Shown: one piece after another, positions 1 to 64,000 of the stretch
Layout of the letters: every line of letters starts with the position of its first letter
How positions within the stretch are numbered: the first letter of the stretch is position 1
Assembly: GCA_012838865.1 (NCBI GenBank)
Contig: DUOK01000233.1
Location: 3,512-67,511, forward strand
Origin: Bacteroidales bacterium
GTDB lineage: Bacteria > Bacteroidota > Bacteroidia > Bacteroidales > Marinilabiliaceae
Reading direction: 5' to 3'
Length of the DNA: 64,000 nucleotides
Program-made: the position numbers and the translations under genes
Notes under the pieces: model-generated
The model's input: the letters and a program-made list of their open reading frames with translations, nothing else
What the model was told of the DNA's origin: nothing
Database searches by the model: none

Positions 1-1
1 C

Positions 2-682
2 CGGGCGCACCAATTGGCTATGAGCATAATTATGTATAGCCCGCTACAACACATATTCTGGTACGCCAAGCCAGGCATCTACCATCATCCTGTTGAAGTC
101 GAACTCTTCACTTACCTTCCTGTGGTATGGGATGATTTTGTGATTGTTAAAGGAGAAATGGGACAATACATAGGCATGGCACGCAAAAAGGGAAATCGCT
201 GGTTTTTAGCCCTATTGAACAACAGCAAAGCACGCAACATCGAAGTCGACCTGGATTTCCTGAATGCCCAGAAGAATTACCAGATGGCGATTTACCAGGA
301 CGACAACAAGGGCTCCGTCCAAAAATCCATCAGCCAGATTCCCGACAACAAAAAATTGTCTGTGTCACTCAAAAGCAACGGAGGATCGGTTGTGGTCCTC
401 TATGAAGATACCGATACCTTAATGGTTGATATTCCGGAAGCCACTTTCACCCGCCTGGCCCCAAATCCCGCTGAAGACATCTGCTATCTGACAGTGGCTA
501 CACCGGGGCGAAACGACATACGGATATGGGACCTAAACGGAAGAAAGATGCTGGAAGTCTCTCCTCTTCTTACAAAAGAGCCCTACCCCCTTGAAATAGG
601 ACAACTGGCACCGGGTACTTATCTTGTAATCGTAACGGATCCCCACCAGAAGAAAACCGTACTGCCTTTAGTTGTTAAATAA
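2..682 (+). CDS. C-terminal part of a glycoside hydrolase family 97 protein with T9SS type A sorting domain (5'-truncated by window edge)
   Basis: Frame is open from base 2: RAHQLAMSIIMYSPLQ and GEMGQYIGMARKKGNRWFL match GH97 catalytic end and C-terminal domain. Tail APNPA...IWDLNGR...LAPGTYLVIV...LVVK is a typical T9SS CTD. Confidence 0.8.
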   Translation, partial: RAHQLAMSIIMYSPLQHIFWYAKPGIYHHPVEVELFTYLPVVWDDFVIVKGEMGQYIGMARKKGNRWFLALLNNSKARNIEVDLDFLNAQKNYQMAIYQDDNKGSVQKSISQIPDNKKLSVSLKSNGGSVVVLYEDTDTLMVDIPEATFTRLAPNPAEDICYLTVATPGRNDIRIWDLNGRKMLEVSPLLTKEPYPLEIGQLAPGTYLVIVTDPHQKKTVLPLVVK

Positions 683-1865
683 CAAGCGCGACCGATTTTC
701 GGGCCTGAATCTTCCGGATACTTTCCACCACATAAGCCAATTCGTCGGAGCTCAAGCCAGGATAAATGGGCAGACTTACCGTCCCCTGCCAGATTCGCTC
801 GGCATTGGGATAGTCACCGGGCCGCAAAGCGTAGGTGTCGCGGTAGTATTTTAGGCGATGAATGGGTTTATAATGCACCGAAGTCCCAATACCTGCCCGG
901 GCCAATTCTTCAATAAAAACATTGCGTGAAACGCTGGAACCCTCATTCAATATAACAGGGAAAAGATGCCAGGCATGCTCCTCAGCTGCCACATGCAATT
1001 TGGGCAAGTCCACCCAGGAACAGCTCTTCAGTGCAGACAAATAATACTCGGCCACCTCTTGTCGGGCGGCCCGCAATTCGTCCGCTCTTTCGAGCTGAGC
1101 CAAGCCAATGGCCGCATTGATATCGGGCATGTTGTATTTATAACCCGGAGCCACCACATCGTATTCCCAGGAAGGCTTGTCCGAAGTAAAACGATCCCAC
1201 ACATCCCGATTTATGCCGTGCAGCCGCATCAATTTCACCCTTTGGTAAATCTCCTCATCATTGGTGGTAAGCATCCCCCCTTCGCCCGTGGTAATGGTTT
1301 TATTGGCATAGAAACTGAAGCAGGTCACATCCCCAATACTACCAACCATTTGCCCATTCAATGAGGCCGGAAAGGCATGGGCAGCATCCTCCAGCACCCG
1401 GATTCCATTTTGGCGACACAGCGCCAAAACACCTTCATGACCGGCGTTCAGCATTTCGGCGGCCTGACCGCCAAAATGCACCACAATCAACACCTTCACC
1501 TCCGGATGCCGCGCAATGGCCGCCTTCAGGATGGCCGGAGTAAGAAGAGAACTGCCGTACTCCACATCCAGGCAAATGGGATCGGCTCCCATATAGCGAA
1601 TCACCTCTGCGCTGGCTGTAAAAGTCATGGCAGGAACAAAAACTTTATCACCAGGTGCTACTCCCAGCGCATCGAGGCCCAGGTGAAGCGCTGCCGTACA
1701 ACTATTGACCGCACAAGCAAATTGCGCACCCGTTTTTTCTGCAAAGAGCTCCTCAAAGCGCTGTGCTTTTCCGGCGGTAGTCAACCAGCCACTTTCCAAA
1801 ACCTCCTTAACATACAGCAACTCATTTCCATCGCAGGAAACTTTAGCATAGGGAATTTTCAACAT
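675..1865 (-). CDS. DegT/DnrJ/EryC1/StrS family PLP sugar aminotransferase (PglE/WcfR-like)
   Basis: AVNSCTAALHL, EDAAHA, SFYANKTITTGEGGM (PLP lysine), GYKYNMPDINAAIG. Confidence 0.92.
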   Translation of the reverse strand: MLKIPYAKVSCDGNELLYVKEVLESGWLTTAGKAQRFEELFAEKTGAQFACAVNSCTAALHLGLDALGVAPGDKVFVPAMTFTASAEVIRYMGADPICLDVEYGSSLLTPAILKAAIARHPEVKVLIVVHFGGQAAEMLNAGHEGVLALCRQNGIRVLEDAAHAFPASLNGQMVGSIGDVTCFSFYANKTITTGEGGMLTTNDEEIYQRVKLMRLHGINRDVWDRFTSDKPSWEYDVVAPGYKYNMPDINAAIGLAQLERADELRAARQEVAEYYLSALKSCSWVDLPKLHVAAEEHAWHLFPVILNEGSSVSRNVFIEELARAGIGTSVHYKPIHRLKYYRDTYALRPGDYPNAERIWQGTVSLPIYPGLSSDELAYVVESIRKIQARKSVALVI

Positions 1866-1876
1866 TGCTCAGGGTT

Positions 1877-2887
1877 TTAAATATCCTCAAAACGTCCATG
1901 TTTTAACAAACGTGCAATGGCCCTGTCTGGGGCCACATACTCCAGGTAATAGGCCCGGATGTTCTCCTCCAGCCGGCGACGCAGGGCTTCATCACCGATC
2001 AACTTTTCCAAGGCTGCATAAATTTGCTCCTCGCTCCCATCTACAAAAAGCACCTCCTCTCCATGGTTTAAAGGGCGGGGCAACTGATTGATTACAGGGG
2101 TGGCCACCACAGCCTTTCCCAGGGCCATGAACTCTCCCAGCTTCCAGCCATGGCAATCCAATATCACAGGGGTATTAAAGACCGTTGCCGACTCCTTCAG
2201 CTTTAATAAATAATCGGCCATAGGAACATTGGCAGCCATGGTTAAATCCTCATAGCCCGGGATGTCATTCTGTGAGCGGGGGGCAAAACCACCCTCGAAA
2301 CGCACGCCACTTAAACGGCGACAAGCCCTGATGTAATTGGCGCGGGTCCGGTTGGTCTCTTGTTCCTTTTTCCAAAGGGCTCCGGCAAAAAAGATGTAAT
2401 CCGACAGTGAGGGCTGAGCTTGATAATAACTCAGGGGCTGTCGCCTCAGCTGGGCATAATAATCGGCAAAAAAGCGCCGCTTGTTGCCGATGCGTGGGGC
2501 CGCCTTCATATAATTGATTAGTGCCAGTCGCCAGGTTTTTACCGGGGCATGCAAACGAATCGCAAAACCTGGTCCCAGGGCCATAAGCTTAGGATGGGTG
2601 CTCAGCGCACAACGCTCCGCATTGATGTTTATCTTACCGTACACATCGCACCATTCCAAGGCTTTGGCGTCGATCTCGTAACTGTCGCCAAAATCAATGA
2701 GACCTTTAAACACCGACTTACCCCGACGCAAAACAAAGGCAAAATGACAGTTGTTGTGCTTAAACGACTTGAAATAGCGGGAAGAATAACTCAAGCTGGG
2801 GAAAAGCTGCTTCAGCCCATGAATGTAAAACGAAGCATACAAAAAATCACAGGCAGGATCGACATAAACGTGTACAGAAGATTTCAT
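1877..2887 (-). CDS. glycosyltransferase-like protein (GT-B C-terminal domain)
   Basis: C-terminal GWKLGEFMALGKAVVATP...HGEEVLFVD resembles a GT4 donor-binding region. Start chosen at the ATGA overlap (2887). Confidence 0.6.
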   Translation of the reverse strand: MKSSVHVYVDPACDFLYASFYIHGLKQLFPSLSYSSRYFKSFKHNNCHFAFVLRRGKSVFKGLIDFGDSYEIDAKALEWCDVYGKININAERCALSTHPKLMALGPGFAIRLHAPVKTWRLALINYMKAAPRIGNKRRFFADYYAQLRRQPLSYYQAQPSLSDYIFFAGALWKKEQETNRTRANYIRACRRLSGVRFEGGFAPRSQNDIPGYEDLTMAANVPMADYLLKLKESATVFNTPVILDCHGWKLGEFMALGKAVVATPVINQLPRPLNHGEEVLFVDGSEEQIYAALEKLIGDEALRRRLEENIRAYYLEYVAPDRAIARLLKHGRFEDI

Positions 2888-3465
2888 AGGTAACAAATGG
2901 TTTTAATGAGCAATTGGATATCTCCACCAAAGGATCGGGTTCGAAGATAATGCTCGTACAACTCAAGTTTACGGGGCAAAATCTGCTCCCTATAACAGCG
3001 CTCCGGCTCTGGAGCTGCCGCCAGCAACTCTTCTTCATGACGGAACTCCAGCGCAGCATTATCGGTAATGCCCGGGCGTAATTCCAACACCTTTTGCCAA
3101 CGCTCCGGGTAGACCTGAACCCAAGCGGGGACCTCCGGCCGGGGGCCCACCAAAGCCATATCGCCACGCACAACATTCCAAAGCTGGGGCAGCTCATCTA
3201 ATTTGGTTCTACGCAAAAAGCGACCTACCCGCGTTACCCTGCGGGCATCTCCGGCATCGAAACGCCCCTTTGCAGCCTCCTTTAAAACGGCCATGCTCCT
3301 AAACTTACAGATCCCAAACAGGCGGCCACGACGTCCCACCCGTTGCTGTATAAAAAAAGGAGGCCAACCAGAATCAAGGACGACTGCCAATGCAATCAGC
3401 AACAAAAGAGGCAGCAACAGAATCAAAGCGCCAAGCGCCGCAAAAAAATCAAACAACCGCTTCAT
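2884..3465 (-). CDS. monotopic phosphoglycosyl (initiating sugar) transferase, PglC/WcfS-like
   Basis: KRLFD + single hydrophobic segment, KFRSM, RTKLDELPQLWNV, GDMALVGPRPE, RPGITD. Confidence 0.92.
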   Translation of the reverse strand: MKRLFDFFAALGALILLLPLLLLIALAVVLDSGWPPFFIQQRVGRRGRLFGICKFRSMAVLKEAAKGRFDAGDARRVTRVGRFLRRTKLDELPQLWNVVRGDMALVGPRPEVPAWVQVYPERWQKVLELRPGITDNAALEFRHEEELLAAAPEPERCYREQILPRKLELYEHYLRTRSFGGDIQLLIKTICYL

Positions 3466-3637
3466 TGGGCAATGTTTTATTGAGAATAAAGATATTAACT
3501 ACCTAACAAATTCCACCCTGCAGCAAAGGCTGTCGGTGGATGTCTGGAGGACATTGATAAAAATTCACTGGAATTGGAAGTCGATCGGCCCTATATTTCG
3601 CACAAAAGCAAATGTCTCAACCAAAAAAGCGCCTTGC

Positions 3638-4963
3638 ATGACCAGCAACAAGTCCCCGGGTTTACCACCCCTCTTCCTTTTAGCCATGACCGACCAGGGC
3701 TATGCTGCCGCCAAACACCTGAGTGCCTATGGAATTCCCATCGTTGGGTTCTTCCCCAACAATAAGGGTTTTGAATATTTCAGTCGTCTCCCTTGCCAAA
3801 AACACGTATTGCCTGCGTCCAATAACGACCGAATGGCACTGCTGCGCAAAACAGCGGGGGACTTTGACCAAAAGCCGGTTTTAATGCTCACCGCAGAAAG
3901 CTACTTCCCATTCATTTACGAACACTTCGACGAAATAGACCAACTGTTTGCCCTGGAGATGCCCGATGCCGACACCCTGCATCAAATGCTCGACAAGAAC
4001 CGTTTCTCGGCCTTTGCCGAGACCTACCATCTTAAAATTCCCAAAAGCACTGAAGTAGGTCTGCACTTATTGCCGGAAGAACAGCTGTCTGAGGACCTCA
4101 ACTATCCACTGGTGATCAAACCCAAATACCGCACCGATCGCTGGAATGGTCGTTACCATACCAAAAAAGCTTTCCTGGCCCATAATCGACAGGAAGCCCT
4201 AAGTGTGTGTACAGAACTGCTGCAGGTCATCGACTGGCTGGTGGTACAGGAATTTGTACCCGGTCCCGACACCAATGTTTACTTTTGCCTGACCTATCTG
4301 ACCGCCTCGGGCGAAGCACTGGACACCTTTTGCGGACAAAAAATTCACCAACACCCCATTTTATTTGGCAATACCAGCTCGGCCCTTGCTGTAGACCTTC
4401 CTGCACTGAAAGCAGAAAGTCTGCGTATTTTAAAGACGGCCAAAATGAGTGGTTTTTGTTCGGTAGAATTCAAGCAACATGCCGTAACGGGCGACTTCTA
4501 TGTGATAGAACCTACCGTGGGGCGGATGGACCGGCAGCAATATGTGGCCATGGTCAGCAAGCACGATATGGTATTGAAAGCGTATTGCCACCTGGCCAGG
4601 ATTTCCCAGCTCACTCCCCGTAAGCAAAAAGAAAACTTCCTGTATGTCGAAGAGTCCCTGCAAATGAAGTCCTACCTCGACTACCACCATTATAAAAGCA
4701 AAGAGCAGGGTCGAATCCGACACCTGCTCCGTACGCACAAAATTCGTTTCATGCACCTGACCCTAAGAGACCCCCTGCCTTCCCTCCTGGTTCTGGCCGG
4801 GGTGCTCAAACACTTACTTCACTACCTGCTGAAAGGAAAAACCCGCTACTTTGAAGAAGACGACCTCACCCGACAACTCCTCCAGCTTAACCACCACAAG
4901 GCCCAACAATCTGGCGCTGCGGCCGCGGAAAAGAAGGAGAAAGTTCTTACAGTAACTAAATAG
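3638..4963 (+). CDS. ATP-grasp ligase (D-aspartate-ligase/carboxylate-amine ligase-like)
   Basis: LDKNRF, YPLVIKPK, VVQEFVPG, SGFCSVEFK...FYVIEP are ATP-grasp motifs. The 145 aa upstream of ATG 3638 are the antisense of the neighbouring gene and were discarded. Confidence 0.8.
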   Translation: MTSNKSPGLPPLFLLAMTDQGYAAAKHLSAYGIPIVGFFPNNKGFEYFSRLPCQKHVLPASNNDRMALLRKTAGDFDQKPVLMLTAESYFPFIYEHFDEIDQLFALEMPDADTLHQMLDKNRFSAFAETYHLKIPKSTEVGLHLLPEEQLSEDLNYPLVIKPKYRTDRWNGRYHTKKAFLAHNRQEALSVCTELLQVIDWLVVQEFVPGPDTNVYFCLTYLTASGEALDTFCGQKIHQHPILFGNTSSALAVDLPALKAESLRILKTAKMSGFCSVEFKQHAVTGDFYVIEPTVGRMDRQQYVAMVSKHDMVLKAYCHLARISQLTPRKQKENFLYVEESLQMKSYLDYHHYKSKEQGRIRHLLRTHKIRFMHLTLRDPLPSLLVLAGVLKHLLHYLLKGKTRYFEEDDLTRQLLQLNHHKAQQSGAAAAEKKEKVLTVTK

Positions 4964-4970
4964 AAAGGAA

Positions 4971-6146
4971 CTATAAAGCCTCCAGAAAGCGATGCAAGGC
5001 CTGAACCTGTACCGGTCGGTTGAAGGCTGTTGCCGCCATATGGCGGCAACGACTGCGCATCGCAGCCAGGTCGGCTTCTGCCAAACGGGCAAAGTTTTCT
5101 TTCAGGGCCGCCAAATCGCCGGGACGATTTACCCATCCTAAGTCGTTCTCTGCAACAATGCGTGCCCCCTCTCCTTCACCGGAAAATAAAATGGGGAGCC
5201 CCGCTGCCATGGCCTCGTAAATTTTAGAGGGAACGGCACCATAAATATTTTTAGTCAGCGGAATCAGCGCAGCATGATGTTGCACCAGCACTCCGGGAAT
5301 CTCCTCCCGCTGCAACACCCCGCCATAATAAATACCCCGCTCAGGATGCTCCGCCAGATAGGCCTCCAGTTCCTCCTTTTCGGCTCCTGCACCATATATA
5401 TGAAATTCCAGTCCCAGCTCCCGAAAATCAAGGGCACGACAAAGGCCCAGTATGCCCTGGGCTACCCCCAGTAGACCCGCATACACCACCTTGCGCGACC
5501 CCTGGTCGGCCGCCGGCTCCAGGGAGCGGAAACGCGCATAATCAACCCCGTTACGAAACAGGAAGGTCTGACCAAACCCACGCTCCCTAATGTAGGTAAC
5601 AATTTCCTGCGACTGCCCCAAAATACCTGCCGAGCGACGGTAAACAAAACGCTCCAGTCGCTCCAGTGCCCGATACAGGGTACCGCGCGACAAGGCGCCC
5701 AACTCCAGCGCAGATAAAGGCCAAAGGTCCGACACGTTGGTCACCATTCGCGCACCGGAGGCTTTCGCCAGCAGCCAGGCGGTCAGTGCCAGGGTTAAGG
5801 GGGGACTCTCCACCACCAACAAGTCGGGCTGCTTTTGGCGACAAAAGCGCCAGGCAAAAAGGGCGGTGAAAGAAAAGGACAGCATACTTAAAATACGCGG
5901 CAGAGTGCGCCTCGAGTTCGATGCATAGAGCCAAAAGCGCAAAAGAGCAATCCCGTCGCGCTCCTCACGCAAGGCAAAGCGTCCACGAAAATCCTTGAAA
6001 ATACGGCCCTCCGGATAATTGGGCAGGGCAGTAACCACCGACACTTCAGCACCCAAGGCTTTGAGGCCCCGAAGCATCTCAAAAAGACGACTCTGCGGAG
6101 CACCCATCTCGGGCCGGTAATACTGGGTCAATAAAACAATACGCAT
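4971..6146 (-). CDS. GT4 family glycosyltransferase (WbuB-like)
   Basis: LTQYYRPEMGAPQSR, TALPNYPEG, ESPPL, VSDLWP, VPSKIYEAMAAGLPI. Confidence 0.9.
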   Translation of the reverse strand: MRIVLLTQYYRPEMGAPQSRLFEMLRGLKALGAEVSVVTALPNYPEGRIFKDFRGRFALREERDGIALLRFWLYASNSRRTLPRILSMLSFSFTALFAWRFCRQKQPDLLVVESPPLTLALTAWLLAKASGARMVTNVSDLWPLSALELGALSRGTLYRALERLERFVYRRSAGILGQSQEIVTYIRERGFGQTFLFRNGVDYARFRSLEPAADQGSRKVVYAGLLGVAQGILGLCRALDFRELGLEFHIYGAGAEKEELEAYLAEHPERGIYYGGVLQREEIPGVLVQHHAALIPLTKNIYGAVPSKIYEAMAAGLPILFSGEGEGARIVAENDLGWVNRPGDLAALKENFARLAEADLAAMRSRCRHMAATAFNRPVQVQALHRFLEAL

Positions 6147-6148
6147 AC

Positions 6149-7306
6149 TTAACGGTAATGCTTTCGAAGGATGTCCACAATATTTTGGGCAGCCTGACCC
6201 TCGCCATAAGGATTACGGGCACTCGACATGCTTTCGTAAACCTCCGGCTCGTTTATCAGCCGCTTGCACCAATGCACTATTTCGTCACGACGGGTACCCA
6301 CCAGCTTCACCGTACCTGCCTCCACCGCCTCGGGTCGCTCCGTGGTATCGCGCATCACCAGGACCGGCTTACCCAGTCCCGGTGCCTCTTCCTGAATGCC
6401 CCCACTGTCGGTCAACACAAAAGCGCAGTGCTGCATCAAATAAACAAAGGGCAGGTATTCGAGCGGAGGAATCAGGTAAACGTTCGGCAAATCCTTCAGC
6501 AGCGCATTAACCGGTTGCTGTACATTGGGATTCAAATGTACCGGATAAATCACCTGCCAACCGGGATGCGTCTCCGCGACCTCACGAATGGAAGCACAGA
6601 TTTCCTCAAAACCCTTTCCGAAATTTTCCCGCCGGTGTCCGGTAACCAACACGTAGCGTCCCGCCTCAACCAAGTTAGCCGTGTTGGGAATGTGTTGTTG
6701 CAAGACCGAAAGCACGCCCTGCAAAAGGGGCCCGCCCTTTTGCAATTCGGCTCCGGCAATTTTCAACGCGTCAATCACCGTATTTCCGGTTATATGTATG
6801 CTCTTTTCTGCTACCTGCTCACGACGCAGATTATCCGCAGCCCACTCGGTAGGCGCAAAATGCAAATCCGCCAAGCGGCCCGTCAGCTGCCTGTTCATTT
6901 CCTCCGGCCAGGGAGAATACCTTTGATAGGTCCGCAGTCCCGCCTCCACATGGCCCACCTCCACCTGTCGGTAAAAAGCCGCAAGGGCAGCCGCTGTGCT
7001 GGTCCCTGTATCGCCGTGCACCAAAACCAAATCGGGTTTAAAGGTGTCCAAAACTGAACGCATACCCAACAATACCGCCGAAGTAATATCGAAAAGGTCC
7101 TGTCCGGCCTTCATGATGTTCAAATCGTACTCGGGCACAATGCCAAATACTTCCATCACCTGATCGAGCATCTGACGATGCTGTCCGGTTACACAAACCC
7201 GTGCATCAAAATACGCCTGCTGATCGGGATGCTTCAAGGCACGCACCAGAGGAGCCATCTTAATGGCCTCGGGGCGCGTCCCAAATACAATCAATACTTT
7301 TATCAT
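6149..7306 (-). CDS. wecB: UDP-N-acetylglucosamine 2-epimerase (non-hydrolysing)
   Basis: VFGTRPEAIKMAP, GQHRQM, VHGDT, HVEAGLRT, SPWPEEMNR, GHRRENF, TDSGGIQEEAP, TERPE. Confidence 0.95.
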   Translation of the reverse strand: MIKVLIVFGTRPEAIKMAPLVRALKHPDQQAYFDARVCVTGQHRQMLDQVMEVFGIVPEYDLNIMKAGQDLFDITSAVLLGMRSVLDTFKPDLVLVHGDTGTSTAAALAAFYRQVEVGHVEAGLRTYQRYSPWPEEMNRQLTGRLADLHFAPTEWAADNLRREQVAEKSIHITGNTVIDALKIAGAELQKGGPLLQGVLSVLQQHIPNTANLVEAGRYVLVTGHRRENFGKGFEEICASIREVAETHPGWQVIYPVHLNPNVQQPVNALLKDLPNVYLIPPLEYLPFVYLMQHCAFVLTDSGGIQEEAPGLGKPVLVMRDTTERPEAVEAGTVKLVGTRRDEIVHWCKRLINEPEVYESMSSARNPYGEGQAAQNIVDILRKHYR

Positions 7307-7364
7307 AGTTTCATTTTTTATCCTTTCATCCGTCAAAGTCACCAAAAATAGCGCATTTTATGCG

Positions 7365-8996
7365 CTATACATAACGAATGGGCGGAAGTTCTCCCCCGTC
7401 GCCACCCAGCGCAACGACCTGCCCTCTTTCATCCAGAACAAAACGCAGGCCGGCCAACAATTCGGCCTGTTGCCAGAGTTCCTGAAGCGTGGGCATCCAA
7501 ATTTTTTCCTCTGCCACCGCTAAAGACAGGCGCTCAAGGGCAGCCTTGGCCCCAGGCATAACATGCCCCTTGTTGTCGGCAAAAAGGCGGCCCGATTTAC
7601 GCCGGTCGGTATCGGCCAAATAGGTGTGCGCCAAACAAACTCCGGCTTCACCCATCAATACATTCAGGTTGTCCTGCGAAAAAGTAGCCGCAAAATCATG
7701 CACCTCAACGGTCTGGAAAAGCCAAAACCGCTGCCCACCCAAACCGACTTCAAACAAAATGGGTGTCATTTTCTGCCATTCAGGCAATCGCAGTCTCCCA
7801 CTCCCGAAGAACACCACCCGCAGCAACTGTGCCAACAAGCGAAAGCTGCCTGCCAAAAGCCGCGGCCAAATGCGCCAGGATTGCCTCCAGGCTTTTTTGC
7901 GCAGCCAGGCAGCCAGTTGTTGATAACGCTTTTGGGCACGAACACCACAAAAAAACAGGTTGTAGCTGCGCAGCAATTCGAAAACCCCGGACTGGGAGAA
8001 CTGCTGCATTAAGGTTTTACGATAGGCGGACAAGGAAAAATGCTTCGGATTCAACTGATTGATTCGACCCGGCCCGGATTGCCCTGCATCGAGATAGTTC
8101 CACAACAAACGCACGCCGGCCCTCCGCATACCCCGTGCCCAATCGATCAGCTCTGGAGCAGCGGCCGGGATACGACTTAAATTATAGGGCTGAAACCCAT
8201 GGTCTATCCAGGTGGTCCAGGACCCGGATTCCGTCACAAAGCGATCAAAATCATCCTCCCACTCCGATCGACTTGCACGGGTCGATTGTGAGAGACTGTG
8301 GTAACACAGTTCATGACCATCCTTCGCCCAATCTCTCAACAAATCGGCCTGCCTTTCCATCGACACATTCCAGGGACGTTTACTGTGATGAAACAAAAAG
8401 ACCCCTTTGGTAATGTTTAAACCTAAGCAGCGCAGAAAACGACGTTGTCGCTCCAACAAAACCGGAGAATCGAAATCGCAATGATCGGAGATGTTGAGGA
8501 TGGCTGAAAAAGGAATTCGGGAACGACTGAATTCGGGAACTGCCGAGCGGGTGAATAAAAAAGTGCATACCCACTCGTTGCGGGCCGGGGAGCAAGTGCT
8601 GAGCAAGGGGTCGTCGTTGGCATCGTAATGCAGACGCGGTTGCTGCAGCGGATCGGCCAAAATCCAGGTCAACTCCTGCGCCTGACGAGGATCGTAGTGC
8701 CAGGTGCCGTGGGTTTCACCAGCCACCATGCGCCAGTCGCCTTCCAGTTCGAGTATTTTGGGCGACCAGCTCCCGGCCATGCGGACCTGCTCGGCATTTA
8801 CCCATTTGTAATCGAAATTTCGCCAACGCAGCACCCTGGCATCCAGCTTTATCTGCAAATGCAGTCGCAACCCGGCAGTGACCAATCCCTCAGGAAGCCG
8901 AATAACAAAGCGATGCCTATGGCCCTCCTGCTCCTGCCGGACCCTGACACGTGATGGCGCTACGCCGTCAATCTCCAAAGAATAACTATGTATCAA
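7365..8996 (-). CDS. hypothetical protein with a central polysaccharide-deacetylase (CE4/NodB)-like segment
   Basis: Coupled to the upstream gene by an ATGA overlap. SDHCDFD and GHELCYHS resemble NodB motifs 1 and 2. Confidence 0.5.
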   Translation of the reverse strand: MIHSYSLEIDGVAPSRVRVRQEQEGHRHRFVIRLPEGLVTAGLRLHLQIKLDARVLRWRNFDYKWVNAEQVRMAGSWSPKILELEGDWRMVAGETHGTWHYDPRQAQELTWILADPLQQPRLHYDANDDPLLSTCSPARNEWVCTFLFTRSAVPEFSRSRIPFSAILNISDHCDFDSPVLLERQRRFLRCLGLNITKGVFLFHHSKRPWNVSMERQADLLRDWAKDGHELCYHSLSQSTRASRSEWEDDFDRFVTESGSWTTWIDHGFQPYNLSRIPAAAPELIDWARGMRRAGVRLLWNYLDAGQSGPGRINQLNPKHFSLSAYRKTLMQQFSQSGVFELLRSYNLFFCGVRAQKRYQQLAAWLRKKAWRQSWRIWPRLLAGSFRLLAQLLRVVFFGSGRLRLPEWQKMTPILFEVGLGGQRFWLFQTVEVHDFAATFSQDNLNVLMGEAGVCLAHTYLADTDRRKSGRLFADNKGHVMPGAKAALERLSLAVAEEKIWMPTLQELWQQAELLAGLRFVLDERGQVVALGGDGGELPPIRYV

Positions 8997-10300
8997 AGAC
9001 CCTCAAATTTTCGTTCAAAACGCTTGAACTTTCCCATAAGCGTACGTTCCAGTACCGCTTCATTTTTAATCTCAAGTTCCGCTGCAAAATCCAAGGCCTG
9101 CAAACACAAACGTCGCAAGCGGTCCTTCTCCTCTGCAAGCAAAGGACGCTCGCTGGCCACCTGCACCACAAAACGCTCCGGAGCGATTTGCAAAACCTTA
9201 TACTCATTCACCACCTTGCAATACTCCGAAAAAGCTTTAAACACATACAAAAACAAGGTGTCTCCAGCCACCTTCTTGCCCGAAGGCAGCCAGGCCATCT
9301 CCTCCACCCTGCCCTGTAAATGCGTCAGCCACAGTTGCCCGTCCAGCTCCTCTAAGGCCGCCATATCTCCAATTTCGTAACGAATCAAGGGCGTCCCCTG
9401 ATTGTAGAGGGGAGTCAGCACCACCTTTCCCACCTCCCCCCGGGCACAGGGCCGATTCTGCTCATCCAGAATCTCAGTCAGCATGAGCTCGTTCGACAAT
9501 TTCCAGCGACCATTTCTTCCAAAACCTACAATACCTGCCTCCGAGGCCCCGTATTCATTGTACACCGGAACCCCGTATACCCGCTCCATAAGAGCCATCT
9601 CCTCGAGGCTGCACATTTCGGAAGTGACAATAACCGTCTGTAAGGTAGGCAGCAGGACTTTAAGGACCAGCCCCTTTTTATCCAAAAAATGCGCAAAAGT
9701 CACCAAGGGATAGGCATAACCGTAAATATAAACAAAGGGGCGTCGACGAAAAGCATCCAGCCAGGACTCGAGTACAGACTCCGACAAATCAATGGTATTG
9801 AAGCGGACCCGGTTGCTGAGCCGGTCCTTCAAGCCTTCGGTTATACGGCTGCGCCTGCTCAGGGGAAAACCGAAAAAGCGGGCCTGCAAATCGTTGAAGC
9901 CCACACCGGCCGACCGGTAGCGATCTTCCAACAAACGCCAGGTAAGGGCGTGACTGAGGTAGTCCAGTGCGTAAGCAAAAGGTTTGCCGGTCGACCCGCT
10001 GGTCGCCCGATGATAATACTTTGGGTAGGCATTCTGGTCGGGCACCCTTGTAATCGCATGTTCCCTAATCAGGCGCTTATTAAGTACGGGCAGCTCCTCC
10101 CACGAAGCAGGCCAATCCCCTATAAAATGACGGAAACTGGTATTGGCCTGGTAGTGGTACTCCAAAGCTGCCCATTTCTGCCGTTCCAGGTAGGCCGGAT
10201 CGTGCGCCTCCCGCTTATACTCCTTAAACAAACGTCCCGCTTCATTCACCGGAAACCCCGTCCATTTCAACAGTCTGAAAAAATCCATCACCAGGTCCAT
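8993..10300 (-). CDS. phenylacetate-CoA ligase family (CapK-like) adenylate-forming enzyme
   Basis: TSGSTGKP P-loop, YGASEAG, PLIRYEIGD, GRVEE. Confidence 0.85.
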   Translation of the reverse strand: MDLVMDFFRLLKWTGFPVNEAGRLFKEYKREAHDPAYLERQKWAALEYHYQANTSFRHFIGDWPASWEELPVLNKRLIREHAITRVPDQNAYPKYYHRATSGSTGKPFAYALDYLSHALTWRLLEDRYRSAGVGFNDLQARFFGFPLSRRSRITEGLKDRLSNRVRFNTIDLSESVLESWLDAFRRRPFVYIYGYAYPLVTFAHFLDKKGLVLKVLLPTLQTVIVTSEMCSLEEMALMERVYGVPVYNEYGASEAGIVGFGRNGRWKLSNELMLTEILDEQNRPCARGEVGKVVLTPLYNQGTPLIRYEIGDMAALEELDGQLWLTHLQGRVEEMAWLPSGKKVAGDTLFLYVFKAFSEYCKVVNEYKVLQIAPERFVVQVASERPLLAEEKDRLRRLCLQALDFAAELEIKNEAVLERTLMGKFKRFERKFEGL

Positions 10301-11361
10301 TTATAAGCATGCAACAAATCCAGCGATTGGGCCACCACAGCCTCCATCCGAAAGGGCTGCACCACCTTTTGAACACCTGTGCTCAAACGACGACAGAGTG
10401 CCTCATCGACCAGCAGACGCTCCATCGCAGTCACCAGTGCAGCTACATCTCTGGGTGCAATAAACAGCGCGCTCTCTCCTTCCTCAAAATACTCGGGCAG
10501 TGCACTGAACCGACTGATGAGGATGGGAACTCCGGCCATTCCGGCCTCCACCAAAACCCCGGGGAGTCCCTCCCCCGGATGAAAAGTGGGCAGGACCAAA
10601 AAATGATACGCAGCCAGCACTTCCTGCACTTTGCCAGGTTCCACCAAACCACAATATTTAATTCTTCCTCCTGATTCCCTCACCGCCTTCTGCAACAGCG
10701 GCTCATCCATCGGGTCCACCGGTCCGTACACGTCCAGCTGCACGCACCTGCCCGCAAGCAGCAAGCGGCCCACCGCCTCCAGCAAATCGTGGATCCCCTT
10801 GGTACGGGTTACCCGCGAAATAAAAACAATGCGTCCCTGTGCAGCCTCATTCAAGTCCCACCGCTGCCCACTGTCCCGACGGGGATTAAAAACCAGTTCC
10901 ACCTTCCGCAGTCCGCAAGCCTCTAAGCCTTGTTGCAGGGCCCGAGATTCGGCAAAAACACCATCCAGGCGGTTGAGACAGGCCACCATCCACCTGCGTC
11001 TCCAGGGCGACAAATCGTTTTGCAGTTGCTGGTGAAAAGACCCGCCCACCACATAAAGCACGCCCTTTTTAGTCCGCAAGGTCTGCATCAGCGCAAAAAT
11101 CGGCAACAGGTAGTAACGCCCGTACTTATTCAAAGAGAAGATGATCTGGTAACTGCCCCACATTTTGGCCAACAAACGCAGATTGTTGCGCCAGCGGGGC
11201 CCCTGCCGGGCAATGGTATCGAACCATTCCACCCCCTTAATGCCAGCTCCCTCAAAACCCGCTTTAAGACAGGAGTTCTTTACCCCATCGCCATTGTAAG
11301 GTGGCGCAAAAGGTCCGACAAACAGGATGTCTCCCGACGCTTTACGAGAGGATTTTCGCAT
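10288..11361 (-). CDS. GT4 family glycosyltransferase
   Basis: VGPFAPPYNGDG N-terminus, SRVTRTKG, EGLPGVLVEAGMAGVP. Start codon uncertain (11361 or 11388). Confidence 0.85.
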   Translation of the reverse strand: MRKSSRKASGDILFVGPFAPPYNGDGVKNSCLKAGFEGAGIKGVEWFDTIARQGPRWRNNLRLLAKMWGSYQIIFSLNKYGRYYLLPIFALMQTLRTKKGVLYVVGGSFHQQLQNDLSPWRRRWMVACLNRLDGVFAESRALQQGLEACGLRKVELVFNPRRDSGQRWDLNEAAQGRIVFISRVTRTKGIHDLLEAVGRLLLAGRCVQLDVYGPVDPMDEPLLQKAVRESGGRIKYCGLVEPGKVQEVLAAYHFLVLPTFHPGEGLPGVLVEAGMAGVPILISRFSALPEYFEEGESALFIAPRDVAALVTAMERLLVDEALCRRLSTGVQKVVQPFRMEAVVAQSLDLLHAYKWTW

Positions 11362-12433
11362 ATACCTTTTCAATTTTATCCAAAGCACTTGTGGCCGAAA
11401 AGTGGGTGGCTACCCTGCCCTTCAAAGCCTCGGCCAAACGCCGGGCTTCTTCCGGATTGTCGAGCAAATCCACCACAGCAGCTGCCAGGGCCTCCGGGTC
11501 GGAAGGCGGCACCAGACGCCCGCAACGGCCCTGATCCAGAACCAGCGCGCAATCGCCCACATTCGTGCTCACCACCGGTAAAGCGGCCATCCCATATTCC
11601 AGGAGCGAAACAGGTAAGCCCTCTGAGAGGGAGGACAAAAGGCCAAGATCTGCCGCCTGTAGGATGGCAGCGACATCGTTGCGCGAGCCCAGGATGTGAA
11701 CACGCCCGCCCAGCTGAGCTTCCTTAAGAAGCCTTTGCGACAGGTGGCGGAAGTAATCGTCGCTGAAGTGACCGCCTACCAAAAGGAGACTGGCTGCCGG
11801 GTAGCGCCGGCGAATGCGAACAAAAGCATCCAGGAGATTGTCGTGGTCCTTTTGTCGTCGCAAATTGGCCAGGCAGACCAGGCGAGGCCCCTGCCCGTCG
11901 TCGGGCAGCGGCTTTTCCAGAGCTGCGACCTCCTCCAAATCGGCAAAATTGGGCAGAAAGGCCACCTTTTTCGCTGGAAGGGCCAGCTTCTCCACTGCGT
12001 ATTTCAACAACTTGTCGTTCACCGCAAAAACGTAACTGCAAAACTTCACCAGTACGCGCAACAAGCCACGTGGACGCCGGTGCAACTGTTCACTGTAGCC
12101 AAAATGATCGTGCCAGACCAGTTTTAAACGGGGACAGCTCAATTTCAACAAAACGGCCCAAAAGAGGGAGGACGAATGGGCGTGAACCACACCGATCTGT
12201 TCCCGGGAGACGAAACAACGTAAGCGCCAAAAAGCACGAACATCCAGGGCATGTCGCTTATTAAGAAGCAAGAGTTTCACCTCCTCGTCAACGAATACCT
12301 CCAAGGGCCCCCCCTTGCGCGTGGCACACAAAAAACTTTGCACCCCGCGGCGCGAGAGACCATTGGCTATATTCACCGCCATACGTTCGGCGCCGGCAGC
12401 AATCAGGGAATCAATGAGTGTAAGTACCCGCAT
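11342..12433 (-). CDS. GT4 family glycosyltransferase
   Basis: AGAERMAV, HAHSSS, ANLRRQKDH, SEGLPVSLLEYG, TNVGD. Confidence 0.9.
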   Translation of the reverse strand: MRVLTLIDSLIAAGAERMAVNIANGLSRRGVQSFLCATRKGGPLEVFVDEEVKLLLLNKRHALDVRAFWRLRCFVSREQIGVVHAHSSSLFWAVLLKLSCPRLKLVWHDHFGYSEQLHRRPRGLLRVLVKFCSYVFAVNDKLLKYAVEKLALPAKKVAFLPNFADLEEVAALEKPLPDDGQGPRLVCLANLRRQKDHDNLLDAFVRIRRRYPAASLLLVGGHFSDDYFRHLSQRLLKEAQLGGRVHILGSRNDVAAILQAADLGLLSSLSEGLPVSLLEYGMAALPVVSTNVGDCALVLDQGRCGRLVPPSDPEALAAAVVDLLDNPEEARRLAEALKGRVATHFSATSALDKIEKVYAKILS

Positions 12434-12438
12434 CGACT

Positions 12439-13557
12439 TTACAACAATTTAATAAGCGCTTCTTCAAAGGCCTCCAGGTGATAACGGTGCGACCAGTCCA
12501 TCGCCGCACGACACTTGTCGTAGTAATCCTGTGGCTGCGCCAGCAGTCCCTGAATGGCTTCAGCGACCTGGCCGGGATCGGCCGACACCAGCACCCCTCG
12601 CTCAGCGGTGTTGAGCATCTGACGCACGCACGATACTTCGGTGGTCAGTGGTAAACAAGCCCACCACATGGCCTCGGCCACCACCTTGGGCCAACCTTCC
12701 GAGCGCGACAAAAAAACCAGAAAATGAGCCGCACGGAAATATTCTTTCACCACTTCCGGTGCCTGCCGACCGTGAAAATGAACGACATCAACCAAGCCCT
12801 TTTCCGTGCAGAATTGCTCCAGGTCTGCCCGCTGGCGACCGTCCCCAAACAAATCAAGACGGACCTCCAGACCTCTGCCCCTCAGCAGCTCCACAACCTT
12901 AATGGCGGTCAGAGGCCCCTTATTCGGCGTGAGTGTCCCTACAAAAATCAAACGCAAGGGCAGCTCAGTTAACGAACGGGGCTCCAGGGGAAGGGCCTGG
13001 GTTTTGGAATAGGAAGCCGTAAAAAACGGACGGATGTTTCGACTCCTTTCGCCCCAATCGCCATAAACCATAACCCGCATGCGTCTCGACCAAAAGCGCG
13101 AACGCAAGAGCCGCTGTTGCAGTCGGTACGATCGGGGCTGACGACTGTTCCAGTCCCAGTTGTTGGCGTACTTGGCCGTTTTTCGGGTAAAAGGAAAAAA
13201 AACCTGTACCAGAAGTCCCAACAAACCCATGTTGGAAGGACAGCGCAAATGAATGTGACTGGCCCATGCCATGCCCTGCAAAAGACGAAAAAGCACAAGG
13301 GGTAATTTCGAAAGAGAACTCAGCACCTCCTTTTTGTTGGTAAAACGCAGGGCTGGAACCGCGACAAAATCAAGATTGGGATGCGTATAAAAAGTCTCCA
13401 AGGCATCGGGTGGCTCCTGCGACAAAGGAGCTATGATGCGGACCCGGTCGACGTGGCGCAACCAAAGATTCATTTCACGCACATAAGGCGTGTACCCCCC
13501 ATAGCGTCCCTCGCTGTGCACATGCACCACCGGCGAAACAATCAGAAATTTAAGCAT
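12439..13557 (-). CDS. GT4 family glycosyltransferase
   Basis: VGTLTPNKG, SEGWPKVVAEAMWWACLP. Start set at MLKFLIV, overlapping the end of the upstream gene. Confidence 0.88.
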   Translation of the reverse strand: MLKFLIVSPVVHVHSEGRYGGYTPYVREMNLWLRHVDRVRIIAPLSQEPPDALETFYTHPNLDFVAVPALRFTNKKEVLSSLSKLPLVLFRLLQGMAWASHIHLRCPSNMGLLGLLVQVFFPFTRKTAKYANNWDWNSRQPRSYRLQQRLLRSRFWSRRMRVMVYGDWGERSRNIRPFFTASYSKTQALPLEPRSLTELPLRLIFVGTLTPNKGPLTAIKVVELLRGRGLEVRLDLFGDGRQRADLEQFCTEKGLVDVVHFHGRQAPEVVKEYFRAAHFLVFLSRSEGWPKVVAEAMWWACLPLTTEVSCVRQMLNTAERGVLVSADPGQVAEAIQGLLAQPQDYYDKCRAAMDWSHRYHLEAFEEALIKLL

Positions 13558-14941
13558 CTTGACCTTCCCCGACCTCCTCCTTCCCACGTGAAGCCACCCA
13601 CATAAAGGCCGCTCCAAACACCACGCCGGGCAAAGCCAGGCGCATGGCCGCATGAAACATGGTGAACATACTCAACAAATAAAAAGCAACAAAGAAACAA
13701 CGCGTCATGGGATCGCGATAGTGAAAAAAGAAGTACAGCGGCAAGCCCAACATGCCCACCAGCATAAAGATCAAGCCTACAATCCCGTGCTCCGACAAAA
13801 GACGGGCAAATTCGGTGTGGGCCGCAGCTTCCGAGCCATAATACCGCGCCCGGTAAATGGCCCCCATTCCGTAACCCACCCCAAAACCGGGATGCTCGGT
13901 AAAGACTTTAATGTCGGCGGCAATGATCTTGTCTCTGCCCGTGAGCAAACTCCCTCCCGAACTGCGTTCGCCGGTCAAGGCCTCCGTTGTACTCAGGCCC
14001 TGATACCGATACAACAAATAATTATTAGTCAGGTGATTCGCAAACACGAACACCCCCACAAAAAATGCCAGTCCCACCAGCACCCAGGGCAAGGACTGCA
14101 CCAATCGCCTACGGAACCCGTAGTACGAAAAGTAGAGCACCGCAACAGCTCCCAAAAGAGCCAGTACACTGCCCAGAACGCCGCCCCGCGAAAAAGTCAG
14201 CAAGGCCCGGAGCACCAAATAAAAAAGCATCAGCCAGTCGAGCCACTTAAAAGGTGTTATGGCCGCCCCATTGATTTTATAGAGCAAGGCCAGCAGAATG
14301 AACCAGCCCAGCACCGTACTCACCTGATTGGGTCCGAAACCACCCGAGGCTGCAGCGCTGGATTGCACACTGGTGAACTCGATGGTGGCCAGACTGGCTA
14401 CGGTACTTAGGGCCATGATAACGGCAAAAGCCGGCAGAAAGGCCCATTTCAACTGGTGAAAAAAAGTGGAAGCGGGCAGGCGGCGCCCAAAAAAATACAA
14501 GCCGGAGGCGATGAGACTCAAGGGCCCGGAGATGTTGAACATGACCATGTCCAGTCTGCGTGCCGGATCGCTGTGCTCGGTAAGAAAGATGGCCGGCAGC
14601 AACAACACCAGCAAAAAGATAAAAATCCAGGGAAAATACCTGCGACCTCCTATCACCAGTCCCGTGACCAACAAAATAATGCTTGCGTACTTGCCCAACT
14701 CCCAGGAATAGGGCGCCCCGGCCATGCGGTACAGCATTTCGTAGCCCACCAGGTAAAGGGCATAAAAACCCGCCCGGGCATCGCTGTCGAGCCGGTACAC
14801 CACATCCAGCCAAAAAAGCAAAAAGAAAAGCGGATAGGCCAGCGCAACAATTCCCGGCGCATACTTTAACATGGCCCCCAAAAACAAATGGAGGACAATC
14901 AAGGCCACATAGCCGCTTTTATAATCCAACAGTTTAATCAC
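13550..14941 (-). CDS. O-antigen polymerase/ligase family membrane protein (Wzy/WaaL-like)
   Basis: About 11-12 hydrophobic segments, GFGPNQVS, TFSRGG, TGRDKI, GVGYG, AHTEFARLLSEHGIVG. Confidence 0.82.
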   Translation of the reverse strand: MIKLLDYKSGYVALIVLHLFLGAMLKYAPGIVALAYPLFFLLFWLDVVYRLDSDARAGFYALYLVGYEMLYRMAGAPYSWELGKYASIILLVTGLVIGGRRYFPWIFIFLLVLLLPAIFLTEHSDPARRLDMVMFNISGPLSLIASGLYFFGRRLPASTFFHQLKWAFLPAFAVIMALSTVASLATIEFTSVQSSAAASGGFGPNQVSTVLGWFILLALLYKINGAAITPFKWLDWLMLFYLVLRALLTFSRGGVLGSVLALLGAVAVLYFSYYGFRRRLVQSLPWVLVGLAFFVGVFVFANHLTNNYLLYRYQGLSTTEALTGERSSGGSLLTGRDKIIAADIKVFTEHPGFGVGYGMGAIYRARYYGSEAAAHTEFARLLSEHGIVGLIFMLVGMLGLPLYFFFHYRDPMTRCFFVAFYLLSMFTMFHAAMRLALPGVVFGAAFMWVASRGKEEVGEGQDA

Positions 14942-16080
14942 TTCAAGGAACGATAAAATTCAATATTCTTAGCAACAAGTCCCTCCAGTCCAAACATTGC
15001 CCGGGCATCTTGCTGGCCCTGTAAGGACAACTCCTTCATCCGCTCGGGATGCTCAAAGGCATAAATAATCTGCTCCGCAATATCCAGAGGTTCGTAGGGA
15101 TTACACAAGAGCCCGTTTTCTTTGTGGCGAATGGTTTCCGGACCGGGTCCCTCACGGGTAAAAAGTACCGCTTTGCCCATAAACATAGCTTCAGGGGCCA
15201 CCAGTCCCTGAGTTTCCATGTGCGAAGGAAAAACGCAAAGCTCTGCCTGTTCGTAACGAGCAGGAATTTCGGACAAAGGAAGGGGCCCATGAAAATGAAG
15301 GTGCTGCAGTATTTCCTCAGAAAATTGTTCCTTCAGCCACGCTGTGTAGGAACGCTTATCGGGAAAAAACCAATCGCGCCCGTACACATCGAGCTGCACC
15401 TCCGGAAACCGCGGGATAATGAGCTCAAGGGCTTGAATCAACTGACGAATGCCCTTTTTCTCGCAAACGGTACCGGCAAAGACGAGGCGATGCTTTTGAG
15501 CAAGATCGAGATCGGCCTGCCGAAACAAGTCCCCGTCGATGGGGTAGCGAATGGTGGCAAGCGGTCGCCCTTCGGTCGACAAGTACTTAGCTGTGTGTCG
15601 TTTTACATATTCCGAGACCGCAACAAAGGCATCGGCCCGGGCGTAGGAGCGGCGCTCCAAAAAGCCCTTCCAGGCGTCGATGGGCCGCTGTTCCGATTCG
15701 GCAAAAAAGTGATGGCCCCCATGCATACGTACCACCTTGACGTAAGGGGTTTTGGCGGGCAACATAAACATCAGAGCTTCGGGCGCTTCAACCACATCAA
15801 GGGGTCGACTTTCGTGCATCTCCCTCAACTTCCGCCTTATCCGCCAGGCATTCTCGGCAAAGCTGGCCTTTTTAAAAAGACGAGGTGCCGGCAAGCGGTA
15901 AATGTCCACCCCCCGATCCTGAAAATGCTCCTCCTGTGGACCTTTGCCAATGCCTACCACCGAGACACGGTGACCGGCACGCACCAGGGCGCGGGCAATG
16001 GTTTGAATAAAACTGCCGATGCCCCCGGTTCCCCACAAGGGGTATTCGTAGGACAAATAGCAAATGTTTAGTGCTTCCAT
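14938..16080 (-). CDS. GT4 family glycosyltransferase
   Basis: GGIGSFI, GTVCEKKG, FPSHMETQGLVAPEAMFMGKAV. Confidence 0.9.
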   Translation of the reverse strand: MEALNICYLSYEYPLWGTGGIGSFIQTIARALVRAGHRVSVVGIGKGPQEEHFQDRGVDIYRLPAPRLFKKASFAENAWRIRRKLREMHESRPLDVVEAPEALMFMLPAKTPYVKVVRMHGGHHFFAESEQRPIDAWKGFLERRSYARADAFVAVSEYVKRHTAKYLSTEGRPLATIRYPIDGDLFRQADLDLAQKHRLVFAGTVCEKKGIRQLIQALELIIPRFPEVQLDVYGRDWFFPDKRSYTAWLKEQFSEEILQHLHFHGPLPLSEIPARYEQAELCVFPSHMETQGLVAPEAMFMGKAVLFTREGPGPETIRHKENGLLCNPYEPLDIAEQIIYAFEHPERMKELSLQGQQDARAMFGLEGLVAKNIEFYRSLK

Positions 16081-16098
16081 AAGTGGGGAAAGTTTTCT

Positions 16099-17484
16099 TT
16101 AAACAGTAGTCATGATCCGGGCAATCCTTTCGGAAGCCTCCTCCAGTGGATGCAGCGCCACCACCCTAAACCAGCGGGAGCGGACTTCGGCCGACGGCAG
16201 GGGGCCGTACAAGGCACGCCGCACACAGTCGGCGATCTCCGCCCTGCTGTTGAGCCAAACCACACAATCGCGGGTAGGCATGCTCCTGAAATGCTGGTAT
16301 TGATTATTGACAACGGCCGACCAATGGGTAATGGCGGGCTGATCGTAATTGATGTAAATGGCCGGTTTGTCGTACACCGCAAAGTCGTGTGCCATGGTGG
16401 ACCCCACATTGATTACTGCGTCGGCGTGCAAGGCCACATTAACCAAAAGCCGGATGTCGTCCAGCGTCGGCACATTAAAATCCCAGCCCCCACGGTATTT
16501 TTTCCAAAGCGGATCGGAGACTTTAATGAGGTCGGGATAGCGTTCCACTACAGGTTGAAAGCGGCCCGACAAATCTACGGGACAGCGGCGAAGAAGAATC
16601 TGGGGCCTTTCCGCTTCCGGCATCTGCATCAGCGCCTCTGCCAGGTCGGACAAATACAGTTCGTCGCAGGGAAAAGTCATATCGTTGCCCGAAAAACACA
16701 GCACCTTTTTATTGGGGTCGAGGCCCCATTCGGCAAAAAAATCCCCCCGCTCCTGACGCAGCGAAGGGTTAAAATAGAACTCAAACTGGGGTGTTCCGGT
16801 GACAAAGAGACGGGTCTCGGCAATCTCGGGATAGTAAGTCGCCATCTCCTGCTTCATAAATTCGGACCACAGCACATAACGATCGGTCCGCACAAGCAAA
16901 CGCGCCTTGGGCAGATTGTCCCAGGAATAGACAGCCCCCAGGGTTGGAATCTCCAGCGAACGCGCAGCCTCTACCACCACCGAACCGTCGAGCGAGCGCT
17001 GGTGCGTACTGAACAGCACATCGGGTTGCAGCTGGCGCAGCACGCTTTGCTGCTCCTTAAAATAGGCGGTACTGCGCAAGTGTTTTCGGTAACGCTTTTC
17101 CAATCGCACTATGCGCCGGTAACTCAAAGAGGCCCACCAGCCCACCAAGGCCGCCAGTGCAAAAAAGAGGCGGGTTAACCAGGCGTATTGTTTGCGGGTC
17201 CAGTTGATCATGATGGTGGAATTATCCACCTTGCGGGTGTTGTAGCGCAAGCGCGCATAGGTGATGCTCTCCTTGAGCAATTTCCCCCAAAACGCTTCGC
17301 GATAAGTCGTCATGGCTACATGCCTGATCTCCTTTTGGTGAACTTGCTGCACCTCCTGCACCACCTCGGGGGGCAAAACGGTCAACAATATAAGCTCGGC
17401 ATCCTTAGGAAGCCGGTCGATGAGACTGCTGTACAAATAATTGCGCAGGCCTACCCCGTCGGGTACCAAAAAACAAATCCGCAT
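16099..17484 (-). CDS. uncharacterised GT-B glycosyltransferase-like protein, candidate nonulosonate transferase
   Basis: Directly downstream of the CMP-nonulosonate synthetase. Motifs SWDNLPK, TGTPQFE, LLRRCP, INVGSTMAHDF. The function is an inference. Confidence 0.5.
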   Translation of the reverse strand: MRICFLVPDGVGLRNYLYSSLIDRLPKDAELILLTVLPPEVVQEVQQVHQKEIRHVAMTTYREAFWGKLLKESITYARLRYNTRKVDNSTIMINWTRKQYAWLTRLFFALAALVGWWASLSYRRIVRLEKRYRKHLRSTAYFKEQQSVLRQLQPDVLFSTHQRSLDGSVVVEAARSLEIPTLGAVYSWDNLPKARLLVRTDRYVLWSEFMKQEMATYYPEIAETRLFVTGTPQFEFYFNPSLRQERGDFFAEWGLDPNKKVLCFSGNDMTFPCDELYLSDLAEALMQMPEAERPQILLRRCPVDLSGRFQPVVERYPDLIKVSDPLWKKYRGGWDFNVPTLDDIRLLVNVALHADAVINVGSTMAHDFAVYDKPAIYINYDQPAITHWSAVVNNQYQHFRSMPTRDCVVWLNSRAEIADCVRRALYGPLPSAEVRSRWFRVVALHPLEEASERIARIMTTV

Positions 17485-17506
17485 AAATCCTTAGTATTTT
17501 AGCTGC

Positions 17507-18676
17507 TTAAGTCCTTCCGGCCAAAATGGCCTCCACATACTCCCGCACCACGCCTTCACCCCCTTTTTTGGTGAAAACCCGAATACCGGGAATGGCTTTT
17601 ACCTTGTCTACCGCATCGACGGGACAGGCCGGGAAACCCACCCGGGAAAGTAATTCGAGGCAATTCACATCGTCGCCGATGTAGGCCACCTGCGACAGAT
17701 CCAAACCCTCCTTTTCACAAATATCCAGGGCTGCCGCCAGCTTCCCGCCGTGCTTTTTGCCCTGGTAAAGATGATCGAGTCCCAGTTTTTTAAAGCGGCG
17801 GTCGACCATCCGCGTATCCTCCGAAGTCACGATGCCGGTCTTAATGCCCTGGGCCTTCAAAAGCTGCAAGCCCATCCCGTCGCGGGTATTGAACTTCTTG
17901 AGCTCATCGCCCTCCTCGGAGTAGTACATGCCTGCATCGGTCAGCACCCCATCCACATCGGTCAGAAAGAGCCGTATTTGAGCATAATCGGGCAAAAGTT
18001 GCGGTTGATGCTTGCGCATCAACTGCTCGGCCATCAGCCAATCGTCCTCCTCATCCATCTCAATGGCCGTATATTCAGGCATTTCAAACAAACCAATATG
18101 CCCCGAAATGCGCAGTCCCGAAGCTCGAATGGCGGCAATGGTACTCACATAAAAGGCACCGTTCTCCATCCACTCACCATCAAAGTCCTGCCTCCGGGGA
18201 CGCTGTCTGTAATCGTAGTTTTTAGATTGACCGTCGGCCGTCCAAAAAAAACGTTTGAAACGCACACAGGAAAGCAGACTGTCGAAGCCGCCTTCGTAAA
18301 AGTGTTGCAGGGCCCCGGAGAAATCTTCGCGACGGGTAAGCGGCGAGGTGGCCTGGGCAAGGACAAACACATCCTTGTCGGTCCACCTGCTACCGTCGCG
18401 GTCCAGATAGTCAAACATGGCTGTTTCGGTGGACGCGGTATCGCTGGCACTTTCAGCAGAGCGGTCGAACAAGAGCACCTTACTGAAGGCAAAACTTTCC
18501 ACCACCTCGCGAATTTGGGGACTGTCGGTAGCCACCACCACGTGGTCCACTTCCGGCGCTTCTTCCAAAGCTTTCAGATTCCAATAAATGAGGGGACGAC
18601 CGCAAAAATTGCGGATGTTTTTCAGGGGAATGGATTTACTGCCTCCACGTACGGGTACAAATGCGACTACTGCCAT
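17507..18676 (-). CDS. neuA: acylneuraminate cytidylyltransferase fused to a KdsC-type HAD phosphatase
   Basis: N-terminus VPVRGGSKSIPLKN, QATSPL, ENGAFY. C-terminus FLTDVDGVLTDAG, KFNTRDG, YIGDD. Confidence 0.9.
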   Translation of the reverse strand: MAVVAFVPVRGGSKSIPLKNIRNFCGRPLIYWNLKALEEAPEVDHVVVATDSPQIREVVESFAFSKVLLFDRSAESASDTASTETAMFDYLDRDGSRWTDKDVFVLAQATSPLTRREDFSGALQHFYEGGFDSLLSCVRFKRFFWTADGQSKNYDYRQRPRRQDFDGEWMENGAFYVSTIAAIRASGLRISGHIGLFEMPEYTAIEMDEEDDWLMAEQLMRKHQPQLLPDYAQIRLFLTDVDGVLTDAGMYYSEEGDELKKFNTRDGMGLQLLKAQGIKTGIVTSEDTRMVDRRFKKLGLDHLYQGKKHGGKLAAALDICEKEGLDLSQVAYIGDDVNCLELLSRVGFPACPVDAVDKVKAIPGIRVFTKKGGEGVVREYVEAILAGRT

Positions 18677-19542
18677 TTCAATTGGTTCTTTTTAAGTTTG
18701 TTACGTTGCACTTCTTCTATGGCAAGAATGTCGTCCGTTTTGTAAGTAAGGGCTTTGAAAACGGCACGACAATCGCGGGTCAGTCGCCGCAGTCCGTCGG
18801 GCTCCAAAGAAGCCGCATGATCGGTACCCTTCCAGGTCCTGTCGAGGGTATAATGCCGCTCTATCCACTCGGCACCCAGGGTCATGGCCGCCACATCCAC
18901 GGCAATTCCCAAATGATGGCCCGAAAACCCGATGGCCTTCACCCGGTGTCCAAACTGTTCCTTAAGTCGATGAATTTCGTAGAGACAAACATCCTCAAAG
19001 GGAACCGGATAGCCCGAAGTACAGCTGTAAAGTACCAGGTCCTTGCTGCGACCGGCCGCCTCAAACAACTGCACCACCTGCTCCTCCTCCTCACGTCGGG
19101 TCATGCCAAACGAAACGTGCACTTCTCCGCCATAGTTTTCACAAAGGTACAAAAGCAGGGCCTTATTCTGGTTGCAGGCCGAGGGAATCTTTAACAGGGC
19201 TGGATTCAGCGATGCAATCTCCCGCGCCGAACTCACATCCCATACCGAAGTGGAATACTCCAGTCCATACTCCTCACACCAGGCTTTCAACTGCCGGTGT
19301 TGGTCCACATCAAACTCCAAAAACTCCCGGTGCTCACCATAGGTCTTCCCGTAAGCATTAATGGGATTGGGGTGGGGCGAATGGTATTCCTCCTCACTCA
19401 ACAACTCCCGGTTGTTGCGCTTCTGAAACTTGACCACATCCACTTTGCAAAAAATGGCTGCCGTAACAATCATTTCACGGGCAATTTCCATACTCCCCTT
19501 GTGGTTGCAGCCTATTTCAGCGATAATCTTGGGTGCCTGCAT
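18667..19542 (-). CDS. neuB: NeuB family nonulosonate(-9-phosphate) synthase, short form without SAF domain
   Basis: IAEIGCNHKG, VKFQKR, KIPSA, SCTSGYP, GFSGHHLG, ERHYTLDRTWKGTDHAASLEP. Ends at 291 aa. Confidence 0.92.
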   Translation of the reverse strand: MQAPKIIAEIGCNHKGSMEIAREMIVTAAIFCKVDVVKFQKRNNRELLSEEEYHSPHPNPINAYGKTYGEHREFLEFDVDQHRQLKAWCEEYGLEYSTSVWDVSSAREIASLNPALLKIPSACNQNKALLLYLCENYGGEVHVSFGMTRREEEEQVVQLFEAAGRSKDLVLYSCTSGYPVPFEDVCLYEIHRLKEQFGHRVKAIGFSGHHLGIAVDVAAMTLGAEWIERHYTLDRTWKGTDHAASLEPDGLRRLTRDCRAVFKALTYKTDDILAIEEVQRNKLKKNQLKWQ

Positions 19543-19578
19543 AAGTCAAATATTTATTCGTTTATAATGGTTTCTTTT

Positions 19579-20574
19579 TTACAGCCAGCGCCATTTGCGA
19601 CCGGCACGCAACAAAAGTCGGTTGAGCGGAAGCAGGCGGCGCAGGACTGCGGCACGAAAGGACTTTTGCGGCAGGGGCCATTCAAGCGGACCGGACGGAG
19701 CAAGGGCCCGGGCATGCCAGTCGAGGGCCGCCTGGGGCACCGTATTGCCCAAATGATAAGCCCACAAGTCGGGCGTGGAAACCCGCAGGTAACCAGCTTT
19801 TTCTGCCGCCACATCGAGGTACTCGTGCTCATAGCCGTTTTTGAATACCCAGGGCACTTTATCCTGGTTAAATTGCTGCACCACCTCGCGCCGAAAGGTA
19901 GCCAGGGCATGTACCGCCCCCAAAACCACGGTATGCCCATCCCGCTGCAACACGTACTGCTGCTGCCGCCAGCTAAGACCACGCTTGATGCCGGGGCGAC
20001 TGTACAAACCCGACTCCGGGGAGTGCCCCAGTCCCTGCTCAAACAAGTCCACGTCCTCATCGGACAGCACCTTGCCGGTCTGCCGGGCCGCCCACACCAA
20101 ATGACTGTTGTAAAAATAAGTCAGATGCGCAGCGGGAAAGGGACTCACCATCCCTGCGCGCGGGAAACGTTGAAACACGCGGGCCACCGCCTGCTCCCAA
20201 CCCGGCAAAAACAAAAAATCGGCATCGGCCAGGGTCAGATAATCTTCCTGAGCAGCACGCGCCTCGGCCAGCAAGGGATCCAGTTTGCCCCGGTTCTCGG
20301 CACAGAGCACGTACTTGTCGATGAGTCCCGCCTGCACAAAGGACTCCGCCACCGCAGTTGCCTCGGCACAGGAATGGTTGTTGATGAGAGTAATGGCGCT
20401 TTGCTCCCGATCGATTGAGCGCGTCAGAGAATCGAGACAATAACGCAACACCTCCGGCTGTCCTTTAAAGTAAGGCTCCTCTACATTGGGAATCCAAAAG
20501 GGCAGAATGATCCGATGCACCTTGTGCGACAAGGGCTTCAGTACACTTTTCAAAGGATGCTCGCCTTCACGCAT
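19579..20574 (-). CDS. GT-A fold (GT2-like) glycosyltransferase
   Basis: LINNHSC, YLTLADADFLF (DxD motif), in-operon position. Confidence 0.7.
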   Translation of the reverse strand: MREGEHPLKSVLKPLSHKVHRIILPFWIPNVEEPYFKGQPEVLRYCLDSLTRSIDREQSAITLINNHSCAEATAVAESFVQAGLIDKYVLCAENRGKLDPLLAEARAAQEDYLTLADADFLFLPGWEQAVARVFQRFPRAGMVSPFPAAHLTYFYNSHLVWAARQTGKVLSDEDVDLFEQGLGHSPESGLYSRPGIKRGLSWRQQQYVLQRDGHTVVLGAVHALATFRREVVQQFNQDKVPWVFKNGYEHEYLDVAAEKAGYLRVSTPDLWAYHLGNTVPQAALDWHARALAPSGPLEWPLPQKSFRAAVLRRLLPLNRLLLRAGRKWRWL

Positions 20575-21493
20575 GTTGCAGCTTCAGTGACTGCCTAAGC
20601 AGTTCCATATTTTTTCCGGCCAGACGACGTGCCAAGCCCGGCACCACCAAAAAGCCGGGATACATTAAAATACAAGCCCAAAGGGCAGGCAGGAGCATCG
20701 ACCAGGATCGGATGCCCGAAATTTGCATACGCAACAACTTGGCCCTCAGTCGCCGAAAGCGGGACGGAGCCAAGAGGCCCTCCCCCTTCAAGTGTTGCAG
20801 GACCTTATACAAATGTCCCGGCAATTGAAGATAGGCTCTGTTGTTGTGCGAAATACCTCCGCTGTGCTCCCGGTAATACAGGAGGGGCGCATTAATGAAA
20901 TAAAAGCGGGCATGAAAAGCCAACCGGTAAAAGAACTCAACATCTTCCCCGGCCGCCTGCATCGCGGTATTGAAACCACCTACCCGATCGATGAGTGCTT
21001 TACGAATCAAGGGCGAAGAAAGCATTACGGTAAAATCGCCCACCATATCGTCGAACACATAACCATGCTTACGGTCCGCATGCAACTGTCCCGTTACCCT
21101 TCCCGTTGGCTTGCCCTCCCCATCCATCACATAGCAATACCCATGCACCAGACCGCAATCGGGGTGGGCCTTCAGCACCTCCACCTGCCGTTGCAACTTA
21201 TCGGGCAGCCAGCGATCGTCGTCGTCGAGGAAGGCGACCAGTTCGCCCCTGGCTTCCTGCAAACCTCGATTTCGGGGGACAATGGGCCCGCCACTGTTGG
21301 CCAGTTTAAAGTAGCGCACAAAGGGATAGTTGCTACAAAGCGCTGCGTTTTCCACACCCGGCGTGCCATCGTCCATAACCAGCACCTCATAGTCGCTGAA
21401 AGTCTGCGCAGCCACACTGTCCAGTGCTTCGCGCAACCAGGCCGTGCGGCGGTAGGTGGGAATAATGATGGAGACGAGTGGTCTTTTTTTCAT
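20567..21493 (-). CDS. GT2 family glycosyltransferase
   Basis: VSIIIPTYRR, VMDDGT, NRGLQEARG, FLDDDDRW...KLQRQ. Start at the ATGA overlap. Confidence 0.92.
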   Translation of the reverse strand: MKKRPLVSIIIPTYRRTAWLREALDSVAAQTFSDYEVLVMDDGTPGVENAALCSNYPFVRYFKLANSGGPIVPRNRGLQEARGELVAFLDDDDRWLPDKLQRQVEVLKAHPDCGLVHGYCYVMDGEGKPTGRVTGQLHADRKHGYVFDDMVGDFTVMLSSPLIRKALIDRVGGFNTAMQAAGEDVEFFYRLAFHARFYFINAPLLYYREHSGGISHNNRAYLQLPGHLYKVLQHLKGEGLLAPSRFRRLRAKLLRMQISGIRSWSMLLPALWACILMYPGFLVVPGLARRLAGKNMELLRQSLKLQHA

Positions 21494-22434
21494 GACTTTG
21501 CTTTTCGAATCGAACGCTTCAGCTGGGCCTTCAGCAGTTTCCAAACCAAGAGGGGACGACGGGCCTTGCGGGCCGACCGCCAAACGAGTCGGGTGTACCC
21601 GGGGTGCCCTTCCTGCCAGGCGTCCAGGGCATCGCGCCCTGTCTTCTCCCAAATCAGCTTATCGTAGGCGGGATTGATGCCCAGATATTTGGGGAGAATG
21701 CGGAAATGTCCTTCCCAATAGCGTGCGCCCTTTTTCATTTCGGCACTGCCGGCGTGCCGCCGGTAGTGACTTACCAAACGGTCGTGAAACACAATGCCCC
21801 GCTTTAAGGCAATGCGCATAAACATGTCCCAGTCCTCGGCAAACAAGTTCTCATCAAAACCGCCCTGTTCCTTCAAGGCCTCGGTCACATACAGGCCCGA
21901 AGCGGTGGGTATGAAACAACCGTGCTTCACCAAATCCGGAAAGATAAAGCCCGAAGGCATGCGATGGTTGGGAAAGAGACGACGCCGACCCGCTATAACG
22001 GAGGGGCGCAGCATGTTGTCGTCGTTGTCGATCCAGGCAATATCCCCGTACAAAAAGCCCGGCTGCCAGTCGAGCCCCTCCATAAAAGCCACCTGTTCGG
22101 CAATTTTGTGGGGCAGCAACAAATCGTCGCAGGGCCAGGGATGAAAATACTTCGTTTGGCAGAGCGAGAGGGCATGGTTCATGGTTTTGGTGATGCCCTG
22201 ATTCTGCTCGTGCACAATGAGCGTAGCCGGATGACCCTTCTCTGCCAGCCATTCCTTGATGAGCGCTACCGAATCATCGGTACTGGCGTCGTCGATGATG
22301 TAAAAGTGTGCCGGCGGCCAGGTCTGCGCCAGAATACTGTCGAGGGTCTTACGCAGGAAACGGCGCTGATTGTAACAGAGGGCGACCACGGTTACCAGTG
22401 GATCACAAGTGGGGGAAAGTGCTTTGGGGTCCAT
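21490..22434 (-). CDS. GT2 family glycosyltransferase
   Basis: VTVVALCYN, IDDASTD, NQGITKTMN, CDDLL, AEDWDMF. Confidence 0.9.
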   Translation of the reverse strand: MDPKALSPTCDPLVTVVALCYNQRRFLRKTLDSILAQTWPPAHFYIIDDASTDDSVALIKEWLAEKGHPATLIVHEQNQGITKTMNHALSLCQTKYFHPWPCDDLLLPHKIAEQVAFMEGLDWQPGFLYGDIAWIDNDDNMLRPSVIAGRRRLFPNHRMPSGFIFPDLVKHGCFIPTASGLYVTEALKEQGGFDENLFAEDWDMFMRIALKRGIVFHDRLVSHYRRHAGSAEMKKGARYWEGHFRILPKYLGINPAYDKLIWEKTGRDALDAWQEGHPGYTRLVWRSARKARRPLLVWKLLKAQLKRSIRKAKS

Positions 22435-22440
22435 TCTCCT

Positions 22441-23550
22441 TTAGACTTCAAAATGATTGATGCAGTGGGCCACGTAGTGAATTTCCTCATCGCTGTGGCA
22501 GGGACTGATGGGGAGACTCAGTTCTTCCCTGTGCAACTGCTCGGTAAAGGGCAGGGACAGTTCCTTCCATTGGGCATAGGCCTCCTGCTTATGGGGCGGC
22601 AGCGGATAGTGAATCATGGTCTGGATGCCCGCCTTTCGCAGGTAGGCCTGCAATGCGTCCCGCCTCGGATGCAGGATGGGGAAAAGATGATAAACATGTT
22701 GCCCGTAGTCGGCTTCATGGGGCAACACCAGGTCGGGCCGTTTTATTTCCTGCCGATAAAGCGCCGCCAACTCGCGACGACGCTCGTTTTCTTTATCGAG
22801 GCCCCTCAGACGTATCCGTAAAAAGGCGGCCTGCAACTCGTCGATGCGCATATTGAAGCCCTGGAAGCGATTGTAATACTTTTGTTGCGAACCGTAATTG
22901 CGCAAGGTAGCCACAGCCTCTGCAAAACCGGCGTCACTGGTGGTAACCGCACCCGCCTCGCCCAGGGCTCCCAGGTTTTTACCCGGGTAGAAACTGTGCC
23001 CGGCGGCCAGGGACAAGTTGCCGGCACAACGACCATCCCGCAGGCGCGCACCATGCGCCTGGGCCGCATCTTCAAAGAGCAGCAAATCCTGCTCCCAGGC
23101 CAGTCTTTGCAAAGCCTCCATATCGGCCAGCTGTCCGTACAAATGCACCGCCAGGATGGCCCGGGTACGGGGGCCAACTGCCTCAGTCGCTGCGTGCACA
23201 TCTATGTTGTAGGTAGCCCGGTCCGGCTCTACCAAAACCGGCCTCAGACCGCTTTGCGTGATGGCCAAAATGGAGGCAATGTAAGTATTGGCCGGCACCA
23301 GCACCTCATCGCCTTCGGCCAGTTTTCCCAGCACTTTGGCCGCCTCAAAAATCAAACGCAGGGCATCCAATCCATTGCTGACCCCCACGGCGTGCTTCGT
23401 TCCACAAAAGCGGGCGTACTCCTCTTCAAAAGCCCGGGTTTCCTCGCCCAGCACATACCAACCGCTTTCTAAAAAGCGACGGGTTGCTGCCTGCATTTCT
23501 GTCGTATAAGGGGCGTTGACTGCCTTTAAATCCAAAAAACTTACCTGCAT
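22441..23550 (-). CDS. DegT/DnrJ family aminotransferase, FdtB/QdtB-like (dTDP-3-amino-3,6-dideoxyhexose)
   Basis: SFLDLK, GVSNGLDAL, EDAAQAHGA, SFYPGKNLGALGEAG, LRNYGS, IDELQAAFL. Linked to FdtA-like cupins. Confidence 0.9.
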   Translation of the reverse strand: MQVSFLDLKAVNAPYTTEMQAATRRFLESGWYVLGEETRAFEEEYARFCGTKHAVGVSNGLDALRLIFEAAKVLGKLAEGDEVLVPANTYIASILAITQSGLRPVLVEPDRATYNIDVHAATEAVGPRTRAILAVHLYGQLADMEALQRLAWEQDLLLFEDAAQAHGARLRDGRCAGNLSLAAGHSFYPGKNLGALGEAGAVTTSDAGFAEAVATLRNYGSQQKYYNRFQGFNMRIDELQAAFLRIRLRGLDKENERRRELAALYRQEIKRPDLVLPHEADYGQHVYHLFPILHPRRDALQAYLRKAGIQTMIHYPLPPHKQEAYAQWKELSLPFTEQLHREELSLPISPCHSDEEIHYVAHCINHFEV

Positions 23551-24485
23551 AGGTCCTTTCTATAGAAATCGTGACAAAATCCTGCCGCACCAAAACCCTC
23601 CTTAAAAGCAGCCAGGCCCTCATTCAGGCGCTGCCCCTCGGCCTCGGTAGAAGTGCCAAAACTGAAGTAGCGCTTATCTCTCCCGTAAAGTGCCGAGATC
23701 TGTCCCACCAAAAACTCGGGCGCACACAAACGCCTGCCTTCCTCATTGAAATGAAAATATTGGGTATGCACAAAATCGTTGTCGATAAAGGTCCATGCGC
23801 CCCCCAGGAACTGCGCTCCCCGATGCACCCCAAAGGTCTTGATCTGCCCCGGGAAGCGTTGCTGCAAAAGCTGGACTTCGGGGAGACTGTGCACGGCAGT
23901 GGCATCGTACTTGTTTTGAAGGTTGTGGTTGACCAGCTCCAGGAAGGCCGCCTCATCGCCATTGACCTGCAGCCGCAAGTCGTTTCGGGCACTCTTATTG
24001 AGCCGGTAGCGCTTATCGCGCGCAAAACCAGGCGTATTCTGCCAATCGAAGCAGAAGGACAAGTCGCGCCGCCAAAGTTGGTAATCGCGCTTCCACAAAA
24101 CCCAGGCATCGGCTGCACTAAAGTGGCGGTCGAACACAAAGGGCTTTTGCTTGTAACAGATTCGGGAAAAACCCTGCTCGGCCAACCAGCTTTCCATTTC
24201 GGCAAAAAGTGCATCCAGTTCGGCCGCCCCAAAACGAGGGGCCAGCACCCAGCCCCCATAAGTCAGTCCCTGATGCGAATGTAATACCTCGTCCCTCCGG
24301 TTGGCGGGCAAAACAGCCTTGAGCTTATCCCCCGAAAAGGCCAGGAGACTGTAATCCTCAAAGCGATCGGCGTGGTAGTCCATAAAGCCCCGCTCAAAAA
24401 GGAAGACCCCGTTCCAGGCACTTTTTACAAAAGCATCCCACAGTGGAGCGTCTGCGGAGCTGTATTTGCGTATCTCAAAACTCAT
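23541..24485 (-). CDS. FemAB-like tandem-GNAT acyl/aminoacyl transferase
   Basis: WDAFV...FLFERGFMDYH, SHQGLTYGG, YRLNKS, FSFGTST...GLAAFKEGFG. Confidence 0.75.
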   Translation of the reverse strand: MSFEIRKYSSADAPLWDAFVKSAWNGVFLFERGFMDYHADRFEDYSLLAFSGDKLKAVLPANRRDEVLHSHQGLTYGGWVLAPRFGAAELDALFAEMESWLAEQGFSRICYKQKPFVFDRHFSAADAWVLWKRDYQLWRRDLSFCFDWQNTPGFARDKRYRLNKSARNDLRLQVNGDEAAFLELVNHNLQNKYDATAVHSLPEVQLLQQRFPGQIKTFGVHRGAQFLGGAWTFIDNDFVHTQYFHFNEEGRRLCAPEFLVGQISALYGRDKRYFSFGTSTEAEGQRLNEGLAAFKEGFGAAGFCHDFYRKDLCR

Positions 24486-24487
24486 TA

Positions 24488-24973
24488 TCAATCTTCTTCA
24501 GGAATTGTGCGACCAAGAATGCGGGCGGGACAACCGCCTGCTACACAGTTGGGGGGAAGGTCGCTGTTGACAAAACTCTTGGGCTGCACCACTACCCCCT
24601 CGCCAATGGTGACCCCGGCAATGACCATGCTGCCGGAACCGATCCAGCAATCGCTGCCAATGGTAATGGCCTGCTCGCGAATCGGGAAAAGACGAAGCAT
24701 GGGGGGACTGGCGGTGGGACCGGTATCTGCGATGATGTGGCAAAAGTGACCGATGCTGCAGCGCTCACCGATGCGCAAAGGAGCCGCAAAACCATTGAGA
24801 ATGCTGTGCTTACCGATGCGTGTACCGGCCCCCACTTCGAGGGGCCAACGGGGACTCCCAAAGAGGGTGCTGCGCTGCCCGATCGCCACGCCATCGCCCA
24901 AATTTACGTTGTTGAGCGAGGCGCTTTCGTCGGCCTGCACCCCATGTCCGGTAATGATGTTGGCGTGTATCAT
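24488..24973 (-). CDS. hexapeptide-repeat (LbH) acyltransferase
   Basis: ITIGSDCWIGSGSMVIAGVTIGEGVVV...VAGGCPAR. Confidence 0.8.
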   Translation of the reverse strand: MIHANIITGHGVQADESASLNNVNLGDGVAIGQRSTLFGSPRWPLEVGAGTRIGKHSILNGFAAPLRIGERCSIGHFCHIIADTGPTASPPMLRLFPIREQAITIGSDCWIGSGSMVIAGVTIGEGVVVQPKSFVNSDLPPNCVAGGCPARILGRTIPEED

Positions 24974-25479
24974 TCTTTCTCGGGAAGCTTAGTTTGAAGT
25001 TCTTCCGGTTTGAGTTGGCGCAGCAAGCGGGCCGGGTTGCCGCCCACTACACTGAAATCGGGTACCGACTGGTCTACATAACTGTTCGAGGCTACAATGC
25101 AGTAGCGCCCAATACTTACCCCGGGGGCCAAAACACAGCCCGAACCAATCCAACTGTGGTCGCCTATTCGGATGGGTGCTGCGCCTTTCGAAAAATAAGC
25201 ATTCACCGCCGAACCGGGGGCCAGGTTCCAATGCGATACCAGCACATTGTGCTGAGCAATGGAAACATGCTCCCCTATCTCAATATCGGCCTGGGTCCCG
25301 TCGAGGGTCACATACATCCCAAAAATGGTGCCGCTGCCAATTTTTACCACATGCTCGGGACTGCCTTCAATGCTGCACTCCTTGGCTATTTTCACCTCAT
25401 CCCCAAAGTGTACGTTGTTGACGCGACTGCCGGGATGAATGAAGACATTTTTTCCAAAACTCAAATTCGCTAGCATCAT
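24970..25479 (-). CDS. hexapeptide-repeat (LbH) acyltransferase
   Basis: IRIGDHSWIGSGCVLAPGVSIGRYCIVASNS...VVGGNPAR. Start at the ATGA overlap (25479). Confidence 0.82.
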   Translation of the reverse strand: MMLANLSFGKNVFIHPGSRVNNVHFGDEVKIAKECSIEGSPEHVVKIGSGTIFGMYVTLDGTQADIEIGEHVSIAQHNVLVSHWNLAPGSAVNAYFSKGAAPIRIGDHSWIGSGCVLAPGVSIGRYCIVASNSYVDQSVPDFSVVGGNPARLLRQLKPEELQTKLPEKE

Positions 25480-26390
25480 GCCAAAAAATCCTTTATCAGA
25501 GTAAACAAATAATCGACGTGGCCCTCCTCCATGCTTTGATGGCAGGGCAGGTAAAAGACTTCCTCTCCGTAAAACACGCTGCACTCGACCCCCTGCTGCT
25601 GCAAGTAAACCTTGAGGGCCGACAAGTCCCTGCCGGGCGCGCCAAACAAAAAGGCACCGGGGACCTCCCCGGCTGCCGGCTCAAAGCGGGCCGGCCAGCC
25701 GGCTGCACCAAAGCGCTCCAAAAAGGCAGCGTACAAGTGCCGGCGCCGGCGCTTAATGTCCTCCCCCTGCCCACTATAATGCGCGTAACAGGCCTTTAAG
25801 TAGCGCACGGCCGAAGCACTCAGCGAGGCATCTGCCAACTCCCGCCCGCCCGCATAAAGGAGGCCCCCCGCCTGCATGGGAAAGGTTTTGGCCAGACTGT
25901 AAAAGGCATAGTCGCCCTGACTGCCTGCACGCCGGCCGTCCAGCGCGGAGTAATAACTGTAAGCACAGTCCTCAATCAAGGGCAGTTGGTAAGCACGCAG
26001 GGCCGCCATATCGCGCCGCACAAATCCAAATTCGTGGTTGACCAGAATGGCGGCGGTGGCACTGCTGTATTGCCGGCTCCACCGGCAGTACAGCTCAATA
26101 GTGCGGGTAACGCAGCCACTCAGGTAACGGTTGTTGCTGGTGGTCAGCACCCAGACTTCGGCCTCAGGGTCCAGTTGCAAATCCTCGAGCACCATGGCCA
26201 GGGCACGTGTGGCGCTGGAACAGACATTCAGCAAGCGCCCTTCTTCCTCCAGCACCGGAAAGACATCCCCCTCATAAGCAGCCCACAGACCTTGATTGCG
26301 CAGCAAGGCCTCGCCGTTGAAGGGCGAAAGATAAAGGGGAGCCTGCCGGAAAGCCTCGGGGTTTTTAATGTAGCCGTTCAGAAAGTCCAC
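25476..26390 (-). CDS. short DegT-like PLP-dependent protein
   Basis: NHEFG, IEDCAYS, YSLAKTFPMQAGG (Lys at the PLP position), LPCHQ. About 70 aa shorter than typical. GTG start. Confidence 0.65.
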   Translation of the reverse strand: MDFLNGYIKNPEAFRQAPLYLSPFNGEALLRNQGLWAAYEGDVFPVLEEEGRLLNVCSSATRALAMVLEDLQLDPEAEVWVLTTSNNRYLSGCVTRTIELYCRWSRQYSSATAAILVNHEFGFVRRDMAALRAYQLPLIEDCAYSYYSALDGRRAGSQGDYAFYSLAKTFPMQAGGLLYAGGRELADASLSASAVRYLKACYAHYSGQGEDIKRRRRHLYAAFLERFGAAGWPARFEPAAGEVPGAFLFGAPGRDLSALKVYLQQQGVECSVFYGEEVFYLPCHQSMEEGHVDYLFTLIKDFLA

Positions 26391-26826
26391 GAAAACTCAG
26401 ATAATCGTCGTATTGTCGAATGTAATCGGCTTCATCGTATGGCTGCGAGGTGAGCACCAGACAAATGGAGGCCGAAGAAAAATTTTGCTCCCGGGCCCAA
26501 ATACCGGGGGGAATGTGCAGCCCCATAAAGGGCTGATTCAGAAACAAGGTCTTGCAATGCCTACCGTCCTCTACCATCACCTCAAAACTGCCTCCGGCGG
26601 CCACCAAAAACTGGTGACAACTGCGGTGGGCATGAGCACCCCGGTTTTCGCCGGCAGGAATATCGTACAAATAGAAAACCCTTTGCACCTCAAAGGGCAA
26701 ATCCACCGAATTTTGTACAGAAGTGATGCTGCCCGAAACGGCGGATATGCGGGGCAACTGATAAATGTGACAGTCAAAAACCGTAGGCAGAATGGCGGGC
26801 TCAGACCCTCTGGCAGAAATCGTCAT
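26365..26826 (-). CDS. FdtA/QdtA family sugar 3,4-ketoisomerase (cupin)
   Basis: GSITSV, RVFYLYDIP, RGAHAH, GSFEV, GLHIPPGIW, YDEADYIR. Start uncertain. Confidence 0.88.
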   Translation of the reverse strand: MTISARGSEPAILPTVFDCHIYQLPRISAVSGSITSVQNSVDLPFEVQRVFYLYDIPAGENRGAHAHRSCHQFLVAAGGSFEVMVEDGRHCKTLFLNQPFMGLHIPPGIWAREQNFSSASICLVLTSQPYDEADYIRQYDDYLSFRGLSERLH

Positions 26827-27193
26827 AATTACGTAGGTATTCGTCTTCGGTATAGGCACCCGAATTCAGGTGCAGCGAAAGGGCATTGGTGCTGAAATTT
26901 TCCATGTGTCGCCAGGTCAGGGGCGGCAAATAAAGGCCCTTGTACGAACGATTCAAATGATAGCGCCGTTCACTGCCGTCGGGGTCCTTCACCACCACAT
27001 CGAAACTGCCCGACAGGGCCACCACTACTTCCTGATGGGTCTTGAAGGCATGTCCGCCCCTAATCTCCCCTCCGGGTACATCGTAGGTCCAGTACACCCT
27101 TTCTATTACAAAAGGGAAGTGACGCTGGTTTTCCATAAAGGTCAGGTTTCCCCTGGCATCGAGTATTTTGGGTAATTCCAGCAGTTTTTCCAT
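26801..27193 (-). CDS. FdtA/QdtA family cupin (HAF variant)
   Basis: LPKILDARGNLTF, RVYWTYDVPGG, RGGHAF, GLYLPPLTWR, YTEDEYLR. Confidence 0.88.
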   Translation of the reverse strand: MEKLLELPKILDARGNLTFMENQRHFPFVIERVYWTYDVPGGEIRGGHAFKTHQEVVVALSGSFDVVVKDPDGSERRYHLNRSYKGLYLPPLTWRHMENFSTNALSLHLNSGAYTEDEYLRNYDDFCQRV

Positions 27194-27194
27194 C

Positions 27195-28994
27195 TTAAAA
27201 TTCTTGCAATTCAACCATCTTTCTGAAACGGGGCGAACGCTCCTGCAGGGTCTCAAAGGTGCCCGAAGCGGCAATCTCTCCATTGTCGAGCAAATAGATT
27301 TCATCGGCTTTGCGCACGGTGGAAAGCCGGTGAGCGATGATAACAATGGTGTACTTGCCCTTCAGGGCATTGATGTTGCCCTGAATGATGCGCTCATTCT
27401 CCGTATCCAGCGCAGAAGTCGCCTCATCCATCAGCAAAAGCGAGCAATCGCGGTACAACTCGCGGGCGATGGAAATCCTTTGCTTTTGTCCCCCGGAGAT
27501 CAATACCCCGTTGTCGCCCAGCATCGCATCCTCCCGGTTCGGCATATTCTCAATGGTAGTGGTGAGTGCGGTTTTTTCCATCACCTCCCAAAACTTTTGA
27601 AGATTTTCCGGGGTCTTTTCTGCCCCGAAAGTCACGTTATTAAACACCGTGTCGTTAAATACCACCGGTTCCTGGGTAATGTAGCCAATCATGCGTCGCA
27701 GACTCCGGACCTTGTCGTTGCCCAAAGGTACGCCGTCGATAAGCAATTGGCCTTCCTGGGGCAGCAACAAACCCGCCAGCATATTCACCAGCGTGGTTTT
27801 CCCCGAGCCGCTTTCACCGACAAAGGCAACTGTTTTGTTTTTGGCAATACAAAGCGAAATGCCGTTGAGCACCTTGCGATCGGGCGCCCCGGGATAGGCA
27901 AAAACCACCTTGTCAAAGCGCAAATCTTTTTGGAGCGGGGGCAATTCTGTTTGTTCCCGGCATTCGGCCTTGGCTTCAAACTCATCGTAAAGCTCACTCA
28001 CCGTTTTAATGCCTCCGGAACTGACCAGGAAACTTTGCCAGGAACTTTGCAGGGAGAGGAGACTCACCAGTGAGCGGTAGAAAAACATCAATATCAGGGC
28101 AATACTGAACATCGAGACTTCAAAAACCACCACCTGGACAAAAATCACCCCTGCTACAATGGCGATGGTTACGGGCTCGCGCAAGGAGCCCGAAATCGCA
28201 TTCAGTTTGCCCATTTTCATCGTCAGATCTTCCACCTCATTAACCAGGCCCTCCAGCTTGTGCCTGTAGCGGGAAATCAGATCGGTGGCTTTCAGGTACT
28301 TAAAATTCCACACCGACTCCAGCACCTTCGATTGCAGTCCATTGCCAATATAGGATTGCATCAACGAAGAAGTTTCTACCTTCTTGTTGATGTATTTGTA
28401 GATGATTCCACTTAGGAGTCCCGCAAGCGTAGTCAACAAAGCAAAACGAAAATCGGCCAGAAAAGCCAAAGCCAGGTAACCGAAAAGCGTAATCAAAGCC
28501 TGCAAGGTGCTGAGATAAGCCAGCAAAGCACTTCCAGCTTTTCCAATTTCTCCGGTAATTACATTCTGAATGCGCCCCAGATCAATATTCACAAAGGCAG
28601 GGTAACTGATGTTGCAGAGTCCGTTGATCAATTGCATCCGCATCCGCTTCATAAAGCGCACCCTAATCTGTACCGAAAAGAAATGGTCCACAAAAGTTAC
28701 CAGGCCCTTAAAGGAAAACATCAGAATCATAAACAGGAGAATGGTGCCAACGGTGATGCTGAGTCCCAAGCGGGCAAAACCATCGACAACAAAACTGAGC
28801 TTACCCAAATCTGCCGTAGCGGCGTTGCCTGATTCTGCGACCTGAAAAAGGGGGATAAACAGGGCCAGACCAATGCCATCGAGCAGGGCAACAAAAGCGC
28901 TTAAAGCCAAAAGTACCGGAATACGCCAACGCAAGCGCTGGTAGTAAAAGAAGAAATATTTCACGGCACTTAAAGAACGAAAGTAAGCCAGCAT
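27195..28994 (-). CDS. ABC transporter permease/ATPase, PglK/MsbA-like lipid-linked glycan flippase
   Basis: Six-TM N-terminal domain, GESGSGKTT, ISGGQKQR, LLMDEATSALD, IAHRLST. Confidence 0.88.
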   Translation of the reverse strand: MLAYFRSLSAVKYFFFYYQRLRWRIPVLLALSAFVALLDGIGLALFIPLFQVAESGNAATADLGKLSFVVDGFARLGLSITVGTILLFMILMFSFKGLVTFVDHFFSVQIRVRFMKRMRMQLINGLCNISYPAFVNIDLGRIQNVITGEIGKAGSALLAYLSTLQALITLFGYLALAFLADFRFALLTTLAGLLSGIIYKYINKKVETSSLMQSYIGNGLQSKVLESVWNFKYLKATDLISRYRHKLEGLVNEVEDLTMKMGKLNAISGSLREPVTIAIVAGVIFVQVVVFEVSMFSIALILMFFYRSLVSLLSLQSSWQSFLVSSGGIKTVSELYDEFEAKAECREQTELPPLQKDLRFDKVVFAYPGAPDRKVLNGISLCIAKNKTVAFVGESGSGKTTLVNMLAGLLLPQEGQLLIDGVPLGNDKVRSLRRMIGYITQEPVVFNDTVFNNVTFGAEKTPENLQKFWEVMEKTALTTTIENMPNREDAMLGDNGVLISGGQKQRISIARELYRDCSLLLMDEATSALDTENERIIQGNINALKGKYTIVIIAHRLSTVRKADEIYLLDNGEIAASGTFETLQERSPRFRKMVELQEF

Positions 28995-29371
28995 ATTAAT
29001 TGGTCATTTGTGGGTTAGTTGTTTTACAGTTTGGCACGGCTCCGCCTCCCTCAGTCCCATAAACAGAGGCAGGTTTTCCCTTTGAAACATCAGCTAAGTT
29101 AGCACTCACTGCCCTAACTTTTTTTAAATTATGATTAACCCGTGGAATCCTTTGCCAAAGATGAATTTTCACACGACGAACGAAAAGCTGTTTAAACATT
29201 GGGCTTTTTTAGTCCACAAAAGCCCTGATTATCATATATCAGTAAAAATGTTTGCTTGGTCGATAATCATCCGGCACCGGTCAAAAACCAAAACGGAGCT
29301 ATGAACAAATCGCCTATCTTGGTTCCGCACCTTCGGCCCCAACCCTACGCTAAATCAAAAGGTATGTAGTT

Positions 29372-30526
29372 ATGGATAAACAACGCATTAAAGTAGCCAT
29401 CGCAGGAACGGGCTGCGTGGGAAGAGGCCTGGCCTTGCTCCTGAGCAATTTGCCCGACTTTGAACTTACGGGCATTCTCACGCGCCGCAAAGGCCCCATC
29501 AGCGATTTGCTGGTCAATCAGGCCCTGGTGACCAATAATGCCCACCAAGTGATGGAAGGAACCGACGTTTTGGTGGTCAGCACCGGCGATGTGGTTTATT
29601 CCACCGAAATCATCCGTTTGGCCTTCAGCTATAAGCTCCCCGTAGTAACCATGGATGCCGATACCCAAATTGTAAGCGGCTCGTGGCTGGCCAAGCAGGG
29701 CCGACTGACCGAAGCAGAGGGCGATCAGCCCGGCTGTCTGGCGGCACTGAAAGAGGAAGTTACGGCCATGGGCTTCCAGCCCTTGGTTCTGGGCAACATC
29801 AAAGGCTTTCTGAACCAGAACCCGACCATGGAAGAAATGTCCTTTTGGTCGAAGAAACAAGGCTTTTCCTTACACAGTGTGACTTCTTTCACCGACGGCA
29901 CCAAGCTGCAAACCGAACAGTGCCTGGTGGCCAACGGATTGGGCGCCGATATACTAAGACAGGGACTCACCGGCGAACACATCGACGACTTGCAAACGGG
30001 CGCGTTTCGCCTGGCTGAGCAGGCCAGTGCTGCCGGCAAAATCATCAGCGATTACATCATTTCCCCAACGGCCCCTCCCGGGGTATTTATTGTGGCGGAA
30101 CACGACCCAGCTTTGGCCGGCGGATTAAAAGCCTACAAAATGGGCGACGGCCCCTATTACCTGCATTACAAGCCCTACCACCTCTGTTACTTTGAAGTAC
30201 CCAAAACCATTCGCCGCTTCGTCCACGAGCAACGGGGACTTCTCGACAATGGCAGCAAACCGCACACAGGCGTTGCTGCCGTAGCCAAAAGAGACTTGCA
30301 GACCGGCAGTTTCATTGATACGGGGATTGGTTCCCTGATGGTACGTGGCGAGGCAATGGAGTTAGCGGCACTGCCCAATATGGTACCGATCGGCCTCCTG
30401 AATCAGGCCTGGCTTAAAAAGAAGGTGGAAGCGGGACAAGTACTGACTTTCGACGATGTAGATATTCCGGAGAGCACAGCGCTCACGGCCTGGGAGGAGA
30501 CTATGGCCCTGCACAAAACCATTTAA
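29372..30526 (+). CDS. NAD(P)-dependent oxidoreductase, homoserine-dehydrogenase-like with C-terminal SAF domain
   Basis: IAGTGCVG Rossmann motif, AEGDQPG, GNIKGFLN, FTDGTKL, GDGPYY, VAKRDLQTG...DGIG (SAF). Confidence 0.8.
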   Translation: MDKQRIKVAIAGTGCVGRGLALLLSNLPDFELTGILTRRKGPISDLLVNQALVTNNAHQVMEGTDVLVVSTGDVVYSTEIIRLAFSYKLPVVTMDADTQIVSGSWLAKQGRLTEAEGDQPGCLAALKEEVTAMGFQPLVLGNIKGFLNQNPTMEEMSFWSKKQGFSLHSVTSFTDGTKLQTEQCLVANGLGADILRQGLTGEHIDDLQTGAFRLAEQASAAGKIISDYIISPTAPPGVFIVAEHDPALAGGLKAYKMGDGPYYLHYKPYHLCYFEVPKTIRRFVHEQRGLLDNGSKPHTGVAAVAKRDLQTGSFIDTGIGSLMVRGEAMELAALPNMVPIGLLNQAWLKKKVEAGQVLTFDDVDIPESTALTAWEETMALHKTI

Positions 30527-30532
30527 GAGCAG

Positions 30533-31573
30533 TTAATAATCGGAAGGCGTGGGCACGGGAACATCCACCCGAAAACGACGGGCTTTACGACTTAAAAAGG
30601 GATTCATCCATCGCAGCGGAAATCTCAGGTACCAGGAATAATAGCTGAAAGCTTTTTCCTCACTGGCGCCCTGCTGCTCTTTAAACCGTCGAAGGCCTTC
30701 TCCCCCTTGGGCTTCATTGGGAATTACGCCCAGATTGTAGTATATCTTGCCCTGGCTCTGGGCATACTTCGACAGCTCCAAAGCAACCAGACTGGGAATG
30801 CCCAATTCGTAAGCCTTATCGTCAGAACCCATCAACAGAAAGTACAATCCCGCTTCACTCTCCAAGGCAAAAAGAACGGTGCGTATTAAGCCCTCCTGTT
30901 TGGCCACGAACATTTTACCCAGGCCCGAATCCAGCACCCGCTCCAGGGAAGCTGCATCCATGCCCTGTATGTACATTGGATCGTAATCACATCCGTACTT
31001 ATCCCGCCGAGTGCTGCGTGTAGTATCCAGGAGCTCCATGAGGCGATGCAATACGGCCGAGGAGGTGTCGGACTCCACCACCACCCCGGCTTTTCTCGCC
31101 TTGGCTGCATTCCGTTTTAAGTTGGAGCTGATTTTGGGAGGTCCGTCCAGCGCAGAATAATTAATCACAAACTCATTCATGGCCTTATGATAAAAGCCGG
31201 GAACGGCCATGGGCTGGTCCTCCCGAAAGTCGAAGGCATGTAAAAAAATGCGTCCGCATTTTTTACTGCGTGCGTACTTCAACAGACTCCGCAAGCAAGT
31301 CTTACGCACCACTGCATCGTTTCCAAGGGTCAATAAGCCCGAGAAAAAATAAAGGTCCTTGTTAAATTTGAGGCGACTTTGAACCAACTGGCCGGCCAAC
31401 TTTCCCACCAACCCCAGCTGCGGGTCCTCAAAATGAAGAAAAAGCGCTTGCCGGTCCTTTCCGGCCATGGCATTGATCCAGGCCGAATGATGAAACACCC
31501 CGCCATGGAAATCCGTCATGGAAGCATCCCACTCGGCAGCATTCACCTCTGCAATCAGAATTTTTTCAGACAT
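30533..31573 (-). CDS. FemABX-like tandem-GNAT transferase (paralogue 3)
   Basis: KRNAAKARK, YYNLG...GEGLRRFKEQQG. Confidence 0.75.
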   Translation of the reverse strand: MSEKILIAEVNAAEWDASMTDFHGGVFHHSAWINAMAGKDRQALFLHFEDPQLGLVGKLAGQLVQSRLKFNKDLYFFSGLLTLGNDAVVRKTCLRSLLKYARSKKCGRIFLHAFDFREDQPMAVPGFYHKAMNEFVINYSALDGPPKISSNLKRNAAKARKAGVVVESDTSSAVLHRLMELLDTTRSTRRDKYGCDYDPMYIQGMDAASLERVLDSGLGKMFVAKQEGLIRTVLFALESEAGLYFLLMGSDDKAYELGIPSLVALELSKYAQSQGKIYYNLGVIPNEAQGGEGLRRFKEQQGASEEKAFSYYSWYLRFPLRWMNPFLSRKARRFRVDVPVPTPSDY

Positions 31574-31575
31574 AG

Positions 31576-32616
31576 CTATGGTTTCATCAATTTAACACGC
31601 AAACGCCTCAACAACAAAAGCAAGGGATTGAGCAAGCGGTGGGGAAAGCACAAAAAATTGGTGGTGGCACCATACACCCAACGCCTTTGTCCCCCACGGG
31701 CCTCCTTGCTTCTTTCCAGTCCGGCAGAGCCGGCATCTCCGGTGGCTCCGCCCAAATTGTATGCGCTGTAGCGCTGCAAGCGGTAACTTTCTATGAGCTG
31801 ATAATCGGCCAGTCCCGCCAGACCAAAACGGTAAGCCGCACTGTCTGATCCCACCAACAGATTAAAAGCGCGGCCCTCACGCTCCAGATTAAACAAAACA
31901 CAATTGGGAGTCGGAGCCCCGGGAAGCGTTACTTTATAATAGCGGCCAGCACCTTCCTTATAGAGTCTTTCCAGACTATTGCTGTTCAAAAGCGGTAAAT
32001 AAAAAGGATTGTAGGTCTCCCCGTATTTTGAGCTCCTCGTTTCAAGGGTCGCGCCCAACAAGTCCTCCAAGTCGGCCTGCAAATCCTCCCCTTCAGCCGG
32101 CCCAAAAAGCGCCTCCTTTTTCAGCGCCTTTTTCACATTGCGCTTGAAATTGGTACTGAAAACCGGCCCTTCGCCATTTAGGGGGACAACAAACTCACAG
32201 CGCTTGTTGACAAACCAACCTTTAACACCCGGGGCCATGCTGTGTTGCTGATCGTAAGAGGCCATAAGCATGCGTTGAATGCCCTTACTGCGCGCATAGG
32301 CAAGCAGGGCCGTACAACAGGCATCCAATAAATCCTGCCGGGTTTCCCCTAAAGCAGGCGAGGCATAGAACAACAAACTGCGCCCTTTGAGCCACCCATT
32401 CTGCTGCAGCACTCCGGATACCTTAGCCACCACGGTGTCGTCCTGCACAAAATCCAGAAAAACACGCTTTGCCTGCGTTCCGGCCATTGCCCGGACCCAT
32501 TCCGGGGTAAGGAAAAGACTGAAAGCAAAATCGTTCAAATTTCTCTCCCATACTTCGGGTCGGGCAGCGACAACTCTGAGGGGACTGTTTTTTCCTTCGG
32601 TAGCATTCTTCATCAA
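31576..32616 (-). CDS. FemABX-like tandem-GNAT transferase (paralogue 2)
   Basis: KRNVKKALKK, AYNLGG...AGLERSKEARG. Confidence 0.72.
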   Translation of the reverse strand: MMKNATEGKNSPLRVVAARPEVWERNLNDFAFSLFLTPEWVRAMAGTQAKRVFLDFVQDDTVVAKVSGVLQQNGWLKGRSLLFYASPALGETRQDLLDACCTALLAYARSKGIQRMLMASYDQQHSMAPGVKGWFVNKRCEFVVPLNGEGPVFSTNFKRNVKKALKKEALFGPAEGEDLQADLEDLLGATLETRSSKYGETYNPFYLPLLNSNSLERLYKEGAGRYYKVTLPGAPTPNCVLFNLEREGRAFNLLVGSDSAAYRFGLAGLADYQLIESYRLQRYSAYNLGGATGDAGSAGLERSKEARGGQRRWVYGATTNFLCFPHRLLNPLLLLLRRLRVKLMKP

Positions 32617-32620
32617 AGCA

Positions 32621-33682
32621 CTAAGAAAAATTAAATAAACGAATGATGCTGCGGCCGATGTTCAGCACGGGATGATCGGGGAGTTTCTTACTCAGCTTGA
32701 TAAAAGGATTAAGGATTTTATAGGGATAGGTCAGGAAGTAGGTATAATACCCATAACGCAGTATTTCCCGACCGCCTTGTGATTCCTTGTAGCGTTTTAG
32801 ACCTTCGCCGCCCTCACTTTCGAGGGGCACGGTACCCAAATTATAGTACAAGGCCCCTTCTTCGTGCGCTTTGGCCGAAATGGTTTTATCTATAAAGGAA
32901 GGGATTCCATGCCGATAAGCATAATCGTCGGAGCCCATCAGCAGAGCAAAAATGCGGCCCGCGTGCTCCAGATTGAACTGAACACTGTGAATCACCCCAT
33001 CCACCACAGCATAGTGCATAATGCCCATGCCGTTTTCAAGTAACTTCGTTAGGGTAGAGCGATTCAAATTTAGCAGATACATCGGATCGTAATTGTGCCC
33101 GTACTTCTCCTTCCTGGTCAGGCGGGTATTGTCCATCAACTCGAACATTCTTTCGAGTATTTCGAGGGAGCGACTGGAATGAAACTCAGCCCCAACCTTT
33201 CGGGCCTTCTTGGCATTTTGTTTGAAGCCAAAGCTGAGCTTGACCCGCTCTGGGTGTTCGGCAAAAACCACCACATATTCCTTGGCCAGGGTACTGAAGT
33301 AGTGCGGCAGTTCAAGACGCTCGTGCACTTCCTGCTCAAAGGGGCGTACATGCACCCTTGCGTAACCCTCCTTCAAGGCAAAGCGGTACAGCGTTTGCAA
33401 ACAAGCAGCAAAAAGTTCGGGCGACCACTGCTTTAAGCCCGGTCCGGATGTAAAATACAAATGACGCCCCTTCATTTTGCCCTGATTGAGCATAAATCCT
33501 GACAGCTTTCCTACGACTTCCTGCCCGCGGAGAAAGTGAAAATAAACATCACGGGTAAAATCATTGGTGAGCGCAGAAACCCATTGCCAGGTATTGAAGA
33601 GACCCACATTGTACAGGTCCATATCCTGCTTCCAATCAGACAGGTCTACCTGTTGAATAATTAACGACGCGTTATTGGGCAT
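32621..33682 (-). CDS. FemABX-like tandem-GNAT transferase (paralogue 1)
   Basis: KQNAKKARK, YYNLG...GEGLKRYKESQG. ATG at 33682 preferred to TTG at 33688. Confidence 0.75.
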   Translation of the reverse strand: MPNNASLIIQQVDLSDWKQDMDLYNVGLFNTWQWVSALTNDFTRDVYFHFLRGQEVVGKLSGFMLNQGKMKGRHLYFTSGPGLKQWSPELFAACLQTLYRFALKEGYARVHVRPFEQEVHERLELPHYFSTLAKEYVVVFAEHPERVKLSFGFKQNAKKARKVGAEFHSSRSLEILERMFELMDNTRLTRKEKYGHNYDPMYLLNLNRSTLTKLLENGMGIMHYAVVDGVIHSVQFNLEHAGRIFALLMGSDDYAYRHGIPSFIDKTISAKAHEEGALYYNLGTVPLESEGGEGLKRYKESQGGREILRYGYYTYFLTYPYKILNPFIKLSKKLPDHPVLNIGRSIIRLFNFS

Positions 33683-33798
33683 AATCAAGGATAGTTTCTT
33701 GCAAGATAAAAGGAATGCCCTTAGCTCCTTAATATTTTACACAACCGGCCCCAATTTGTTTACAAACAGCCCAAAAACGCCAATAGTCTGATTTACCA

Positions 33799-34530
33799 TC
33801 AAGCGTTTGGAAAACGTCCATAGACCAAAGCAACCCTTGCCCTTTCTCCCAGAAAGGAAGCACGCCGCATGATGGTCCTGAACCCCATCTTACGCGTTAA
33901 AACGTGCACTCTTTGATCCATAAGCGCGTGTCCCAACACCGCAACATAGCCCTGCTGCTGCGCTTCCATCCAGATGTGAATAACTGCGCGGGCCGACAGC
34001 CAGGCCCCCTGCTCGTCGGGCACAACCGAAATATTCTCCATATAAAAAGCGGAAAATTCGCCGTAGTGCGGATGCAGGCCCAATTCAAAGCCATATTCAA
34101 AGGGCGAATAAAATTCCAGGTAGGTCCCCAAAGTATAAGCCACCGGACGACCATCCCGGTAATACAAAAAACAAAGGGCCTGCTTTTTATTGAAATCAGC
34201 AAAACGCAAACGAAGACTCTCTGCATCAATCCGATTGCCCTCAGGGTAACACTGTTTCTCTACCTCCAGTATGTCGGCCAGACAGGCTTCAATATTCGCG
34301 GCAGAAACACGCAGCTCCTGAATACTTTCGGCAGTTCTTTCGCAACTGGTCAAATAGATTTTGTGGGCATAATCCATCAGCTCAGCATGGAGCGGAGGAG
34401 GCAGGGGGCTTTCCGTAAAACGAAGACGACCAAGGGTCAACCAACGGTACAAATTGCAGCGGGAACTGCGAAAGGGCAGATACAAATCGGCCCTATACAG
34501 ACATTCAGTAAGCGCAGTGTAAATACCCAT
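33799..34530 (-). CDS. GNAT-fold hypothetical protein
   Basis: ILEVEKQCYP, YYRDGRPVAYTLG, FYMENISVVPDEQG, TRKMGF. Starts 17 nt after the def stop. Confidence 0.55.
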   Translation of the reverse strand: MGIYTALTECLYRADLYLPFRSSRCNLYRWLTLGRLRFTESPLPPPLHAELMDYAHKIYLTSCERTAESIQELRVSAANIEACLADILEVEKQCYPEGNRIDAESLRLRFADFNKKQALCFLYYRDGRPVAYTLGTYLEFYSPFEYGFELGLHPHYGEFSAFYMENISVVPDEQGAWLSARAVIHIWMEAQQQGYVAVLGHALMDQRVHVLTRKMGFRTIMRRASFLGERARVALVYGRFPNA

Positions 34531-34547
34531 AGGCCTCTGCAGTTTTA

Positions 34548-35102
34548 CTACTTGGGCAAGCGAATTCGATAATCGGTGTGCACCTTACCAACGGTAATGG
34601 CGTTGAGTTTGCCCTTGATCAGACGCTTACGCAGGGGCGACAGGTAATCGACAAACAGCTTACCTTCGATGTGATCGTACTCGTGCTGCACAATGCGTGC
34701 CGCAAAACCTTCCAGGACCTCCTCCTGGGGCTGGAAATTTTCGTCCAGATACTTAATGCGGATACGGTGCGGCCGTGGCACTTCTTCACGAATGCCGGGG
34801 ATACTCAGGCAACCTTCAGAATCCCATTCCTTATCGGGTCCGTACTCCAATATTTCGGCATTGATAAAGGTCTTCTTAAATCCTTCCAGCTCGGGAAACT
34901 CATCGGCCATGGGACTGCCATCGATCACAAAGAGGCGAATGGCGAGACCTATTTGCGGTGCCGCCAGTCCCACTCCGTCGGAATGGTACATGGTTTCCCA
35001 CATATTCTTGTGCAATTCTTCAAAACCCTCGTAATCGGGTCCAATTTCGGCACCTACTTTACGCAGCACCGGGTGACCATATACATATATCGGTAACAGC
35101 AT
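34548..35102 (-). CDS. def: peptide deformylase
   Basis: [24 protein letters not shown]. Confidence 0.97.
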
Positions 35103-35135
35103 GGTAAAAAAATTAAATCTTTTCTCCTCTTCGCT

Positions 35136-35558
35136 TTAACGCCCCAAACTTTGGGTCTCCATCCAGGACTGTAAGATAATGGTGGCACTGATTTTATCGA
35201 CCATCGCCTTGTCCTGTCTGGCCTTTCGTCCCAGTCCCCCGTCAATCATCGTCTGAAAAGCCAGTTGACTGGTAAAGCGCTCGTCCATCCATTCAACAGT
35301 CATATGAGGAAACTTGTTCTTAAGACTGTTGACAAAGGGGCGGATATGGGCCATGGACTCGCTGTCGCTGCCGTCGCTCTGACGGGCATAGCCCACCACA
35401 AACAAATCGACCACTTCGCGCGACAGATATTGTTGTATATAGGGCAGCGCCTCATGAAACAACAAAGTGGTGAGTCCGTTGGCTATCAGCCGTGAGGGGT
35501 CGGTGACCGCCACGCCAATTCTTTTTTTCCCCACATCAAAAGCCATTACTCTGCCCAC
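35136..35558 (-). CDS. ruvX: Holliday junction resolvase RuvX/YqgF
   Basis: AFDVGKKRIGVAVTD, DERFTS, DKISATIILQSW. Confidence 0.95.
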   Translation of the reverse strand: MGRVMAFDVGKKRIGVAVTDPSRLIANGLTTLLFHEALPYIQQYLSREVVDLFVVGYARQSDGSDSESMAHIRPFVNSLKNKFPHMTVEWMDERFTSQLAFQTMIDGGLGRKARQDKAMVDKISATIILQSWMETQSLGR

Positions 35559-35602
35559 TGGTCCTTCGCTTTAAGACACTGATTATAACTGAAAACAAAA
35601 TA

Positions 35603-35610
35603 CAAAGGTA
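35603..35610 (-). promoter_or_regulatory. Bacteroidota -7 element TACCTTTG for ruvX-def
   Basis: Matches TAnnTTTG about 45 nt upstream of the ruvX start. Confidence 0.55.
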
Positions 35611-35700
35611 AGGAAAATACCCCAAAAGCAGCTGCAGGCATCCGGCAATTTACAGATACGGACTTCCAGGGATCCAAAACTTACGACCATCGCAGCGTCG

Positions 35701-35733
35701 AAAAAAGGGCGCCCTCCGACCGGAAGACGCCCT
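35701..35733 (-). terminator. intrinsic terminator after ppdK
   Basis: Minus-strand stem AGGGCGTCTTCC/GGAGGGCGCCCT (G-U pairs on minus) followed by a U-tract. Confidence 0.75.
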
Positions 35734-35765
35734 CTCTCTCAAAAAGAAACACAAAAAACACGGTC

Positions 35766-38471
35766 TTATTCAATGGCGGCCTGTGCAGCTGCCAGGCGTG
35801 CGATGGGCACGCGGTAGGGTGAACAACTTACATAATTCATACCCACGCGGTGACAGAACTTAACCGAACTGGGTTCGCCCCCATGCTCGCCACAAATACC
35901 CACCTTCAAATCGGGCTTAACAGAACGTCCCTTTTGGGTACCCATTTGTACCAGTTGGCCCACACCTTCCTGGTCCAGAACCTGGAAGGGATCGTGCTTC
36001 AAAATCCCCTTATCCAAATAGATGGGCAGGAAGGTACCAATGTCGTCGCGCGAATAACCAAAGGTCATCTGCGTTAGGTCATTGGTTCCAAAAGAGAAGA
36101 AGTCTGCTTCAGCGGCCACCAGATCTGCAGTAAGTGCAGCACGTGGAATCTCGATCATGGTCCCCAGCAGGTAGTCGATCTTGTCGCCCCGCTCTTCAAA
36201 GACTTTATTGGCAGTACCCCTAATAATGCCGGCCTGCATTTCAAACTCCTTCACCGTCCCAATCAAAGGCACCATAATTTCAGGCCGGGCATCAATGCCC
36301 TTGGCCTTCAAATTCAGAGCCGCCTCAATGATGGCGCGGGTCTGCATCTCCGTAATTTCGGGATAGGTGTTGCCCAAACGGCAGCCGCGGTGTCCCAACA
36401 TGGGGTTAAATTCTTCCAGAGAATCGACCTTGGCCTTGATCACATCTACCGAAACCCCCATTTCCTCTGCCAGCTCACGCTGGGTAGCCAATTGGTGGGG
36501 CACAAACTCGTGCAAAGGCGGATCCAGCAAACGTATGGTTACCCCGCAACCGGCCATGGCTTCAAAAATGCCTTCAAAATCTTCCCGCTGATAGGGCAAA
36601 AGCTTGTTGAGGGCACGCTTGCGGCCGTCAACGGTGGAAGCCAAAATCATTTCGCGTATGGCTTTGATGCGGTGCCCCTCAAAGAACATGTGTTCGGTGC
36701 GACAAAGGCCTATGCCTTTGGCGCCAAATTCTTTGGCAATTTGGGCATCCTTGGGCGAATCGGCGTTGGTGCGGACATCCATCTTGGTGAACTTGGCGGC
36801 AAGGTCCATGATTAATCCAAAATCGCCACTCATATCGGGCTTACGGGTCAACACTTCTCCTTCATAAACCTCCCCGGTACTGCCGTTGAGTGAAATCCAC
36901 TCGCCTTCTTTATACACCTTTCCTTCGATGGTCATGGTACGGGCACGGTAATCTACTTTCACACCGCCGGCCCCTGAAACACAGCACTTACCCATACCTC
37001 GGGCAACCACAGCGGCGTGCGAGGTCATACCACCGCGGGCAGTCAAAATGCCACGGGCAATATTCATGCCTTCCAAATCTTCGGGAGAGGTTTCGATCCG
37101 CACCAAAATACTCTGGGGAAACTTAGCCGCCTCATCGGCAAAGAAAACGATCTGACCGCTTGCTGCCCCGGGGGATGCAGGCAAACCTTTGGCCAAGACC
37201 TTGGCCGAACGAACAGCAATGCTGTCGAATACAGGGTGCAACAACTCATCCAACTTATTGGGCTCCAAACGCAGCAAGGCCGTCTTTTCATCAATCTTGC
37301 CTTCACGCAGCAAATCCATAGCAATCTTCACCATAGCTGCAGCGGTACGCTTACCACTCCGGGTTTGCAAGATCCAAAGCTTACCCGACTGGATGGTGAA
37401 TTCCATGTCCTGCATGTCCTTGTAGTGGTCTTCCAGCTTTTGTTGAACCGCATCCAGCTCTTTATACAGCTCGGGCATCGTCTCCTCCAGAGAGGGATAC
37501 CTGGACTTGCGCTCTTCTTCCGAAACGCCCTGAAATTCGGCCCAAATGCGACTACCGGCTACATTAATGTTCTGCGGAGTACGGGTACCGGCCACCACGT
37601 CCTCACCCTGGGCGTTGCTCAGGTATTCGCCATTAAAAACATCCTCTCCTGTAGCGGCATCACGGGTAAAAGCCACGCCCGTGGCAGAAGTGTCGCCCAT
37701 ATTGCCAAACACCATAGCCTGCACATTTACGGCAGTCCCCCACTCCTCCGGAATGTTATTCAAGCGCCTGTAGTAGTTGGCTCTGGGATTGGTCCAGCTG
37801 TCGAACACCGCCATTACAGCCCCCCACAACTGCTCCCAGGCGCAGGCAGGAAAATCCTTATTCGTTTGCTTTTTCACTGCTGCCTTAAAACGCTTTACCA
37901 GGTCCTTTAAATCATCAACGGTAAATTCGGTATCCAGTTCGATGCCTTTTGCGTGTTTACGTTCCTCCATGATTTCTTCGAAAGGATCAATGTCCTCCTT
38001 GGTTTCGGGTTTCAGACCCAGCACCACGTCGCCGTACATTTGCACAAAACGACGGTAAGAATCCCAGGCAAACCAGGCGTTGCCCGATTTGGCAGCAATA
38101 CCTTCCACAGCCTCGTCGTTCAGACCCAGGTTCAGGATGGTGTCCATCATTCCGGGCATAGACGCTCTGGCACCTGAGCGAACTGAAACCAAAAGGGGAT
38201 TCTTAGCATCACCAAATTGAGTACCCGTCAGCTGCTCAACATTGGCAATGGCTGCTTCCACCTCCGGCTTCAACAACGCCACCACCTGGTCTCTGCCCAG
38301 CTGATTGTATTCGGTACACACCTCGGTAGTAATGGTGAATCCCGGGGGTACAGGCACCCCAATAAGGTTCATTTCGGCCAGGTTGGCACCCTTGCCTCCA
38401 AGCAGATTCCTCATGTCTGCTCTCCCTTCGGCTTTACCGTTACCAAAGGTGTAAACACGCTTCTTGCTCAT
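35766..38471 (-). CDS. ppdK: pyruvate, phosphate dikinase
   Basis: LGGKGANLAEM, SVRSGARASMPGMMDTILNLG, TARGGMTSHAAVVARG, IGLCRTEHMF, FSFGTNDLTQ, GICGEHGG. Confidence 0.98.
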   Translation of the reverse strand: MSKKRVYTFGNGKAEGRADMRNLLGGKGANLAEMNLIGVPVPPGFTITTEVCTEYNQLGRDQVVALLKPEVEAAIANVEQLTGTQFGDAKNPLLVSVRSGARASMPGMMDTILNLGLNDEAVEGIAAKSGNAWFAWDSYRRFVQMYGDVVLGLKPETKEDIDPFEEIMEERKHAKGIELDTEFTVDDLKDLVKRFKAAVKKQTNKDFPACAWEQLWGAVMAVFDSWTNPRANYYRRLNNIPEEWGTAVNVQAMVFGNMGDTSATGVAFTRDAATGEDVFNGEYLSNAQGEDVVAGTRTPQNINVAGSRIWAEFQGVSEEERKSRYPSLEETMPELYKELDAVQQKLEDHYKDMQDMEFTIQSGKLWILQTRSGKRTAAAMVKIAMDLLREGKIDEKTALLRLEPNKLDELLHPVFDSIAVRSAKVLAKGLPASPGAASGQIVFFADEAAKFPQSILVRIETSPEDLEGMNIARGILTARGGMTSHAAVVARGMGKCCVSGAGGVKVDYRARTMTIEGKVYKEGEWISLNGSTGEVYEGEVLTRKPDMSGDFGLIMDLAAKFTKMDVRTNADSPKDAQIAKEFGAKGIGLCRTEHMFFEGHRIKAIREMILASTVDGRKRALNKLLPYQREDFEGIFEAMAGCGVTIRLLDPPLHEFVPHQLATQRELAEEMGVSVDVIKAKVDSLEEFNPMLGHRGCRLGNTYPEITEMQTRAIIEAALNLKAKGIDARPEIMVPLIGTVKEFEMQAGIIRGTANKVFEERGDKIDYLLGTMIEIPRAALTADLVAAEADFFSFGTNDLTQMTFGYSRDDIGTFLPIYLDKGILKHDPFQVLDQEGVGQLVQMGTQKGRSVKPDLKVGICGEHGGEPSSVKFCHRVGMNYVSCSPYRVPIARLAAAQAAIE

Positions 38472-38610
38472 AACTGTTGGTTTTACAGAGTTAAAATCCT
38501 TGCTTCATTACAAATAAACTGATTTTTTTTGACTTTTTAACTATACAACTCAAACCAACAACACTAAAATAATGTTAAGAATACACAATTTAAGAATCCT
38601 TAAAACTTGT

Positions 38611-38640
38611 AAAAATAAAGGCCGCCCCAAGGCAGCCTTT
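38611..38640 (-). terminator. intrinsic terminator after the DHOD-like gene
   Basis: Hairpin AAGGCCGCC-CCAA-GGCAGCCTT with an A-tract on the plus side. Confidence 0.6.
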
Positions 38641-38670
38641 TCAACAGTATTTCTGGTTCGGCCAAGCGGT

Positions 38671-39684
38671 TTAATTCACCGGATATTTATCGGTGTAGGT
38701 CTTAGATTTCATAAGAAAATCAACATACTGTGCCCGCTTATAGGCATAAGGATCGTCCTTGAGACTGGTACTCGAAAGCTTTCCACGAAAGGCATCCACC
38801 GACTTATAGCCTTTTTGACTCATCCAACTGGTCAATTCCTCCAACATAGCTGCAAGGCCCTTGAATCCCTTCCTGTAAACAGCACTAACCACCTGCACGG
38901 CATCTGCCCCGGCCAGCAGAGCAGCTATCAAATCTTTCCCTTCCAAAATACCTGTGTTGGCACACAAAGACCCATTCAGTTTGCCATGCAGCAGCCCCAT
39001 ATACCGCAAAGAAAGGCGACTGTCGCCGGCCTGGCTCAAATTATAAGGCATTTCGAGCGCCTCTGTTTCCACGTTGATATCGGGCTGGAAAAGCCGATTA
39101 AAAAGCACAAAACCGGCAGCCCCTGCCCCGTCCAACCGGGAAATGAAGGAAAGCGGATTGGTATAGTAAGGACTGAGCTTCACGGCTACCGGTATATTTA
39201 CCTTTTTCAAAACCCGCTTAAGCACTTCCACCTGCTCCGATTCAATAGCCGCGGGGTCCTGGTTGCCATCGCTCAGGGCGGCATAGAAATTCAACTCCAG
39301 GGCATCCACTCCTGTTTCGGCCAGATGCCGGGCATAGTCCTCCCAGCTCTCTTTATAAAGACAGTTGAGACTGGCAATAACAGGAATATCGAGGGTTTCC
39401 TTGAGTTCACGGAGAGCCAGAAGATGGGCTTTGGGTCCGGCATGCTCCACCTTAGGAAACAAATTAATCATCTCCGCATTGCGATCGTCGTAGGCATGCA
39501 AGTCATCGTCCAGTTCCGCCGCCTCCAGGTTCAGTTGCTCCTCAAAAAGGGATTTAAAAACAATGGCAGCGGCACCGGCTTGCTGCAACTCCAACGCCTT
39601 CTTAAGATCCAGCGTAAGATTAGAAGCCCCGACTATCAGCGGGTTTTTCAGCTTCAAGCCCAAATAAGAAATTGAGAGGTCCAT
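38671..39684 (-). CDS. dihydroorotate-dehydrogenase-like FMN protein (PFOR-associated)
   Basis: YLGLKLKNPLIVGAS, VFKSLFEEQL, PVIASLN, VKLSPY, VLFNRLFQPDI, AGADAVQVVS. Confidence 0.85.
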   Translation of the reverse strand: MDLSISYLGLKLKNPLIVGASNLTLDLKKALELQQAGAAAIVFKSLFEEQLNLEAAELDDDLHAYDDRNAEMINLFPKVEHAGPKAHLLALRELKETLDIPVIASLNCLYKESWEDYARHLAETGVDALELNFYAALSDGNQDPAAIESEQVEVLKRVLKKVNIPVAVKLSPYYTNPLSFISRLDGAGAAGFVLFNRLFQPDINVETEALEMPYNLSQAGDSRLSLRYMGLLHGKLNGSLCANTGILEGKDLIAALLAGADAVQVVSAVYRKGFKGLAAMLEELTSWMSQKGYKSVDAFRGKLSSTSLKDDPYAYKRAQYVDFLMKSKTYTDKYPVN

Positions 39685-39765
39685 ATAAAAATTTTTAAAG
39701 GTTGTTGCGATAAGAAAATACTCTATTAAAGTACAAATAACTTACTGAAAGAAAAAGCCTGAACC

Positions 39766-39794
39766 AAAAAAAGGGCACCTTACGGTGCCCTTTT
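39766..39794 (-). terminator. intrinsic terminator after PFOR
   Basis: Perfect stem GGGCACC/GGTGCCC with a GTAA tetraloop and U7 on minus. Confidence 0.85.
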
Positions 39795-39816
39795 AACTTA
39801 TTTACTTGTTCTAAAG

Positions 39817-42800
39817 CTATTCTTCCAGCTTATAATCCAGCACGGACAAACGCTTATAGGAGCTGTAACGCCATTTGGCATTTTTCTCAGCCGCCACAAA
39901 CAATTCCTTGGCCGACTCAGGGAAGGCCTTCAGCAGCGAGGTATAACGCACCTCTCCTTTAAGGAAGTCCTGGAACTTATCCCATTGCGGCTCCTTAGAA
40001 TCGAGCACGAAGGGATTCTTACCCTCTTCTTCCAACATGGGATTGTAGCGCCAGAGCGACCAGTAACCACACTCTACGGCACGCTTGGTCTCATCCTGCG
40101 TATTGCCCATGCCACGCAATAAGCCGTGACTGATACAGGGCGAGTAGGCGATAATCAGGGAAGGACCGGGATAGGCTTCAGCCTCTTTCAGCGCCTTGAA
40201 GTACTGTGCCTGATTGGCACCCATACCCACCTGGGCAACATACACATAACCATAAGTAGTTGCCATCAGTCCCAAATCCTTTTTACGGATTCGCTTACCG
40301 GCAGCGGCAAACTTAGCCACAGCACCAACGGGGGTCGACTTGGAGGCCTGACCTCCGGTATTGGAATAAACCTCGGTGTCCATCACAAGAATATTGATGT
40401 CCTTTCCGCTGGCAATTACGTGGTCCAAACCACCGTAACCGATGTCGTAGGCCCATCCGTCGCCACCAAAGACCCAAACCGATTTCTTCACCAGATAGTC
40501 TTTGAGTGCCAAGATCTCAGCTGCCACTGCATGCTGCTCACTCTCCAGAGCCTTCAGAACGGCATTGGACACCTCGCGGGTCTTGCTGCCGTCTTCCTTG
40601 GCTTCTAACCAGGCCTCAAATGCGGCCTTGGTTGCAGGAGCCACTTCAGCCAGGGCAGCCTTCATCTTCAGCTCAATGCGCTCACGCAGCTTCTCCACAC
40701 CGGTGGCCATTCCCAAGCCGTATTCGGCGTTGTCCTCAAACAAAGAGTTGGCCCAGGCGGGACCACAGCCGTTGGCGTTGGTGGTATAGGGTGTAGAAGG
40801 CGCAGAACCGCCATAAATGGAAGAACAGCCTGTTGCATTGGCAATCATCATGCGATCGCCAAATAATTGGGTAATCAACTTAATGTAAGGCGTCTCACCA
40901 CAACCGGCACAAGCTCCGGAAAATTCGAACAAGGGCTTGGCAAACTGAGAAGCTTTCAGGTTCATGAATTTGTCCTGAACGGTATCCTTAATGGTTACCT
41001 TGTTGGCCATATAGTCCCAACGCTCCACTTCGCCCATTTGCGTATCGAGCGGCTTCATCACAAGCGACTTGGTTTTTGAGGGACAAACCTCGGCACAGTT
41101 GCCACAACCGGTACAATCGAGTACACTTACCTGAATGCGGAAGTGCAGACCATCAAAGGCTTTACCATTGGGCTTGCGCGTAGTTGTTCCGTCCGGCGCC
41201 TTCTCCAACTCACTGTCGTCGAGCAGGAAGGGGCGAATGGCGGCGTGGGGACAAACATAGGAACACTGGTTACACTGAATACAGTTTTCGTCGATCCACT
41301 CAGGAACGTTAACGGCAATGCCACGCTTTTCGTAAGCAGCTGTTCCCTGTGGAAAGGTCCCGTCCTCGCGACCAATAAAAGCGCTGACCGGCAAATCATC
41401 ACCCTTCTGCGCGTTGATGGGGAATACAATATTTTTGATGAACTCGGGCACGTCCTGACCATTGGCTTTTTCATCGGCCAACTTGGCCCATTCGGCAGGA
41501 ACATCCACCTTGGTCACATCTCCACCACGATCAATGGCGGCGTGGTTCATTTTCACCACAGCCTCACCTTTGCGACCAAAAGACTTAACGACAAACTTCT
41601 TCATCTGATCTACGGCCTCATCGTAAGGAATTACCTCAGCAATTTTAAAGAAGGCCGATTGCATAATGGTATTGGTACGATTACCCAAACCAATTTCTTC
41701 TGCGATGGCGGTTGCGTTGATGATGTAGAAATTAATATCGTTTTTCGCCAAATAACGCTTCACATCATTGGGCAGCCGATCCTTGGTTTCCTCAGCCTCC
41801 CAGTGACTGTTTAAAAGGAAGGTGCCGCCTTTCTTGAGCCCCTTAAGCATATCGTAACGTCCCAAATAAGCAGGTACGTGACAGGCCACAAAATCAGGGG
41901 TGTTCACCAGGTAGGGCGAACGAATAGGAGTATCGCCAAAACGCAAGTGAGAAATGGTAATTCCGCCCGACTTCTTAGAGTCGTAGGCGAAGTAGGCCTG
42001 GGCATACTTATCGGTATTGTCTCCGATAATTTTTATGGAGTTTTTATTGGCACCCACGGTACCGTCTGAACCCAAGCCATAAAATTTGCCGGCAAAAGTA
42101 CCTGCGGCACTCAAATCTACCTCCTCCTGCAAAGGCAGAGAAGTAAAGGTAACGTCGTCGACAATACCTACAGTAAACTGATTTTTAGGCTCATTCAATT
42201 TCAGGTTGTCAAAAACAGAAAGAATCTGAGCCGGTGTAGTATCCTTGCTCGATAAGCCATAACGGCCGCCTACAACCAAGGGGGCATTTTCTTTTCCATA
42301 GAACAATTCACGCACATCCAGGTACAAAGGATCGCCATTGGCACCGGGCTCCTTGGTACGGTCGAGCACAGCTACGCGCTTCACGCTCTTGGGGAAGGCT
42401 TCCATAAAATATTTGGCTGAGAAAGGACGGTACAAGTGTACCGAAATGAGCCCCACCTTCTCCCCTTTGTTATTCAGGTAATCGATGGTCTCCTTAATGG
42501 CATCGGTCACCGAACCCATAGCCACAATGATGTTTTCAGCATCAGCAGCACCATAATAAGTAAAGGGTCGGTATTTCCTTCCCGTGATCTCCGAAATCTT
42601 GTCCATATAATCGGCAACGATGTCGGGAATGGCGTTATAAAAACGGTTGGCCGCCTCACGCGACTGGAAATAAATATCGGGATTCTGAGCGGTTCCACGA
42701 GTCACCGGACGCTCGGGATTCAGAGAATTGTCACGGAATTTCTTCAGGGCATCCTGGTCAATCAAAGCTGCCAGTGCATTCTGATCAATTTCTTCAATCT

Positions 42801-43350
42801 TCTGAATCTCGTGTGAAGTCCGGAAACCATCAAAGAAGTGCATAAAAGGGATACGCGTTTTAATGGCAGCGAGGTGCGCAATACCAGCAAGATCCATAAC
42901 CTCCTGAACACTTCCGGTTGCCAGCATGGCAAAACCACTCTGACGGGTCGACATAACGTCGCTGTGGTCACCAAAAATGGACAGCGCCTGAGCGGCCAGA
43001 CTTCGTGCACTCACATGGAATACGCCGGGCAACAATTCACCGGCAATCTTATACATATTGGGGATCATCAGCAACAATCCCTGTGAAGCAGTAAAGGTAG
43101 AGGTCAGGGCGCCGGCCTGCAAGGCTCCGTGAACGGCTCCGGCCGCACCGGCTTCCGACTGCATTTCCTCCAACTTGACCGTTTCTCCGAAAATGTTCTT
43201 TTTTCCGCCTGCTGCCCACTCATCCACATACTCAGCCATAGTGGAAGAAGGCGTAATGGGATAAATTGCAGCCACTTCGCTGAACATGTAAGCGATGTGT
43301 GCGGCAGCATAGTTCCCATCACAGGTAATGAACTTCTTTGCTTTTGCCAT
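39817..43350 (-). CDS. nifJ: pyruvate:ferredoxin (flavodoxin) oxidoreductase
   Basis: YPITPSS, MQSEAGAAG, two ferredoxin motifs (CIQCNQC...CPH, CTGCGNC...CP), FSGACAGCGETPY, GGDGWAYDIG, YSNTGGQ. Confidence 0.98.
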   Translation of the reverse strand: MAKAKKFITCDGNYAAAHIAYMFSEVAAIYPITPSSTMAEYVDEWAAGGKKNIFGETVKLEEMQSEAGAAGAVHGALQAGALTSTFTASQGLLLMIPNMYKIAGELLPGVFHVSARSLAAQALSIFGDHSDVMSTRQSGFAMLATGSVQEVMDLAGIAHLAAIKTRIPFMHFFDGFRTSHEIQKIEEIDQNALAALIDQDALKKFRDNSLNPERPVTRGTAQNPDIYFQSREAANRFYNAIPDIVADYMDKISEITGRKYRPFTYYGAADAENIIVAMGSVTDAIKETIDYLNNKGEKVGLISVHLYRPFSAKYFMEAFPKSVKRVAVLDRTKEPGANGDPLYLDVRELFYGKENAPLVVGGRYGLSSKDTTPAQILSVFDNLKLNEPKNQFTVGIVDDVTFTSLPLQEEVDLSAAGTFAGKFYGLGSDGTVGANKNSIKIIGDNTDKYAQAYFAYDSKKSGGITISHLRFGDTPIRSPYLVNTPDFVACHVPAYLGRYDMLKGLKKGGTFLLNSHWEAEETKDRLPNDVKRYLAKNDINFYIINATAIAEEIGLGNRTNTIMQSAFFKIAEVIPYDEAVDQMKKFVVKSFGRKGEAVVKMNHAAIDRGGDVTKVDVPAEWAKLADEKANGQDVPEFIKNIVFPINAQKGDDLPVSAFIGREDGTFPQGTAAYEKRGIAVNVPEWIDENCIQCNQCSYVCPHAAIRPFLLDDSELEKAPDGTTTRKPNGKAFDGLHFRIQVSVLDCTGCGNCAEVCPSKTKSLVMKPLDTQMGEVERWDYMANKVTIKDTVQDKFMNLKASQFAKPLFEFSGACAGCGETPYIKLITQLFGDRMMIANATGCSSIYGGSAPSTPYTTNANGCGPAWANSLFEDNAEYGLGMATGVEKLRERIELKMKAALAEVAPATKAAFEAWLEAKEDGSKTREVSNAVLKALESEQHAVAAEILALKDYLVKKSVWVFGGDGWAYDIGYGGLDHVIASGKDINILVMDTEVYSNTGGQASKSTPVGAVAKFAAAGKRIRKKDLGLMATTYGYVYVAQVGMGANQAQYFKALKEAEAYPGPSLIIAYSPCISHGLLRGMGNTQDETKRAVECGYWSLWRYNPMLEEEGKNPFVLDSKEPQWDKFQDFLKGEVRYTSLLKAFPESAKELFVAAEKNAKWRYSSYKRLSVLDYKLEE

Positions 43351-43418
43351 TTGTCTATTCTCTTAACAGTTAAAAAATCATTTAATTATTCTCGCTATCT
43401 TCAACAGGCCAGGCCTGA

Positions 43419-44606
43419 TTAATCCAAAAAACCAAACAACCAGAGCGGCACCTCCCTGCCCCGACCAATTTCTTCCATATCGCAGGCATACCACAACTCC
43501 TGTCCCTTTGCGGCCTTTCCGGAAGCAAGGCCGGGCCTTCCAACATTAAAAGAAAGTCGGTTGTCAATTAAGAAGTCGGCTTTGCGATTATAGGCCACCT
43601 GATGCCTTAAGCCCACCTGGTTACAAAAAAAAGTTTTGTGCAACACCTCTGCCGAAACGTCTCCCCGTGCCACAGAGAATGCCAAATTTGGGTTCTCCAA
43701 ATAAACTTCTGCAGGTTTTTTCAAAGGGTCGGCCTCCCCTTCGTAAAGCAGATGCACCAAACTGGCCTGCTTCAAATACTTCAAATAATTAATGATGGTG
43801 GCCCTGCTGGTCTCCACTTCATTGCTCAGGCGACTCACATTGGGTTGAAAAGGAGCCGAAGAGGCGATAAGATACAACAGTTTCCTTAATTTCGGAAGAT
43901 ATTTCAGCTCAATCTGTTGCAGATAACTGATATCGATCTCCAGAATAAGATTGATGTTTTTTAGGAGGTTTTCGAGATAATTGCTCTTCTCCTGAAAAAA
44001 GGGATAATATCCATGATGCAGATAGTCGTTAAAAAAAGCAAGGGGTTTGATCTTATCAACAATATCGGTGGCGATGGCAACATGATTGCTCAAAACCTCC
44101 TCCAGAGAAATGGGTTTGAAATTATTGCCCGTTACATGATTCAGATACTCCCTTAACGAAAAACCCTCCAGGTTGTAGATCCGCGCCCGACGTTCCAGTT
44201 CCGCATTATCCCTATCGGCCAACATCAGGGGAGAACCACTAAAAACGATGCGTAAATCATTTAAGTTATCGTAACACCAGACCAACTCCTCTTCCCAACC
44301 CGGATACTTAAAAACCTGGTCCAAAACCAAGGTCTGTCCACCTGTTTTCTGAAACTCATCGGCAAAAGAAATCAGGGAGCGGTTCGAGAAGTAAAGATTG
44401 TTCAGGTTCACGTACAAGCAGGCCTTATCGCTGCCGTAGGCCGTCTGAATGTAATCCAGCAAAAAAGTGGTTTTACCCACGCCCCGTGTGCCCACAACAC
44501 CAATCAACCGGTCCTCCCAATTAATAAGGTCCATCAACCCACGGTGAACGGGAACATTCAGATGCTCCAGCAGGTATTTGTGCGTTTTAAAAAAGGCCTG
44601 CATCAT
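43419..44606 (-). CDS. AAA+ family ATPase (AAA_14 + DUF4143-like)
   Basis: Walker A GTRGVGKT, Walker B-like VLDQ, SGSP, GFSLREYL, GYYPFF, YLENPNL. Confidence 0.8.
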   Translation of the reverse strand: MMQAFFKTHKYLLEHLNVPVHRGLMDLINWEDRLIGVVGTRGVGKTTFLLDYIQTAYGSDKACLYVNLNNLYFSNRSLISFADEFQKTGGQTLVLDQVFKYPGWEEELVWCYDNLNDLRIVFSGSPLMLADRDNAELERRARIYNLEGFSLREYLNHVTGNNFKPISLEEVLSNHVAIATDIVDKIKPLAFFNDYLHHGYYPFFQEKSNYLENLLKNINLILEIDISYLQQIELKYLPKLRKLLYLIASSAPFQPNVSRLSNEVETSRATIINYLKYLKQASLVHLLYEGEADPLKKPAEVYLENPNLAFSVARGDVSAEVLHKTFFCNQVGLRHQVAYNRKADFLIDNRLSFNVGRPGLASGKAAKGQELWYACDMEEIGRGREVPLWLFGFLD

Positions 44607-44631
44607 AGCTTACAAATATCAACTTGTCTTA

Positions 44632-44639
44632 CAAAGTTA
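44632..44639 (-). promoter_or_regulatory. -7 element TAACTTTG for the AAA ATPase
   Basis: TAnnTTTG match 25 nt upstream of the start. Confidence 0.55.
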
Positions 44640-44821
44640 ATATTTACCAAGGCACTTTTGCTATACAGAGATAGCAACCGAAGGTCAATTATGTTATTTA
44701 TAACTGGTAAAAATAAGCCGACTTTCACAAAAATGCCGGCCACCAACACTTTCGAAGCACCAGCACTGCAAATGTTATTTTTTAACGGACAGCTGACCTG
44801 GACGCAGTTTGAAACAAGTCT

Positions 44822-44862
44822 AAATAAAAAAAGAGGTCCTGCCGGACCTCTTTTTTTTATTT
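44822..44862. terminator. bidirectional intrinsic terminator downstream of rho
   Basis: AAATAAAAAAAGAGGTCC-TGCC-GGACCTCTTTTTTTTATTT inverted repeat. Confidence 0.85.
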
Positions 44863-44919
44863 CACCATATTGATCCTTCCTGGCAAATAAACCGGGAAGA
44901 CTGATAAACAAGATAAAAG

Positions 44920-46821
44920 TTAACCATTCATCGAGATAAGGAACTCTTCATTTGAGTTGGTTCTCAACATACGATCCTTTATAAACTCCATAGCCTCTAC
45001 AGAATTCATGTCGGCCAAATGATTGCGCAAAATCCAAATCCGGTTCATCAACTCCTTGTCAAGCAGCAAGTCCTCGCGACGGGTACTTGAGGCCATAATG
45101 TCCACAGAAGGGTAAACCCGCTTATTGGCCAGCTTACGATCGAGCTGAAGCTCCATGTTACCGGTACCCTTAAATTCCTCAAAAATAACGTCGTCCATCT
45201 TCGAGCCGGTGTCGGTCAAGGCAGTCGCCAAAATGGTCAGGGAACCACCATTCTCAATGTTACGGGCGGCACCAAAGAAACGTTTGGGCTTGTGCAAGGC
45301 ATTGGCATCCACACCACCCGACAACACCTTACCCGAAGCGGGAGAAACCGTGTTGTAAGCACGAGCCAAACGGGTAATGGAGTCGAGCAGGATAACCACA
45401 TCGTGCCCACATTCAACCATACGCTTGGCCTTTTCCAAAACAATGTTGGCCACCTTCACGTGCCGCTCTGCGGGCTCATCAAAGGTTGAAGAAATGACTT
45501 CGGCATTTACACTTCTGGCCATATCGGTCACCTCTTCAGGACGCTCATCAATGAGCAAAATAATCATATACACCTCAGGGTGATTGGAGGCAATAGCATT
45601 AGCTATATCCTTCAACAATACCGTTTTACCAGTCTTTGGCTGAGCCACAATCAATCCACGTTGCCCCTTCCCTATGGGAGAAAACAAATCAACCACGCGA
45701 GAAGAAAAATTGGCTTTGGGCCCGGCAGTAATGTTAAATTTTTGGTCGGGAAACACCGGAGTCAGGTGATCGAAAGGAACGCGGTCACGCACAAAATCGG
45801 GCGTTCTGCCGTTAATCGACTCCACCTTAATCAGCGGAAAATACTTTTCCCCTTCCTTGGGTGGGCGGATGGCACCCAAAACCATATCACCGGTCTTGAG
45901 CCCAAAAAGCTTTATCTGAGACTGTGAGACATAAATATCATCGGGTGAATTCAGGTAATTGTAATCGGAAGAACGCAGGAAGCCATACCCATCGGGCATA
46001 ATCTCCAAAACGCCAGAAGCAGAAATAATCCCCTCAAACTCAAAGGCCTTGTCTTCCTTACGCTGTTGCTTGTCCTGAAGCCTCTGCTTGTTTTGATTTT
46101 GATTCTGGTTTTGATTCTGGGGCTGCGGCTGAGAAACACTGCTATCTTTCTGGCCTTGATCCTGTTCTGATTTTGGCTCAGCCTGTTGCCGCTGTTCGTT
46201 TCTATTCTGCTGCTGGCGCTCATCGCGATTCTTGTTGCGACGATTGTCTTCAAAACGATGCGGCTTGCGTTGCTCGTTGGGCGTATTGGCAGGCGATTCC
46301 GTGGCGCCCTCAGCAGGAGACTGATTCCTGACCGGTCCCTCCTGATCTGCAACCGGCTTATCATGAGCTTTTGCTGCTTCAGGTCGCTTGTTCAACTTGC
46401 TCTCTTCGGCCACAGCTTGTTCATCATTACTGCCGGTCTTTGTCTTCTCGGTGGAAGCAACTTCCCTGCCCTTTTCTTTTTGCTTGTGCTCTTTATCCTT
46501 TCGCTCTTCAGAGGACTTAGATGAAGGGGCAGTCCCCTCTTCTCTTGGCCCTTTCTCTGCAGCAGCCTTGGGTTCCTGTCCTTTCTGCTCTACTTGTTTC
46601 TTTGGAGGTCGTCCTCTTCGGCTTCGCTTATCTGAGGGCGCAGCGTCGTCTGAACGCGGCTCCCTTTTGCTTTTCTCAGAAGCCTTTATGGCCTGGGCAT
46701 CCAGAATTTGATAAATCAAATCCTGTTTTTTAAAAGACTCTACACGCTTAATTTCCAAATCTTTGGCAATAGCACGAAGATCCGGTAACAGCTTCTTGTT
46801 TAATTCAAGAATGTCGTACAT
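44920..46821 (-). CDS. rho: transcription termination factor Rho with long low-complexity N-terminal insertion
   Basis: [69 protein letters not shown]. Confidence 0.98.
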
Positions 46822-46998
46822 AATATTGGTAATAAACTTTTGAATAGCAATTTTTATTTGTGGGGGTCAGTAAAGAGAAACTACTGAGTAAAATGATAAT
46901 TCCGGATAAGAACCGGGAAAGGCCTTGGAGAAATGATGTAGGCAATATTTGCCCAAGGGACAAATTGCCAGATACGAAAACACAACTCTCTGACCCTG

Positions 46999-47030
46999 CA
47001 AACTTAAGCATTAGATTTTAAGCACCCAAA
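46999..47030 (-). promoter_or_regulatory. full Bacteroidota sigma-A promoter of rho (TTTG-N20-TAAGTTTG)
   Basis: CAAACTTA at 46999-47006 and CAAA at 47027-47030 on plus give consensus -7 and -33 elements on minus. Confidence 0.7.
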
Positions 47031-47183
47031 AAAATGCCATTTTTTTTTAGGTTCTAGTCGATAAAACTAAATAACTTGCAGAAATTTTCACAAAAACAAG
47101 CAACGAAGGTGACAGCTCCGCCTTTTTTTGTTATACTTACAAAGCCTTTTCACCTATTCAGAACCTATGTAGCTTCTAAAGTT

Positions 47184-48050
47184 ATGAGACAACTCAAAAT
47201 AACCAAACAAGTAACCAACAGAGAGGCCCCTTCTCTGGACAAATATCTTCACGAAATTGGAAAAGTCCAACTGATAACTGCAGAGGAAGAGGTACAACTT
47301 GCAAAAAAAATAAAGCAGGGCGACCAGGCAGCCCTCGAACGCCTGATAAAAGCGAACCTTCGCTTCGTTGTATCCGTAGCCAAACAGTATCAGAACCAAG
47401 GGCTCAGTCTCCCCGATCTCATCAACGAAGGCAACCTGGGCCTCATCAAAGCCGCCCAACGCTTCGACGAAACCAGAGGCTTTAAATTCATCTCTTACGC
47501 CGTTTGGTGGATCCGACAGTCGATTCTCCAGGCCCTGGCAGAGCAGGCTCGTATTGTACGCCTGCCCTTAAATAAAATCGGAAGCATCAACAAGGTGAAC
47601 AACACCTTTGCACGTCTCGAGCAGGAATTTCAACGCGAACCAACCCCCTACGAAATAGCCGATATTTTGGACATCGCTCCGAAGGAAGTAAAAGAAGCTT
47701 TGAAAATATCCTCGCGTCACGTATCTATGGATGCGCCGCTGAAACAAGATGAAGAAAACACCCTCTACGATGTCCTTCTTTCCTCTGATGCCAGCAGTCC
47801 CGACTCCGAGTTACTGGACGATTCGCTGCGGCGTGAAATAGAGCGCTCTCTTTCGACCCTTTCGACCCGTGAAGCCGATATCGTAAAACTGTATTATGGC
47901 CTAAACGGAGAACCCCCCTACTCGCTTGAAGAAATTGGCAAGCTCTTCAACCTTACCCGCGAACGGGTAAGGCAAATCAAAGAAAAAGCCATAAAACGAC
48001 TCAAGCACACTTACCGAAGTAAAATACTCAGGTCCTACCTTGGAGATTAG
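47184..48050 (+). CDS. rpoD: RNA polymerase sigma-70 factor, Bacteroidota RpoD/SigA family
   Basis: [62 protein letters not shown]. Short form lacking region 1.1. Could be a paralogue of the primary sigma. Confidence 0.85.
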
Positions 48051-48075
48051 TACCAAAACAAACAGTCACAAAACA

Positions 48076-48726
48076 ATGCAACATCAAATAGCCCCCTCTT
48101 TATTGGCGGCAGACTTCAGCAATCTGGCCGGCGAAGTAGCTATGATTAACCAAAGTGATGCCGACTGGCTGCACCTCGACATCATGGATGGCGTCTTTGT
48201 CCCCAACATCAGTTTTGGAATACCCGTTATTGAAGCGGTAAAAAAAACGGCAACAAAACCCCTGGACGTACACTTAATGATGGTACAGCCCGAACGCTAT
48301 ATTGAGACCTTTAAAAAAGCCGGGGCCGATTTACTGAATGTACATTATGAGGCCAGCCCCCACTTGCATCGCACCATCGAAAGCATCCACCAGCAAGGGA
48401 TGAAGGCCGGCGTAACCCTCAATCCCCACACCCCCGTGAGCGTGTTGGAGGAGATCATTACGGAAGTCGACCTCGTGTTAATCATGTCGGTGAACCCGGG
48501 TTTTGGGGGCCAAAAATTCATTCCCGGATCTTTTGAGAAGATTTCCAGACTAAAAGAACTCATCTTAAAACGCAAGAGCAAGGCCTGGATTGAAGTGGAT
48601 GGTGGTGTGGACCAGAATAATGCCAGAGAACTGGTTCAGGCAGGAGCCGACATTCTGGTAGCAGGCAGTTATGTGTTTAAAGCACCCGACCCTCAGGAAG
48701 CCATCCGAAAAATAAAATACTTTTAA
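48076..48726 (+). CDS. rpe: ribulose-phosphate 3-epimerase
   Basis: IAPSLLAADF, HLDIMDGVFVPNISFG, DVHLM, MSVNPGFGGQKF, EVDGGV. Confidence 0.97.
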   Translation: MQHQIAPSLLAADFSNLAGEVAMINQSDADWLHLDIMDGVFVPNISFGIPVIEAVKKTATKPLDVHLMMVQPERYIETFKKAGADLLNVHYEASPHLHRTIESIHQQGMKAGVTLNPHTPVSVLEEIITEVDLVLIMSVNPGFGGQKFIPGSFEKISRLKELILKRKSKAWIEVDGGVDQNNARELVQAGADILVAGSYVFKAPDPQEAIRKIKYF

Positions 48727-48745
48727 GTAGTTCCCGAAAAATACT

Positions 48746-48753
48746 TATCTTTG
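48746..48753 (+). promoter_or_regulatory. -7 element TATCTTTG of ssrA
   Basis: Consensus match 17 nt before the tmRNA 5' end. Confidence 0.65.
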
Positions 48754-48770
48754 TAACTCTTAATCACCAT

Positions 48771-49168
48771 GGGGCTGACCTGGATTTGACAGCAAGGCTA
48801 AGTGGTAAGTAAGCATGCCGAGCAATGGGATACCGGCTCGTAAATCATGGATCTCAACTTTTTTAACTGGCGAATCTAATTACGCTCTCGCCGCCTAATC
48901 GAAGTACAGTAGATGGGCATTATCCTTGCTCCAGGAGCTTGGACGAGACACTTCCCGGGTGCCAATTCCTGAGGCGGCCCGAATCGGAGGTGTAGAAATA
49001 TCGGGAATAGCCGGCGAGCGGCCTTTGCTCAAGGGCGAAACTTTAAGAGGCTAAGGAGTCGTCCGGGTGTCTGTTCCCAAACGACTCACGAAAACCAACA
49101 GCAGAATAAGCATGTAGAAAGCTTATGGCTTACTTGTTTGGACGAGGGTTCGATTCCCTCCAGCTCCA
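48771..49168 (+). ncRNA. ssrA: transfer-messenger RNA (tmRNA)
   Basis: 5' GGGGCTGACCTGGATTTGAC pairs with 3' CAGCTCC-A. T-arm GAGGGTTCGATTCCCTC. Tag ORF GESNYALAA* at 48869-48898. CCA not encoded. Confidence 0.97.
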
Positions 49169-49172
49169 CACT

Positions 49173-49682
49173 TTAAGGCAGCGGAGCCCCAACGGCGATG
49201 TCGCAGCGATGCCAGGGCTGGCCGTGCGGGGGATTTAAAGCCGGTTTTTCTCCGGTTTGCGGAGCCGTGTTTTGGCGGGCCTGACCAGCATTAAGCCTTC
49301 TGGCATTTTCGATGGTTGGGGCCATCGAGCTGTAAGTTCTGGGGGCCTCGACCTGTGCCGGGGCAGTTCCGGCAACCGCACTCCCGGTCACTTCGGGACC
49401 ATTAAGGGGACTACCTACAGGTATTTCACAACGATGACCAGGCTCGCCATGCGGCGGATTCAAAACAATCTCTTCCCCCTTTTCTTGCTCAACATCCGGC
49501 AGCTCCGTCTCCAGGGCTTGCGGTTCCGATTGCATCTCCTCCACTACTGGAACGGCCTCTTTTTGTTGTTGACTGGCTTTTGGCGCATCCGCGCAGGCCC
49601 AAAATATGGAAGGGAACACTGCCCCAAAAGCAAGCATAACTAACCAAGACTTCTTTATCCTTTGCATAAGATCAAATTTCAT
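49173..49682 (-). CDS. putative lipoprotein with duplicated LNPPHGxPxHRCxIxVG motif
   Basis: Basic N-terminus, hydrophobic stretch, Cys30. Two near-identical 20-aa motifs separated by Pro/Ala/Gln-rich linkers. Confidence 0.7.
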   Translation of the reverse strand: MKFDLMQRIKKSWLVMLAFGAVFPSIFWACADAPKASQQQKEAVPVVEEMQSEPQALETELPDVEQEKGEEIVLNPPHGEPGHRCEIPVGSPLNGPEVTGSAVAGTAPAQVEAPRTYSSMAPTIENARRLNAGQARQNTAPQTGEKPALNPPHGQPWHRCDIAVGAPLP

Positions 49683-49724
49683 TTATTATTATGACGATTA
49701 AACTGAACTCAACTTTCCAAGTGC

Positions 49725-50084
49725 TTATTCCTGTTCTTTCCTGGCTTTACGTACATCCCTGAAATTCTTAACAAAAGCAAGTAAGGCAGCCACAGAACTC
49801 AGCAGCATAAGCACCACCCTGGCCACAGCGGGCGCATCGGCCCTGCCCCATGCCGCCAGTAAAGGCTTAAACAAACCGATGGTTACCAACAGGGTCAGCA
49901 AAACCGCCAGGTGGGCCTCCAGCTTCTTTTCCTTTTTGAGTCCGGGGTTCAGTGCCAATAATAGCACGCCTGCAAACACAGGAATCAGCGCCGTCAGCGA
50001 CGGGGTGTCCGAAACCAAATAGGCCCAGGCCCCCAAAACCATCAGAAGAATGGCGTTTACAAAACTTATCCAATATACTTTCAT
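49725..50084 (-). CDS. small membrane protein (about 4 TM)
   Basis: Four hydrophobic segments and a basic C-terminal tail. Confidence 0.65.
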   Translation of the reverse strand: MKVYWISFVNAILLMVLGAWAYLVSDTPSLTALIPVFAGVLLLALNPGLKKEKKLEAHLAVLLTLLVTIGLFKPLLAAWGRADAPAVARVVLMLLSSVAALLAFVKNFRDVRKARKEQE

Positions 50085-50232
50085 CAACACAGGTTTTTAT
50101 GAAACAAGCTCCAAATGATAGAGAAACGCTCAACCACAGGCATTGTTCAAAGCTCAAAAGTTTCAGCGATTCAGTTTTATTACAATCCTATTACGCCAAA
50201 GAGACACTACAGGGTACCCTTTCAGGGGTGAT

Positions 50233-51714
50233 TTACCTTAGGCCAAACAGGTGAAATAAATCACCGAACAGGTAAACGAAGTAATTCCCTAACCACACAC
50301 AACAACTCAGTAAGGTCAAGTGGCTTAAACAAATAGCGATCGCAACCTGCTTCGAGTGCGGCATCTTTATGTCCATCAGCACCAAAGCAAGGTCGGCAGA
50401 CTCCTTGACCATCTCTACCGCCTCAAGGCCATTCCGGGCCTGAAGAACGTCAAACTTATACCCCTCTACGCGATGCGTGAGCGCATCCTGCAACAACATG
50501 AAGTTCACTTCATCGTCCTCTGCTACCAATACCCGATAAGTCGCGCCCTCTTGAACAGCAAGATCGGCCGTGGCACTGTCCTCAACAAAAAAGCGCAATT
50601 TCCCCTGCCCCATGTTTTGGTAACCAAAAGACACCTTTCCTTTTGGAGTAAACTTTATGGCATTGTCTACCAGTTTCTCCAAGACTTGTTGTAGGCGAAA
50701 TGCATCGCCGATCAAGGTCCGGGACAAACGTTGCGGCGGACTGTGGTAACTCAGGGTCAACTCGGGACGAACGAGACTTAAAAACTTTTCATATACGCCT
50801 TTTACCACAGAAGCGGCATCTACTTGTTCCTCTTTCTGCAAAACATCTCCTGCATCCAGGCGACTCAACTCCAGGATGTCGTCTACAATAATCAGCAATT
50901 GATTGCTGGATTTGGCAATGTGCTCTATAAACAAACCCCGCTTTTCTTCTTTGAGACTTGGCATTCTGAGCAATTCCACGAAACCCATAATTCCGTTCAT
51001 GCATTTTTAATGGCCATAGAAGCCTGCGTCACCAAGACCTGGCAAATTTCCAGGTCAGTCTTTGCAAAAGAAGATGGAATGCGGGAACTGCCCAGGGCAA
51101 GTACGCCCAGCGTTTTCCCATCCAAAACCAAGGGGATAAAAACCACAGATTGCAAGCCCTTGAGTTTAACCAGAGCACGCTCCGCGGGGGTCAAATGCTC
51201 CCGATCAAGCTTCGACATGGTAACCACTTCCTGCGTATCAATACAGGATTCCATACAAGGAAAATGGGAGAGATCGTAAGTTTTCAAGAGCTGCTTTTCC
51301 TCATCTAAAGGCGCTGGCTTGGCTAACTCTGTGCTCCATAACGGCACGCTGGGCCAGAATTCGCCCGGTAATGTCTTCCTTAATACCCAAATAGTGGGTG
51401 ATTTTGCCGACCTCATTCATCACCGGGGTAATAATGGCCGACTCGTAATACAGCTCACCGTTTTTCTTCCGGTTCACAAATTCACCGTGCCACTCGTTGC
51501 CTCCGCTGATGACCTGCCACAACTGTCGATAATCTTCTTCCGAGCTTTGTCCCGACTTCAATATCCGCGGATTCCTACCCAGGACCTCCTCTGCCCGGTA
51601 GCCGGTTAAGCGACAGAATTAGGGATTCACATACTCAATGCATCCCGAAACATCGGTCACCACAATGGAAACGGGACTGTTTTCTATAATGAGTTTATAG
51701 ACATCAATATTCAT
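50233..51714 (-). pseudogene. decayed hybrid sensor kinase (PAS-GAF-HisKA-HATPase-REC)
   Basis: PAS start at 51714 has an in-frame TAA at 51619-51621 (YVNP*FCRLTGY). A frameshift leads into a GAF half. H-box missing (IKNA joined out of frame to MNGIMGF), G-boxes missing after FFVEDS, receiver truncated after MDIKMP. Confidence 0.85.
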
Positions 51715-51884
51715 CGCTCTTGGTTAAAAACGAGAAACTACGAACTTGTGTCAGGACTTCCTTAACCGCATCAAAATCAAGAGAAAGCACTGGAGATGAA
51801 TAAACTACCATAACTATTGCTTTTTGAATTTTAGATTAACACATGACAAAACTCATCCAAATATAAACAATAGTTTTGCTTATA

Positions 51885-51917
51885 AAAGAAAGCGGCCTGC
51901 GAAAAATCGCAGGCCGC
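51885..51917 (-). terminator. intrinsic terminator after yfiR-like gene
   Basis: GCGGCCTGCGA-AAAA-TCGCAGGCCGC hairpin with TTTCTTTT on minus. Confidence 0.8.
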
Positions 51918-51948
51918 CTCCCGGTAAACCGATATATGAACCCTAAAT

Positions 51949-52452
51949 CTATCTCGAAAAATTAGCCAGCTGACTGCTCACCATAAGATTTTTAGTCTGA
52001 GCCAGCTCTTCATCCAGGCGAATACCTAATTTGCCTGCTTCCACAGAAAAATTGATGACAGAACCCTGGGGCTGTCGTCCCTGATTCTCGGTCACAACCA
52101 AAACCGGACGATTACTAATGGCTGTAGCCATGCGTGAAAAGCTGTTGAGACTGCGATTGGGCACAAAAAGCAAATGGCAATTAGCTGCTTCTGTAGCAGA
52201 ACTCAACTCTACAACTTCAATGTTCTTGCCGGCAACAGTGCGACTACCCATTCCGTCCTTCAGTTCCTTGGTAATCTCTTCGCCGCTGCCTAAAACCCCA
52301 ATAACAAAAGCAGGGTCCTTGTAAATCTCGGGCCACTGCACCAGACGGGTAAAATTGTAAATAAAGGTAGCCTGATGCTTCTCCAGTTGTGCGGATGCAT
52401 TGTCAACTGCAAAGAAGGCAAGTACCATTAAAAGTAAAAGTGACTTTCTCAT
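51949..52452 (-). CDS. YfiR/HmsC family (DUF4154) periplasmic protein
   Basis: Signal peptide, ATFIYNFTRLVQWP, FVIGVLG, CHLLFVP, VLVVTE, INFSVEAGKLG, VSSQL. Confidence 0.85.
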   Translation of the reverse strand: MRKSLLLLMVLAFFAVDNASAQLEKHQATFIYNFTRLVQWPEIYKDPAFVIGVLGSGEEITKELKDGMGSRTVAGKNIEVVELSSATEAANCHLLFVPNRSLNSFSRMATAISNRPVLVVTENQGRQPQGSVINFSVEAGKLGIRLDEELAQTKNLMVSSQLANFSR

Positions 52453-52479
52453 AGTAAATTTTGAATAAGTTTTACGCCA

Positions 52480-52487
52480 CAAAAATA
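52480..52487 (-). promoter_or_regulatory. -7 element TATTTTTG for yfiR-like gene
   Basis: TAnnTTTG match 27 nt upstream of the start. Confidence 0.55.
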
Positions 52488-52739
52488 CCAGGTATAATAA
52501 TGTTATTGGACAGATTAATAATTATTAACCATGCTAAAAATACTTAAAGCACAGTCACTTACGAAACCAAGCCCCCTCTGCACATCTCCAAGAAAACAAG
52601 GAAATGCGCGACTACACAGGTCTTTACGGCCCACCGCACAAGACCTTTGTCATCCACTGAAGTCCCCCAAAAGCACCGGATAAGCATTGCCAAGATTAAA
52701 AAACCCTTAAAAAAGCAAAATCACCGAAACCTTTTAAGC

Positions 52740-53582
52740 TTACACATCCATCAGGTTTTCAAAAGCAGAGGTAACTGCTTGTGCATAACTGCGTGAAACG
52801 GGTATGGAAAGCTGGCCTTCCTCATCCATCCACAGCTTAAACTGCCCCTTATCCCTTTTCAGCATCTTCACGCGATGGATGTTGACCATATACGAACGGT
52901 GACAGCGAAGCAGGGGAAAATCTTCCAACATTTGCTCGAGACGCTTTAGAGTGTTCCGCAGCAGAAAGGACTTGACCTTAATCCCTGCCTGAAAATAAAT
53001 CACCACGTAGTTGTCGCTGGCCTCCAAATAAATTAAATCGCTGGACTTGATGGTGAGCCGCAAGACTTCATTTTCATCCCGAAAGAGAATAAACTGCGGC
53101 CTTTTCCGAATCTGCCGCACCAAGGCATCCAGACTCATCTTCTTTTCGCGCCAGGCAAAAAACAAGAGACTGATTAAATAGGGGATCAAAAGAATCAGGG
53201 AAGTATTCTGCACGGCAACATACAAAAGCACGCCAAAAGGTCGCACACCACCCAACACCACCAACTCAAGCACCGCATACAGCACGCCCATAAAAAAAAT
53301 CTCTGCCACCACACTCCAGGCGTAATAGGTCAAGGTCACAGGACGCCGACGTTGACGCAATTGCATCAACAGTCTGCTGATGATAACCACCACCATACCG
53401 GCCATTACCAAAGCACCCGAAGCCAACAAAAAAGCCCACCAGCGCACATCGTACCATTCGCCGGCACCAAAGGGTCGATAAATATTAATGAAGAAAAAGG
53501 CAAACAGGGCAGTAAACACTATCTGAAGAATCGTATTTCGCCGGGTAACAAAGTACTCCGGAATCACTTTGGGATTTTTCAT
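52740..53582 (-). CDS. membrane-anchored LytTR family transcriptional regulator (no receiver domain)
   Basis: Four TM segments, then IYLEASDNYV, LRNTLKRLE, RCHRSYMVN, IPVSRSY. Confidence 0.9.
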   Translation of the reverse strand: MKNPKVIPEYFVTRRNTILQIVFTALFAFFFINIYRPFGAGEWYDVRWWAFLLASGALVMAGMVVVIISRLLMQLRQRRRPVTLTYYAWSVVAEIFFMGVLYAVLELVVLGGVRPFGVLLYVAVQNTSLILLIPYLISLLFFAWREKKMSLDALVRQIRKRPQFILFRDENEVLRLTIKSSDLIYLEASDNYVVIYFQAGIKVKSFLLRNTLKRLEQMLEDFPLLRCHRSYMVNIHRVKMLKRDKGQFKLWMDEEGQLSIPVSRSYAQAVTSAFENLMDV

Positions 53583-53610
53583 AGTTACAGTGGTCTTCTT
53601 TTGCGTGGAG

Positions 53611-53618
53611 CAAATATA
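53611..53618 (-). promoter_or_regulatory. -7 element TATATTTG of the LytTR gene
   Basis: Consensus match. A TTG lies 20 nt further upstream, at 53639-53641. Confidence 0.6.
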
Positions 53619-53639
53619 AGAGAAAAAACAAAGGCGTTC

Positions 53640-53693
53640 AATTCACCCCAGAAAAACAAAATTCACCCCAGACAAAAAACCACTCACCCCTAA
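53640..53693. repeat. three direct repeats with TCACCCC core at 20-21 bp period (candidate LytTR operator)
   Basis: AATTCACCCCAGA twice plus ACTCACCCCTAAA. Cores at 53643, 53663 and 53684, with A-rich spacers. Confidence 0.7.
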
Positions 53694-53771
53694 ACCGCGA
53701 CAAACACTCCTTTTTTCGAACAGCTATTAAGGATTGTTTTTTCTTTGCAGGTACAGGAACATTCAGTTGGT

Positions 53772-53935
53772 CTTTTCAAAGAGACTTGTAGTGCATTTGA
53801 ACACTGCCCGGAGCCATTCCCGCCAGTCTGTTCTCCGGCATGAGGGTCGGTTCTCAAGTGCCAATTCTCTTTTTGAAAAGCAAGCAGAAAAAAGTCCCGA
53901 TTTTGGCAAACGTGCCAATCGGGGCTTTTCTGTAC
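53772..53935 (+). ncRNA. candidate structured ncRNA (6S-like rod plus terminator)
   Basis: Nested complementary blocks across 53772-53880, followed by hairpin 53890-53929 and a U-rich tail. G-U pairs favour the plus strand. No credible ORF. Confidence 0.45.
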
Positions 53936-53952
53936 TTTTTGACGCAAAAAAT

Positions 53953-53982
53953 TTTGGACAGCGACTTTTTTTTATATTTTTG
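53953..53982 (+). promoter_or_regulatory. promoter of tRNA-Thr (TTTG-N18-TATTTTTG)
   Basis: -33 TTTG at 53953-53956 and -7 TATTTTTG at 53975-53982. Confidence 0.55.
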
Positions 53983-54018
53983 CACCGCCTTTCCGCTTAT
54001 GGAGAGTCTCCAAAAAAA

Positions 54019-54090
<72 letters not shown>

Positions 54091-54095
54091 CTTTT

Positions 54096-57000
54096 CTATT
54101 CCTTCACAATCTTCCTATAATACAACGAACGACCGGCACGCAACTGCAGGATATAGACTCCGGCGGGTAAATCACTCATTTGCCACTCAAAACGGGTATA
54201 GGCTTCCACTTGCATTTCCCGAACCAGTCTTCCGCCGACATCAAACAATTGCAGCTGCACCAAGCCATACAAACCATCCACCCTCAATACATTCCCGACC
54301 GGGTTGGGCGCCACCTTAACGGCTTTATCTGGAATGGCCATACTGTCGGTACGAACCACTTCCAACATCAGTTTTAAGGAAACATCTCCGTCCACTTCGA
54401 AGCTGCCACTTTGTGGCACAAAACCAAAAGCACTCACCTCATAAGCATAAGTCGCAGCTTGCATCAAACCGCGCACTTCCACCCTTCCTTGTTCATCGGA
54501 AAACAACTCCTGGTCGGCCACCTTCAGCCGGGCCCCGGCAATGGGCGCACCCTGCGCATCAGCGACCTCCAACACCAATATCCCGCAAGCATCCAAAAGA
54601 AAGGCTGGCGACCAGGTCCCGGCAGCGCCGTAAAGCTGGTCCCTCACCCGCAACTCCACCGTATTATCGAGACAATTTTCCAGCGCAAGAACACGCTGAT
54701 TGGCGGAAAATCCTTCCAGCAGGGCTTGTACTACTGACCCATTGACCCGCAACTCGTAAGCCCAGCGTCCGGTTGTGGTCTCCACATCCGAAACCCTTGC
54801 TGGGGCAAGTTTTTTCACAAAGGCATGACGTTCAACTGCCGGCGAAAGCCTTGCAACAGACCGCTTGTCAGCACCGGTCACCTTCTGCAGAGCCCCCAAA
54901 GGCAGCCTTGCTTCGGGTCCCACCACCAAATTGTCCAACAAAAACACAAAGCGATTGTCCGATACATACTGTATTGCAAAGCGTATGCGCTTACCCGCAT
55001 AGTCCGCCAAATCAAAGCGGAAGGGGGTCCAGGAGAGCGGAGCCTCCAGGACTTCGCCATTCAACTGCACGTAGTTGCCCGAACCATCGGTCAGATTGCT
55101 GACCCACACATGAAACTGCTCCAGCCCATATTTATCGGAAACAGAACGGGCCATGAATTGCAGAAAATCTCCTTCACCGACTTCCAGCTCAGGCGAAATC
55201 AACCAATCGTTGTTGGGCACATTACGTGCAGCAAAGGCAGCTAAAACATGACGCCCGCGATGGGCTGAAAAATCGTATTCCGACTGCAACAAACCTTCAT
55301 AATAGGGGTCTACCACCATAAAGGAACCGGTATAACCCGAATTGGGGAAGGACAAATCGCGGTAGGTCCAGGTCACTGCCTGATCCACATCCCTGAAAGT
55401 CCAGCCCGGCACGCTCAGCTCAAACGGCAGATAGCCGTCGAAAGACTCATCAACCACAGGATTCCAGAAAACTGTACTTAAGTCACTTTGCTTTTCCGCC
55501 CGGCTCAAAGTCACAGTCGGTACGATGAGCGGTCGCAGATCGACCGAGATATCCTGAGCCGAAATGGACTCAAAAGGCTGCCAATGCGTTTCATACCCGG
55601 GGGCTTCGACTTGCAAGACCTGCTTACTCAGGGTGTGTCCGACCGAAAAAGCGACCACGCCCTGTTGGTCGCTCACACCTTCCTGAGGCCCCACCATTAC
55701 GCGTGCCCCCTCAAGACTTTCTCCATGGCCATTCACACGCACCTTTAAAGGATAAAACACCTGTTCGGTTACATACTGCCCCCGAAGCGGTGTCAGAGCA
55801 GGCACGCCATCTTCGCCGTAACCAAAAAAGGAGATATGGTAAACGGACGAATGGTCGAGTCCGCTCAAAACAAAACCCTCCGCATTACCCGCATATACCA
55901 ATCGTGCCCCACCTGCACCTTCCGGTGCCGCAGCAAAGTCCGTATCATAACCAGCACCCAATCCTACCGGGGGCAAATCAAAAACCTCATCATCTTTGCG
56001 AGCCAAGACCATTATGCCCCCTTGCGGATCGGGCAGACTCCAGCTGAAGGACAGGCTGTTTTGATCGTAAGCAGTCCACTGCACCCCGGAAACTACCGGA
56101 GCTGTTTCCAGACCATGCCCCGCCTCATAAACCTTCACTGCATCCAGGGCCAGTCCGTAGCCATAATAACTGAGTCCTTCAAAGGCAATTTCATAACGAC
56201 CTCCGGCAGCCGGCAACTCCACCCTTCGCTGCGTCCAATTCAACAATTCTTCATCATAGAATGCCAGGGACGTCCATGCTCCCCCCTCTTCTCTGAAAAG
56301 CACCCGCAGGTGATCCTGATCCCCATCCCACGCAGCCTGATAATGCCAAAAATCCATGACATAAGTCCTTCCTTCCTCCAGAGCTAAAACAGGCGACACT
56401 AAGCGCGTACTGCGCTCATCGGCAACAGCTGCGTGAAAAAAAGCAAATTGTTCACCTTCCAAAGCGACTGCGGGCTCACCATGTGCGCCCGCACTGCGTT
56501 GCTCCCACATAAAACTACCTGAAACTAATTCCTGCTGCCAGTCCCACAAGCCCCCTTCAAAACCATCAAACCAAGGGAAACTGGTCACCGCCGCCGCCCT
56601 GGTACGATCTGAGGCGTAAAGTGGCGCCGACCATTCAACGTCGCCCCGACTCCATAGTGCATAATGATAAACGGTGGCTCCTTCCAAACCCATATGATTC
56701 ATTTCAGACAGATCGGCTCCTGCATACAACACCTCGCCTCCGCCGGGAATCGTTTCTCCTGCGGCATAAACGATCCCTTCTTCAGGAATCCCAAACACCC
56801 CATCGGGACTCCAGGCCAGCAACACGGGACGACCTTCCACCGCCGGCTGCCAGGATACATTCATTTGATCGGCCGCAACTGCAGAGGCGTGGAGGGACAG
56901 CGGACTCCCATTCTGAATGGCCATAAAGTCAAAGGCGATGCTGTTGCCCTCGCTCACAATCCCAGTGAGACTCCTATTGTAAGGCAGGTCGCTCCACGTC

Positions 57001-58463
57001 CGCATCGCGGGCGTACCCTCATCGGTCAACTGCGTTACCTGCAGCGACCCCGGAAAAACCGCCGATGCCGTATTGGTCTCACCACCGGCAGCCAAAACCC
57101 TTAAGCCCTGATGCGCATAGGCATTGATGGAATTGGCACTCCGGAGCGCTGCAATCTGCTCCGCATCTACCTGATACACCAGCAAACCGGCCCCCGGCAA
57201 GGCACTGTCGAAGCCCTGCAACTGCCTGTTCTCAAGCAAAAGGTATTCATGCGCCTCGGGTCCGTTAATCCGATAAACCATAGCCGCATCCTGAACCGGA
57301 GCCAGACCCACTCGTCCGGCCGTCTCCAGCACCGTTTCTTCCACCCAGCCCAACTCCATCTTCGACAAAGGATTATGGTGGGCCGGAGAAGCGCCGGCAG
57401 GCGAACCATTGTAAGAACCCCGGGCCATCATATCCCACAAGCCCGTCCCGTCAAAATCGTTCTCATCCTCGGTTATGGTATCGTAATAATCGGGTAGGCC
57501 CAGATTGTGTCCAAATTCGTGTGCTATAACCCCTATGGTATTGAGATCTCCCCTTGAGTTACGCATCTCGGGCTGAGCGGTATAACTGTCGACCAAAACA
57601 CCATCGAAACGACGCTGAGAGCTGGTATAGCCGGCTGCCGACAAAGTCCACGAATGGGACCAAATATCCTCCTCATTACCGGTAACCTCCTTACCAGGCC
57701 CCTGATGTATGATGGCCACGCCTTCAACCACACCATTACCGTTGTTGTCAAATTCTGCAAAATTAACGCCTGCCGCATCTGCCGCCTGAACAGCGTGCAG
57801 GGCAAATTCGCCCCACTTGCCCTCCGGAGCATAATAAGCTCTACTATTAGGCAAGCGGACCCAGGCCGTCACCACCGACTCCATGACCAGACGGCCGCCA
57901 CTGTTCTCCATATAATAATGCCGAAAACTGCCGTTGACACCATTCATCAGCTCATCAAAGGCTTCGCGACTGTAGGTGGCTTCTGTATCACTAAAGGTCG
58001 CCAAAATCACCAGCATTCTCTGCTCCCCTTCCGGAGCAAAAAGGTGGCCGGCCGTACCACTTTTTAAAAGTGCGGTCCTGCGTTCGCCTCTTATTCTGTC
58101 TCTTTCCCCGGGGGGCACACCCGAGCCTTTGGGCAAGAACTGCAATAAAGCCTGCTCACCGGCCGTGCGTTGTCCCGGATTACTGGCTCTCAAACCGGTC
58201 AACTGGGGCGAACCCGATTTCAGCACTGAAACATATTCATAAAACCCCTCCTTGTTCTGGGCAATACGGTAACCATCTGCGGTACTGGTCCAGTGATACC
58301 ATTCATCGCCGTGCTGCCTGATGGTCAACACACTCGAATCGGACTGCAGCACTTTCTGCGGCCAGGGATAGGCCCCCACAGCAGCCAGTTCTTGCAAAAA
58401 AAACGACTGAAAGACCAACAAGGCCACAAAAAAACGGAGAGAAGCAAGCAATAATCGCATCAT
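54096..58463 (-). CDS. M6 (immune inhibitor A) family metalloprotease with FN3-like, MAM-like, choice-of-anchor J/cleaved-adhesin, carboxypeptidase-regulatory-like and T9SS CTD domains
   Basis: Signal peptide, HGDEWYHW propeptide, YYMENSGG, HEFGHNLGLPDYYD zinc motif, WDMMARGSY, NNDWLISP, C-terminal APNPV...LPAGVYIL...KIVKE. Confidence 0.9.
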   Translation of the reverse strand: MMRLLLASLRFFVALLVFQSFFLQELAAVGAYPWPQKVLQSDSSVLTIRQHGDEWYHWTSTADGYRIAQNKEGFYEYVSVLKSGSPQLTGLRASNPGQRTAGEQALLQFLPKGSGVPPGERDRIRGERRTALLKSGTAGHLFAPEGEQRMLVILATFSDTEATYSREAFDELMNGVNGSFRHYYMENSGGRLVMESVVTAWVRLPNSRAYYAPEGKWGEFALHAVQAADAAGVNFAEFDNNGNGVVEGVAIIHQGPGKEVTGNEEDIWSHSWTLSAAGYTSSQRRFDGVLVDSYTAQPEMRNSRGDLNTIGVIAHEFGHNLGLPDYYDTITEDENDFDGTGLWDMMARGSYNGSPAGASPAHHNPLSKMELGWVEETVLETAGRVGLAPVQDAAMVYRINGPEAHEYLLLENRQLQGFDSALPGAGLLVYQVDAEQIAALRSANSINAYAHQGLRVLAAGGETNTASAVFPGSLQVTQLTDEGTPAMRTWSDLPYNRSLTGIVSEGNSIAFDFMAIQNGSPLSLHASAVAADQMNVSWQPAVEGRPVLLAWSPDGVFGIPEEGIVYAAGETIPGGGEVLYAGADLSEMNHMGLEGATVYHYALWSRGDVEWSAPLYASDRTRAAAVTSFPWFDGFEGGLWDWQQELVSGSFMWEQRSAGAHGEPAVALEGEQFAFFHAAVADERSTRLVSPVLALEEGRTYVMDFWHYQAAWDGDQDHLRVLFREEGGAWTSLAFYDEELLNWTQRRVELPAAGGRYEIAFEGLSYYGYGLALDAVKVYEAGHGLETAPVVSGVQWTAYDQNSLSFSWSLPDPQGGIMVLARKDDEVFDLPPVGLGAGYDTDFAAAPEGAGGARLVYAGNAEGFVLSGLDHSSVYHISFFGYGEDGVPALTPLRGQYVTEQVFYPLKVRVNGHGESLEGARVMVGPQEGVSDQQGVVAFSVGHTLSKQVLQVEAPGYETHWQPFESISAQDISVDLRPLIVPTVTLSRAEKQSDLSTVFWNPVVDESFDGYLPFELSVPGWTFRDVDQAVTWTYRDLSFPNSGYTGSFMVVDPYYEGLLQSEYDFSAHRGRHVLAAFAARNVPNNDWLISPELEVGEGDFLQFMARSVSDKYGLEQFHVWVSNLTDGSGNYVQLNGEVLEAPLSWTPFRFDLADYAGKRIRFAIQYVSDNRFVFLLDNLVVGPEARLPLGALQKVTGADKRSVARLSPAVERHAFVKKLAPARVSDVETTTGRWAYELRVNGSVVQALLEGFSANQRVLALENCLDNTVELRVRDQLYGAAGTWSPAFLLDACGILVLEVADAQGAPIAGARLKVADQELFSDEQGRVEVRGLMQAATYAYEVSAFGFVPQSGSFEVDGDVSLKLMLEVVRTDSMAIPDKAVKVAPNPVGNVLRVDGLYGLVQLQLFDVGGRLVREMQVEAYTRFEWQMSDLPAGVYILQLRAGRSLYYRKIVKE

Positions 58464-58547
58464 AAGAAGAATATAAATCAAACAACTGCATCCAAAACCC
58501 ACAAAGTTTTAAACGCAGTTGCCTCTAAAAAGTTTGTCCACACCCCG

Positions 58548-61067
58548 CTAATCCATATCTACGATGGTTATACCCGCACCGCCAAACTGGACGTGCTCAT
58601 CGGCAAAACGCCGAACAAAGGGCAAAGTGTTCAAATACTCCCGAATCATGAGACGCAAAGCCCCCGTACCCTTCCCATGCAGGATTTTAACCTGGGCAGC
58701 TCCACACATTACCGCCTCGTCCAAATGCTGACTGACCCGGTCAAGGGCTTCCTCAGCACGCATGCCGCGTACATCAAGATCGGGTTTAAAACTCAGCTTT
58801 TTATCGCGCATCCGCTGAGCCAGAGAGGCCGACACCGTACTTTCCTGTCGCAGTTCTTTTTTGTAAGCATTGCGACTGAGTTTTTCGAGTCGACTCAGCT
58901 TCACGGTGGTAACCAACTGTCCAAAAGCCACCATGGCATTCTTCCCCTTGATTTCCATTACCTCACCGGCCTGGGTCTGACCCTGCAAACGCACATAGTC
59001 GCCCTCCTGCACGGCATCGTTTTCAGCCGCAAGTCTTTTCTCCTTGGGCGCAGCAGCTGAAACAGGCTCCGCTCCCTCGGCTGCATGCTGCTCACCCTTG
59101 GGCTTTGCCCCCTTCTTCCTTTGCTGCAACTTGGCCATTTTTCGGGCCAATCGGGCTTGTTCCTCCGAATCGGACGCGCCCGCTTCAGCAAGTTGCTCCT
59201 TAAAACCATCCAAAGCCTTACGTGCCAGGCGGGTCTTCTCTTTTTCCGCCTGACTTTCCCGAATCACCCTTATGGTGTTCTCAATTTCCTTGTTGGCGCC
59301 GGCCAACAAGGCCTCTGCCTCCCTTCGGGCTTTATCGAGCAGCTCGCGCCGCTCCTTTTGCAAGTGCTCCAGCTCCTTTTCATAACGTTCCGACACCCCC
59401 TCCAGTTTGCGTTCCCTGTCGCGTACCAATCGCCGCTTCTGCTCCCAGTAGCGCTTGTCGCGAATGATCTCGCGCAGGTGCTTGTCAAAATGAATGTGGT
59501 CCTCCCCCAAACGCTCTTTAGCCGCCGCCAGTATGTCCTCCGGCAAACCTATTTTTCGGGCAATTTCAAAAGCAAAGGAGCTGCCCGGCGACCCCACCTC
59601 CAACTTAAACAAGGGGCGCAACTCATGCGTATCAAATTGCATGGCTCCGTTAACCAGTCCCGCCGTTTGCGAGGCAAAATGTTTCAGATTGGTATAATGC
59701 GTGGTAATTACCCCATAAGCACCCTGCCGGTTCAACTGATCCAACACGGCCTCCGCAATGGCACCACCCAACATGGGTTCTGTACCCGTACCAAATTCAT
59801 CAATTAATAAAAGCGTGCGTGCATTGGCCTGTCGCACAAAATTTTTCATATTGAGCAAGTGCGAGCTGTAGGTACTCAAATCATTTTCAATAGATTGCTC
59901 GTCGCCCAAATCAAGTAAGATGTGCTCGAAAAAACCCATCTGAGAACCCTCCTCAACCGGGACCGGCAAACCGCATTGCAGCATATACTGAACCAGTCCC
60001 ACCGTTTGCAAACAAACCGATTTTCCTCCGGCATTGGGTCCGGAAATCAAAACAATTCGCGAATCGGGCGTAAAGGTGATGGACAAAGGAACCACCTCCT
60101 TTTGCTGGGCTTTATGCAGCAAATACAATAAAGGATGACGGGCTTCACGCCACTCAAAATCAGGCCGGTTGTGCAACTCAGGCACCCTGCCCGCAATGCG
60201 GGACGAAAAACGTGCCTTGGCACGAATAAAATCAATCTCTCCTAAAAATTCATAGGCAAAGAGCAATTCCTCCAAATAGGGGCGAATAAAAGAAGATACT
60301 TCGGTTAAAATCCGGGTTGTTTCACGACGCTCAGCATAAGACAGCTCCCGGATCTCATTGTTGATCTCCACAATTTCGGCAGGCTCAATGTAAGTGGTTT
60401 TACCTGTAGCCGACTCATCATGTACAATTCCGGGCAACTTACGCTTGTTGGCCGACACTACAGGAATAACTGCCCTGCCGTCGCGAATACTGATGCTCAC
60501 ATCGGCATCCACCAATCCGTCTTGTCGCGCCTTTTTTAAGATGCTCATCATCTTGCGCGACACGCTCTGTTGCAGATTAAGCACCTCGCGGCGTAAGCGG
60601 GCCAACTCAGGCGACGCATTATCCTTCAGTTTCCCCTGCTTGTTCAGCACAGCATCAATCTGCTCTATGACGGCGGGATACACCATTACATCTGCTGCCA
60701 GGGCATGCAGACGGGGAAAATCTTCCACTTCACGCGACTGGATAAAGCGCAGCAAGTCGCGAATGGTTCCCAGGGAACGACGCAAGTCAAACAGCTCCTG
60801 TTCTTCTAAAAACAAGCCCTCCACCCGAATCTTCTTTAGGGCCGAACGCACGTCAATAAAGTAGGTCACCGGCAGCTCGGCACCTTCCTCTTCAAGGCGC
60901 AGCACCTCAGCAGTCTGCTCCAACCAGCACAACACCTCCTCAAAATGGGTCGAAAAGCCCATCGCCTCGACCCGCTCCTCGCCCAGGGGACTCAAACAAT
61001 GCTCGGCCAGGAGCCTGCGAATCCGGCCAAAATTCAGTTTCTGTTCAAATGCATTCGGATAAATCAC
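58548..61067 (-). CDS. mutS2: endonuclease MutS2
   Basis: GIVHDESATGKT, SGPNAGGKSVCL, LSTYSSHL, LIDEFGTGTEP, TTHY, Smr domain LDVRGMR...HGKGTG. Confidence 0.96.
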   Translation of the reverse strand: MIYPNAFEQKLNFGRIRRLLAEHCLSPLGEERVEAMGFSTHFEEVLCWLEQTAEVLRLEEEGAELPVTYFIDVRSALKKIRVEGLFLEEQELFDLRRSLGTIRDLLRFIQSREVEDFPRLHALAADVMVYPAVIEQIDAVLNKQGKLKDNASPELARLRREVLNLQQSVSRKMMSILKKARQDGLVDADVSISIRDGRAVIPVVSANKRKLPGIVHDESATGKTTYIEPAEIVEINNEIRELSYAERRETTRILTEVSSFIRPYLEELLFAYEFLGEIDFIRAKARFSSRIAGRVPELHNRPDFEWREARHPLLYLLHKAQQKEVVPLSITFTPDSRIVLISGPNAGGKSVCLQTVGLVQYMLQCGLPVPVEEGSQMGFFEHILLDLGDEQSIENDLSTYSSHLLNMKNFVRQANARTLLLIDEFGTGTEPMLGGAIAEAVLDQLNRQGAYGVITTHYTNLKHFASQTAGLVNGAMQFDTHELRPLFKLEVGSPGSSFAFEIARKIGLPEDILAAAKERLGEDHIHFDKHLREIIRDKRYWEQKRRLVRDRERKLEGVSERYEKELEHLQKERRELLDKARREAEALLAGANKEIENTIRVIRESQAEKEKTRLARKALDGFKEQLAEAGASDSEEQARLARKMAKLQQRKKGAKPKGEQHAAEGAEPVSAAAPKEKRLAAENDAVQEGDYVRLQGQTQAGEVMEIKGKNAMVAFGQLVTTVKLSRLEKLSRNAYKKELRQESTVSASLAQRMRDKKLSFKPDLDVRGMRAEEALDRVSQHLDEAVMCGAAQVKILHGKGTGALRLMIREYLNTLPFVRRFADEHVQFGGAGITIVDMD

Positions 61068-61093
61068 GTAGTAGTTGTTTCAATTTACAGGGA

Positions 61094-61101
61094 CAAAAAT
61101 A
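61094..61101 (-). promoter_or_regulatory. -7 element TATTTTTG for mutS2
   Basis: TAnnTTTG match 26 nt upstream of the GTG start. Confidence 0.5.
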
Positions 61102-61267
61102 CAAAATAGTTTAAGGCCTCCCGCATTTTACTCAAATCAGGAGGCAGTGCGTCAACGGTGCGAACAACACGTTCAAAAAAACGGTGTCAACCACCCCAAA
61201 TGCCTCCTTTTTATCCCAAACCTACCCACCTGCACACTTCTTAACATTACGGCGCCCGCCTAAGCCT

Positions 61268-61275
61268 TACCTTTG
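61268..61275 (+). promoter_or_regulatory. -7 element TACCTTTG for the 61312 gene
   Basis: Consensus match 36 nt upstream of ATG 61312. Confidence 0.55.
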
Positions 61276-61311
61276 GTCATTGCGAGCAAGAATTATATTA
61301 ATACCACAAAT

Positions 61312-63114
61312 ATGCAAGTACACTCCTTTCACATTCCCGTTATGGGAATTGGTTACACCCTCGACTCTCCCATCAGAGTGGCTCATCTGGGCATATCTTC
61401 TGCCATTTCACTGGTCGACGACATGCTCGTTGAACGCATGCGCGAATTTTACAGCAAAAAATACAGCCTGCCTTTTGCGCCCATTGCCCGGCACGATGAA
61501 GACGCAAGAGCCAATCGCATTACCGCCTACCTGAACACCGTTCACCATCTTGTTCAGCAAAAAGCCAAAGATTTTAAAGCACAACTCGTGCACCAGAAGG
61601 AAACCCTTCAGCAATACATAGACCTTTTGCCCGACACCGCGGAGCTGAAAAAACAATTACAGGCCAATTTGCACAAGGGTCAGGAAGCCATCAAGCAGGT
61701 GTTGGAGCAACACTACCGCAGCGGCAGCATCGACGTCAACATCATGACCAAACTCGACAAGGCCAACTACCGCGATCGCCAACCCCTGCCCATCGAATAC
61801 AACGATGCCCATGCCTCCTTACGCGGCTTTGCCCAAAGCGAGGTCAGCGGTGCCCTGGTGCTTTCGGCAGGAATGAACGCACGACTGTATTCCTACATGG
61901 AGCAATTTGCCGATTTCTACCCCGGGGCAGACGGCAGCTTCAACAAAAAAATCATCTTAAAGGTATCGGACTACCGTTCGGCCATCGTACAGGGCAAAAT
62001 CTTCGCCAAAAAAGGTTTATGGATTTCGGAATTCCGGGTGGAATCGGGCCTCAATTGCGGGGGACACGCATTTGCCACGCAAGGATTTTTAATGGGGCCC
62101 ATCCTCGAAGAATTCAGCAACAACCGCGCCGCCCTTCAAAAAGAACTCTTTGAGTTGTACAAGAAGGGATTGGAAGCCAAAGACATCCCGGCACCCGAAC
62201 ACGCACCTGAAATGCGCCTCACCGCCCAGGGAGGGGTAGGTACTGCCGAAGAGCACAATAACCTGATGCAAAGGTACGGACTCGACAGCGTCGGTTGGGG
62301 CTCTCCCTTTCTGCTGGTACCCGAAGCAGTTGCTATCGACCCGGACACCATTGAGCTATTGGCCAAGGGACAGGAAAAAGATTACTTTCTGAGTCATGTA
62401 TCTCCTGTGGGTGTTCGCTTCAACAACATTCGTGGCGCTTCGCGCGACCTGGAGCAACAAGCTCTGGCCAAAGCAGGCAAGCCGGGCGCAGCCTGTACCA
62501 AGCAATTCATCTTATTGAATACGGAATTTACCGAGCGGCCCATTTGTACGGCTTCGAGTCGCTACCAAAAGCTCAAAATAGAGGAGCTGGGCAAACAGAA
62601 CCTGGATGCCGCAGCTTACCAGAAGGCCTACGATAAAATCGTCACCAAATCGTGTATCTGCAACGGACTGGGTGTGGCCACCCTTAACTCCCACGACATA
62701 GACACCACTCGTGAGGGACAAGGCGTATCCATTTGTCCCGGTCCCAACCTGGCCTACTTTAACCGTCAGGCCAGTCTCACCGAAATGCTTGATCACATAT
62801 ACGGACGCAGCAGTCTGATCAACGAAGCGCAGCGCCCCAACCTGTTTGTTAAGGAGCTGGGTATGTACCTCGACTACCTGCAGGAAGAATTTGACGACAG
62901 TGAGCAAGTAGATGCCCGACAAATAAAGGGCTGGGAAGCCTTCATCCAAAATCTGCGTAACGGCATATCCTACTACCAAACCCTTTTTGATTTGGACGCC
63001 AACTGGTCGGAAGCCACCCGAAAGAAAACCCTGGACGAGCTGGACCAGGCAATCGTGCGTCTCAACAAACTGGAAGAACATTGGCAAACCTTTAAAGAAA
63101 AGGTTTGCATCTAA
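61312..63114 (+). CDS. conserved hypothetical protein, FabK/nitronate-monooxygenase-like FMN TIM barrel with Cys-rich C-terminal region
   Basis: FHIPVMGIG, LSAGM, RVESGLNCGGHAF, AQGGVGT, VGWGSPF. Cys cluster ACTK/PICT/SCICNG/SICPGPN. Confidence 0.6.
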   Translation: MQVHSFHIPVMGIGYTLDSPIRVAHLGISSAISLVDDMLVERMREFYSKKYSLPFAPIARHDEDARANRITAYLNTVHHLVQQKAKDFKAQLVHQKETLQQYIDLLPDTAELKKQLQANLHKGQEAIKQVLEQHYRSGSIDVNIMTKLDKANYRDRQPLPIEYNDAHASLRGFAQSEVSGALVLSAGMNARLYSYMEQFADFYPGADGSFNKKIILKVSDYRSAIVQGKIFAKKGLWISEFRVESGLNCGGHAFATQGFLMGPILEEFSNNRAALQKELFELYKKGLEAKDIPAPEHAPEMRLTAQGGVGTAEEHNNLMQRYGLDSVGWGSPFLLVPEAVAIDPDTIELLAKGQEKDYFLSHVSPVGVRFNNIRGASRDLEQQALAKAGKPGAACTKQFILLNTEFTERPICTASSRYQKLKIEELGKQNLDAAAYQKAYDKIVTKSCICNGLGVATLNSHDIDTTREGQGVSICPGPNLAYFNRQASLTEMLDHIYGRSSLINEAQRPNLFVKELGMYLDYLQEEFDDSEQVDARQIKGWEAFIQNLRNGISYYQTLFDLDANWSEATRKKTLDELDQAIVRLNKLEEHWQTFKEKVCI

Positions 63115-63121
63115 AAGAGAT

Positions 63122-63155
63122 AAAGGGTTAAACAATGTTTGACCCTTTATTTTTA
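63122..63155 (+). terminator. intrinsic terminator
   Basis: AAAGGGTTAAAC-AAT-GTTTGACCCTTT followed by ATTTTTT. Confidence 0.7.
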
Positions 63156-63179
63156 TACCGGACTGCTGCAAGAATTCCT

Positions 63180-63187
63180 TATCTTTG
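63180..63187 (+). promoter_or_regulatory. -7 element TATCTTTG for panB
   Basis: Consensus match 19 nt upstream of ATG 63207. Confidence 0.6.
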
Positions 63188-63206
63188 TGGATTAAAACTT
63201 ACAATC

Positions 63207-64000
63207 ATGTCAGTAGCAAAAGAAGGCCCCAAGAAAATCACGACGCACGTACTGAGCGAGATGAAAATGAAGGGGGAGAAAATTGCCATGCTTACCGCCT
63301 ACGATTACTCGATGGCCAAATTGGTAGATAAGGCAGGGCTGGACGTTGTTTTGGTAGGCGATTCGGCGGCCAATGTAATGGCAGGCTGGGAAACCACCCT
63401 GCCCATCACGCTGGACCAGATGATTTACCATGCCGCCTCGGTGGTGCGTGGCGTCAAACGCGCCATGGTGGTGGCCGATTTGCCCTTTGGGAGCTATCAG
63501 GGCAACAGCAAAGAGGCGGTAGCCTCTGCCATTCGTATGATGAAGGAATCGGGCGCCGATGCCTTGAAGCTGGAAGGCGGAAAGGAAATTGTTGAATCCA
63601 TCGAACGCATACTCTCAGCAGGCATCCCGGTAATGGGACACCTGGGCTTAACGCCGCAAAGCATTCATAAGTTTGGCACCTACAGCGTACGCGCCAAACA
63701 GGAAGAAGAAGCCAACAAATTGGTAGAAGATGCCCACTTGCTGGAAAAAGCCGGCGCTTTTGCCATTGTACTGGAAAAAATACCGGCCAAACTGGCCGAA
63801 AAGGTGGCCAAAGAACTGACCATTCCCGTTATTGGCATTGGTGCCGGAGGGGGCGTGGACGGACAGGTACTGGTGGTGCACGACATGCTGGGCATCAATC
63901 AGGAATTTTCACCCCGCTTTTTAAGGAGGTACCACAACTTATACGCAGAAATAGTTGGTGCCGTAGGCAATTACATCGAAGACGTAAAGTCGAGTGATTT
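63207..64000 (+). CDS. panB: 3-methyl-2-oxobutanoate hydroxymethyltransferase (3'-truncated by window edge; absent from the ORF track)
   Basis: Manual translation: [13 protein letters not shown]...[11 protein letters not shown]...LVGDS...[12 protein letters not shown]...VADLPFGSY...KLEGG...GHLGLTPQS...GIGAG...[11 protein letters not shown]. Confidence 0.96.

Follow-up and report, generated by a model that had tools for sequence, protein, structure and literature searches.

The 64,000-nucleotide stretch of Bacteroidales DNA analyzed here (the window) raises the question of what is attached, and to what, by a polysaccharide locus that carries nine genes for acyl or aminoacyl transfer. These nine had been listed in a first-pass annotation, and all of them are present where it placed them, with support that is uneven from one to the next. 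The annotation had the locus begin at 3638, but its actual start is at 675, with DegT aminotransferase, glycosyltransferase, and Bac_transf genes preceding the earlier boundary. Positions 675 to 34530 are one expressed polysaccharide locus. Metatranscriptome contigs from four runs cover the region from end to end and break at the divergent promoter region (29073-29344), and the gene order is found again in related genomes, with proteins 37 to 85% identical, so that the clustering of these genes is above chance. The best explanation is a lipid-linked glycan assembly locus of an uncultured Marinilabiliaceae-type member of the Bacteroidota, a digester bacterium.

The nine genes of the locus comprise three tandem FemABX-like paralogs and a divergent fourth (Fem4), two LbH acyltransferases, a PaaK/CapK-type adenylating enzyme, an ATP-grasp ligase, and a weak GNAT. 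Alongside them are a candidate ABC flippase, a KDN-type nonulosonate pathway, and a cassette for a 3-amino-3,6-dideoxyhexose, made up of DegT and two FdtA cupins (Table 1).

Table 1. Features of the polysaccharide locus, in order of position in the window
Feature	Position	Strand	Match or remark
PseC/ArnB-like DegT aminotransferase	675-1865	-	PseC-like 351 bits, below cut-off
Glycosyltransferase	1877-2896	-	
Small Bac_transf initiating phosphoglycosyl transferase	2884-3465	-	
ATP-grasp carboxylate-amine ligase, 441 aa	3638-4963	+	COG3919 / D-aspartate-ligase type
Glycan assembly genes	4971-22434	-	GT4 x5; GT2 x3 (19579-22434)
WecB non-hydrolysing UDP-GlcNAc 2-epimerase	6149-7345	-	502 bits, above cut-off
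543-aa protein, Bacteroidota-wide family	7365-8996	-	Invariant DHCDxD, HExxxH, and DH motifs
CapK/PaaK-like adenylate-forming enzyme	8993-10300	-	PDB PaaK 4e-9
Wzy_C polymerase/ligase-type protein	13550-14941	-	
BFO_1060-like GT-B protein	16099-17484	-	
CMP-transferase fused to KDN-9-P/KdsC-type phosphatase	17507-18676	-	CTP_transf_3 + HAD
NeuB-family synthase	18667-19542	-	NeuB 233 bits
DegT/FdtB-type sugar aminotransferase	22441-23550	-	PF01041 340.6 bits
Fem4, divergent Fem-like protein	23541-24485	-	TIGR03019 (FemAB family) 5.2e-6, nearly full length
LbH acyltransferase 2	24488-24973	-	Hexapep 57 bits; 34% identical to LbH1
LbH acyltransferase 1	24970-25479	-	Hexapep 65 bits
Short divergent DegT-like protein, 304 aa	25476-26390	-	PF01041 39 bits, one segment
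FdtA-type cupin paralog 2	26365-26826	-	PF05523 160 bits
FdtA-type cupin paralog 1	26801-27193	-	PF05523 142 bits
ABC half-transporter (TMD+NBD), MsbA/HepA/PglK type	27195-28994	-	Pfam ABC_membrane + ABC_tran
DRL-family NAD(P)-dependent oxidoreductase	29372-30526	+	PF21135 123 bits
FemC-like paralog	30533-31573	-	PF13480 26.1 bits; 35% identical to FemA-like
FemB-like paralog	31576-32613	-	PF13480 22.0 bits; 32% identical to FemA-like
FemA-like tandem-GNAT transferase	32621-33682	-	PF13480 33.2 bits
Divergent GNAT-like protein, 243 aa	33799-34530	-	PF00583 E=0.027

The four Fem-like proteins and their modelled fold

The annotation's count of four FemABX-like proteins stands. The three tandem copies all reach the PF13480 cut-off of 22 bits, are mutually 31 to 35% identical, and have some homologues that match PF02388 (FemAB). 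The FemA-like protein is the best-conserved copy, with 46 to 67% identity across the Marinilabiliaceae; orthologues of the FemB-like protein are 37 to 51% identical, and many metagenomes of digesters and compost have contigs that encode an identical FemC-like protein. Fem4 matches TIGR03019 but scores far below its cut-off (25.7 versus 260 bits), and PF13480 was matched in 4 of 4 Fem4 orthologues (best 2e-5), again below curated cut-offs. Fem4 aligned end to end with the profile of the trio (hhalign, E=0.027), and its FKEGFG motif is conserved. No signal peptide was found in any of the four, and a membrane domain is absent from these proteins.

When the AF2 model of the FemA-like protein (pLDDT 89.4, pTM 0.87) was compared with the PDB by using Foldseek, the top 29 matches consisted only of aminoacyl-tRNA-dependent transferases plus one protein of unknown function. 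The best match was Sba18/Sbb17 with streptothrisamine (E 3e-14, TM 0.61 to 0.73), and others at the top were Weissella FemX (1e-13), Staphylococcus aureus FemX and FemA, and the MprF/aa-PG synthases; CoA-dependent tandem GNATs scored 5 to 6 orders of magnitude worse. Among 63 Fem-like sequences, the FemX-type lysine (K299) is present in 62, preceded by Y or F in 55, and a basic helix (K154, K158, K159, and K162) is retained in at least 51. In an HMM alignment, this helix falls on FemX residues 170 to 180 (KSKIKRPFRDG). In FemX, Lys305 is the key residue, and the tRNA-binding element is a positively charged helix in GNAT domain 2 (PMC12945691). We concluded that the Fem-like proteins, as modelled, share the tandem-GNAT fold of the aminoacyl-tRNA-dependent transferases.

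FemX/FemA/FemB and MurM/MurN ordinarily use amino acids from charged tRNA to make the interpeptide bridges of peptidoglycan. The likeness to them extends from the fold (Foldseek E 1e-13, TM about 0.65) to a length of about 340 aa with no FemA coiled coil, the C-terminal (F/Y)-K lysine, the basic helix that opens GNAT domain 2, and an arrangement of paralogs in series, which suggests stepwise addition. In contrast to those systems, the host is a Gram-negative member of the Bacteroidota, the Fem genes lie beside amino-sugar genes rather than cell-wall genes, and there are up to 8 copies; in sequence, the Fem proteins resemble FemX only marginally (E about 0.2). Orf11, Sba18, and Sbb17 from the streptothricin-type BD-12 pathway carry out Gly-tRNA-dependent aminoacylation of the streptothrisamine amino sugar (PMC12945691); they are the best structural matches (TMt 0.73) and a precedent for aminoacylation of a sugar amine by a Fem-like enzyme. 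However, they come from an actinomycete pathway for an antibiotic, in which one transferase acts on a small molecule, whereas the window has paralog arrays in a glycan locus, and identity to its Fem proteins is only 13 to 15%.

The amino-sugar cassette and its relatives

The Fem4 gene sits between the LbH2 and DegT aminotransferase genes, with overlapping reading frames, in a cassette whose first gene encodes the ABC protein (MsbA 289 bits, HepA 286 bits, PglK 218 bits). None of the locus genes was identified as Wzx type, and the ABC protein is the sole flippase candidate there. The FdtA-like cupins claimed for the locus, of which there are two, and its pair of LbH acyltransferases are clear. 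Cupin paralog 2 retains a conserved H-x-H motif and is probably the dTDP-4-keto-6-deoxyhexose 3,4-ketoisomerase; in paralog 1, H-A-F replaces H-x-H. Of three DegT proteins claimed, one in the cassette is full length (22441-23550) and another is short and divergent (25476-26390), with a conserved lysine aligned with the PLP lysine, but the third (675-1865) lies outside the range first given for the locus. The cassette resembles the FdtA/FdtB/FdtC and QdtA/QdtB/QdtC pathways to dTDP-Fuc3NAc and dTDP-Qui3NAc (PMC7685785) in its clustered FdtA-family cupin, DegT aminotransferase, and LbH acyltransferase genes. It differs from them in having two cupin paralogs (one with H-A-F in all orthologues), an extra short DegT-like protein, LbH proteins closer to the WcaF/MAT type than to the named FdtC/QdtC models (for LbH1 the nearest NCBIfam families, of the WcaF and maltose O-acetyltransferase types, all score below cut-off), and a Fem-like gene inserted between the LbH and DegT genes. 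We regard Fem4 as a candidate for the first aminoacyl transferase acting on the amino sugar.

The Fem trio has the same orientation as def and ruvX and belongs to a different transcription unit from the sugar genes, with the opposite-strand DRL gene (1.5e-28 to Brucella DRL, 3upl) and a 377-bp divergent intergenic region in between. The GNAT that the annotation had noted is encoded at the head of the trio, and its three best PDB profile matches are all GNAT acetyltransferases, but the matches are weak (E about 1). Its gene position is kept in the related loci L008, L010, and L020-L023, and it is possibly an N-terminal capping acetyltransferase.

When gene neighborhoods were compared, Fem arrays recurred with the sugar cassette. 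L007, L008, L021, and L023 all keep the order [GNAT]-Fem x3-4-(DRL)-ABC-FdtA1-FdtA2-DegT-like-LbH1-LbH2-Fem4-DegT, and L015 has the same cassette order with six Fem copies. Across Marinilabiliaceae loci, the arrays hold 3 to 8 copies and usually adjoin the same ABC-FdtA-LbH-Fem4-DegT cassette; the paralogs are intact, with 25 to 67% identity across genera, and the DRL gene adjoins the arrays in L007, L009, L012, and L013. Elsewhere, CapK-like homologues lie directly beside single Fem-like genes (L016-L018 and L025) or alternate with them (L024). In Breznakibacter xylanolyticus, five Fem copies are surrounded by unrelated genes, with no sugar genes nearby.

A remote member of the window's Fem subfamily, P0110 (locus L028), is a 901-aa MetRS-like protein fused to a Fem-like domain (profile E 1e-48). 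Its MetRS-like part retains the HIGH motif and the anticodon-binding domain and seems to have lost KMSKS, and its gene is followed by a second Fem-like gene and by NDP-hexose C-methyltransferase-like, NDP-sugar epimerase/reductase, and RmlC-like genes (a deoxysugar cluster). LysX-type proteins are aaRS-MprF fusions. P0110 repeats this logic of joining a synthetase to a tRNA-dependent transferase, and the GNAT-pair fold is the same, but neither P0110 nor the window Fem proteins have a membrane flippase domain, and their context is one of sugar rather than lipid genes.

Activating enzymes and nonulosonate genes

The ATP-grasp ligase claimed for the locus is borderline as a single sequence but is supported by its family profile, which in the PDB matches D-Ala-D-Ala ligases (1.6e-6) and, more strongly, CPSase (carbamoyl-phosphate synthetase, 6.5e-8); homologues carry the JGI names D-aspartate ligase or ATP-grasp carboligase. 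As an ATP-grasp protein in a polysaccharide locus, it resembles two amide ligases of surface polymers, the Cj1438 C-terminal domain and the Enterococcus D-aspartate ligase type (COG3919), but it is a stand-alone protein encoded on the opposite strand. For the Campylobacter jejuni HS:2 capsule, Cj1438C makes an amide at the carboxylate of GlcA (PMC11800379); a uronic-acid dehydrogenase was not seen among the genes of the locus studied here. The CapK-like enzyme was also borne out, with readable ANL motifs (TSGSTGKP, YGASE, and YEIGD); among NCBIfam families, those of CoA ligases matched at 1e-14 or weaker, and none reached its cut-off. The end of its gene is overlapped by 4 nt by the start of the gene for the 543-aa protein, which had been called a CE4-like deacetylase. 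No family match backs that name, and none of 284 homologues has a Pfam domain. The model (pLDDT 88.9) resembles CE4 deacetylases and TIM-barrel hydrolases only weakly, and the protein is possibly a CE4-like metal hydrolase. The nonulosonate genes were confirmed as NeuB and a CMP-transferase/KDN-9-P-phosphatase-like fusion, whose phosphatase domain scores 134 bits for the KdsC subfamily (above cut-off) and 163 bits for KDN-9-P phosphatase (cut-off, 180).

What the Fem-like enzymes may modify

We give a probability of roughly 0.5 to the reading, drawn from sequence and models, that the locus would use its Fem-like enzymes to decorate a surface glycan with amino acids or a short peptide. This is made probable by the fact that four such enzymes adjoin amino-sugar genes, and O antigens with amino-acylated amino sugars have been described (PMC7685785). 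A peptide or multiply acylated side chain had been proposed in the annotation, and the tandem-GNAT fold, the lysine and basic helix, the arrays beside the amino-sugar cassette, and the MetRS-like fusion fit stepwise aminoacylation of an amino sugar. We counted against it the marginal FemX similarity, the cataloguing of PF13480 as an acetyltransferase family, the orientation of the trio with def/ruvX, apart from the sugar operon, the stand-alone B. xylanolyticus array, the lack of any tRNA or aaRS gene in the locus and of RmlA and RmlB in the window, and, for P0110, the apparent loss of KMSKS and a Fem domain only 25% identical to the window Fem proteins. The CapK-like/Fem adjacency fits an acyl-CoA donor equally well.

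In the scheme that we infer, including its donor, acceptor, step order, chain length, and final glycoconjugate, dTDP-4-keto-6-deoxyglucose (made by genes outside the window) would be isomerized by an FdtA-type cupin and the product transaminated by DegT (22441-23550) to a dTDP-3-amino-3,6-dideoxyhexose. Fem4 would move an amino acid from aminoacyl-tRNA onto the free amine of this sugar, and the three tandem paralogs would each add one further residue to the new alpha-amine, on the model of FemX/FemA/FemB acting on lipid II and Sba18/Orf11 acting on streptothrisamine; the GNAT or an LbH enzyme would perhaps add an acyl cap. Glycosyltransferases would assemble the unit, with ManNAc and a KDN-type nonulosonate, on undecaprenyl phosphate, for flipping by the MsbA/PglK-type ABC protein and polymerization or ligation by the Wzy_C protein, and further amides may arise from carboxylate activation by the ATP-grasp and CapK-like enzymes.

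An unlikely but by no means negligible alternative is that the Fem-like proteins are acyl-CoA-dependent N-acyltransferases, the CapK-like enzyme making an unusual acyl-CoA and the tandem GNATs attaching simple acyl groups such as acetyl to amino sugars or de-N-acetylated residues, giving a multiply acylated glycan with no peptide. The Pfam label of PF13480 is acetyltransferase (GNAT) domain, homologues are named "GNAT family N-acetyltransferase" in public records, and HfsK, a Fem-like GNAT of EPS loci, has a proposed role in acylating amines that a deacetylase uncovers (PMC5362036); in the window, the gene of the possible CE4-like hydrolase overlaps the CapK-like gene, and CapK-like genes accompany Fem-like genes in five related loci. 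However, the top structural matches are aminoacyl-tRNA dependent, with CoA-dependent tandem GNATs far worse, the proteins keep the FemX-type lysine and the strongly basic helix, one relative is joined in a fusion with a tRNA-synthetase-like domain, and simple acetylation hardly explains three to eight paralogs.

We consider it improbable that the Fem array has a target other than this glycan, its adjacency being partly synteny, although Sba18/Sbb17, the closest solved structures, belong to an antibiotic pathway (PMC12945691), an ABC exporter heads the conserved sugar cassette, the trio is transcribed with def and ruvX and not with the glycosyltransferases, and one array stands alone. A small exported metabolite, whether an aminoacylated sugar-nucleotide or a compound like an aminoglycoside, is disfavored because the genes for the glycosyltransferases, Wzy_C, and the initiating transferase run on from the cassette on the same strand, with frames that overlap, and because the NRPS, PKS, resistance, and regulator genes usual in antibiotic clusters are absent from the locus. 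A lipid target would suit a fold common to MprF-type lipid aminoacylases, but the Fem proteins, unlike MprF, have no membrane domain. Interpeptide bridges are, as far as we know, characteristic of Gram-positive bacteria, and we know of no species whose peptidoglycan requires as many as 8 copies, which disfavors a peptidoglycan precursor. Least credible is an ordinary O-antigen or capsule-type locus with inactive or redundant extra transferases: polysaccharide loci are mosaic and acyltransferase rich, and the GNAT, CE4-like, and Fem4 assignments fall below curated cut-offs, but the paralogs are intact across genera with invariant catalytic-type residues, the region is present in metatranscriptome assemblies, and gene order is kept over a large evolutionary distance.

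HfsK (Caulobacter holdfast) and TIGR03019 (PEP-CTERM/exosortase EPS loci) are likewise PF13480-type Fem-like GNATs with a genetic link to exopolysaccharide synthesis (PMC5362036), but they are single genes or dispersed paralogs in Proteobacteria, with no linked 3-amino-sugar cassette, tandem arrays, or tRNA-synthetase fusion reported in the literature examined. Fem-like genes in polysaccharide loci were thus already known, and the earlier term "undescribed system" is too strong. Taken together, the Fem fold, the FemX-type lysine and basic helix, the array synteny, and the synthetase fusion therefore strengthen, without proving, the view that this bacterium may make a glycopeptide.

Layout and expression of the locus

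Nearly all genes between 675 and 35558 lie on the minus strand and are packed tightly or overlap; the order tabulated below was obtained by profile scans and is read from the right end. The first-pass annotation had drawn a polysaccharide locus at 3638-34530, and the region does form one such locus, but its true start lies ~3 kb earlier, at a PseC/ArnB-like DegT gene (675). The number of acyl- or aminoacyl-transfer candidates proposed for it, nine, was the same on recounting. We found no RmlA/RmlB or Wzx gene in the window and no tRNA or aminoacyl-tRNA synthetase gene in the locus. Outside the locus, the window carries housekeeping genes (PPDK, PFOR, Rho, RpoD, tmRNA and MutS2) and genes for T9SS cargo proteins.

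Features of the polysaccharide locus, read from its right end, and of the surrounding window
Feature	Coordinates	Strand	Place or content
ruvX and def	34548-35558	-	right end; housekeeping
GNAT-like protein	33799-34530		243 aa
FemA-like gene	32621-33682	-	tandem trio
FemB-like gene	31576-32613	-	tandem trio
FemC-like gene	30533-31573	-	tandem trio
DRL-family oxidoreductase	29372-30526	+	
Divergent intergenic region			between DRL and ABC genes; 377 bp
MsbA/HepA/PglK-type ABC half-transporter		-	minus-strand run, first part
FdtA cupin, H-A-F	26801-27193	-	first part
FdtA cupin, H-x-H	26365-26826	-	first part
Short DegT-like gene		-	first part
LbH1 acyltransferase	24970-25479	-	first part
LbH2 acyltransferase	24488-24973	-	first part
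Fem4	23541-24485	-	first part
Full DegT aminotransferase		-	first part
GT2 x3, NeuB synthase, CMP-transferase fused to KdsC/KDN-9-P-type phosphatase, BFO_1060-like GT-B protein		-	minus-strand run, middle
GT4 genes, Wzy_C protein		-	minus-strand run, end
CapK/PaaK-like enzyme	8993-10300	-	end
543-aa protein	7365-8996	-	end
Non-hydrolysing WecB, another GT4		-	end
ATP-grasp gene	3638-4963	+	
Small Bac_transf initiating transferase, glycosyltransferase			left end
PseC/ArnB-like DegT	675-1865		left end
tmRNA gene	48771-49169	+	tag GESNYALAA
Short ORF	50233-51000	-	partial HisKA and partial receiver domain; possibly a piece of a hybrid sensor kinase
tRNA-Thr(GGT)	54019-54091	+	
1468-aa secreted protein	54096-58502	-	M6 peptidase, MAM, CarboxypepD_reg, T9SS C-terminal sorting domain

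Several genera have the Fem array next to ruvX and def (peptide deformylase): the arrangement recurs in the related loci L007, L009, L011 and L013 as well as the window. This adjacency is probably plain synteny, but a tRNA-dependent system beside def is still curious.

Nearly all of 22000-35600 is represented in contigs assembled from four metatranscriptome runs, whose sources are compost, gut and other metagenomes. In one run the contigs stop precisely where the ABC and DRL genes diverge (29073/29344). Contigs of this kind are strandless and may include DNA carry-over; they support expression of the locus and are not taken as operon mapping. In the assembly of one run (X6), four consecutive A's within the GNAT-like gene (34109-34113) have become five, which would shift the frame and may reflect strain variation or misassembly.

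Fem-like proteins and their relatives

All three proteins of the tandem trio lie at or above the PF13480 cut-off of 22 bits (33.2, 22.0 and 26.1 bits), bearing out their earlier assignment as FemABX-like; they share 31-35% pairwise identity, and their homologues also match PF02388. The FemA-like ORF has a TTG start, and the called gene begins two codons later. Single-sequence PDB searches with the FemA-like and 543-aa proteins returned nothing useful, so that profiles or structure models were needed. The AF2/AlphaFold model of the FemA-like protein, the only one of the trio modelled, has a two-GNAT FemX-type fold (pLDDT 89.4). Its best Foldseek matches are all aminoacyl-tRNA-dependent: Sba18/Sbb17 (streptothrisamine-bound; 3e-14), the Weissella and S. 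aureus FemX proteins (FemX 1e-13, TM 0.64-0.69), FemA, and the catalytic domains of MprF/aa-PG synthases.

Lys305 is the key catalytic residue of FemX, and a positively charged helix of its second GNAT domain is the proposed tRNA-binding element (PMC12945691). Across the 63 Fem-like sequences that the window and its related loci supply, K299 (FemA-like numbering) is present in 62, with Y or F before it in 55. K299 appears equivalent to FemX Lys305 and DhpH-C Lys329 in the C-terminal F-K motif, as judged by motif position and not by structural superposition, because the HMM alignment ends 9-12 residues short. A helix of the form F-K-x-N-x-K-K-A-x-K, which aligns with FemX residues 170-180 in the HMM alignment, retains its basic residues in 51-57 of the 63 sequences; FemX Y254 is not conserved in that alignment.

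The divergent fourth protein, Fem4, scored below the PF13480 threshold (18.3 bits; cut-off, 22), but several weak, concordant matches argue for the family membership originally proposed for it: TIGR03019 is matched at 5e-6 over residues 18-286, PF13480 is matched by 4/4 orthologues, an FKEGFG motif is present, and hhalign against the trio profile gave a full-length alignment, with an E value of only 0.027. The GNAT candidate is likewise in place, but its family support is weak.

The subfamily is rare: in a set of 1.84 billion, its profile recovered no more than 714 representatives with E<=1e-3, and 139 of these reached <=1e-30. Public records name these proteins "GNAT family N-acetyltransferase" or "hypothetical." The species-representative genomes with Fem-like relatives are all Marinilabiliaceae (Geofilum, Alkaliflexus, Breznakibacter, Saccharicrinis and UBA lineages), and the cluster of a 61%-identical homologue takes in the cultured Xiashengella succiniciproducens, whose protein WP_250723092.1 shares 61% identity with the FemA-like protein. 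Biogas, fermenter and other metagenomes contain contigs that encode the identical FemC-like protein in the same gene order.

Our comparison covered 20 related loci. Genome scans had yielded only 12 loci and metagenome scans 8, so that co-occurrence statistics rest on small numbers and extend no further than Marinilabiliaceae and a few other relatives. Four loci (L007, L008, L021 and L023) share the order [GNAT]-FemA-FemB-FemC-(extra Fem)-(DRL)-ABC-FdtA1-FdtA2-DegT-like-LbH1-LbH2-Fem4-DegT, and L015 does so with six Fem copies; protein identities to the window are 37-85%. Thus, the Fem array and the amino-sugar cassette travel together. The number of tandem copies is three in the window and L007, four in L008, L010 and L021-L023, five in Geofilum (G. 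rubicundum JCM 15548) and B. xylanolyticus, seven in L015 and eight in L013, where one extra PF02388-type copy is included. The best-conserved copy is the def-proximal one, and the added copies are 23-39% identical to any window paralog. An exception to the shared setting is B. xylanolyticus DSM 6779, whose five copies lie amid unrelated genes. More distant members of the subfamily stand alone, each immediately behind a CapK-like gene on the border of a polysaccharide locus (L016-L018 and L025), and L024 alternates Fem-Fem-CapK-Fem-CapK. The Geofilum array holds a truncated Fem copy and inserted genes, one of them choline-kinase-like; copy-number variation was seen in L013, L015, L014 and L009.

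Fusions were sought among the long representatives of the subfamily. P0019 (703 aa) is a Fem-Fem fusion, and P0156 (715 aa) joins a PGA_cap domain (CapA, poly-gamma-glutamate capsule protein) to a Fem-like domain. P0110 (901 aa; L028:1576-4281, ENA ERZ27256953 contig k141_5911076, GC 59%) joins a class-I MetRS-like module to a Fem-like domain; it matches tRNA-synt_1g at 238 bits and keeps the HIGH motif and the anticodon-binding domains, with KMSKS apparently lost. Downstream of it lie a second Fem-like gene, NDP-hexose C-methyltransferase-like, NDP-sugar epimerase/reductase and RmlC-like genes, and a glycosyltransferase fragment. Of the indirect evidence that a sugar undergoes a tRNA-dependent step, this fusion of a synthetase-like, tRNA-binding module to a Fem domain, once more amid deoxysugar genes, is the strongest; coming from one remote relative, at 25% identity, it is a lead and not proof.

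Partner enzymes and sugar-making genes

The other enzymes named at first reading mostly held up. The ATP-grasp protein was borderline as a single sequence (PF02786, 19.4 bits; cut-off, 19.8), and its fold was recognized securely at profile level, where family profile A4 matched the CPSase large subunit (6.5e-8), the CPS-like structure 2pn1 (2.8e-7, residues 57-324) and Ddl (1.6e-6). The CapK-like protein carries the ANL core motifs TSGSTGKP, YGASE and YEIGD and resembles PaaK structures over residues 217-317 (4e-9 to 1e-7), in keeping with an adenylating enzyme; it has no named equivalog, since every NCBIfam match falls far below cut-off. Both LbH acyltransferases are clear.

The 543-aa protein, initially read as a CE4-like deacetylase, has no Pfam or NCBIfam match. 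At least 284 Bacteroidota proteins make up its family, in which the DHCDxD, HExxxH and DH motifs are invariant, and its structure model is confident. Foldseek matches of the model to CE4 are weak (E ~1e-3, TMt 0.4-0.58) and are outranked by TIM-barrel glycosidase matches, also weak. The family is probably one of unclassified metal-dependent hydrolases. Its members (~540 aa), which combine an N-terminal beta-sandwich with a barrel-like domain, are widespread, including in Flavobacterium, Winogradskyella and Psychroserpens, and sit in polysaccharide loci (P0201-P0320; L027:8001-9614). Obligate pairing of this hydrolase with CapK was considered and rejected: the F. johnsoniae homologue, although in a polysaccharide locus, has no CapK-like gene beside it.

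Both FdtA-like cupins match PF05523, at 160 bits for the H-x-H cupin and 142 bits for the H-A-F cupin. The H-x-H pair of FdtA/QdtA 3,4-ketoisomerases (His49/His51 in FdtA) is kept by the former only; H-A-F replaces it in the latter and in all five orthologues. This conserved paralog may be non-catalytic or functionally changed. The nonulosonate pathway genes were also recovered: the NeuB-family synthase (233 bits), the cytidylyltransferase and the HAD C0 phosphatase, whose domain scores 134 bits for the KdsC subfamily (cut-off, 107) and 163 bits for KDN-9-P phosphatase. Because the latter is under its cut-off of 180, the nonulosonate could be KDN or a related acid.

Donor, product and rival readings

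The basic helix, the nearest structures and the one remote relative that carries a MetRS-like fusion point indirectly, through resemblance of fold and motif, to aminoacyl-tRNA as the donor. We put the probability that tRNA-dependent aminoacylation decorates this glycan at about 0.5. The H-x-H cupin and DegT would make a 3-amino-3,6-dideoxyhexose, following the logic of that pathway (PMC7685785), and Fem4 would aminoacylate its amine from charged tRNA. The trio would then extend the chain, each enzyme with charged tRNA, and a GNAT or LbH enzyme might cap it. Assembly of the unit, with ManNAc and the KDN-type acid, would take place on a lipid carrier; the ABC protein would then flip it and the Wzy_C protein polymerise or ligate it. 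The ATP-grasp and CapK-like enzymes would work in the reverse chemical sense, forming amides through carboxylate activation. The fuller version, in which Marinilabiliaceae build a defined oligopeptide of ~3-8 residues directly on a surface-glycan amino sugar by a tRNA-dependent Fem-like assembly line, one paralog per residue, is tentative and on present evidence rather unlikely.

The main rival is that the Fem-like proteins take an acyl-CoA donor, as the catalogue name of the family, HfsK (PMC5362036) and the pairing with CapK would suggest; tandem GNATs that use CoA gave far weaker Foldseek scores against the FemA-like model, and we consider this donor unlikely, if a serious contender. A product other than this glycan, for which the separate transcription unit of the trio, the ABC exporter and the stand-alone Fem array speak, seems improbable. 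That the locus is an ordinary one with idle paralogs is very improbable because the paralogs are conserved and the locus is expressed. A peptidoglycan-precursor acceptor (UDP-MurNAc-pentapeptide or lipid II) was judged unlikely in a polysaccharide locus of a Gram-negative host, and so, from context, was an MprF-like lipid role.

Amide-linked amino acids are common on amino sugars of O antigens and capsules, for example in E. coli O91, O114, O121 and O167 (PMC7685785). For most of these linkages no attaching enzyme has been assigned. Single amino acids on O-antigen amino sugars are already known, as are Fem-like genes in EPS loci, the latter without an assigned role. In the literature searched, we found no Fem-like enzyme assigned to O-antigen aminoacylation, although one may exist beyond it, and no description of tandem arrays of 3-8 Fem-like genes in a Gram-negative family, of their fixed linkage to an FdtA/DegT cassette, or of a synthetase-Fem fusion.

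If the Fem-like proteins attach the amino acids, Gram-negative bacteria would be using charged tRNA to decorate their surface glycans, which would make glycans a fourth target class for tRNA-dependent transferases, beside peptidoglycan, membrane lipids and antibiotics. The genes would then serve as a genomic marker for glycans that bear amino acids or peptides and as an enzyme set for making glycopeptides. Cultured carriers exist, so the question is directly testable, and the arrays, with their 3-8 copies, offer a natural experiment for learning what encodes the length and sequence of a chain. Were the oligopeptide reading true, these bacteria would perform template-free peptide synthesis without ribosome or NRPS, outside peptidoglycan, and each species would have its own "glycopeptide serotype," set by the number and identity of its paralogs.

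Follow-up and report, generated by a model that had tools for sequence, protein, structure and literature searches.

Within the window, by which we mean the whole 64,000-nucleotide stretch of DNA analysed here, an intact open reading frame on the minus strand (positions 16099..17484) begins with ATG and translates into a protein of 461 aa, our candidate CMP-nonulosonate (Kdn) transferase; the original prediction had named no strand for it, and had placed it directly after neuA-HAD. In line with that placement, the frame starts 22 nt past the stop of a same-strand gene (17507..18676, minus) that encodes a NeuA-HAD fusion, a CMP-nonulosonate synthetase joined to a Kdn-9-P-phosphatase-type HAD domain, with Pfam matches to CTP_transf_3 and HAD. 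The best NCBIfam match of this fusion is NF058599 (KDN-9-P phosphatase), and the best PDB match of its HAD domain is 3E81 (E 9.6e-38), ahead of KdsC; we take 3E81 to be BT1713, the deposit being titled 'acylneuraminate cytidylyltransferase'. Further upstream lie a SAF-less NeuB-family synthase of 291 aa, presumably a Kdn-9-P synthase (18667..19542, minus), and, directly before neuB, a GT2-like protein (19579..20574, minus) whose position is conserved in 46 of 80 family loci. The genome, which is 97% complete, contains this single NeuB and a single copy of the candidate gene. On the other side, the candidate's stop codon is 18 nt ahead of a same-strand gene for a GT4 glycosyltransferase (14938..16080, minus), a downstream partner conserved in 77/80 loci and fused to a family member in P0220. 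A Wzy_C-family membrane protein of the polymerase/ligase type (13550..14941, minus) follows, within a conserved block 3' of the candidate in 65/80 loci. NeuA is the only cytidylyltransferase among the operon genes scanned, and NeuA-HAD is presumed to supply the donor used by the candidate.

The candidate lies far beyond a chance reading frame, with more than 1400 homologues at E-values as low as 0, and belongs to a large family of the Bacteroidota (527 clusters at E<=1e-30, in at least 590 GTDB species) that has no curated Pfam or NCBIfam model. No NCBIfam model claims the protein and no Pfam family matches it at cut-off, the top Pfam score being that of Glyco_transf_4 (19.6 bits against a cut-off of 28.5). 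An AlphaFold (AF2) model with a pLDDT of 91.7 has a GT-B fold made of two Rossmann-like halves; the prediction of a GT-B-like protein, possibly of a biochemically undefined family, agrees with what was found, namely a GT-B enzyme that no curated model claims. The classical sialyltransferase models (GT38, GT42, GT52 and GT80) gave no match in the protein, and, as had been noted for the locus, no gene resembling GT29, GT38, GT42, GT52 or GT80 enzymes was present among the Pfam-scanned neighbours. Across the whole genome there was likewise no match to PF07922 (GT52), PF06002 (GT42), PF11477 (GT80) or PF07388 (GT38), although three of these negatives are weak, the control genomes also being blank. 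A literature search retrieved neither a characterised member of the family nor a bacterial Kdn-transferase.

We then considered whether the protein might be an ordinary NDP-sugar GT-B enzyme, one that supplies some neutral or amino sugar to a conserved glycan core and travels with nonulosonate genes by block inheritance. The strong synteny of the candidate with GT4, GT1-like, GT4 and Wzy_C genes would fit such a role, as would the outcome of a Foldseek search against the PDB, in which the top matches were UDP-sugar enzymes (MshA and 2-epimerases). All Foldseek matches were, however, generic GT-B matches with TM values of ~0.5, and Foldseek therefore does not discriminate the donor type. Other searches were similarly unspecific: PDB sequence searches with the protein and with alignments A1 and A3 gave nothing usable, the sole match being a weak one to GT28 (E 0.0075), and the names found in the ESM Atlas were all generic and automatically assigned, 'MGDG synthase family' and 'UDP-glycosyltransferase' among them. 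Tests for GT4 membership argue against an ordinary enzyme, since the sub-threshold Glyco_transf_4 score is accompanied by no Glycos_transf_1 match and no conserved C-domain E-x7-E. The absence of GT2 and GT4 signatures, already part of the original prediction, is borne out by the translation: DxD is missing from all 461 aa, and E-x7-E occurs twice only (at residues 44 and 275), misplaced and unconserved among homologues. Profile comparisons by hhalign with other glycosyltransferase families of the same locus, run by the same procedure as controls, also failed, reaching 0.9-38% for the neighbouring GT4 family and 0.6% for the GT1-like family. In addition, the C-terminal domain shares its ancestry with TagB-like domains that bind CDP-glycerol, and an Arg and a Pro of the cytosine-contacting type are retained. 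A precedent on the other side is SpsB of Bacillus subtilis, a TagB-domain protein with DEG and HP motifs that is encoded beside CMP-Leg genes and is dispensable for spore Leg (PMC7439481); because it adjoins these genes and yet is not required for Leg, it cautions against guilt by association. On balance, we regard an ordinary NDP-sugar transferase as unlikely.

By contrast with these controls, comparison of the candidate's family with seven true members of the BFO_1060 family gave hhalign probabilities of 94.4% (A1) and 98.0% (A3; E 1.7e-13 over 269 columns). This family of Tannerella forsythia Pse/Leg transferases is the closest relative of the candidate detectable by profile comparison. Its members include Tanf_01245 and TFUB4_00887 (model NF046086), for which loss of Pse or Leg on knock-out, with complementation, has been demonstrated (PMC5420450). 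NF046086 was matched by 29 of 33 divergent members of the candidate's family, all of them below threshold (best E 1.9e-20), and the candidate itself scored 36.8 bits, under the curated 200-bit cut-off, with a match confined to residues 199-271.

The next relatives are TagB/TagF-type enzymes. Against a TagB-like (PF04464) profile, whose alignment was built from one locus found in a PF04464 search of 151 Bacteroidia genomes at a strict E<=1e-30, plus a search for its homologues, hhalign aligned only the C-terminal half of the candidate (96.7%, E 3.8e-10). Divergent family members reached PF04464 in 11 of 33 cases (best 3.1e-10), whereas the candidate did not match it at E<=0.01 (Pfam gathering score 22.1 bits) and PF04464 found no match anywhere in the genome. 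The guess of a CDP-glycerophosphotransferase/KpsS-like fold can thus be divided: its first half is supported, because the nearest detectable relatives are the BFO_1060 transferases and then the TagB/TagF-type enzymes, and its KpsS-like half is not, as PF05159 (Capsule_synth, the KpsS/KpsC type) gave no match in the protein or in the whole genome.

This relationship raises the question of a TagB/TagF-type phosphotransferase that would add a phospho-alcohol, for example glycerol-phosphate from CDP-glycerol, to the glycan. Glyphos_transf is indeed the nearest Pfam family by profile, TarL and TagF rank among the high structural matches, and a true PF04464 protein is present in one other Kdn locus (L105). 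Yet the candidate itself does not reach PF04464, the alignment covers the C-domain alone, and BFO_1060 is closer than the TagB-like enzymes by three orders of magnitude in E-value. The C-domain histidines of Glyphos_transf are also absent, Y-P-H-H being aligned to C-P-V-D so that the conserved TagB-like His falls on V303/D304; the first TagB-like His (H-G, in the N-domain) cannot be placed because the N-domain is not alignable. Finally, no CDP-alcohol cytidylyltransferase was seen in the scanned operon genes or in the 28 largest conserved neighbour clusters (19 of them annotated by family scan). We therefore consider a phosphotransferase improbable, and more so than an ordinary glycosyltransferase.

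Structural superposition pointed to a different group. The top matches of the AF2 model in the structural search were NeuC (5ZLR, Z 23.2) and 2-epimerases (Z 22-23), followed at lower scores by TarL with CDP-ribitol (Z 20.4), TagF (Z 18.2) and PolyST 5WC6 (Z 15.6). KpsC and WbbB were absent among the best 50 structural matches listed, which leaves a relationship possible. By hhalign, UDP-GlcNAc 2-epimerases (Epimerase_2) are about as close as the TagB-like enzymes (96.8%, E 2.6e-10). Both observations count against a transferase, and would suit a hydrolase or epimerase of nucleotide sugars, similar to NeuC/PseG, that takes part in making or tailoring the nonulosonate, a role that would likewise account for the co-occurrence with neuB and neuA. 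The catalytic motifs of such enzymes are not conserved, however: in the hhalign alignment of the GDR and H-x-E-G (H-x-E-g-G) motifs, Q162 stands at the position of the catalytic Asp of GDR and a gap at that of the Glu. The candidate has no PF02350 match in the Pfam scan, and just one of the 33 divergent members touches PF02350 or TIGR03568, at ~1e-3 to 1e-4. Moreover, a bona fide NeuC (TIGR03568 above cut-off) already adjoins the family gene in Flavobacteriaceae loci, and to our knowledge the Kdn route needs no NeuC/PseG-like step. A hydrolase or epimerase accordingly appears highly improbable to us.

All four motifs singled out in advance are present in the protein at coordinates confirmed by translation, and the family alignments together with the AF2 model place its invariant residues, without exception, after the C-terminal ends of beta-strands, an arrangement in which D189, R299 and S362 might line a single cleft. 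The SWDNLPK loop (residues 187-193; 16906..16926, minus) has the S-E-G-N (D/E-D/E-G) motif as its aligned counterpart in BFO_1060; S187, W188 and D189 of this loop do not vary even among sequences of 21-33% identity, and D189 is a proposed general base. The inter-domain linker motif GTPQFE (residues 230-235; 16780..16797, minus), with G230 invariant and P232, Q233 and F234 nearly so, corresponds to TGATGFD in BFO_1060 and to TGxCRFD in TagB-like proteins. RRCP (residues 299-302; 16579..16590, minus) is a modified form of the motif (K/R)xHP, which binds cytidine, and is aligned with K-R-H-P of BFO_1060, in which R299 and P302 are invariant. GSTMAHD (residues 361-367; 16384..16404, minus), presumably the S-T loop through which the C-terminal Rossmann domain binds phosphate/ribose, is matched by Y-S-S-V-F-F-D in TagB-like proteins and by E-S-T-T-A in BFO_1060; S362 within it and N359 just before it are invariant, and T363 is nearly so. 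A further loop after beta-4 of the N-terminal domain, H161-Q162-R163 (16996..17004, minus), is invariant in the close family.

The HP-motif histidine is important in characterised sialyltransferases, and at its position 44 of 51 sequences of the candidate's family have Cys, 5 have Ala and 2 have Ser, which counts against the transferase assignment. In sialyl- and Kdo-transferases, the (K/R)xHP motif serves to bind cytosine (PMC12887879), and an HP motif (K-R-H-P) and a D/E-D/E-G motif (S-E-G-N) were reported in the T. forsythia NulO transferases by Tomek et al. 2017. The candidate has neither motif as such, the aligned positions being R-R-C-P and S-W-D-N: Arg, Pro, Ser and Asn are retained, but there is no His, and the acidic residue stands one position away.

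Co-occurrence with neuA and neuB across genomes, the check proposed with the original prediction, was also carried out. Among 80 species loci searched by tblastn, 71 have a NeuB-family gene on the same strand and <=10 kb upstream, and two more loci (L051 and L052) also carry nonulosonate genes, giving 73/80, although these counts are not independent events because the majority of the loci come from Flavobacteriaceae and are syntenic. The other loci are mostly truncated, and in three genomes checked whose loci have no nearby NeuB, a SAF-less NeuB was found elsewhere in all three. At the level of whole genomes, NeuB was present in 24/24 that bear the family, as against 231/401 of the whole sample, a co-occurrence that is partly phylogenetic given the strong synteny of the locus. 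Among divergent members, NeuB, NeuA or NeuC was found in 8 of 12 loci, three of which hold two family copies inside the nonulosonate locus. Two pathways accompany the family: that of Marinilabiliaceae is Kdn-type, and that of Flavobacteriaceae and Sulfurovum consists of NeuC+NeuB(SAF)+NeuA. That the association holds in divergent members, in Sulfurovum and with two pathway types argues against an ordinary glycosyltransferase inherited as part of a block.

The family proteins of the eight closest loci group together, five of these loci having adjacent Kdn genes and three a SAF-less NeuB elsewhere; seven of the eight form a clade with a support of 0.90, to which the protein of L006 is nearest. 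In Alkalitalea, the neighbouring GT4 groups with those of Kdn loci and the family protein with the NeuCBA type. As a separate observation, the clade-specific residues F271 and N394 are Ser and Tyr in 71/72 other sequences. Other Kdn-type loci in the order contain the family in only 1 of 7 cases, so that the link to Kdn specifically is weak. A different candidate stands beside neuB in four of the six without it: L105 has a GT52 protein together with a Glyphos_transf protein, L106 has a protein with a weak MptE/Maf-like match, and L107 and L108 have an ORF of the same size at the same position, known by size and position alone. The replacement of the family gene by GT52 or Maf-like genes in such loci again speaks against an ordinary NDP-sugar enzyme.

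Taken together, it seems reasonable to suggest that the protein is probably a CMP-nonulosonate transferase, here using CMP-Kdn, which adds the sugar to a cell-surface glycan. Every computational test run supports the CMP-nonulosonate-dependent transferase originally predicted. What the analysis demonstrates is the GT-B fold, the remote homology, the conservation of the motifs and the co-occurrence at the level of genes and genomes; the function is something that we still infer, and likewise, for the donor, the acceptor, the stereochemistry and the catalytic roles of single residues, we offer what we infer from the protein and its neighbours. The enzyme would be a cytoplasmic, membrane-peripheral GT-B protein transferring a nonulosonate from its CMP donor to a growing undecaprenyl-phosphate-linked surface glycan. 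Peripheral membrane association is possible, and we do not claim a membrane anchor: the AF2 model includes a helical insertion of ~90 residues (about residues 62-152), whose maximal Kyte-Doolittle 19-residue mean of 1.42 (residues 102-121) falls short of a transmembrane threshold and is not shared by homologues. The donor in this genome would most likely be CMP-Kdn, provided by the two genes just upstream: the SAF-less NeuB would form Kdn-9-P from PEP and mannose-6-P, and, judging from family matches, the HAD half of NeuA-HAD would dephosphorylate it and the NeuA half convert Kdn to CMP-Kdn. The C-terminal Rossmann domain, homologous to the CDP-glycerol-binding domain of TagB/TagF, may grip CMP via R299, P302 and the N359/S362/T363 loop, while Asp189 in the S-W-D-N loop of the N-domain may activate the acceptor hydroxyl, with CMP as the leaving group. 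The adjacent conserved GT4 would make the acceptor sugar or extend the chain from the nonulosonate, and the ABC exporter and Wzy_C protein of the same operon would then export the glycan and polymerise or ligate it.

In the glycobiology of bacterial nonulosonic acids, the transferase step is the one least understood: genomes with the capacity to make CMP-Kdn, CMP-Neu5Ac, CMP-Leg or CMP-Pse are many, few attaching enzymes are known, and we know of none in bacteria that attaches Kdn. A broader proposition, the case for which we find evenly balanced, is that the protein is the founding member of a CAZy-level family in its own right, made up of CMP-nonulosonate transferases, widespread in Bacteroidota and able to do without the HP-motif His, its Marinilabiliaceae branch being the first identified bacterial Kdn-transferase and its Flavobacteriaceae branch a new type of sialic-/legionaminic-acid transferase paired with, and sometimes fused to, GT4. 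If true, this would assign the attachment step for Flavobacteriaceae and Marinilabiliaceae genomes in their hundreds, offer chemo-enzymatic sialylation or Kdn-ylation a new scaffold, and imply that CMP-sugar transferases can dispense with an HP histidine supposed to be universal. Were the assignment wrong, the family would still be a large, conserved and unannotated group of GT-B enzymes tied to nonulosonate loci.

Among known systems, the candidate most resembles Tanf_01245 and TFUB4_00887, with which it shares a GT-B, TagB-like architecture of ~450 aa, an origin in Bacteroidota and a position just 3' of CMP-nonulosonate genes, the gene context typical of BFO_1060; the S-x-x-N, W-S, TG..F.., (K/R)x.P and S-T motifs are collinear between the two families. 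It differs in the change of H-P to C-P and of S-E-G-N to S-W-D-N, in the helical insertion, and in its presumed donor, Kdn or a NeuCBA product as opposed to Pse/Leg derivatives. Identity is only ~18-22%, and only in the aligned part, the N-terminal 150 residues remaining unaligned; this remoteness, like the low NF046086 score, counts against the transferase assignment. With TagB, TagF and TarL, the candidate has in common a homologous C-terminal nucleotide-binding domain, the S-S/S-T loop, a D-F...K-P-x-I-Y...D stretch and, we suggest, the release of CMP from the donor, whereas its N-domain shows no detectable homology to theirs, it lacks the conserved His that follows the Pro, and the group transferred would be a sugar rather than a phospho-alcohol. 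NeuC and the 2-epimerases (PF02350) superpose best on it and their profile likeness is remote but real; their catalytic motifs, however, are not conserved in it, and a separate, genuine NeuC or WecB is found in loci of the family. The GT38 polyST, GT52 Lst/NST, GT80 PmST1, GT99, GT107, GT118 KpsS1 and GT140 KrkA enzymes, of which the last four are retaining ulosonic-acid transferases, combine a GT-B-type fold with CMP-linked ulosonic-acid donors. Unlike these known sialyl- and ulosonic-acid transferases, the candidate and its genome are without PF07388, PF07922, PF11477 and PF05159 matches, and of their (K/R)xHP-type cytosine-binding motif the candidate keeps the Arg and the Pro without the His.

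The candidate CMP-nonulosonate transferase (hereafter the target) is encoded by a single intact ORF (16099..17484, minus strand; ATG start, 461 aa), which is set off by 22 nt from the stop codon before it and by 18 nt from the start codon after it. Translation confirmed the positions of all four motifs named in the original prediction, with SWDNLPK at residues 187-193, GTPQFE at 230-235, RRCP at 299-302 and GSTMAHD at 361-367. The reported lack of GT4 and GT2 signatures was likewise borne out, as the protein contains neither a DxD nor a conserved E-x7-E, and no family reached its cut-off when the target was scanned against Pfam.

The target gene belongs to a long minus-strand operon that constitutes a complete undecaprenyl-phosphate-type glycan assembly line. 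In the direction of transcription, this encodes an ABC exporter, FdtA, two DegT-type aminotransferase ORFs, two hexapeptide acetyltransferases and a 316-aa ORF (23541-24491, minus strand; no Pfam match), followed by three GT2 proteins, a SAF-less NeuB (18667-19542), a NeuA-HAD fusion (17507-18676) and the target. Downstream lie a GT4 (14938-16080), Wzy_C (13550-14941), three GT4-like proteins, two unknown proteins, WecB and another GT4, then an opposite-strand gene (3638-4963; no match in the Pfam scan), a PglC-like Bac_transf protein, a GT1-like protein and a further DegT aminotransferase. A 304-aa ORF (25476-26390, minus strand) matches the DegT aminotransferase model over ~80 residues only, so the gene may be truncated or wrongly called. 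The two minus-strand genes at 7365-8996 and 8993-10300 encode a 543-aa protein without a Pfam hit and a 435-aa protein with nothing beyond a weak AMP-binding match; in 17 of 80 species loci carrying the target family, a protein of the latter type closes the conserved block. At 193 aa, the initiating phosphoglycosyl transferase of the window (2884-3465) is a small Bac_transf of the PglC-like type; 49 Flavobacteriaceae loci instead have a large WbaP-like Bac_transf of ~464 aa (e.g. L010:18075-19469, L042:16807-18237), followed by an opposite-strand Lnb-domain membrane protein.

Judging by the family matches of NeuB, NeuA-HAD and WecB, the product of this pathway is most likely Kdn. NeuB (291 aa) lacks a SAF domain and is the sole NeuB of the genome, and NeuA bears a C-terminal HAD domain, with the Kdn-9-P phosphatase NF058599 as top NCBIfam model (163 bits). 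The best solved relative of this HAD domain is PDB 3E81 (E 9.6e-38, versus 2.5e-32 for KdsC), deposited as an 'acylneuraminate cytidylyltransferase', which we take to be BT1713, the Kdn-9-P phosphatase of Bacteroides thetaiotaomicron. The sole Epimerase_2 gene of the window is WecB (502 bits) and not a hydrolysing NeuC. NeuA is the only cytidylyltransferase among the operon genes scanned, a set that leaves out the small ORF at 19554-20060. The genome (97% complete) has one target-family member and no match to GT52, GT42, GT80 or GT38, with control genomes likewise matchless for three of these four models; nor does it match PF04464 or PF05159. Provided that the Kdn is used, the target stands as the sole visible candidate for transferring it.

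Homologues of the target number more than 1400, every one of them unnamed or generically named. Searched with the family profile, 1.84 billion representatives yielded 4187 clusters at E<=1e-3, of which 527 also pass E<=1e-30, and a pattern scan that took a single genome for each GTDB species identified at least 590 loci encoding the family, mainly in Flavobacteriaceae and Marinilabiliaceae, with a single locus in Sulfurovum. The gene itself is 99% identical to that of Geofilum rhodophaeum.

In the co-occurrence check that the original prediction proposed, the family goes with neuA and neuB. Within flanks of up to 10 kb, a NeuB-family gene is present in 71 of the 80 species loci and NeuA in 66-69, all on the same strand and upstream of the target. 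Nonulosonate genes are also present in L051 and L052, and most of the remaining loci end early upstream; in the three genomes examined (those of L003, L005 and L006) a SAF-less NeuB is encoded away from the target locus. Among 401 sampled Bacteroidia genomes, all 24 with the target family encode NeuB, compared with 231 of 401 overall, although these co-occurrence counts are inflated by shared ancestry. Four further observations are less dependent on ancestry than the raw counts. Two pathway types accompany the family, one of the Kdn type and the other combining a SAF-domain NeuB with NeuA and a NeuC that passes its equivalog cut-off. Divergent members have nonulosonate genes in 8 of 12 loci, and in L116, L117 and L121 two or three paralogues are interleaved with them. 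A Sulfurovum sp. MAG (L013, Campylobacterota) contains a Flavobacteriaceae-like block of NeuB, NeuC, NeuA, AsnB-like, target, GT4, GT1-like, GT4 and Wzy_C, suggesting whole-locus transfer between phyla or a binning error. Finally, the targets of L001-L008 group together, five having Kdn genes alongside and three a SAF-less NeuB at another site of the genome; seven form one clade (support 0.90), to which L006 is nearest. The target of Alkalitalea saponilacus groups with NeuCBA-type targets and its neighbouring GT4 with Kdn loci, a single event that is suggestive only.

The paralogues lie at L116:6941-9745, L117:9299-12040 and 17080-18471, and L121:6676-8175 and 11766-13193, and L117 additionally has a BFO_1060-like paralogue between NeuB and target. 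About 20 loci (e.g. L024:5038-8237, L042:7671-9988) have genes for an MBOAT acyltransferase and a ~290-aa protein without annotation between the nonulosonate genes and the target; O-acylation of the nonulosonate or of the glycan may be their role. F271 (16672-16674) and N394 (16303-16305) are fixed in the eight Kdn-linked targets of L001-L008, the closest to ours, and are Ser and Tyr in 71 of 72 other, NeuCBA-linked sequences; F271 falls within an invariant S-G-x-D-x-T-x-P-x-D loop, and both residues may be donor-specificity determinants.

We also searched in reverse, starting from Kdn-type NeuB in 300 genomes of the order. NeuB with NeuA-HAD was found in seven other loci, and the target family in the Breznakibacter locus only. 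In L105 (10394-12648), neuB is directly followed by a GT52 protein (PF07922, 86 bits) and then a true Glyphos_transf protein; in L106, neuB adjoins a gene for a 290-aa protein (10401-11273) with a weak, below cut-off MptE/Maf-like match (24 bits), and L107 and L108 have an ORF of equal size in the corresponding place. These proteins are candidate alternative Kdn transferases; L103 and L104 have no obvious transferase candidate. Lineages therefore differ in which recognised or suspected nonulosonate transferase occupies the position beside the Kdn genes; here it is the target, whose family is thus not Kdn-specific. In 77 of 80 loci the target has a GT4 downstream, and relatives include a GT4-target fusion (P0220), tandem doubles (P0213, P0245) and a GT2 fusion (P0255). 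Such pairings and fusions recall the two-domain capsule polymerases that alternate hexose and sialic acid.

The AlphaFold2 model of the target (pLDDT 91.7, pTM 0.90) has two Rossmann-like halves, with a helical insertion of roughly 90 residues in the N-domain. In members at 21-33% identity, eight positions are invariant (S187, W188, D189, W206, G230, R299, N359 and S362) and others nearly so (G10, N190, P232, Q233, F234, P302, D343, T363, P374, H398 and R435). In the model, the conserved motif-loop residues (187-190, 206, 230-234, 299-302 and 359-363) come after beta-strand C-termini, and the topology would place them where GT-B enzymes form their inter-domain active site. An all-against-all structural search with the model matched NeuC and UDP-GlcNAc 2-epimerases (Z 22-23), TarL with CDP-ribitol (20.4), TagF (18.2), WaaA (17.2), a CMP-bound capsule polymerase (16.3) and a polysialyltransferase (15.6), matches that cannot be told apart by structure alone.

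Profile-profile comparison does better. The profile of divergent members (A3) matched BFO_1060, the NCBIfam family of Tannerella forsythia nonulosonate transferases, at 98.0% (E 1.7e-13, 269 columns), Epimerase_2 at 96.8% (E 2.6e-10, 273 columns) and the C-domain only of TagB-like PF04464 at 96.7% (E 3.8e-10, 202 columns). An ordinary NDP-sugar glycosyltransferase is unlikely given the controls, since the neighbouring GT4 and GT1-like families score 38% (E 3.4e-4, 183 columns) and 0.6% (E 0.091, 45 columns). In agreement, single-sequence scans of 33 divergent members gave a sub-threshold match to NF046086 (BFO_1060) in 29, and hits to TIGR04396 in 13, PF04464 in 11 and an epimerase model in one only. 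Homology to BFO_1060 is remote. We consider it probable that the target is a CMP-nonulosonate transferase, here using CMP-Kdn, from a new, unmodelled branch of the TagB-like/BFO_1060 superfamily. This supports the CMP-nonulosonate-dependent, CDP-glycerophosphotransferase-like part of the original prediction; its KpsS-like part gains no support from the PF05159 search of the genome.

Epimerases match equally well by profile and better by structure; a NeuC-like hydrolase is nevertheless very improbable, because the catalytic GDR and H-x-E-G of 2-epimerases are not kept in the target, where Q162 stands in for the Asp and the Glu aligns to a gap. A TagB-type phosphotransferase we regard as quite doubtful. 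The S-T loop and subsequent D-F...K-P-x-I-Y...D stretch of the TagB-like profile align closely with the target, and its P-H-H lands on P-V-D. Besides the remoteness of BFO_1060 and the closeness of epimerases, the transferase assignment calls for caution in view of the missing HP histidine and, by analogy, of SpsB of B. subtilis, a TagB-domain protein with DEG and HP motifs that adjoins CMP-Leg genes and whose deletion leaves spore Leg unchanged (PMC7439481). The BFO_1060 family includes Tanf_01245 and TFUB4_00887, deletion of which costs the T. forsythia O-glycan its terminal Pse or Leg derivative, restored on complementation (PMC5420450). Against this family, S-W-D-N of the target aligns with S-E-G-N (the D/E-D/E-G motif), V-W-S with H-W-S, T-G-T-P-Q-F-E-F-Y with T-G-A-T-G-F-D-R-Y, R-R-C-P-V-D with K-R-H-P-N-E (the HP motif) and G-S-T-M-A-H-D with E-S-T-T-A-x-E. 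A (K/R)xHP motif is common to sialyltransferases of GT29/38/42/52/80 and Kdo transferases of GT99/GT107, its Lys/Arg hydrogen-bonding cytosine and its Pro stacking on it (PMC12887879). In the target family R299 and P302 are invariant, and of 51 sequences 44 have Cys in place of the His, 5 have Ala and 2 have Ser, which suggests that the predicted cytosine-binding part of this motif is kept and the histidine dispensable.

Follow-up and report, generated by a model that had tools for sequence, protein, structure and literature searches.

To our knowledge, there are very few worked cases of how a bacterial sRNA originates and enters a regulon, the clearest being that of OxyS. This sRNA of the Enterobacteriaceae evolved from a fragment of a peroxidase mRNA and lies next to oxyR (Krieger et al., 2022, PMC8825220). 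In the agr system of Staphylococcus, the LytTR-type regulator AgrA binds direct repeats in the divergent P2/P3 intergenic region, the proximal repeat lying about 60 nt from the start, and drives RNAIII, which serves both as a structured regulatory RNA and as an mRNA and pairs with its targets through C-rich hairpin loops (PMC4227749). Among the Bacteroidota, GibS and similar sRNAs of Bacteroides are intergenic, base-pairing RNAs with a TAnnTTTG-type promoter, an intrinsic terminator, exposed single-stranded segments and no Hfq (Ryan et al., 2020, PMC7366714).

The locus described here, from a Bacteroidales bacterium (GCA_012838865.1), was analysed as part of a stretch of 64,000 nucleotides, which is called the window below. 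At positions 53772-53880 the plus strand of the window carries an irregular hairpin of ~109 nt, the rod, which is homologous to codons ~205-240 of a lost DUF6051 gene. The reading that we find probable, on comparative grounds, is that the rod is a base-pairing sRNA under LytTR control, derived from a DUF6051 mRNA that had two functions, and that its candidate target is the leader of an E1 gene.

A BLAST search with positions 53740-53945 against 60 relatives gave two types of match. One congener, Geofilum rhodophaeum HF401, matches over the full length (94% identical); the other matches are short and near-perfect, cover the central 25-40 nt and lie, in five genomes, inside an ORF for a 381-aa DUF6051 protein (PF19519, E 2e-91), a member of an uncharacterised alpha/beta-hydrolase family (PMC11878206). 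In sister Marinilabiliaceae this gene occupies the syntenic slot of the rod, with the LytTR gene on one side and the M6 protease gene or tRNA-Thr on the other, the order being LytTR (-), DUF6051 (+), [tRNA-Gly, tRNA-Thr] and M6 protease (-). The gene-bearing set consists of G001, G002, G005, G013, G024, G066 and metagenome contig L047, and the rod-only set of the window, G. rhodophaeum, Alkalitalea saponilacus, Natronoflexus pectinivorans, G012 and metagenome contig L040; in Alkaliflexus imshenetskii the hairpin is inside the gene. No DUF6051 gene was found in the window's own genome. Window positions 53638-53717 are homologous to the LytTR-DUF6051 intergenic region and positions 53800-53838 to the interior of the gene, blocks that imply two deletions, which removed ~650 nt of 5' coding and ~330 nt of 3' coding sequence and left ~107 nt. 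A covariance model built from six coding copies only finds window positions 53773-53879 (+) over its full length (38.2 bits, E 2e-9) and also detects the other stand-alone rods. By these homologies, the rod is the only surviving piece, an internal fragment of ~107 nt, of a lost DUF6051 enzyme gene.

The parallel with OxyS is close: homology to a gene fragment in the same slot is combined here with retention of the ancestral promoter and the putative regulator sites, so that in both cases an sRNA made from an mRNA fragment would have replaced the gene divergent to its transcription factor and stayed under the control of the ancestral regulator, presumably the LytTR protein here. The two differ in phylum and in regulator family (OxyR/LysR as against LytTR), and they have no sequence homology.

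The sequence-only reading had described the rod as five nested pairings with an asymmetric internal bubble. Every one of the pairings is present, among them CTTTTCAA (53772-79) with TTGAAAAG (53873-80), AGAGA (53780-84) with TCTCT (53866-70), GCATTTGA (53793-800) with TCAAGTGC (53854-61) and, innermost, TGCCCGGAG (53805-13) with CTCCGGCA (53833-40). RNAfold gives positions 53755-53940 of the plus strand -64.9 kcal/mol with a z-score of -3.9, equalled by none of 200 dinucleotide shuffles, and the rod alone a z-score of -3.1; the minus strand of the rod region has a z-score of -3.4, both strands thus folding well. The innermost helix (CCGGAG/CTCCGG) is confined to this genome and Geofilum rhodophaeum, and in the wider family its bases are part of a conserved open apical loop of 21 nt (53816-53836, +; AUUCCCGCCAGUCUGUUCUCC), closed by GCC/GGC. 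The 5' half of this loop reads AAUCCCGCC; the loop is nearly invariant, with its core CAGUCUGUU the same in 14/14 copies, and it is unpaired in independent MFE folds of relatives. The bubble did not survive comparison, as the family consensus (11-14 copies) has internal loops of 2-5 nt only and its large single-stranded part is the apical loop. A conserved structure that exposes a conserved seed is what would be expected of a trans-acting, base-pairing sRNA.

Covariation with the orthologous regions supports the same fold. In an alignment of 11 sequences, which was fitted to the model and is to that extent biased to structure, 89% of cells are paired and 18 of 30 pairs have changed on both sides (43 cells), values reached by 0 of 500 shuffles, with slid controls giving 40-52% pairing and 5-10 such pairs; independent MFE folds give the same architecture. 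The stand-alone rods are 89-100% paired and have z-scores of -3.1, -5.2, -4.3 and -5.3, with -0.9 for the AU-rich copy of G065. A bias of G-U pairs to the plus strand, also claimed from the sequence, holds in the alignment, where G-U cells number 35 against 10 A-C cells (10 to 2 in the stand-alone rods), an excess that points to the plus strand, which is the sense strand of the old gene. On this evidence we hold with good confidence that the rod is under selection as a structured RNA of the plus strand. Small ORFs over the rod were considered and rejected: the old DUF6051 frame meets an in-frame stop at 53798-53800, and a 62-aa ORF at 53840 has its ATG changed to ACG in G. rhodophaeum and reads through the terminator. 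A mobile element, a DGR template and an att site were likewise rejected, the rod being present as one syntenic copy per genome with no reverse transcriptase, integrase or transposase nearby.

Selection on the RNA can already be seen where the gene is intact. In every intact orthologue from the clade, the codons concerned (YSIGALLAEILLIANPASLFSGERAFLFCGGATID) form the same rod, with the loop AAUCCCGCCAGUCUGUUCUCC open. Among five coding orthologues, whose proteins are 47-59% identical, third-codon-position identity is 0.87 in the loop as against 0.38 over the whole gene, and the seven best 9-codon windows by this measure all overlap the loop. The peptide ANPASLFSG is variable in DUF6051 outside the clade (SDPLGMFSN, SNPKQLFST, ANPMGLYTD and others); together with the third-position peak in the loop, this argues that these seemingly "conserved" amino acids are conserved for RNA reasons and not for those of the protein. 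Native coding folds have z-scores of -1.1 to -2.9 against synonymous-codon shuffles; the signal is no more than moderate, since pairing is already favoured by the peptides that are encoded. Outside the clade, DUF6051 genes are 63-78% paired in the rod register (slid controls, ~45%), and the hairpin was probably recruited from this pre-existing pairing tendency.

That same tendency is a point in favour of a neutral relic, that is, of an uneroded DUF6051 pseudogene fragment whose hairpin is a by-product of the amino-acid sequence. The rod is a gene fragment, outside-clade genes pair in its register to the extent just given, synonymous shuffles still fold to ~-27 kcal/mol, and two congeners, G003 and G004, have lost the rod. 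Five stand-alone lineages, however, have kept exactly ~105 nt and nothing else of the 1.1-kb gene, and in these the stems have diverged with compensation, pairing having risen to 89-100%, while the loop is near-identical; the promoter and its boxes have been kept as well, and the LytTR proteins of these lineages have diverged to 56-65% identity. We therefore regard neutral survival as very unlikely.

The covariance model matches 18 of the 133 family genomes, ~12 of which carry the loop, the rest being plain DUF6051 coding homology; in seven copies the rod is inside DUF6051 coding sequence. A 20-mer scan of 185,579 species genomes picked out 7 genomes of the Marinilabiliaceae, with 3 more matches attributable to chance; matches in a gammaproteobacterium, a planctomycete, Novosphingobium and one metagenome contig were set aside, as they lie in unrelated contexts and come to about the chance number in 596 Gb. 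In a tree of the LytTR proteins, the rod-only pair G000/G006 is sister to the gene-bearing G001, G002 and G005 (97/97), and G065 groups with the gene-bearing G024 and G066 (99/98); the pair G034/G011, L040 and G012 form three more branches at an unresolved fork. The tree thus calls for at least three, and up to five, gene-to-rod transitions. The deletion end points and the stem sequences differ each time, and every loss of the frame has spared the hairpin along with the -7 box and the three TCACCCC boxes described below.

G065 has an arrangement of its own: downstream of DUF6051 comes a second set of three boxes with a -7 box, followed by the rod and a clean intrinsic terminator. Its DUF6051 gene nests among the loop-bearing genes on a branch 3-10 times longer than theirs and its loop codons have diverged, the layout and the divergence both being as predicted by subfunctionalisation after tandem duplication. 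In the congeners that have lost the rod, G003 has kept the boxes, the -7 box and a terminator and has a frameshifted LytTR gene; since G003 and G004 live without it, the rod must be dispensable. Unlike OxyS, then, the rod was under nucleotide-level selection already within an intact coding sequence, has undergone at least three independent frame losses and is represented in one genome by a duplicated, subfunctionalised intermediate. The stages to be seen in living species are coding sequence with RNA, tandem duplication with subfunctionalisation, RNA only (at least three times) and loss with decay of the complementary site discussed below.

Divergent from the rod lies the gene for a membrane-anchored LytTR-domain regulator of 280 aa (52740-53582, minus strand; Pfam LytTR, E 4.6e-20), which has an orthologue (56-95% identity) beside the rod or DUF6051 in each of the related loci. 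Between the two are three direct TCACCCC repeats (53643-49, 53663-69 and 53684-90, spanning 53643-53690, +) with a spacing of 20-21 nt, which are kept in 13/13 related loci, gene-bearing or rod-only, and whose exact tandem array is unique in the 3.08-Mb genome. These direct repeats, about two helical turns apart, ahead of a promoter and adjoining a LytTR gene, have the layout of a LytTR-regulated promoter and are taken as a putative LytTR-type operator common to both divergent promoters. Next comes a conserved box, CAAACACTCCTTTTTTC (53701-53717, +), which belongs to the homology block at 53638-53717 and aligns with CAAACAC(T/G)(C/G)CATTTTTC in G001, G005, G006, G013 and L047; the part common to all loci between the repeats and the -7 box is CAAACACTCCWTTTTTC.

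The -7 promoter box itself, TTTCTTTGCA (53740-53749, +; predicted start ~53755), had been noticed from the sequence as a degenerate element, and the comparison bears it out: its aligned counterpart in all related loci is the conserved TnnnTTTGCA box that belongs to the DUF6051 promoter (TTACTTTGCA in G001 and G034, TTTCTTTGCA in G013 and G006, TTATTTTGCA in L047), and it fits the Bacteroidota -7 consensus TAnnTTTG (PMC7366714). In gene-bearing loci the aligned box is the DUF6051 promoter. It lies ~50 nt past the third TCACCCC repeat in all loci and, in the window, ~25 nt before the rod. Gene-bearing and rod-only loci alike have kept this box, the CAAACAC box and the three TCACCCC boxes.

The geometry of the repeats in the window resembles that of the AgrA sites at P2/P3, if they are indeed LytTR boxes, and the LytTR protein is the presumed activator of the rod promoter. 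AgrA, however, is a phosphorylated response regulator, whereas the protein here is a one-component membrane LytTR protein. RNAIII, too, is quite different from the rod, being 514 nt long with many hairpins and a 26-aa ORF, while the rod is a single hairpin that either stands alone or lies within an enzyme ORF of 381 aa; the two RNAs are not homologous.

A second hairpin, previously placed at 53890-53929, is present at 53884-53932, with a U-rich tail; the terminator as a whole takes up 53884-53940 (+), with a core of GUCCCGAUU..GGCA paired with UGCCAAUCGGGGC. Folded as 53884-53942, it has -27.7 kcal/mol and a z-score of -5.6 on the plus strand as against -22.2 kcal/mol on the minus, and so shares the strand preference of the rod, though an A-tract upstream of the hairpin makes it usable in both directions. 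It is kept in G. rhodophaeum with one change, from U-G to C-G. Positions 53933-53992 are homologous to the tRNA promoter region. A link to tRNA-Thr, as a processing signal or leader, was rejected because the rod occurs without the tRNA in L040, G012 and G065.

With its ends set by this promoter and this terminator, the predicted transcript is a plus-strand RNA of ~185 nt (~53755-53940). The sequence-only reading had proposed an sRNA of ~180 nt, possibly 6S, on this strand with its own promoter and terminator; the predicted non-coding unit has comparative support from the promoter architecture, the stem covariation, the G-U bias and the stand-alone unit of G065, while its 6S identity is not supported. 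The predicted promoter, of TAnnTTTG type, and terminator would make the rod resemble GibS as a Bacteroidota sRNA, though there is no homology between the two, the rod comes from a coding fragment and has another regulator, and its proposed target rests on comparative genomics.

Might the rod and the second hairpin together be nothing but terminators or insulators, ending the M6 transcript on the minus strand and read-through from the LytTR-box promoter on the plus strand? A T-run directly follows the rod in L040 and G034, the L040 rod abuts the M6 stop codon, and the 53884-53932 hairpin has A- and U-tracts on its two sides. A terminator, however, needs no invariant 21-nt loop, and the same hairpin stands in mid-gene, without a U-tract, in intact DUF6051; the rods of G012 and G065 have no adjacent M6 gene, and the window has a separate terminator, as well as a tRNA gene, in the space from the M6 gene to the rod. 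Such a role alone is highly improbable.

In a 6S RNA, two long helices enclose a large, asymmetric central bubble, by which the RNA mimics an open promoter, and its distribution is that of a housekeeping RNA, with one non-coding copy in essentially every genome of a lineage. The rod, if 6S or 6S-like, would sequester RNA polymerase holoenzyme of the sigma-70 type and template product RNAs. It is like 6S (RF00013) and 6S-Flavo (RF01685) in its length of ~180 nt (~185 nt as predicted) and its mostly double-stranded rod shape, and since no canonical RF00013 6S was found in the genome the 6S slot is formally unfilled. A search of the region against Rfam gave no family, whether at the gathering score or with E allowed to reach 10; the best matches, rimP leader (23.6 bits) and ctRNA, are both on the terminator hairpin and far below threshold. 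RF00013 has no match in the window at the gathering score, in 53580-54020 with E allowed to reach 10 or in the entire 3.08-Mb genome at E up to 0.001, the control being found in 5/14 reference genomes; RF01685 has none in the genome and none locally with E of as much as 10, and of these two scans the local one alone counts as a negative, as the genome-wide control was positive in no reference genome. Nor does the rod have a central bubble or the distribution of a housekeeping RNA, as it is found in ~12/133 family genomes, is embedded in the DUF6051 coding sequence in sisters and is absent from the congeners G003 and G004, and its promoter, with putative LytTR boxes, is not a housekeeping one. 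We give a 6S identity almost no credence.

If the rod is a base-pairing sRNA, its loop should have partners. A genome-wide scan for complements of 13-mers, with one mismatch, gave 20-30 matches per genome as against ~10 for the reversed control, mostly noise; its sole productive lead was a 16-nt exact complement of the loop in G002 and G005, which lies upstream of a gene for a fused E1 alpha/beta 2-oxoacid dehydrogenase (domains E1_dh, Transket_pyr and Transketolase_C). The candidate site reads CGGAGACAGACUGGC. In the window's genome the orthologous site, ACGGAGACAGACUGGCA, is on contig C67, ~74 nt before an ATGGCA start, and forms 15 bp with the loop, one U being bulged. In a comparison of 28 genomes for the core ACAGACYGGC upstream of E1, on the sense strand, the core is present in 11/11 loop-bearing genomes, with best duplexes of -20 to -31 kcal/mol, absent from 14 outgroup genomes (-10 to -18 kcal/mol) and disrupted in the two that have lost the rod (-17 to -20 kcal/mol); in the latter, G003 reads ACAAACTGGTGACTGGC and the site of G004 has been replaced, with flanks conserved in both. 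A conserved complementary site that co-varies with the seed is thus found in 11/11 as against 0/16 genomes, a contrast that amounts to few independent events (one gain and 1-2 co-losses), as loop and site share a single origin. G014 has the site, with neither rod nor LytTR gene found in its 89%-complete assembly. Family-wide, the pattern of the site occurs in 6/133 genomes, all of this clade.

The duplexes of loop and E1 site have z-scores of -4.9 to -7.8 against shuffled loops, and the flanks of the site extend the complementarity, on the 5' side in genus g1 and on the 3' side, onto CCCGCC, in g6. Loop and site also change together: G024 has the loop GUUUUCC with the site AAAAAC and G065 the loop GUUAUUCC with AUAAC, while all other loop-bearing genomes have GUUCUCC with GGAGA(A)C. 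We put it at about an even chance that the rod acts through this site. Other partners fared less well. A stretch of the MutS2 mRNA (59525-59545), complementary at 20/22 positions, forms the best duplex in the window; it is kept only in G000 and G006, and was rejected as a family-wide target because it is absent from the other loop-bearing genomes. The LytTR, DUF4154 and M6 mRNAs contain no conserved complement of the loop core, the weak matches that recur being the G-rich strand of the TCACCCC boxes.

A good proximal promoter box (TAAATTTG), which adjoins the ATG, lies downstream of the E1 site at distances of 25 to ~280 nt, so that the site may not be transcribed. A distal promoter, for which an invariant CTGTTTG ~30 nt upstream and a weak -7-like box might serve, is only a guess. 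The CUGUUU upstream of the site can pair with AGACAG of the site, and it may be speculated that the rod loop acts by displacing this pairing. No Rfam family covers the E1 leader. A sigma-54 promoter upstream of the site (TGGCTGCAAATTGC) was rejected, its GG-GC spacing being one base short and the GC absent in G001.

This position, between two divergent promoters and perhaps outside any transcript, is what would be expected if the sequence worked as DNA, the loop region and the E1 site being two operators of one protein and the inverted repeats incidental or a cruciform; the loop (ATTCCCGCCAG) is also loosely like TCACCCCAG boxes. Operators of one protein, however, need no base-for-base co-variation of the kind seen in G024 and G065, the distance from the E1 site to the promoter varies widely, and the sequence common to the two places has no dyad or repeat symmetry. 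The stem arms, moreover, change yet stay paired, and where they have G-U pairs, DNA or the opposite strand would have A-C mismatches. We think a DNA element quite unlikely.

Somewhat less so, though still improbable, is a hairpin that acts through a protein, as a binding or processing site for the stability, localisation or translation of the DUF6051 mRNA and as a protein decoy in rod-only genomes. An invariant 21-nt loop on a long stem does resemble a protein-recognition hairpin, the element arose inside an mRNA, and of the 21 invariant bases of the loop only 13-16 are paired by the E1 site, which leaves the others to be constrained by something else. No candidate protein is linked to the locus, however; a protein site does not predict the co-variation of loop and E1 site or their joint loss, and an element acting purely in cis on its mRNA would be purposeless once the frame was lost, yet this one has been kept at least three times.

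The reading that we prefer, of an sRNA born from the DUF6051 mRNA, would run as follows. In the ancestor of one clade of Marinilabiliaceae, the DUF6051 mRNA, divergent from a membrane LytTR regulator and made from a promoter with three TCACCCC boxes, would have gained a second function, seated in an internal hairpin of ~105 nt that displays a 21-nt loop. In several lineages, this genome included, deletions on either side would then have removed the reading frame and left the hairpin fused to the LytTR-box promoter at one end and to a terminator at the other. The loop would most likely act by antisense pairing, for which the best-supported partner is the 13-16-nt complement upstream of E1, and such pairing would tie the signal sensed by the LytTR protein to the expression of the E1 enzyme; that the site is transcribed, and the direction of regulation, are parts of this scheme that we infer. 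A bolder form of it, to which we give somewhat less than even odds, is that the locus is a Bacteroidota counterpart of agr-RNAIII that reveals how sRNAs are born: a dual-function mRNA, driven by a one-component membrane LytTR sensor, would carry an internal hairpin as riboregulator of a central 2-oxoacid dehydrogenase, and living species would show every stage of the transition.

For the family, cultivable isolates of the Marinilabiliaceae provide a natural series in which the hairpin is found in the gene, beside a released gene copy, alone (Geofilum rhodophaeum, Alkalitalea saponilacus and Natronoflexus pectinivorans) or gone, and throughout this series a distant complementary site tracks it. 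The locus makes testable the presence of a trans-acting riboregulator in coding sequence, the outliving of a protein by the function of its RNA and the co-evolution of such an RNA with its target, and it would provide the membrane LytTR one-component regulators of the Bacteroidota, which are widespread and uncharacterised, with a first output.

Between the LytTR gene, which encodes a membrane-anchored regulator, and the rod, the proposed small RNA derived from a lost DUF6051 gene, lie three TCACCCC direct repeats (53643-53690, spaced at 20-21 nt). All three boxes are kept in 13 of 13 related loci, and the array is the sole exact tandem array of its kind in the whole genome to which the window belongs (G000); together the repeats probably serve the membrane LytTR regulator as its operator. 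In nearly all of the related loci a DUF4154 (YfiR/HmsC-like) gene is found downstream of LytTR, and in the window it occupies 51949-52452; its product may work together with the regulator.

Two congeners, G003 and G004, carry neither DUF6051 nor the rod, having lost both. The G003 locus (L094, G003:C210, 6905-7731) retains the boxes, the -7 box promoter element and a terminator, and its LytTR gene is split across two frames, reflecting either a frameshift or a sequencing error. At the G004 locus (L093, G004:C126, 3911-4071), 160 nt separate the LytTR start from the M6 protease stop codon.

A 6S RNA, which the sequence-only reading had suggested the rod might be, was not detectable anywhere in the G000 genome with RF00013 or RF01685. 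The tmRNA lies at 48771-49169 of the window. The tRNA-Thr(GGT) gene, in the region 54019-54096, has its 3' end at 54091 and is convergent with the gene for the M6 protease, a 1468 aa protein with a MAM domain and a T9SS sorting tail whose stop codon is at 54096-54098; only 4 nt separate the two 3' ends, with no intervening terminator.

The candidate target of the rod loop lies outside the window, in the leader of the gene for the fused E1 alpha/beta 2-oxoacid dehydrogenase (L111, G000 contig C67, ~5130-5260). Three elements mark this leader: CTGTTTG, which is invariant and sits ~30 nt ahead of the loop-complementary site; TGGCTGCAAAT, which follows it; and a conserved TAAATTTGTATGC adjoining the start codon. 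Upstream of the leader is a divergent gene for a 66-aa membrane protein, with no family match. A very good loop-complementary site (duplex -33 kcal/mol) also lies upstream of E1 in G014 (L118, G014:C30, ~12440-12470), where neither the rod nor a LytTR orthologue was found in an assembly that is 89% complete; either the assembly lacks the locus, or G014 genuinely breaks the co-occurrence of rod and E1 site. Within the window, GCCGCCAGTATGTCCTCCGGCA on the plus strand at 59525-59545 is closely similar to the loop of the rod (90% over 21 nt by BLAST), so that the minus-strand MutS2 mRNA is complementary to the loop at 20 of 22 positions. This match is restricted to G000 and Geofilum rhodophaeum; it either arose by chance or represents an additional target specific to the lineage.

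In the related genome G065 (L096, G065:C45, ~2350-2660, minus strand) the entire regulatory region is tandemly duplicated, with the second copy, comprising three boxes and a -7 box, downstream of DUF6051. The DUF6051 gene beside this duplicated unit has a very long branch and diverged loop codons. The second box set with its -7 box is predicted to drive the rod and terminator only.
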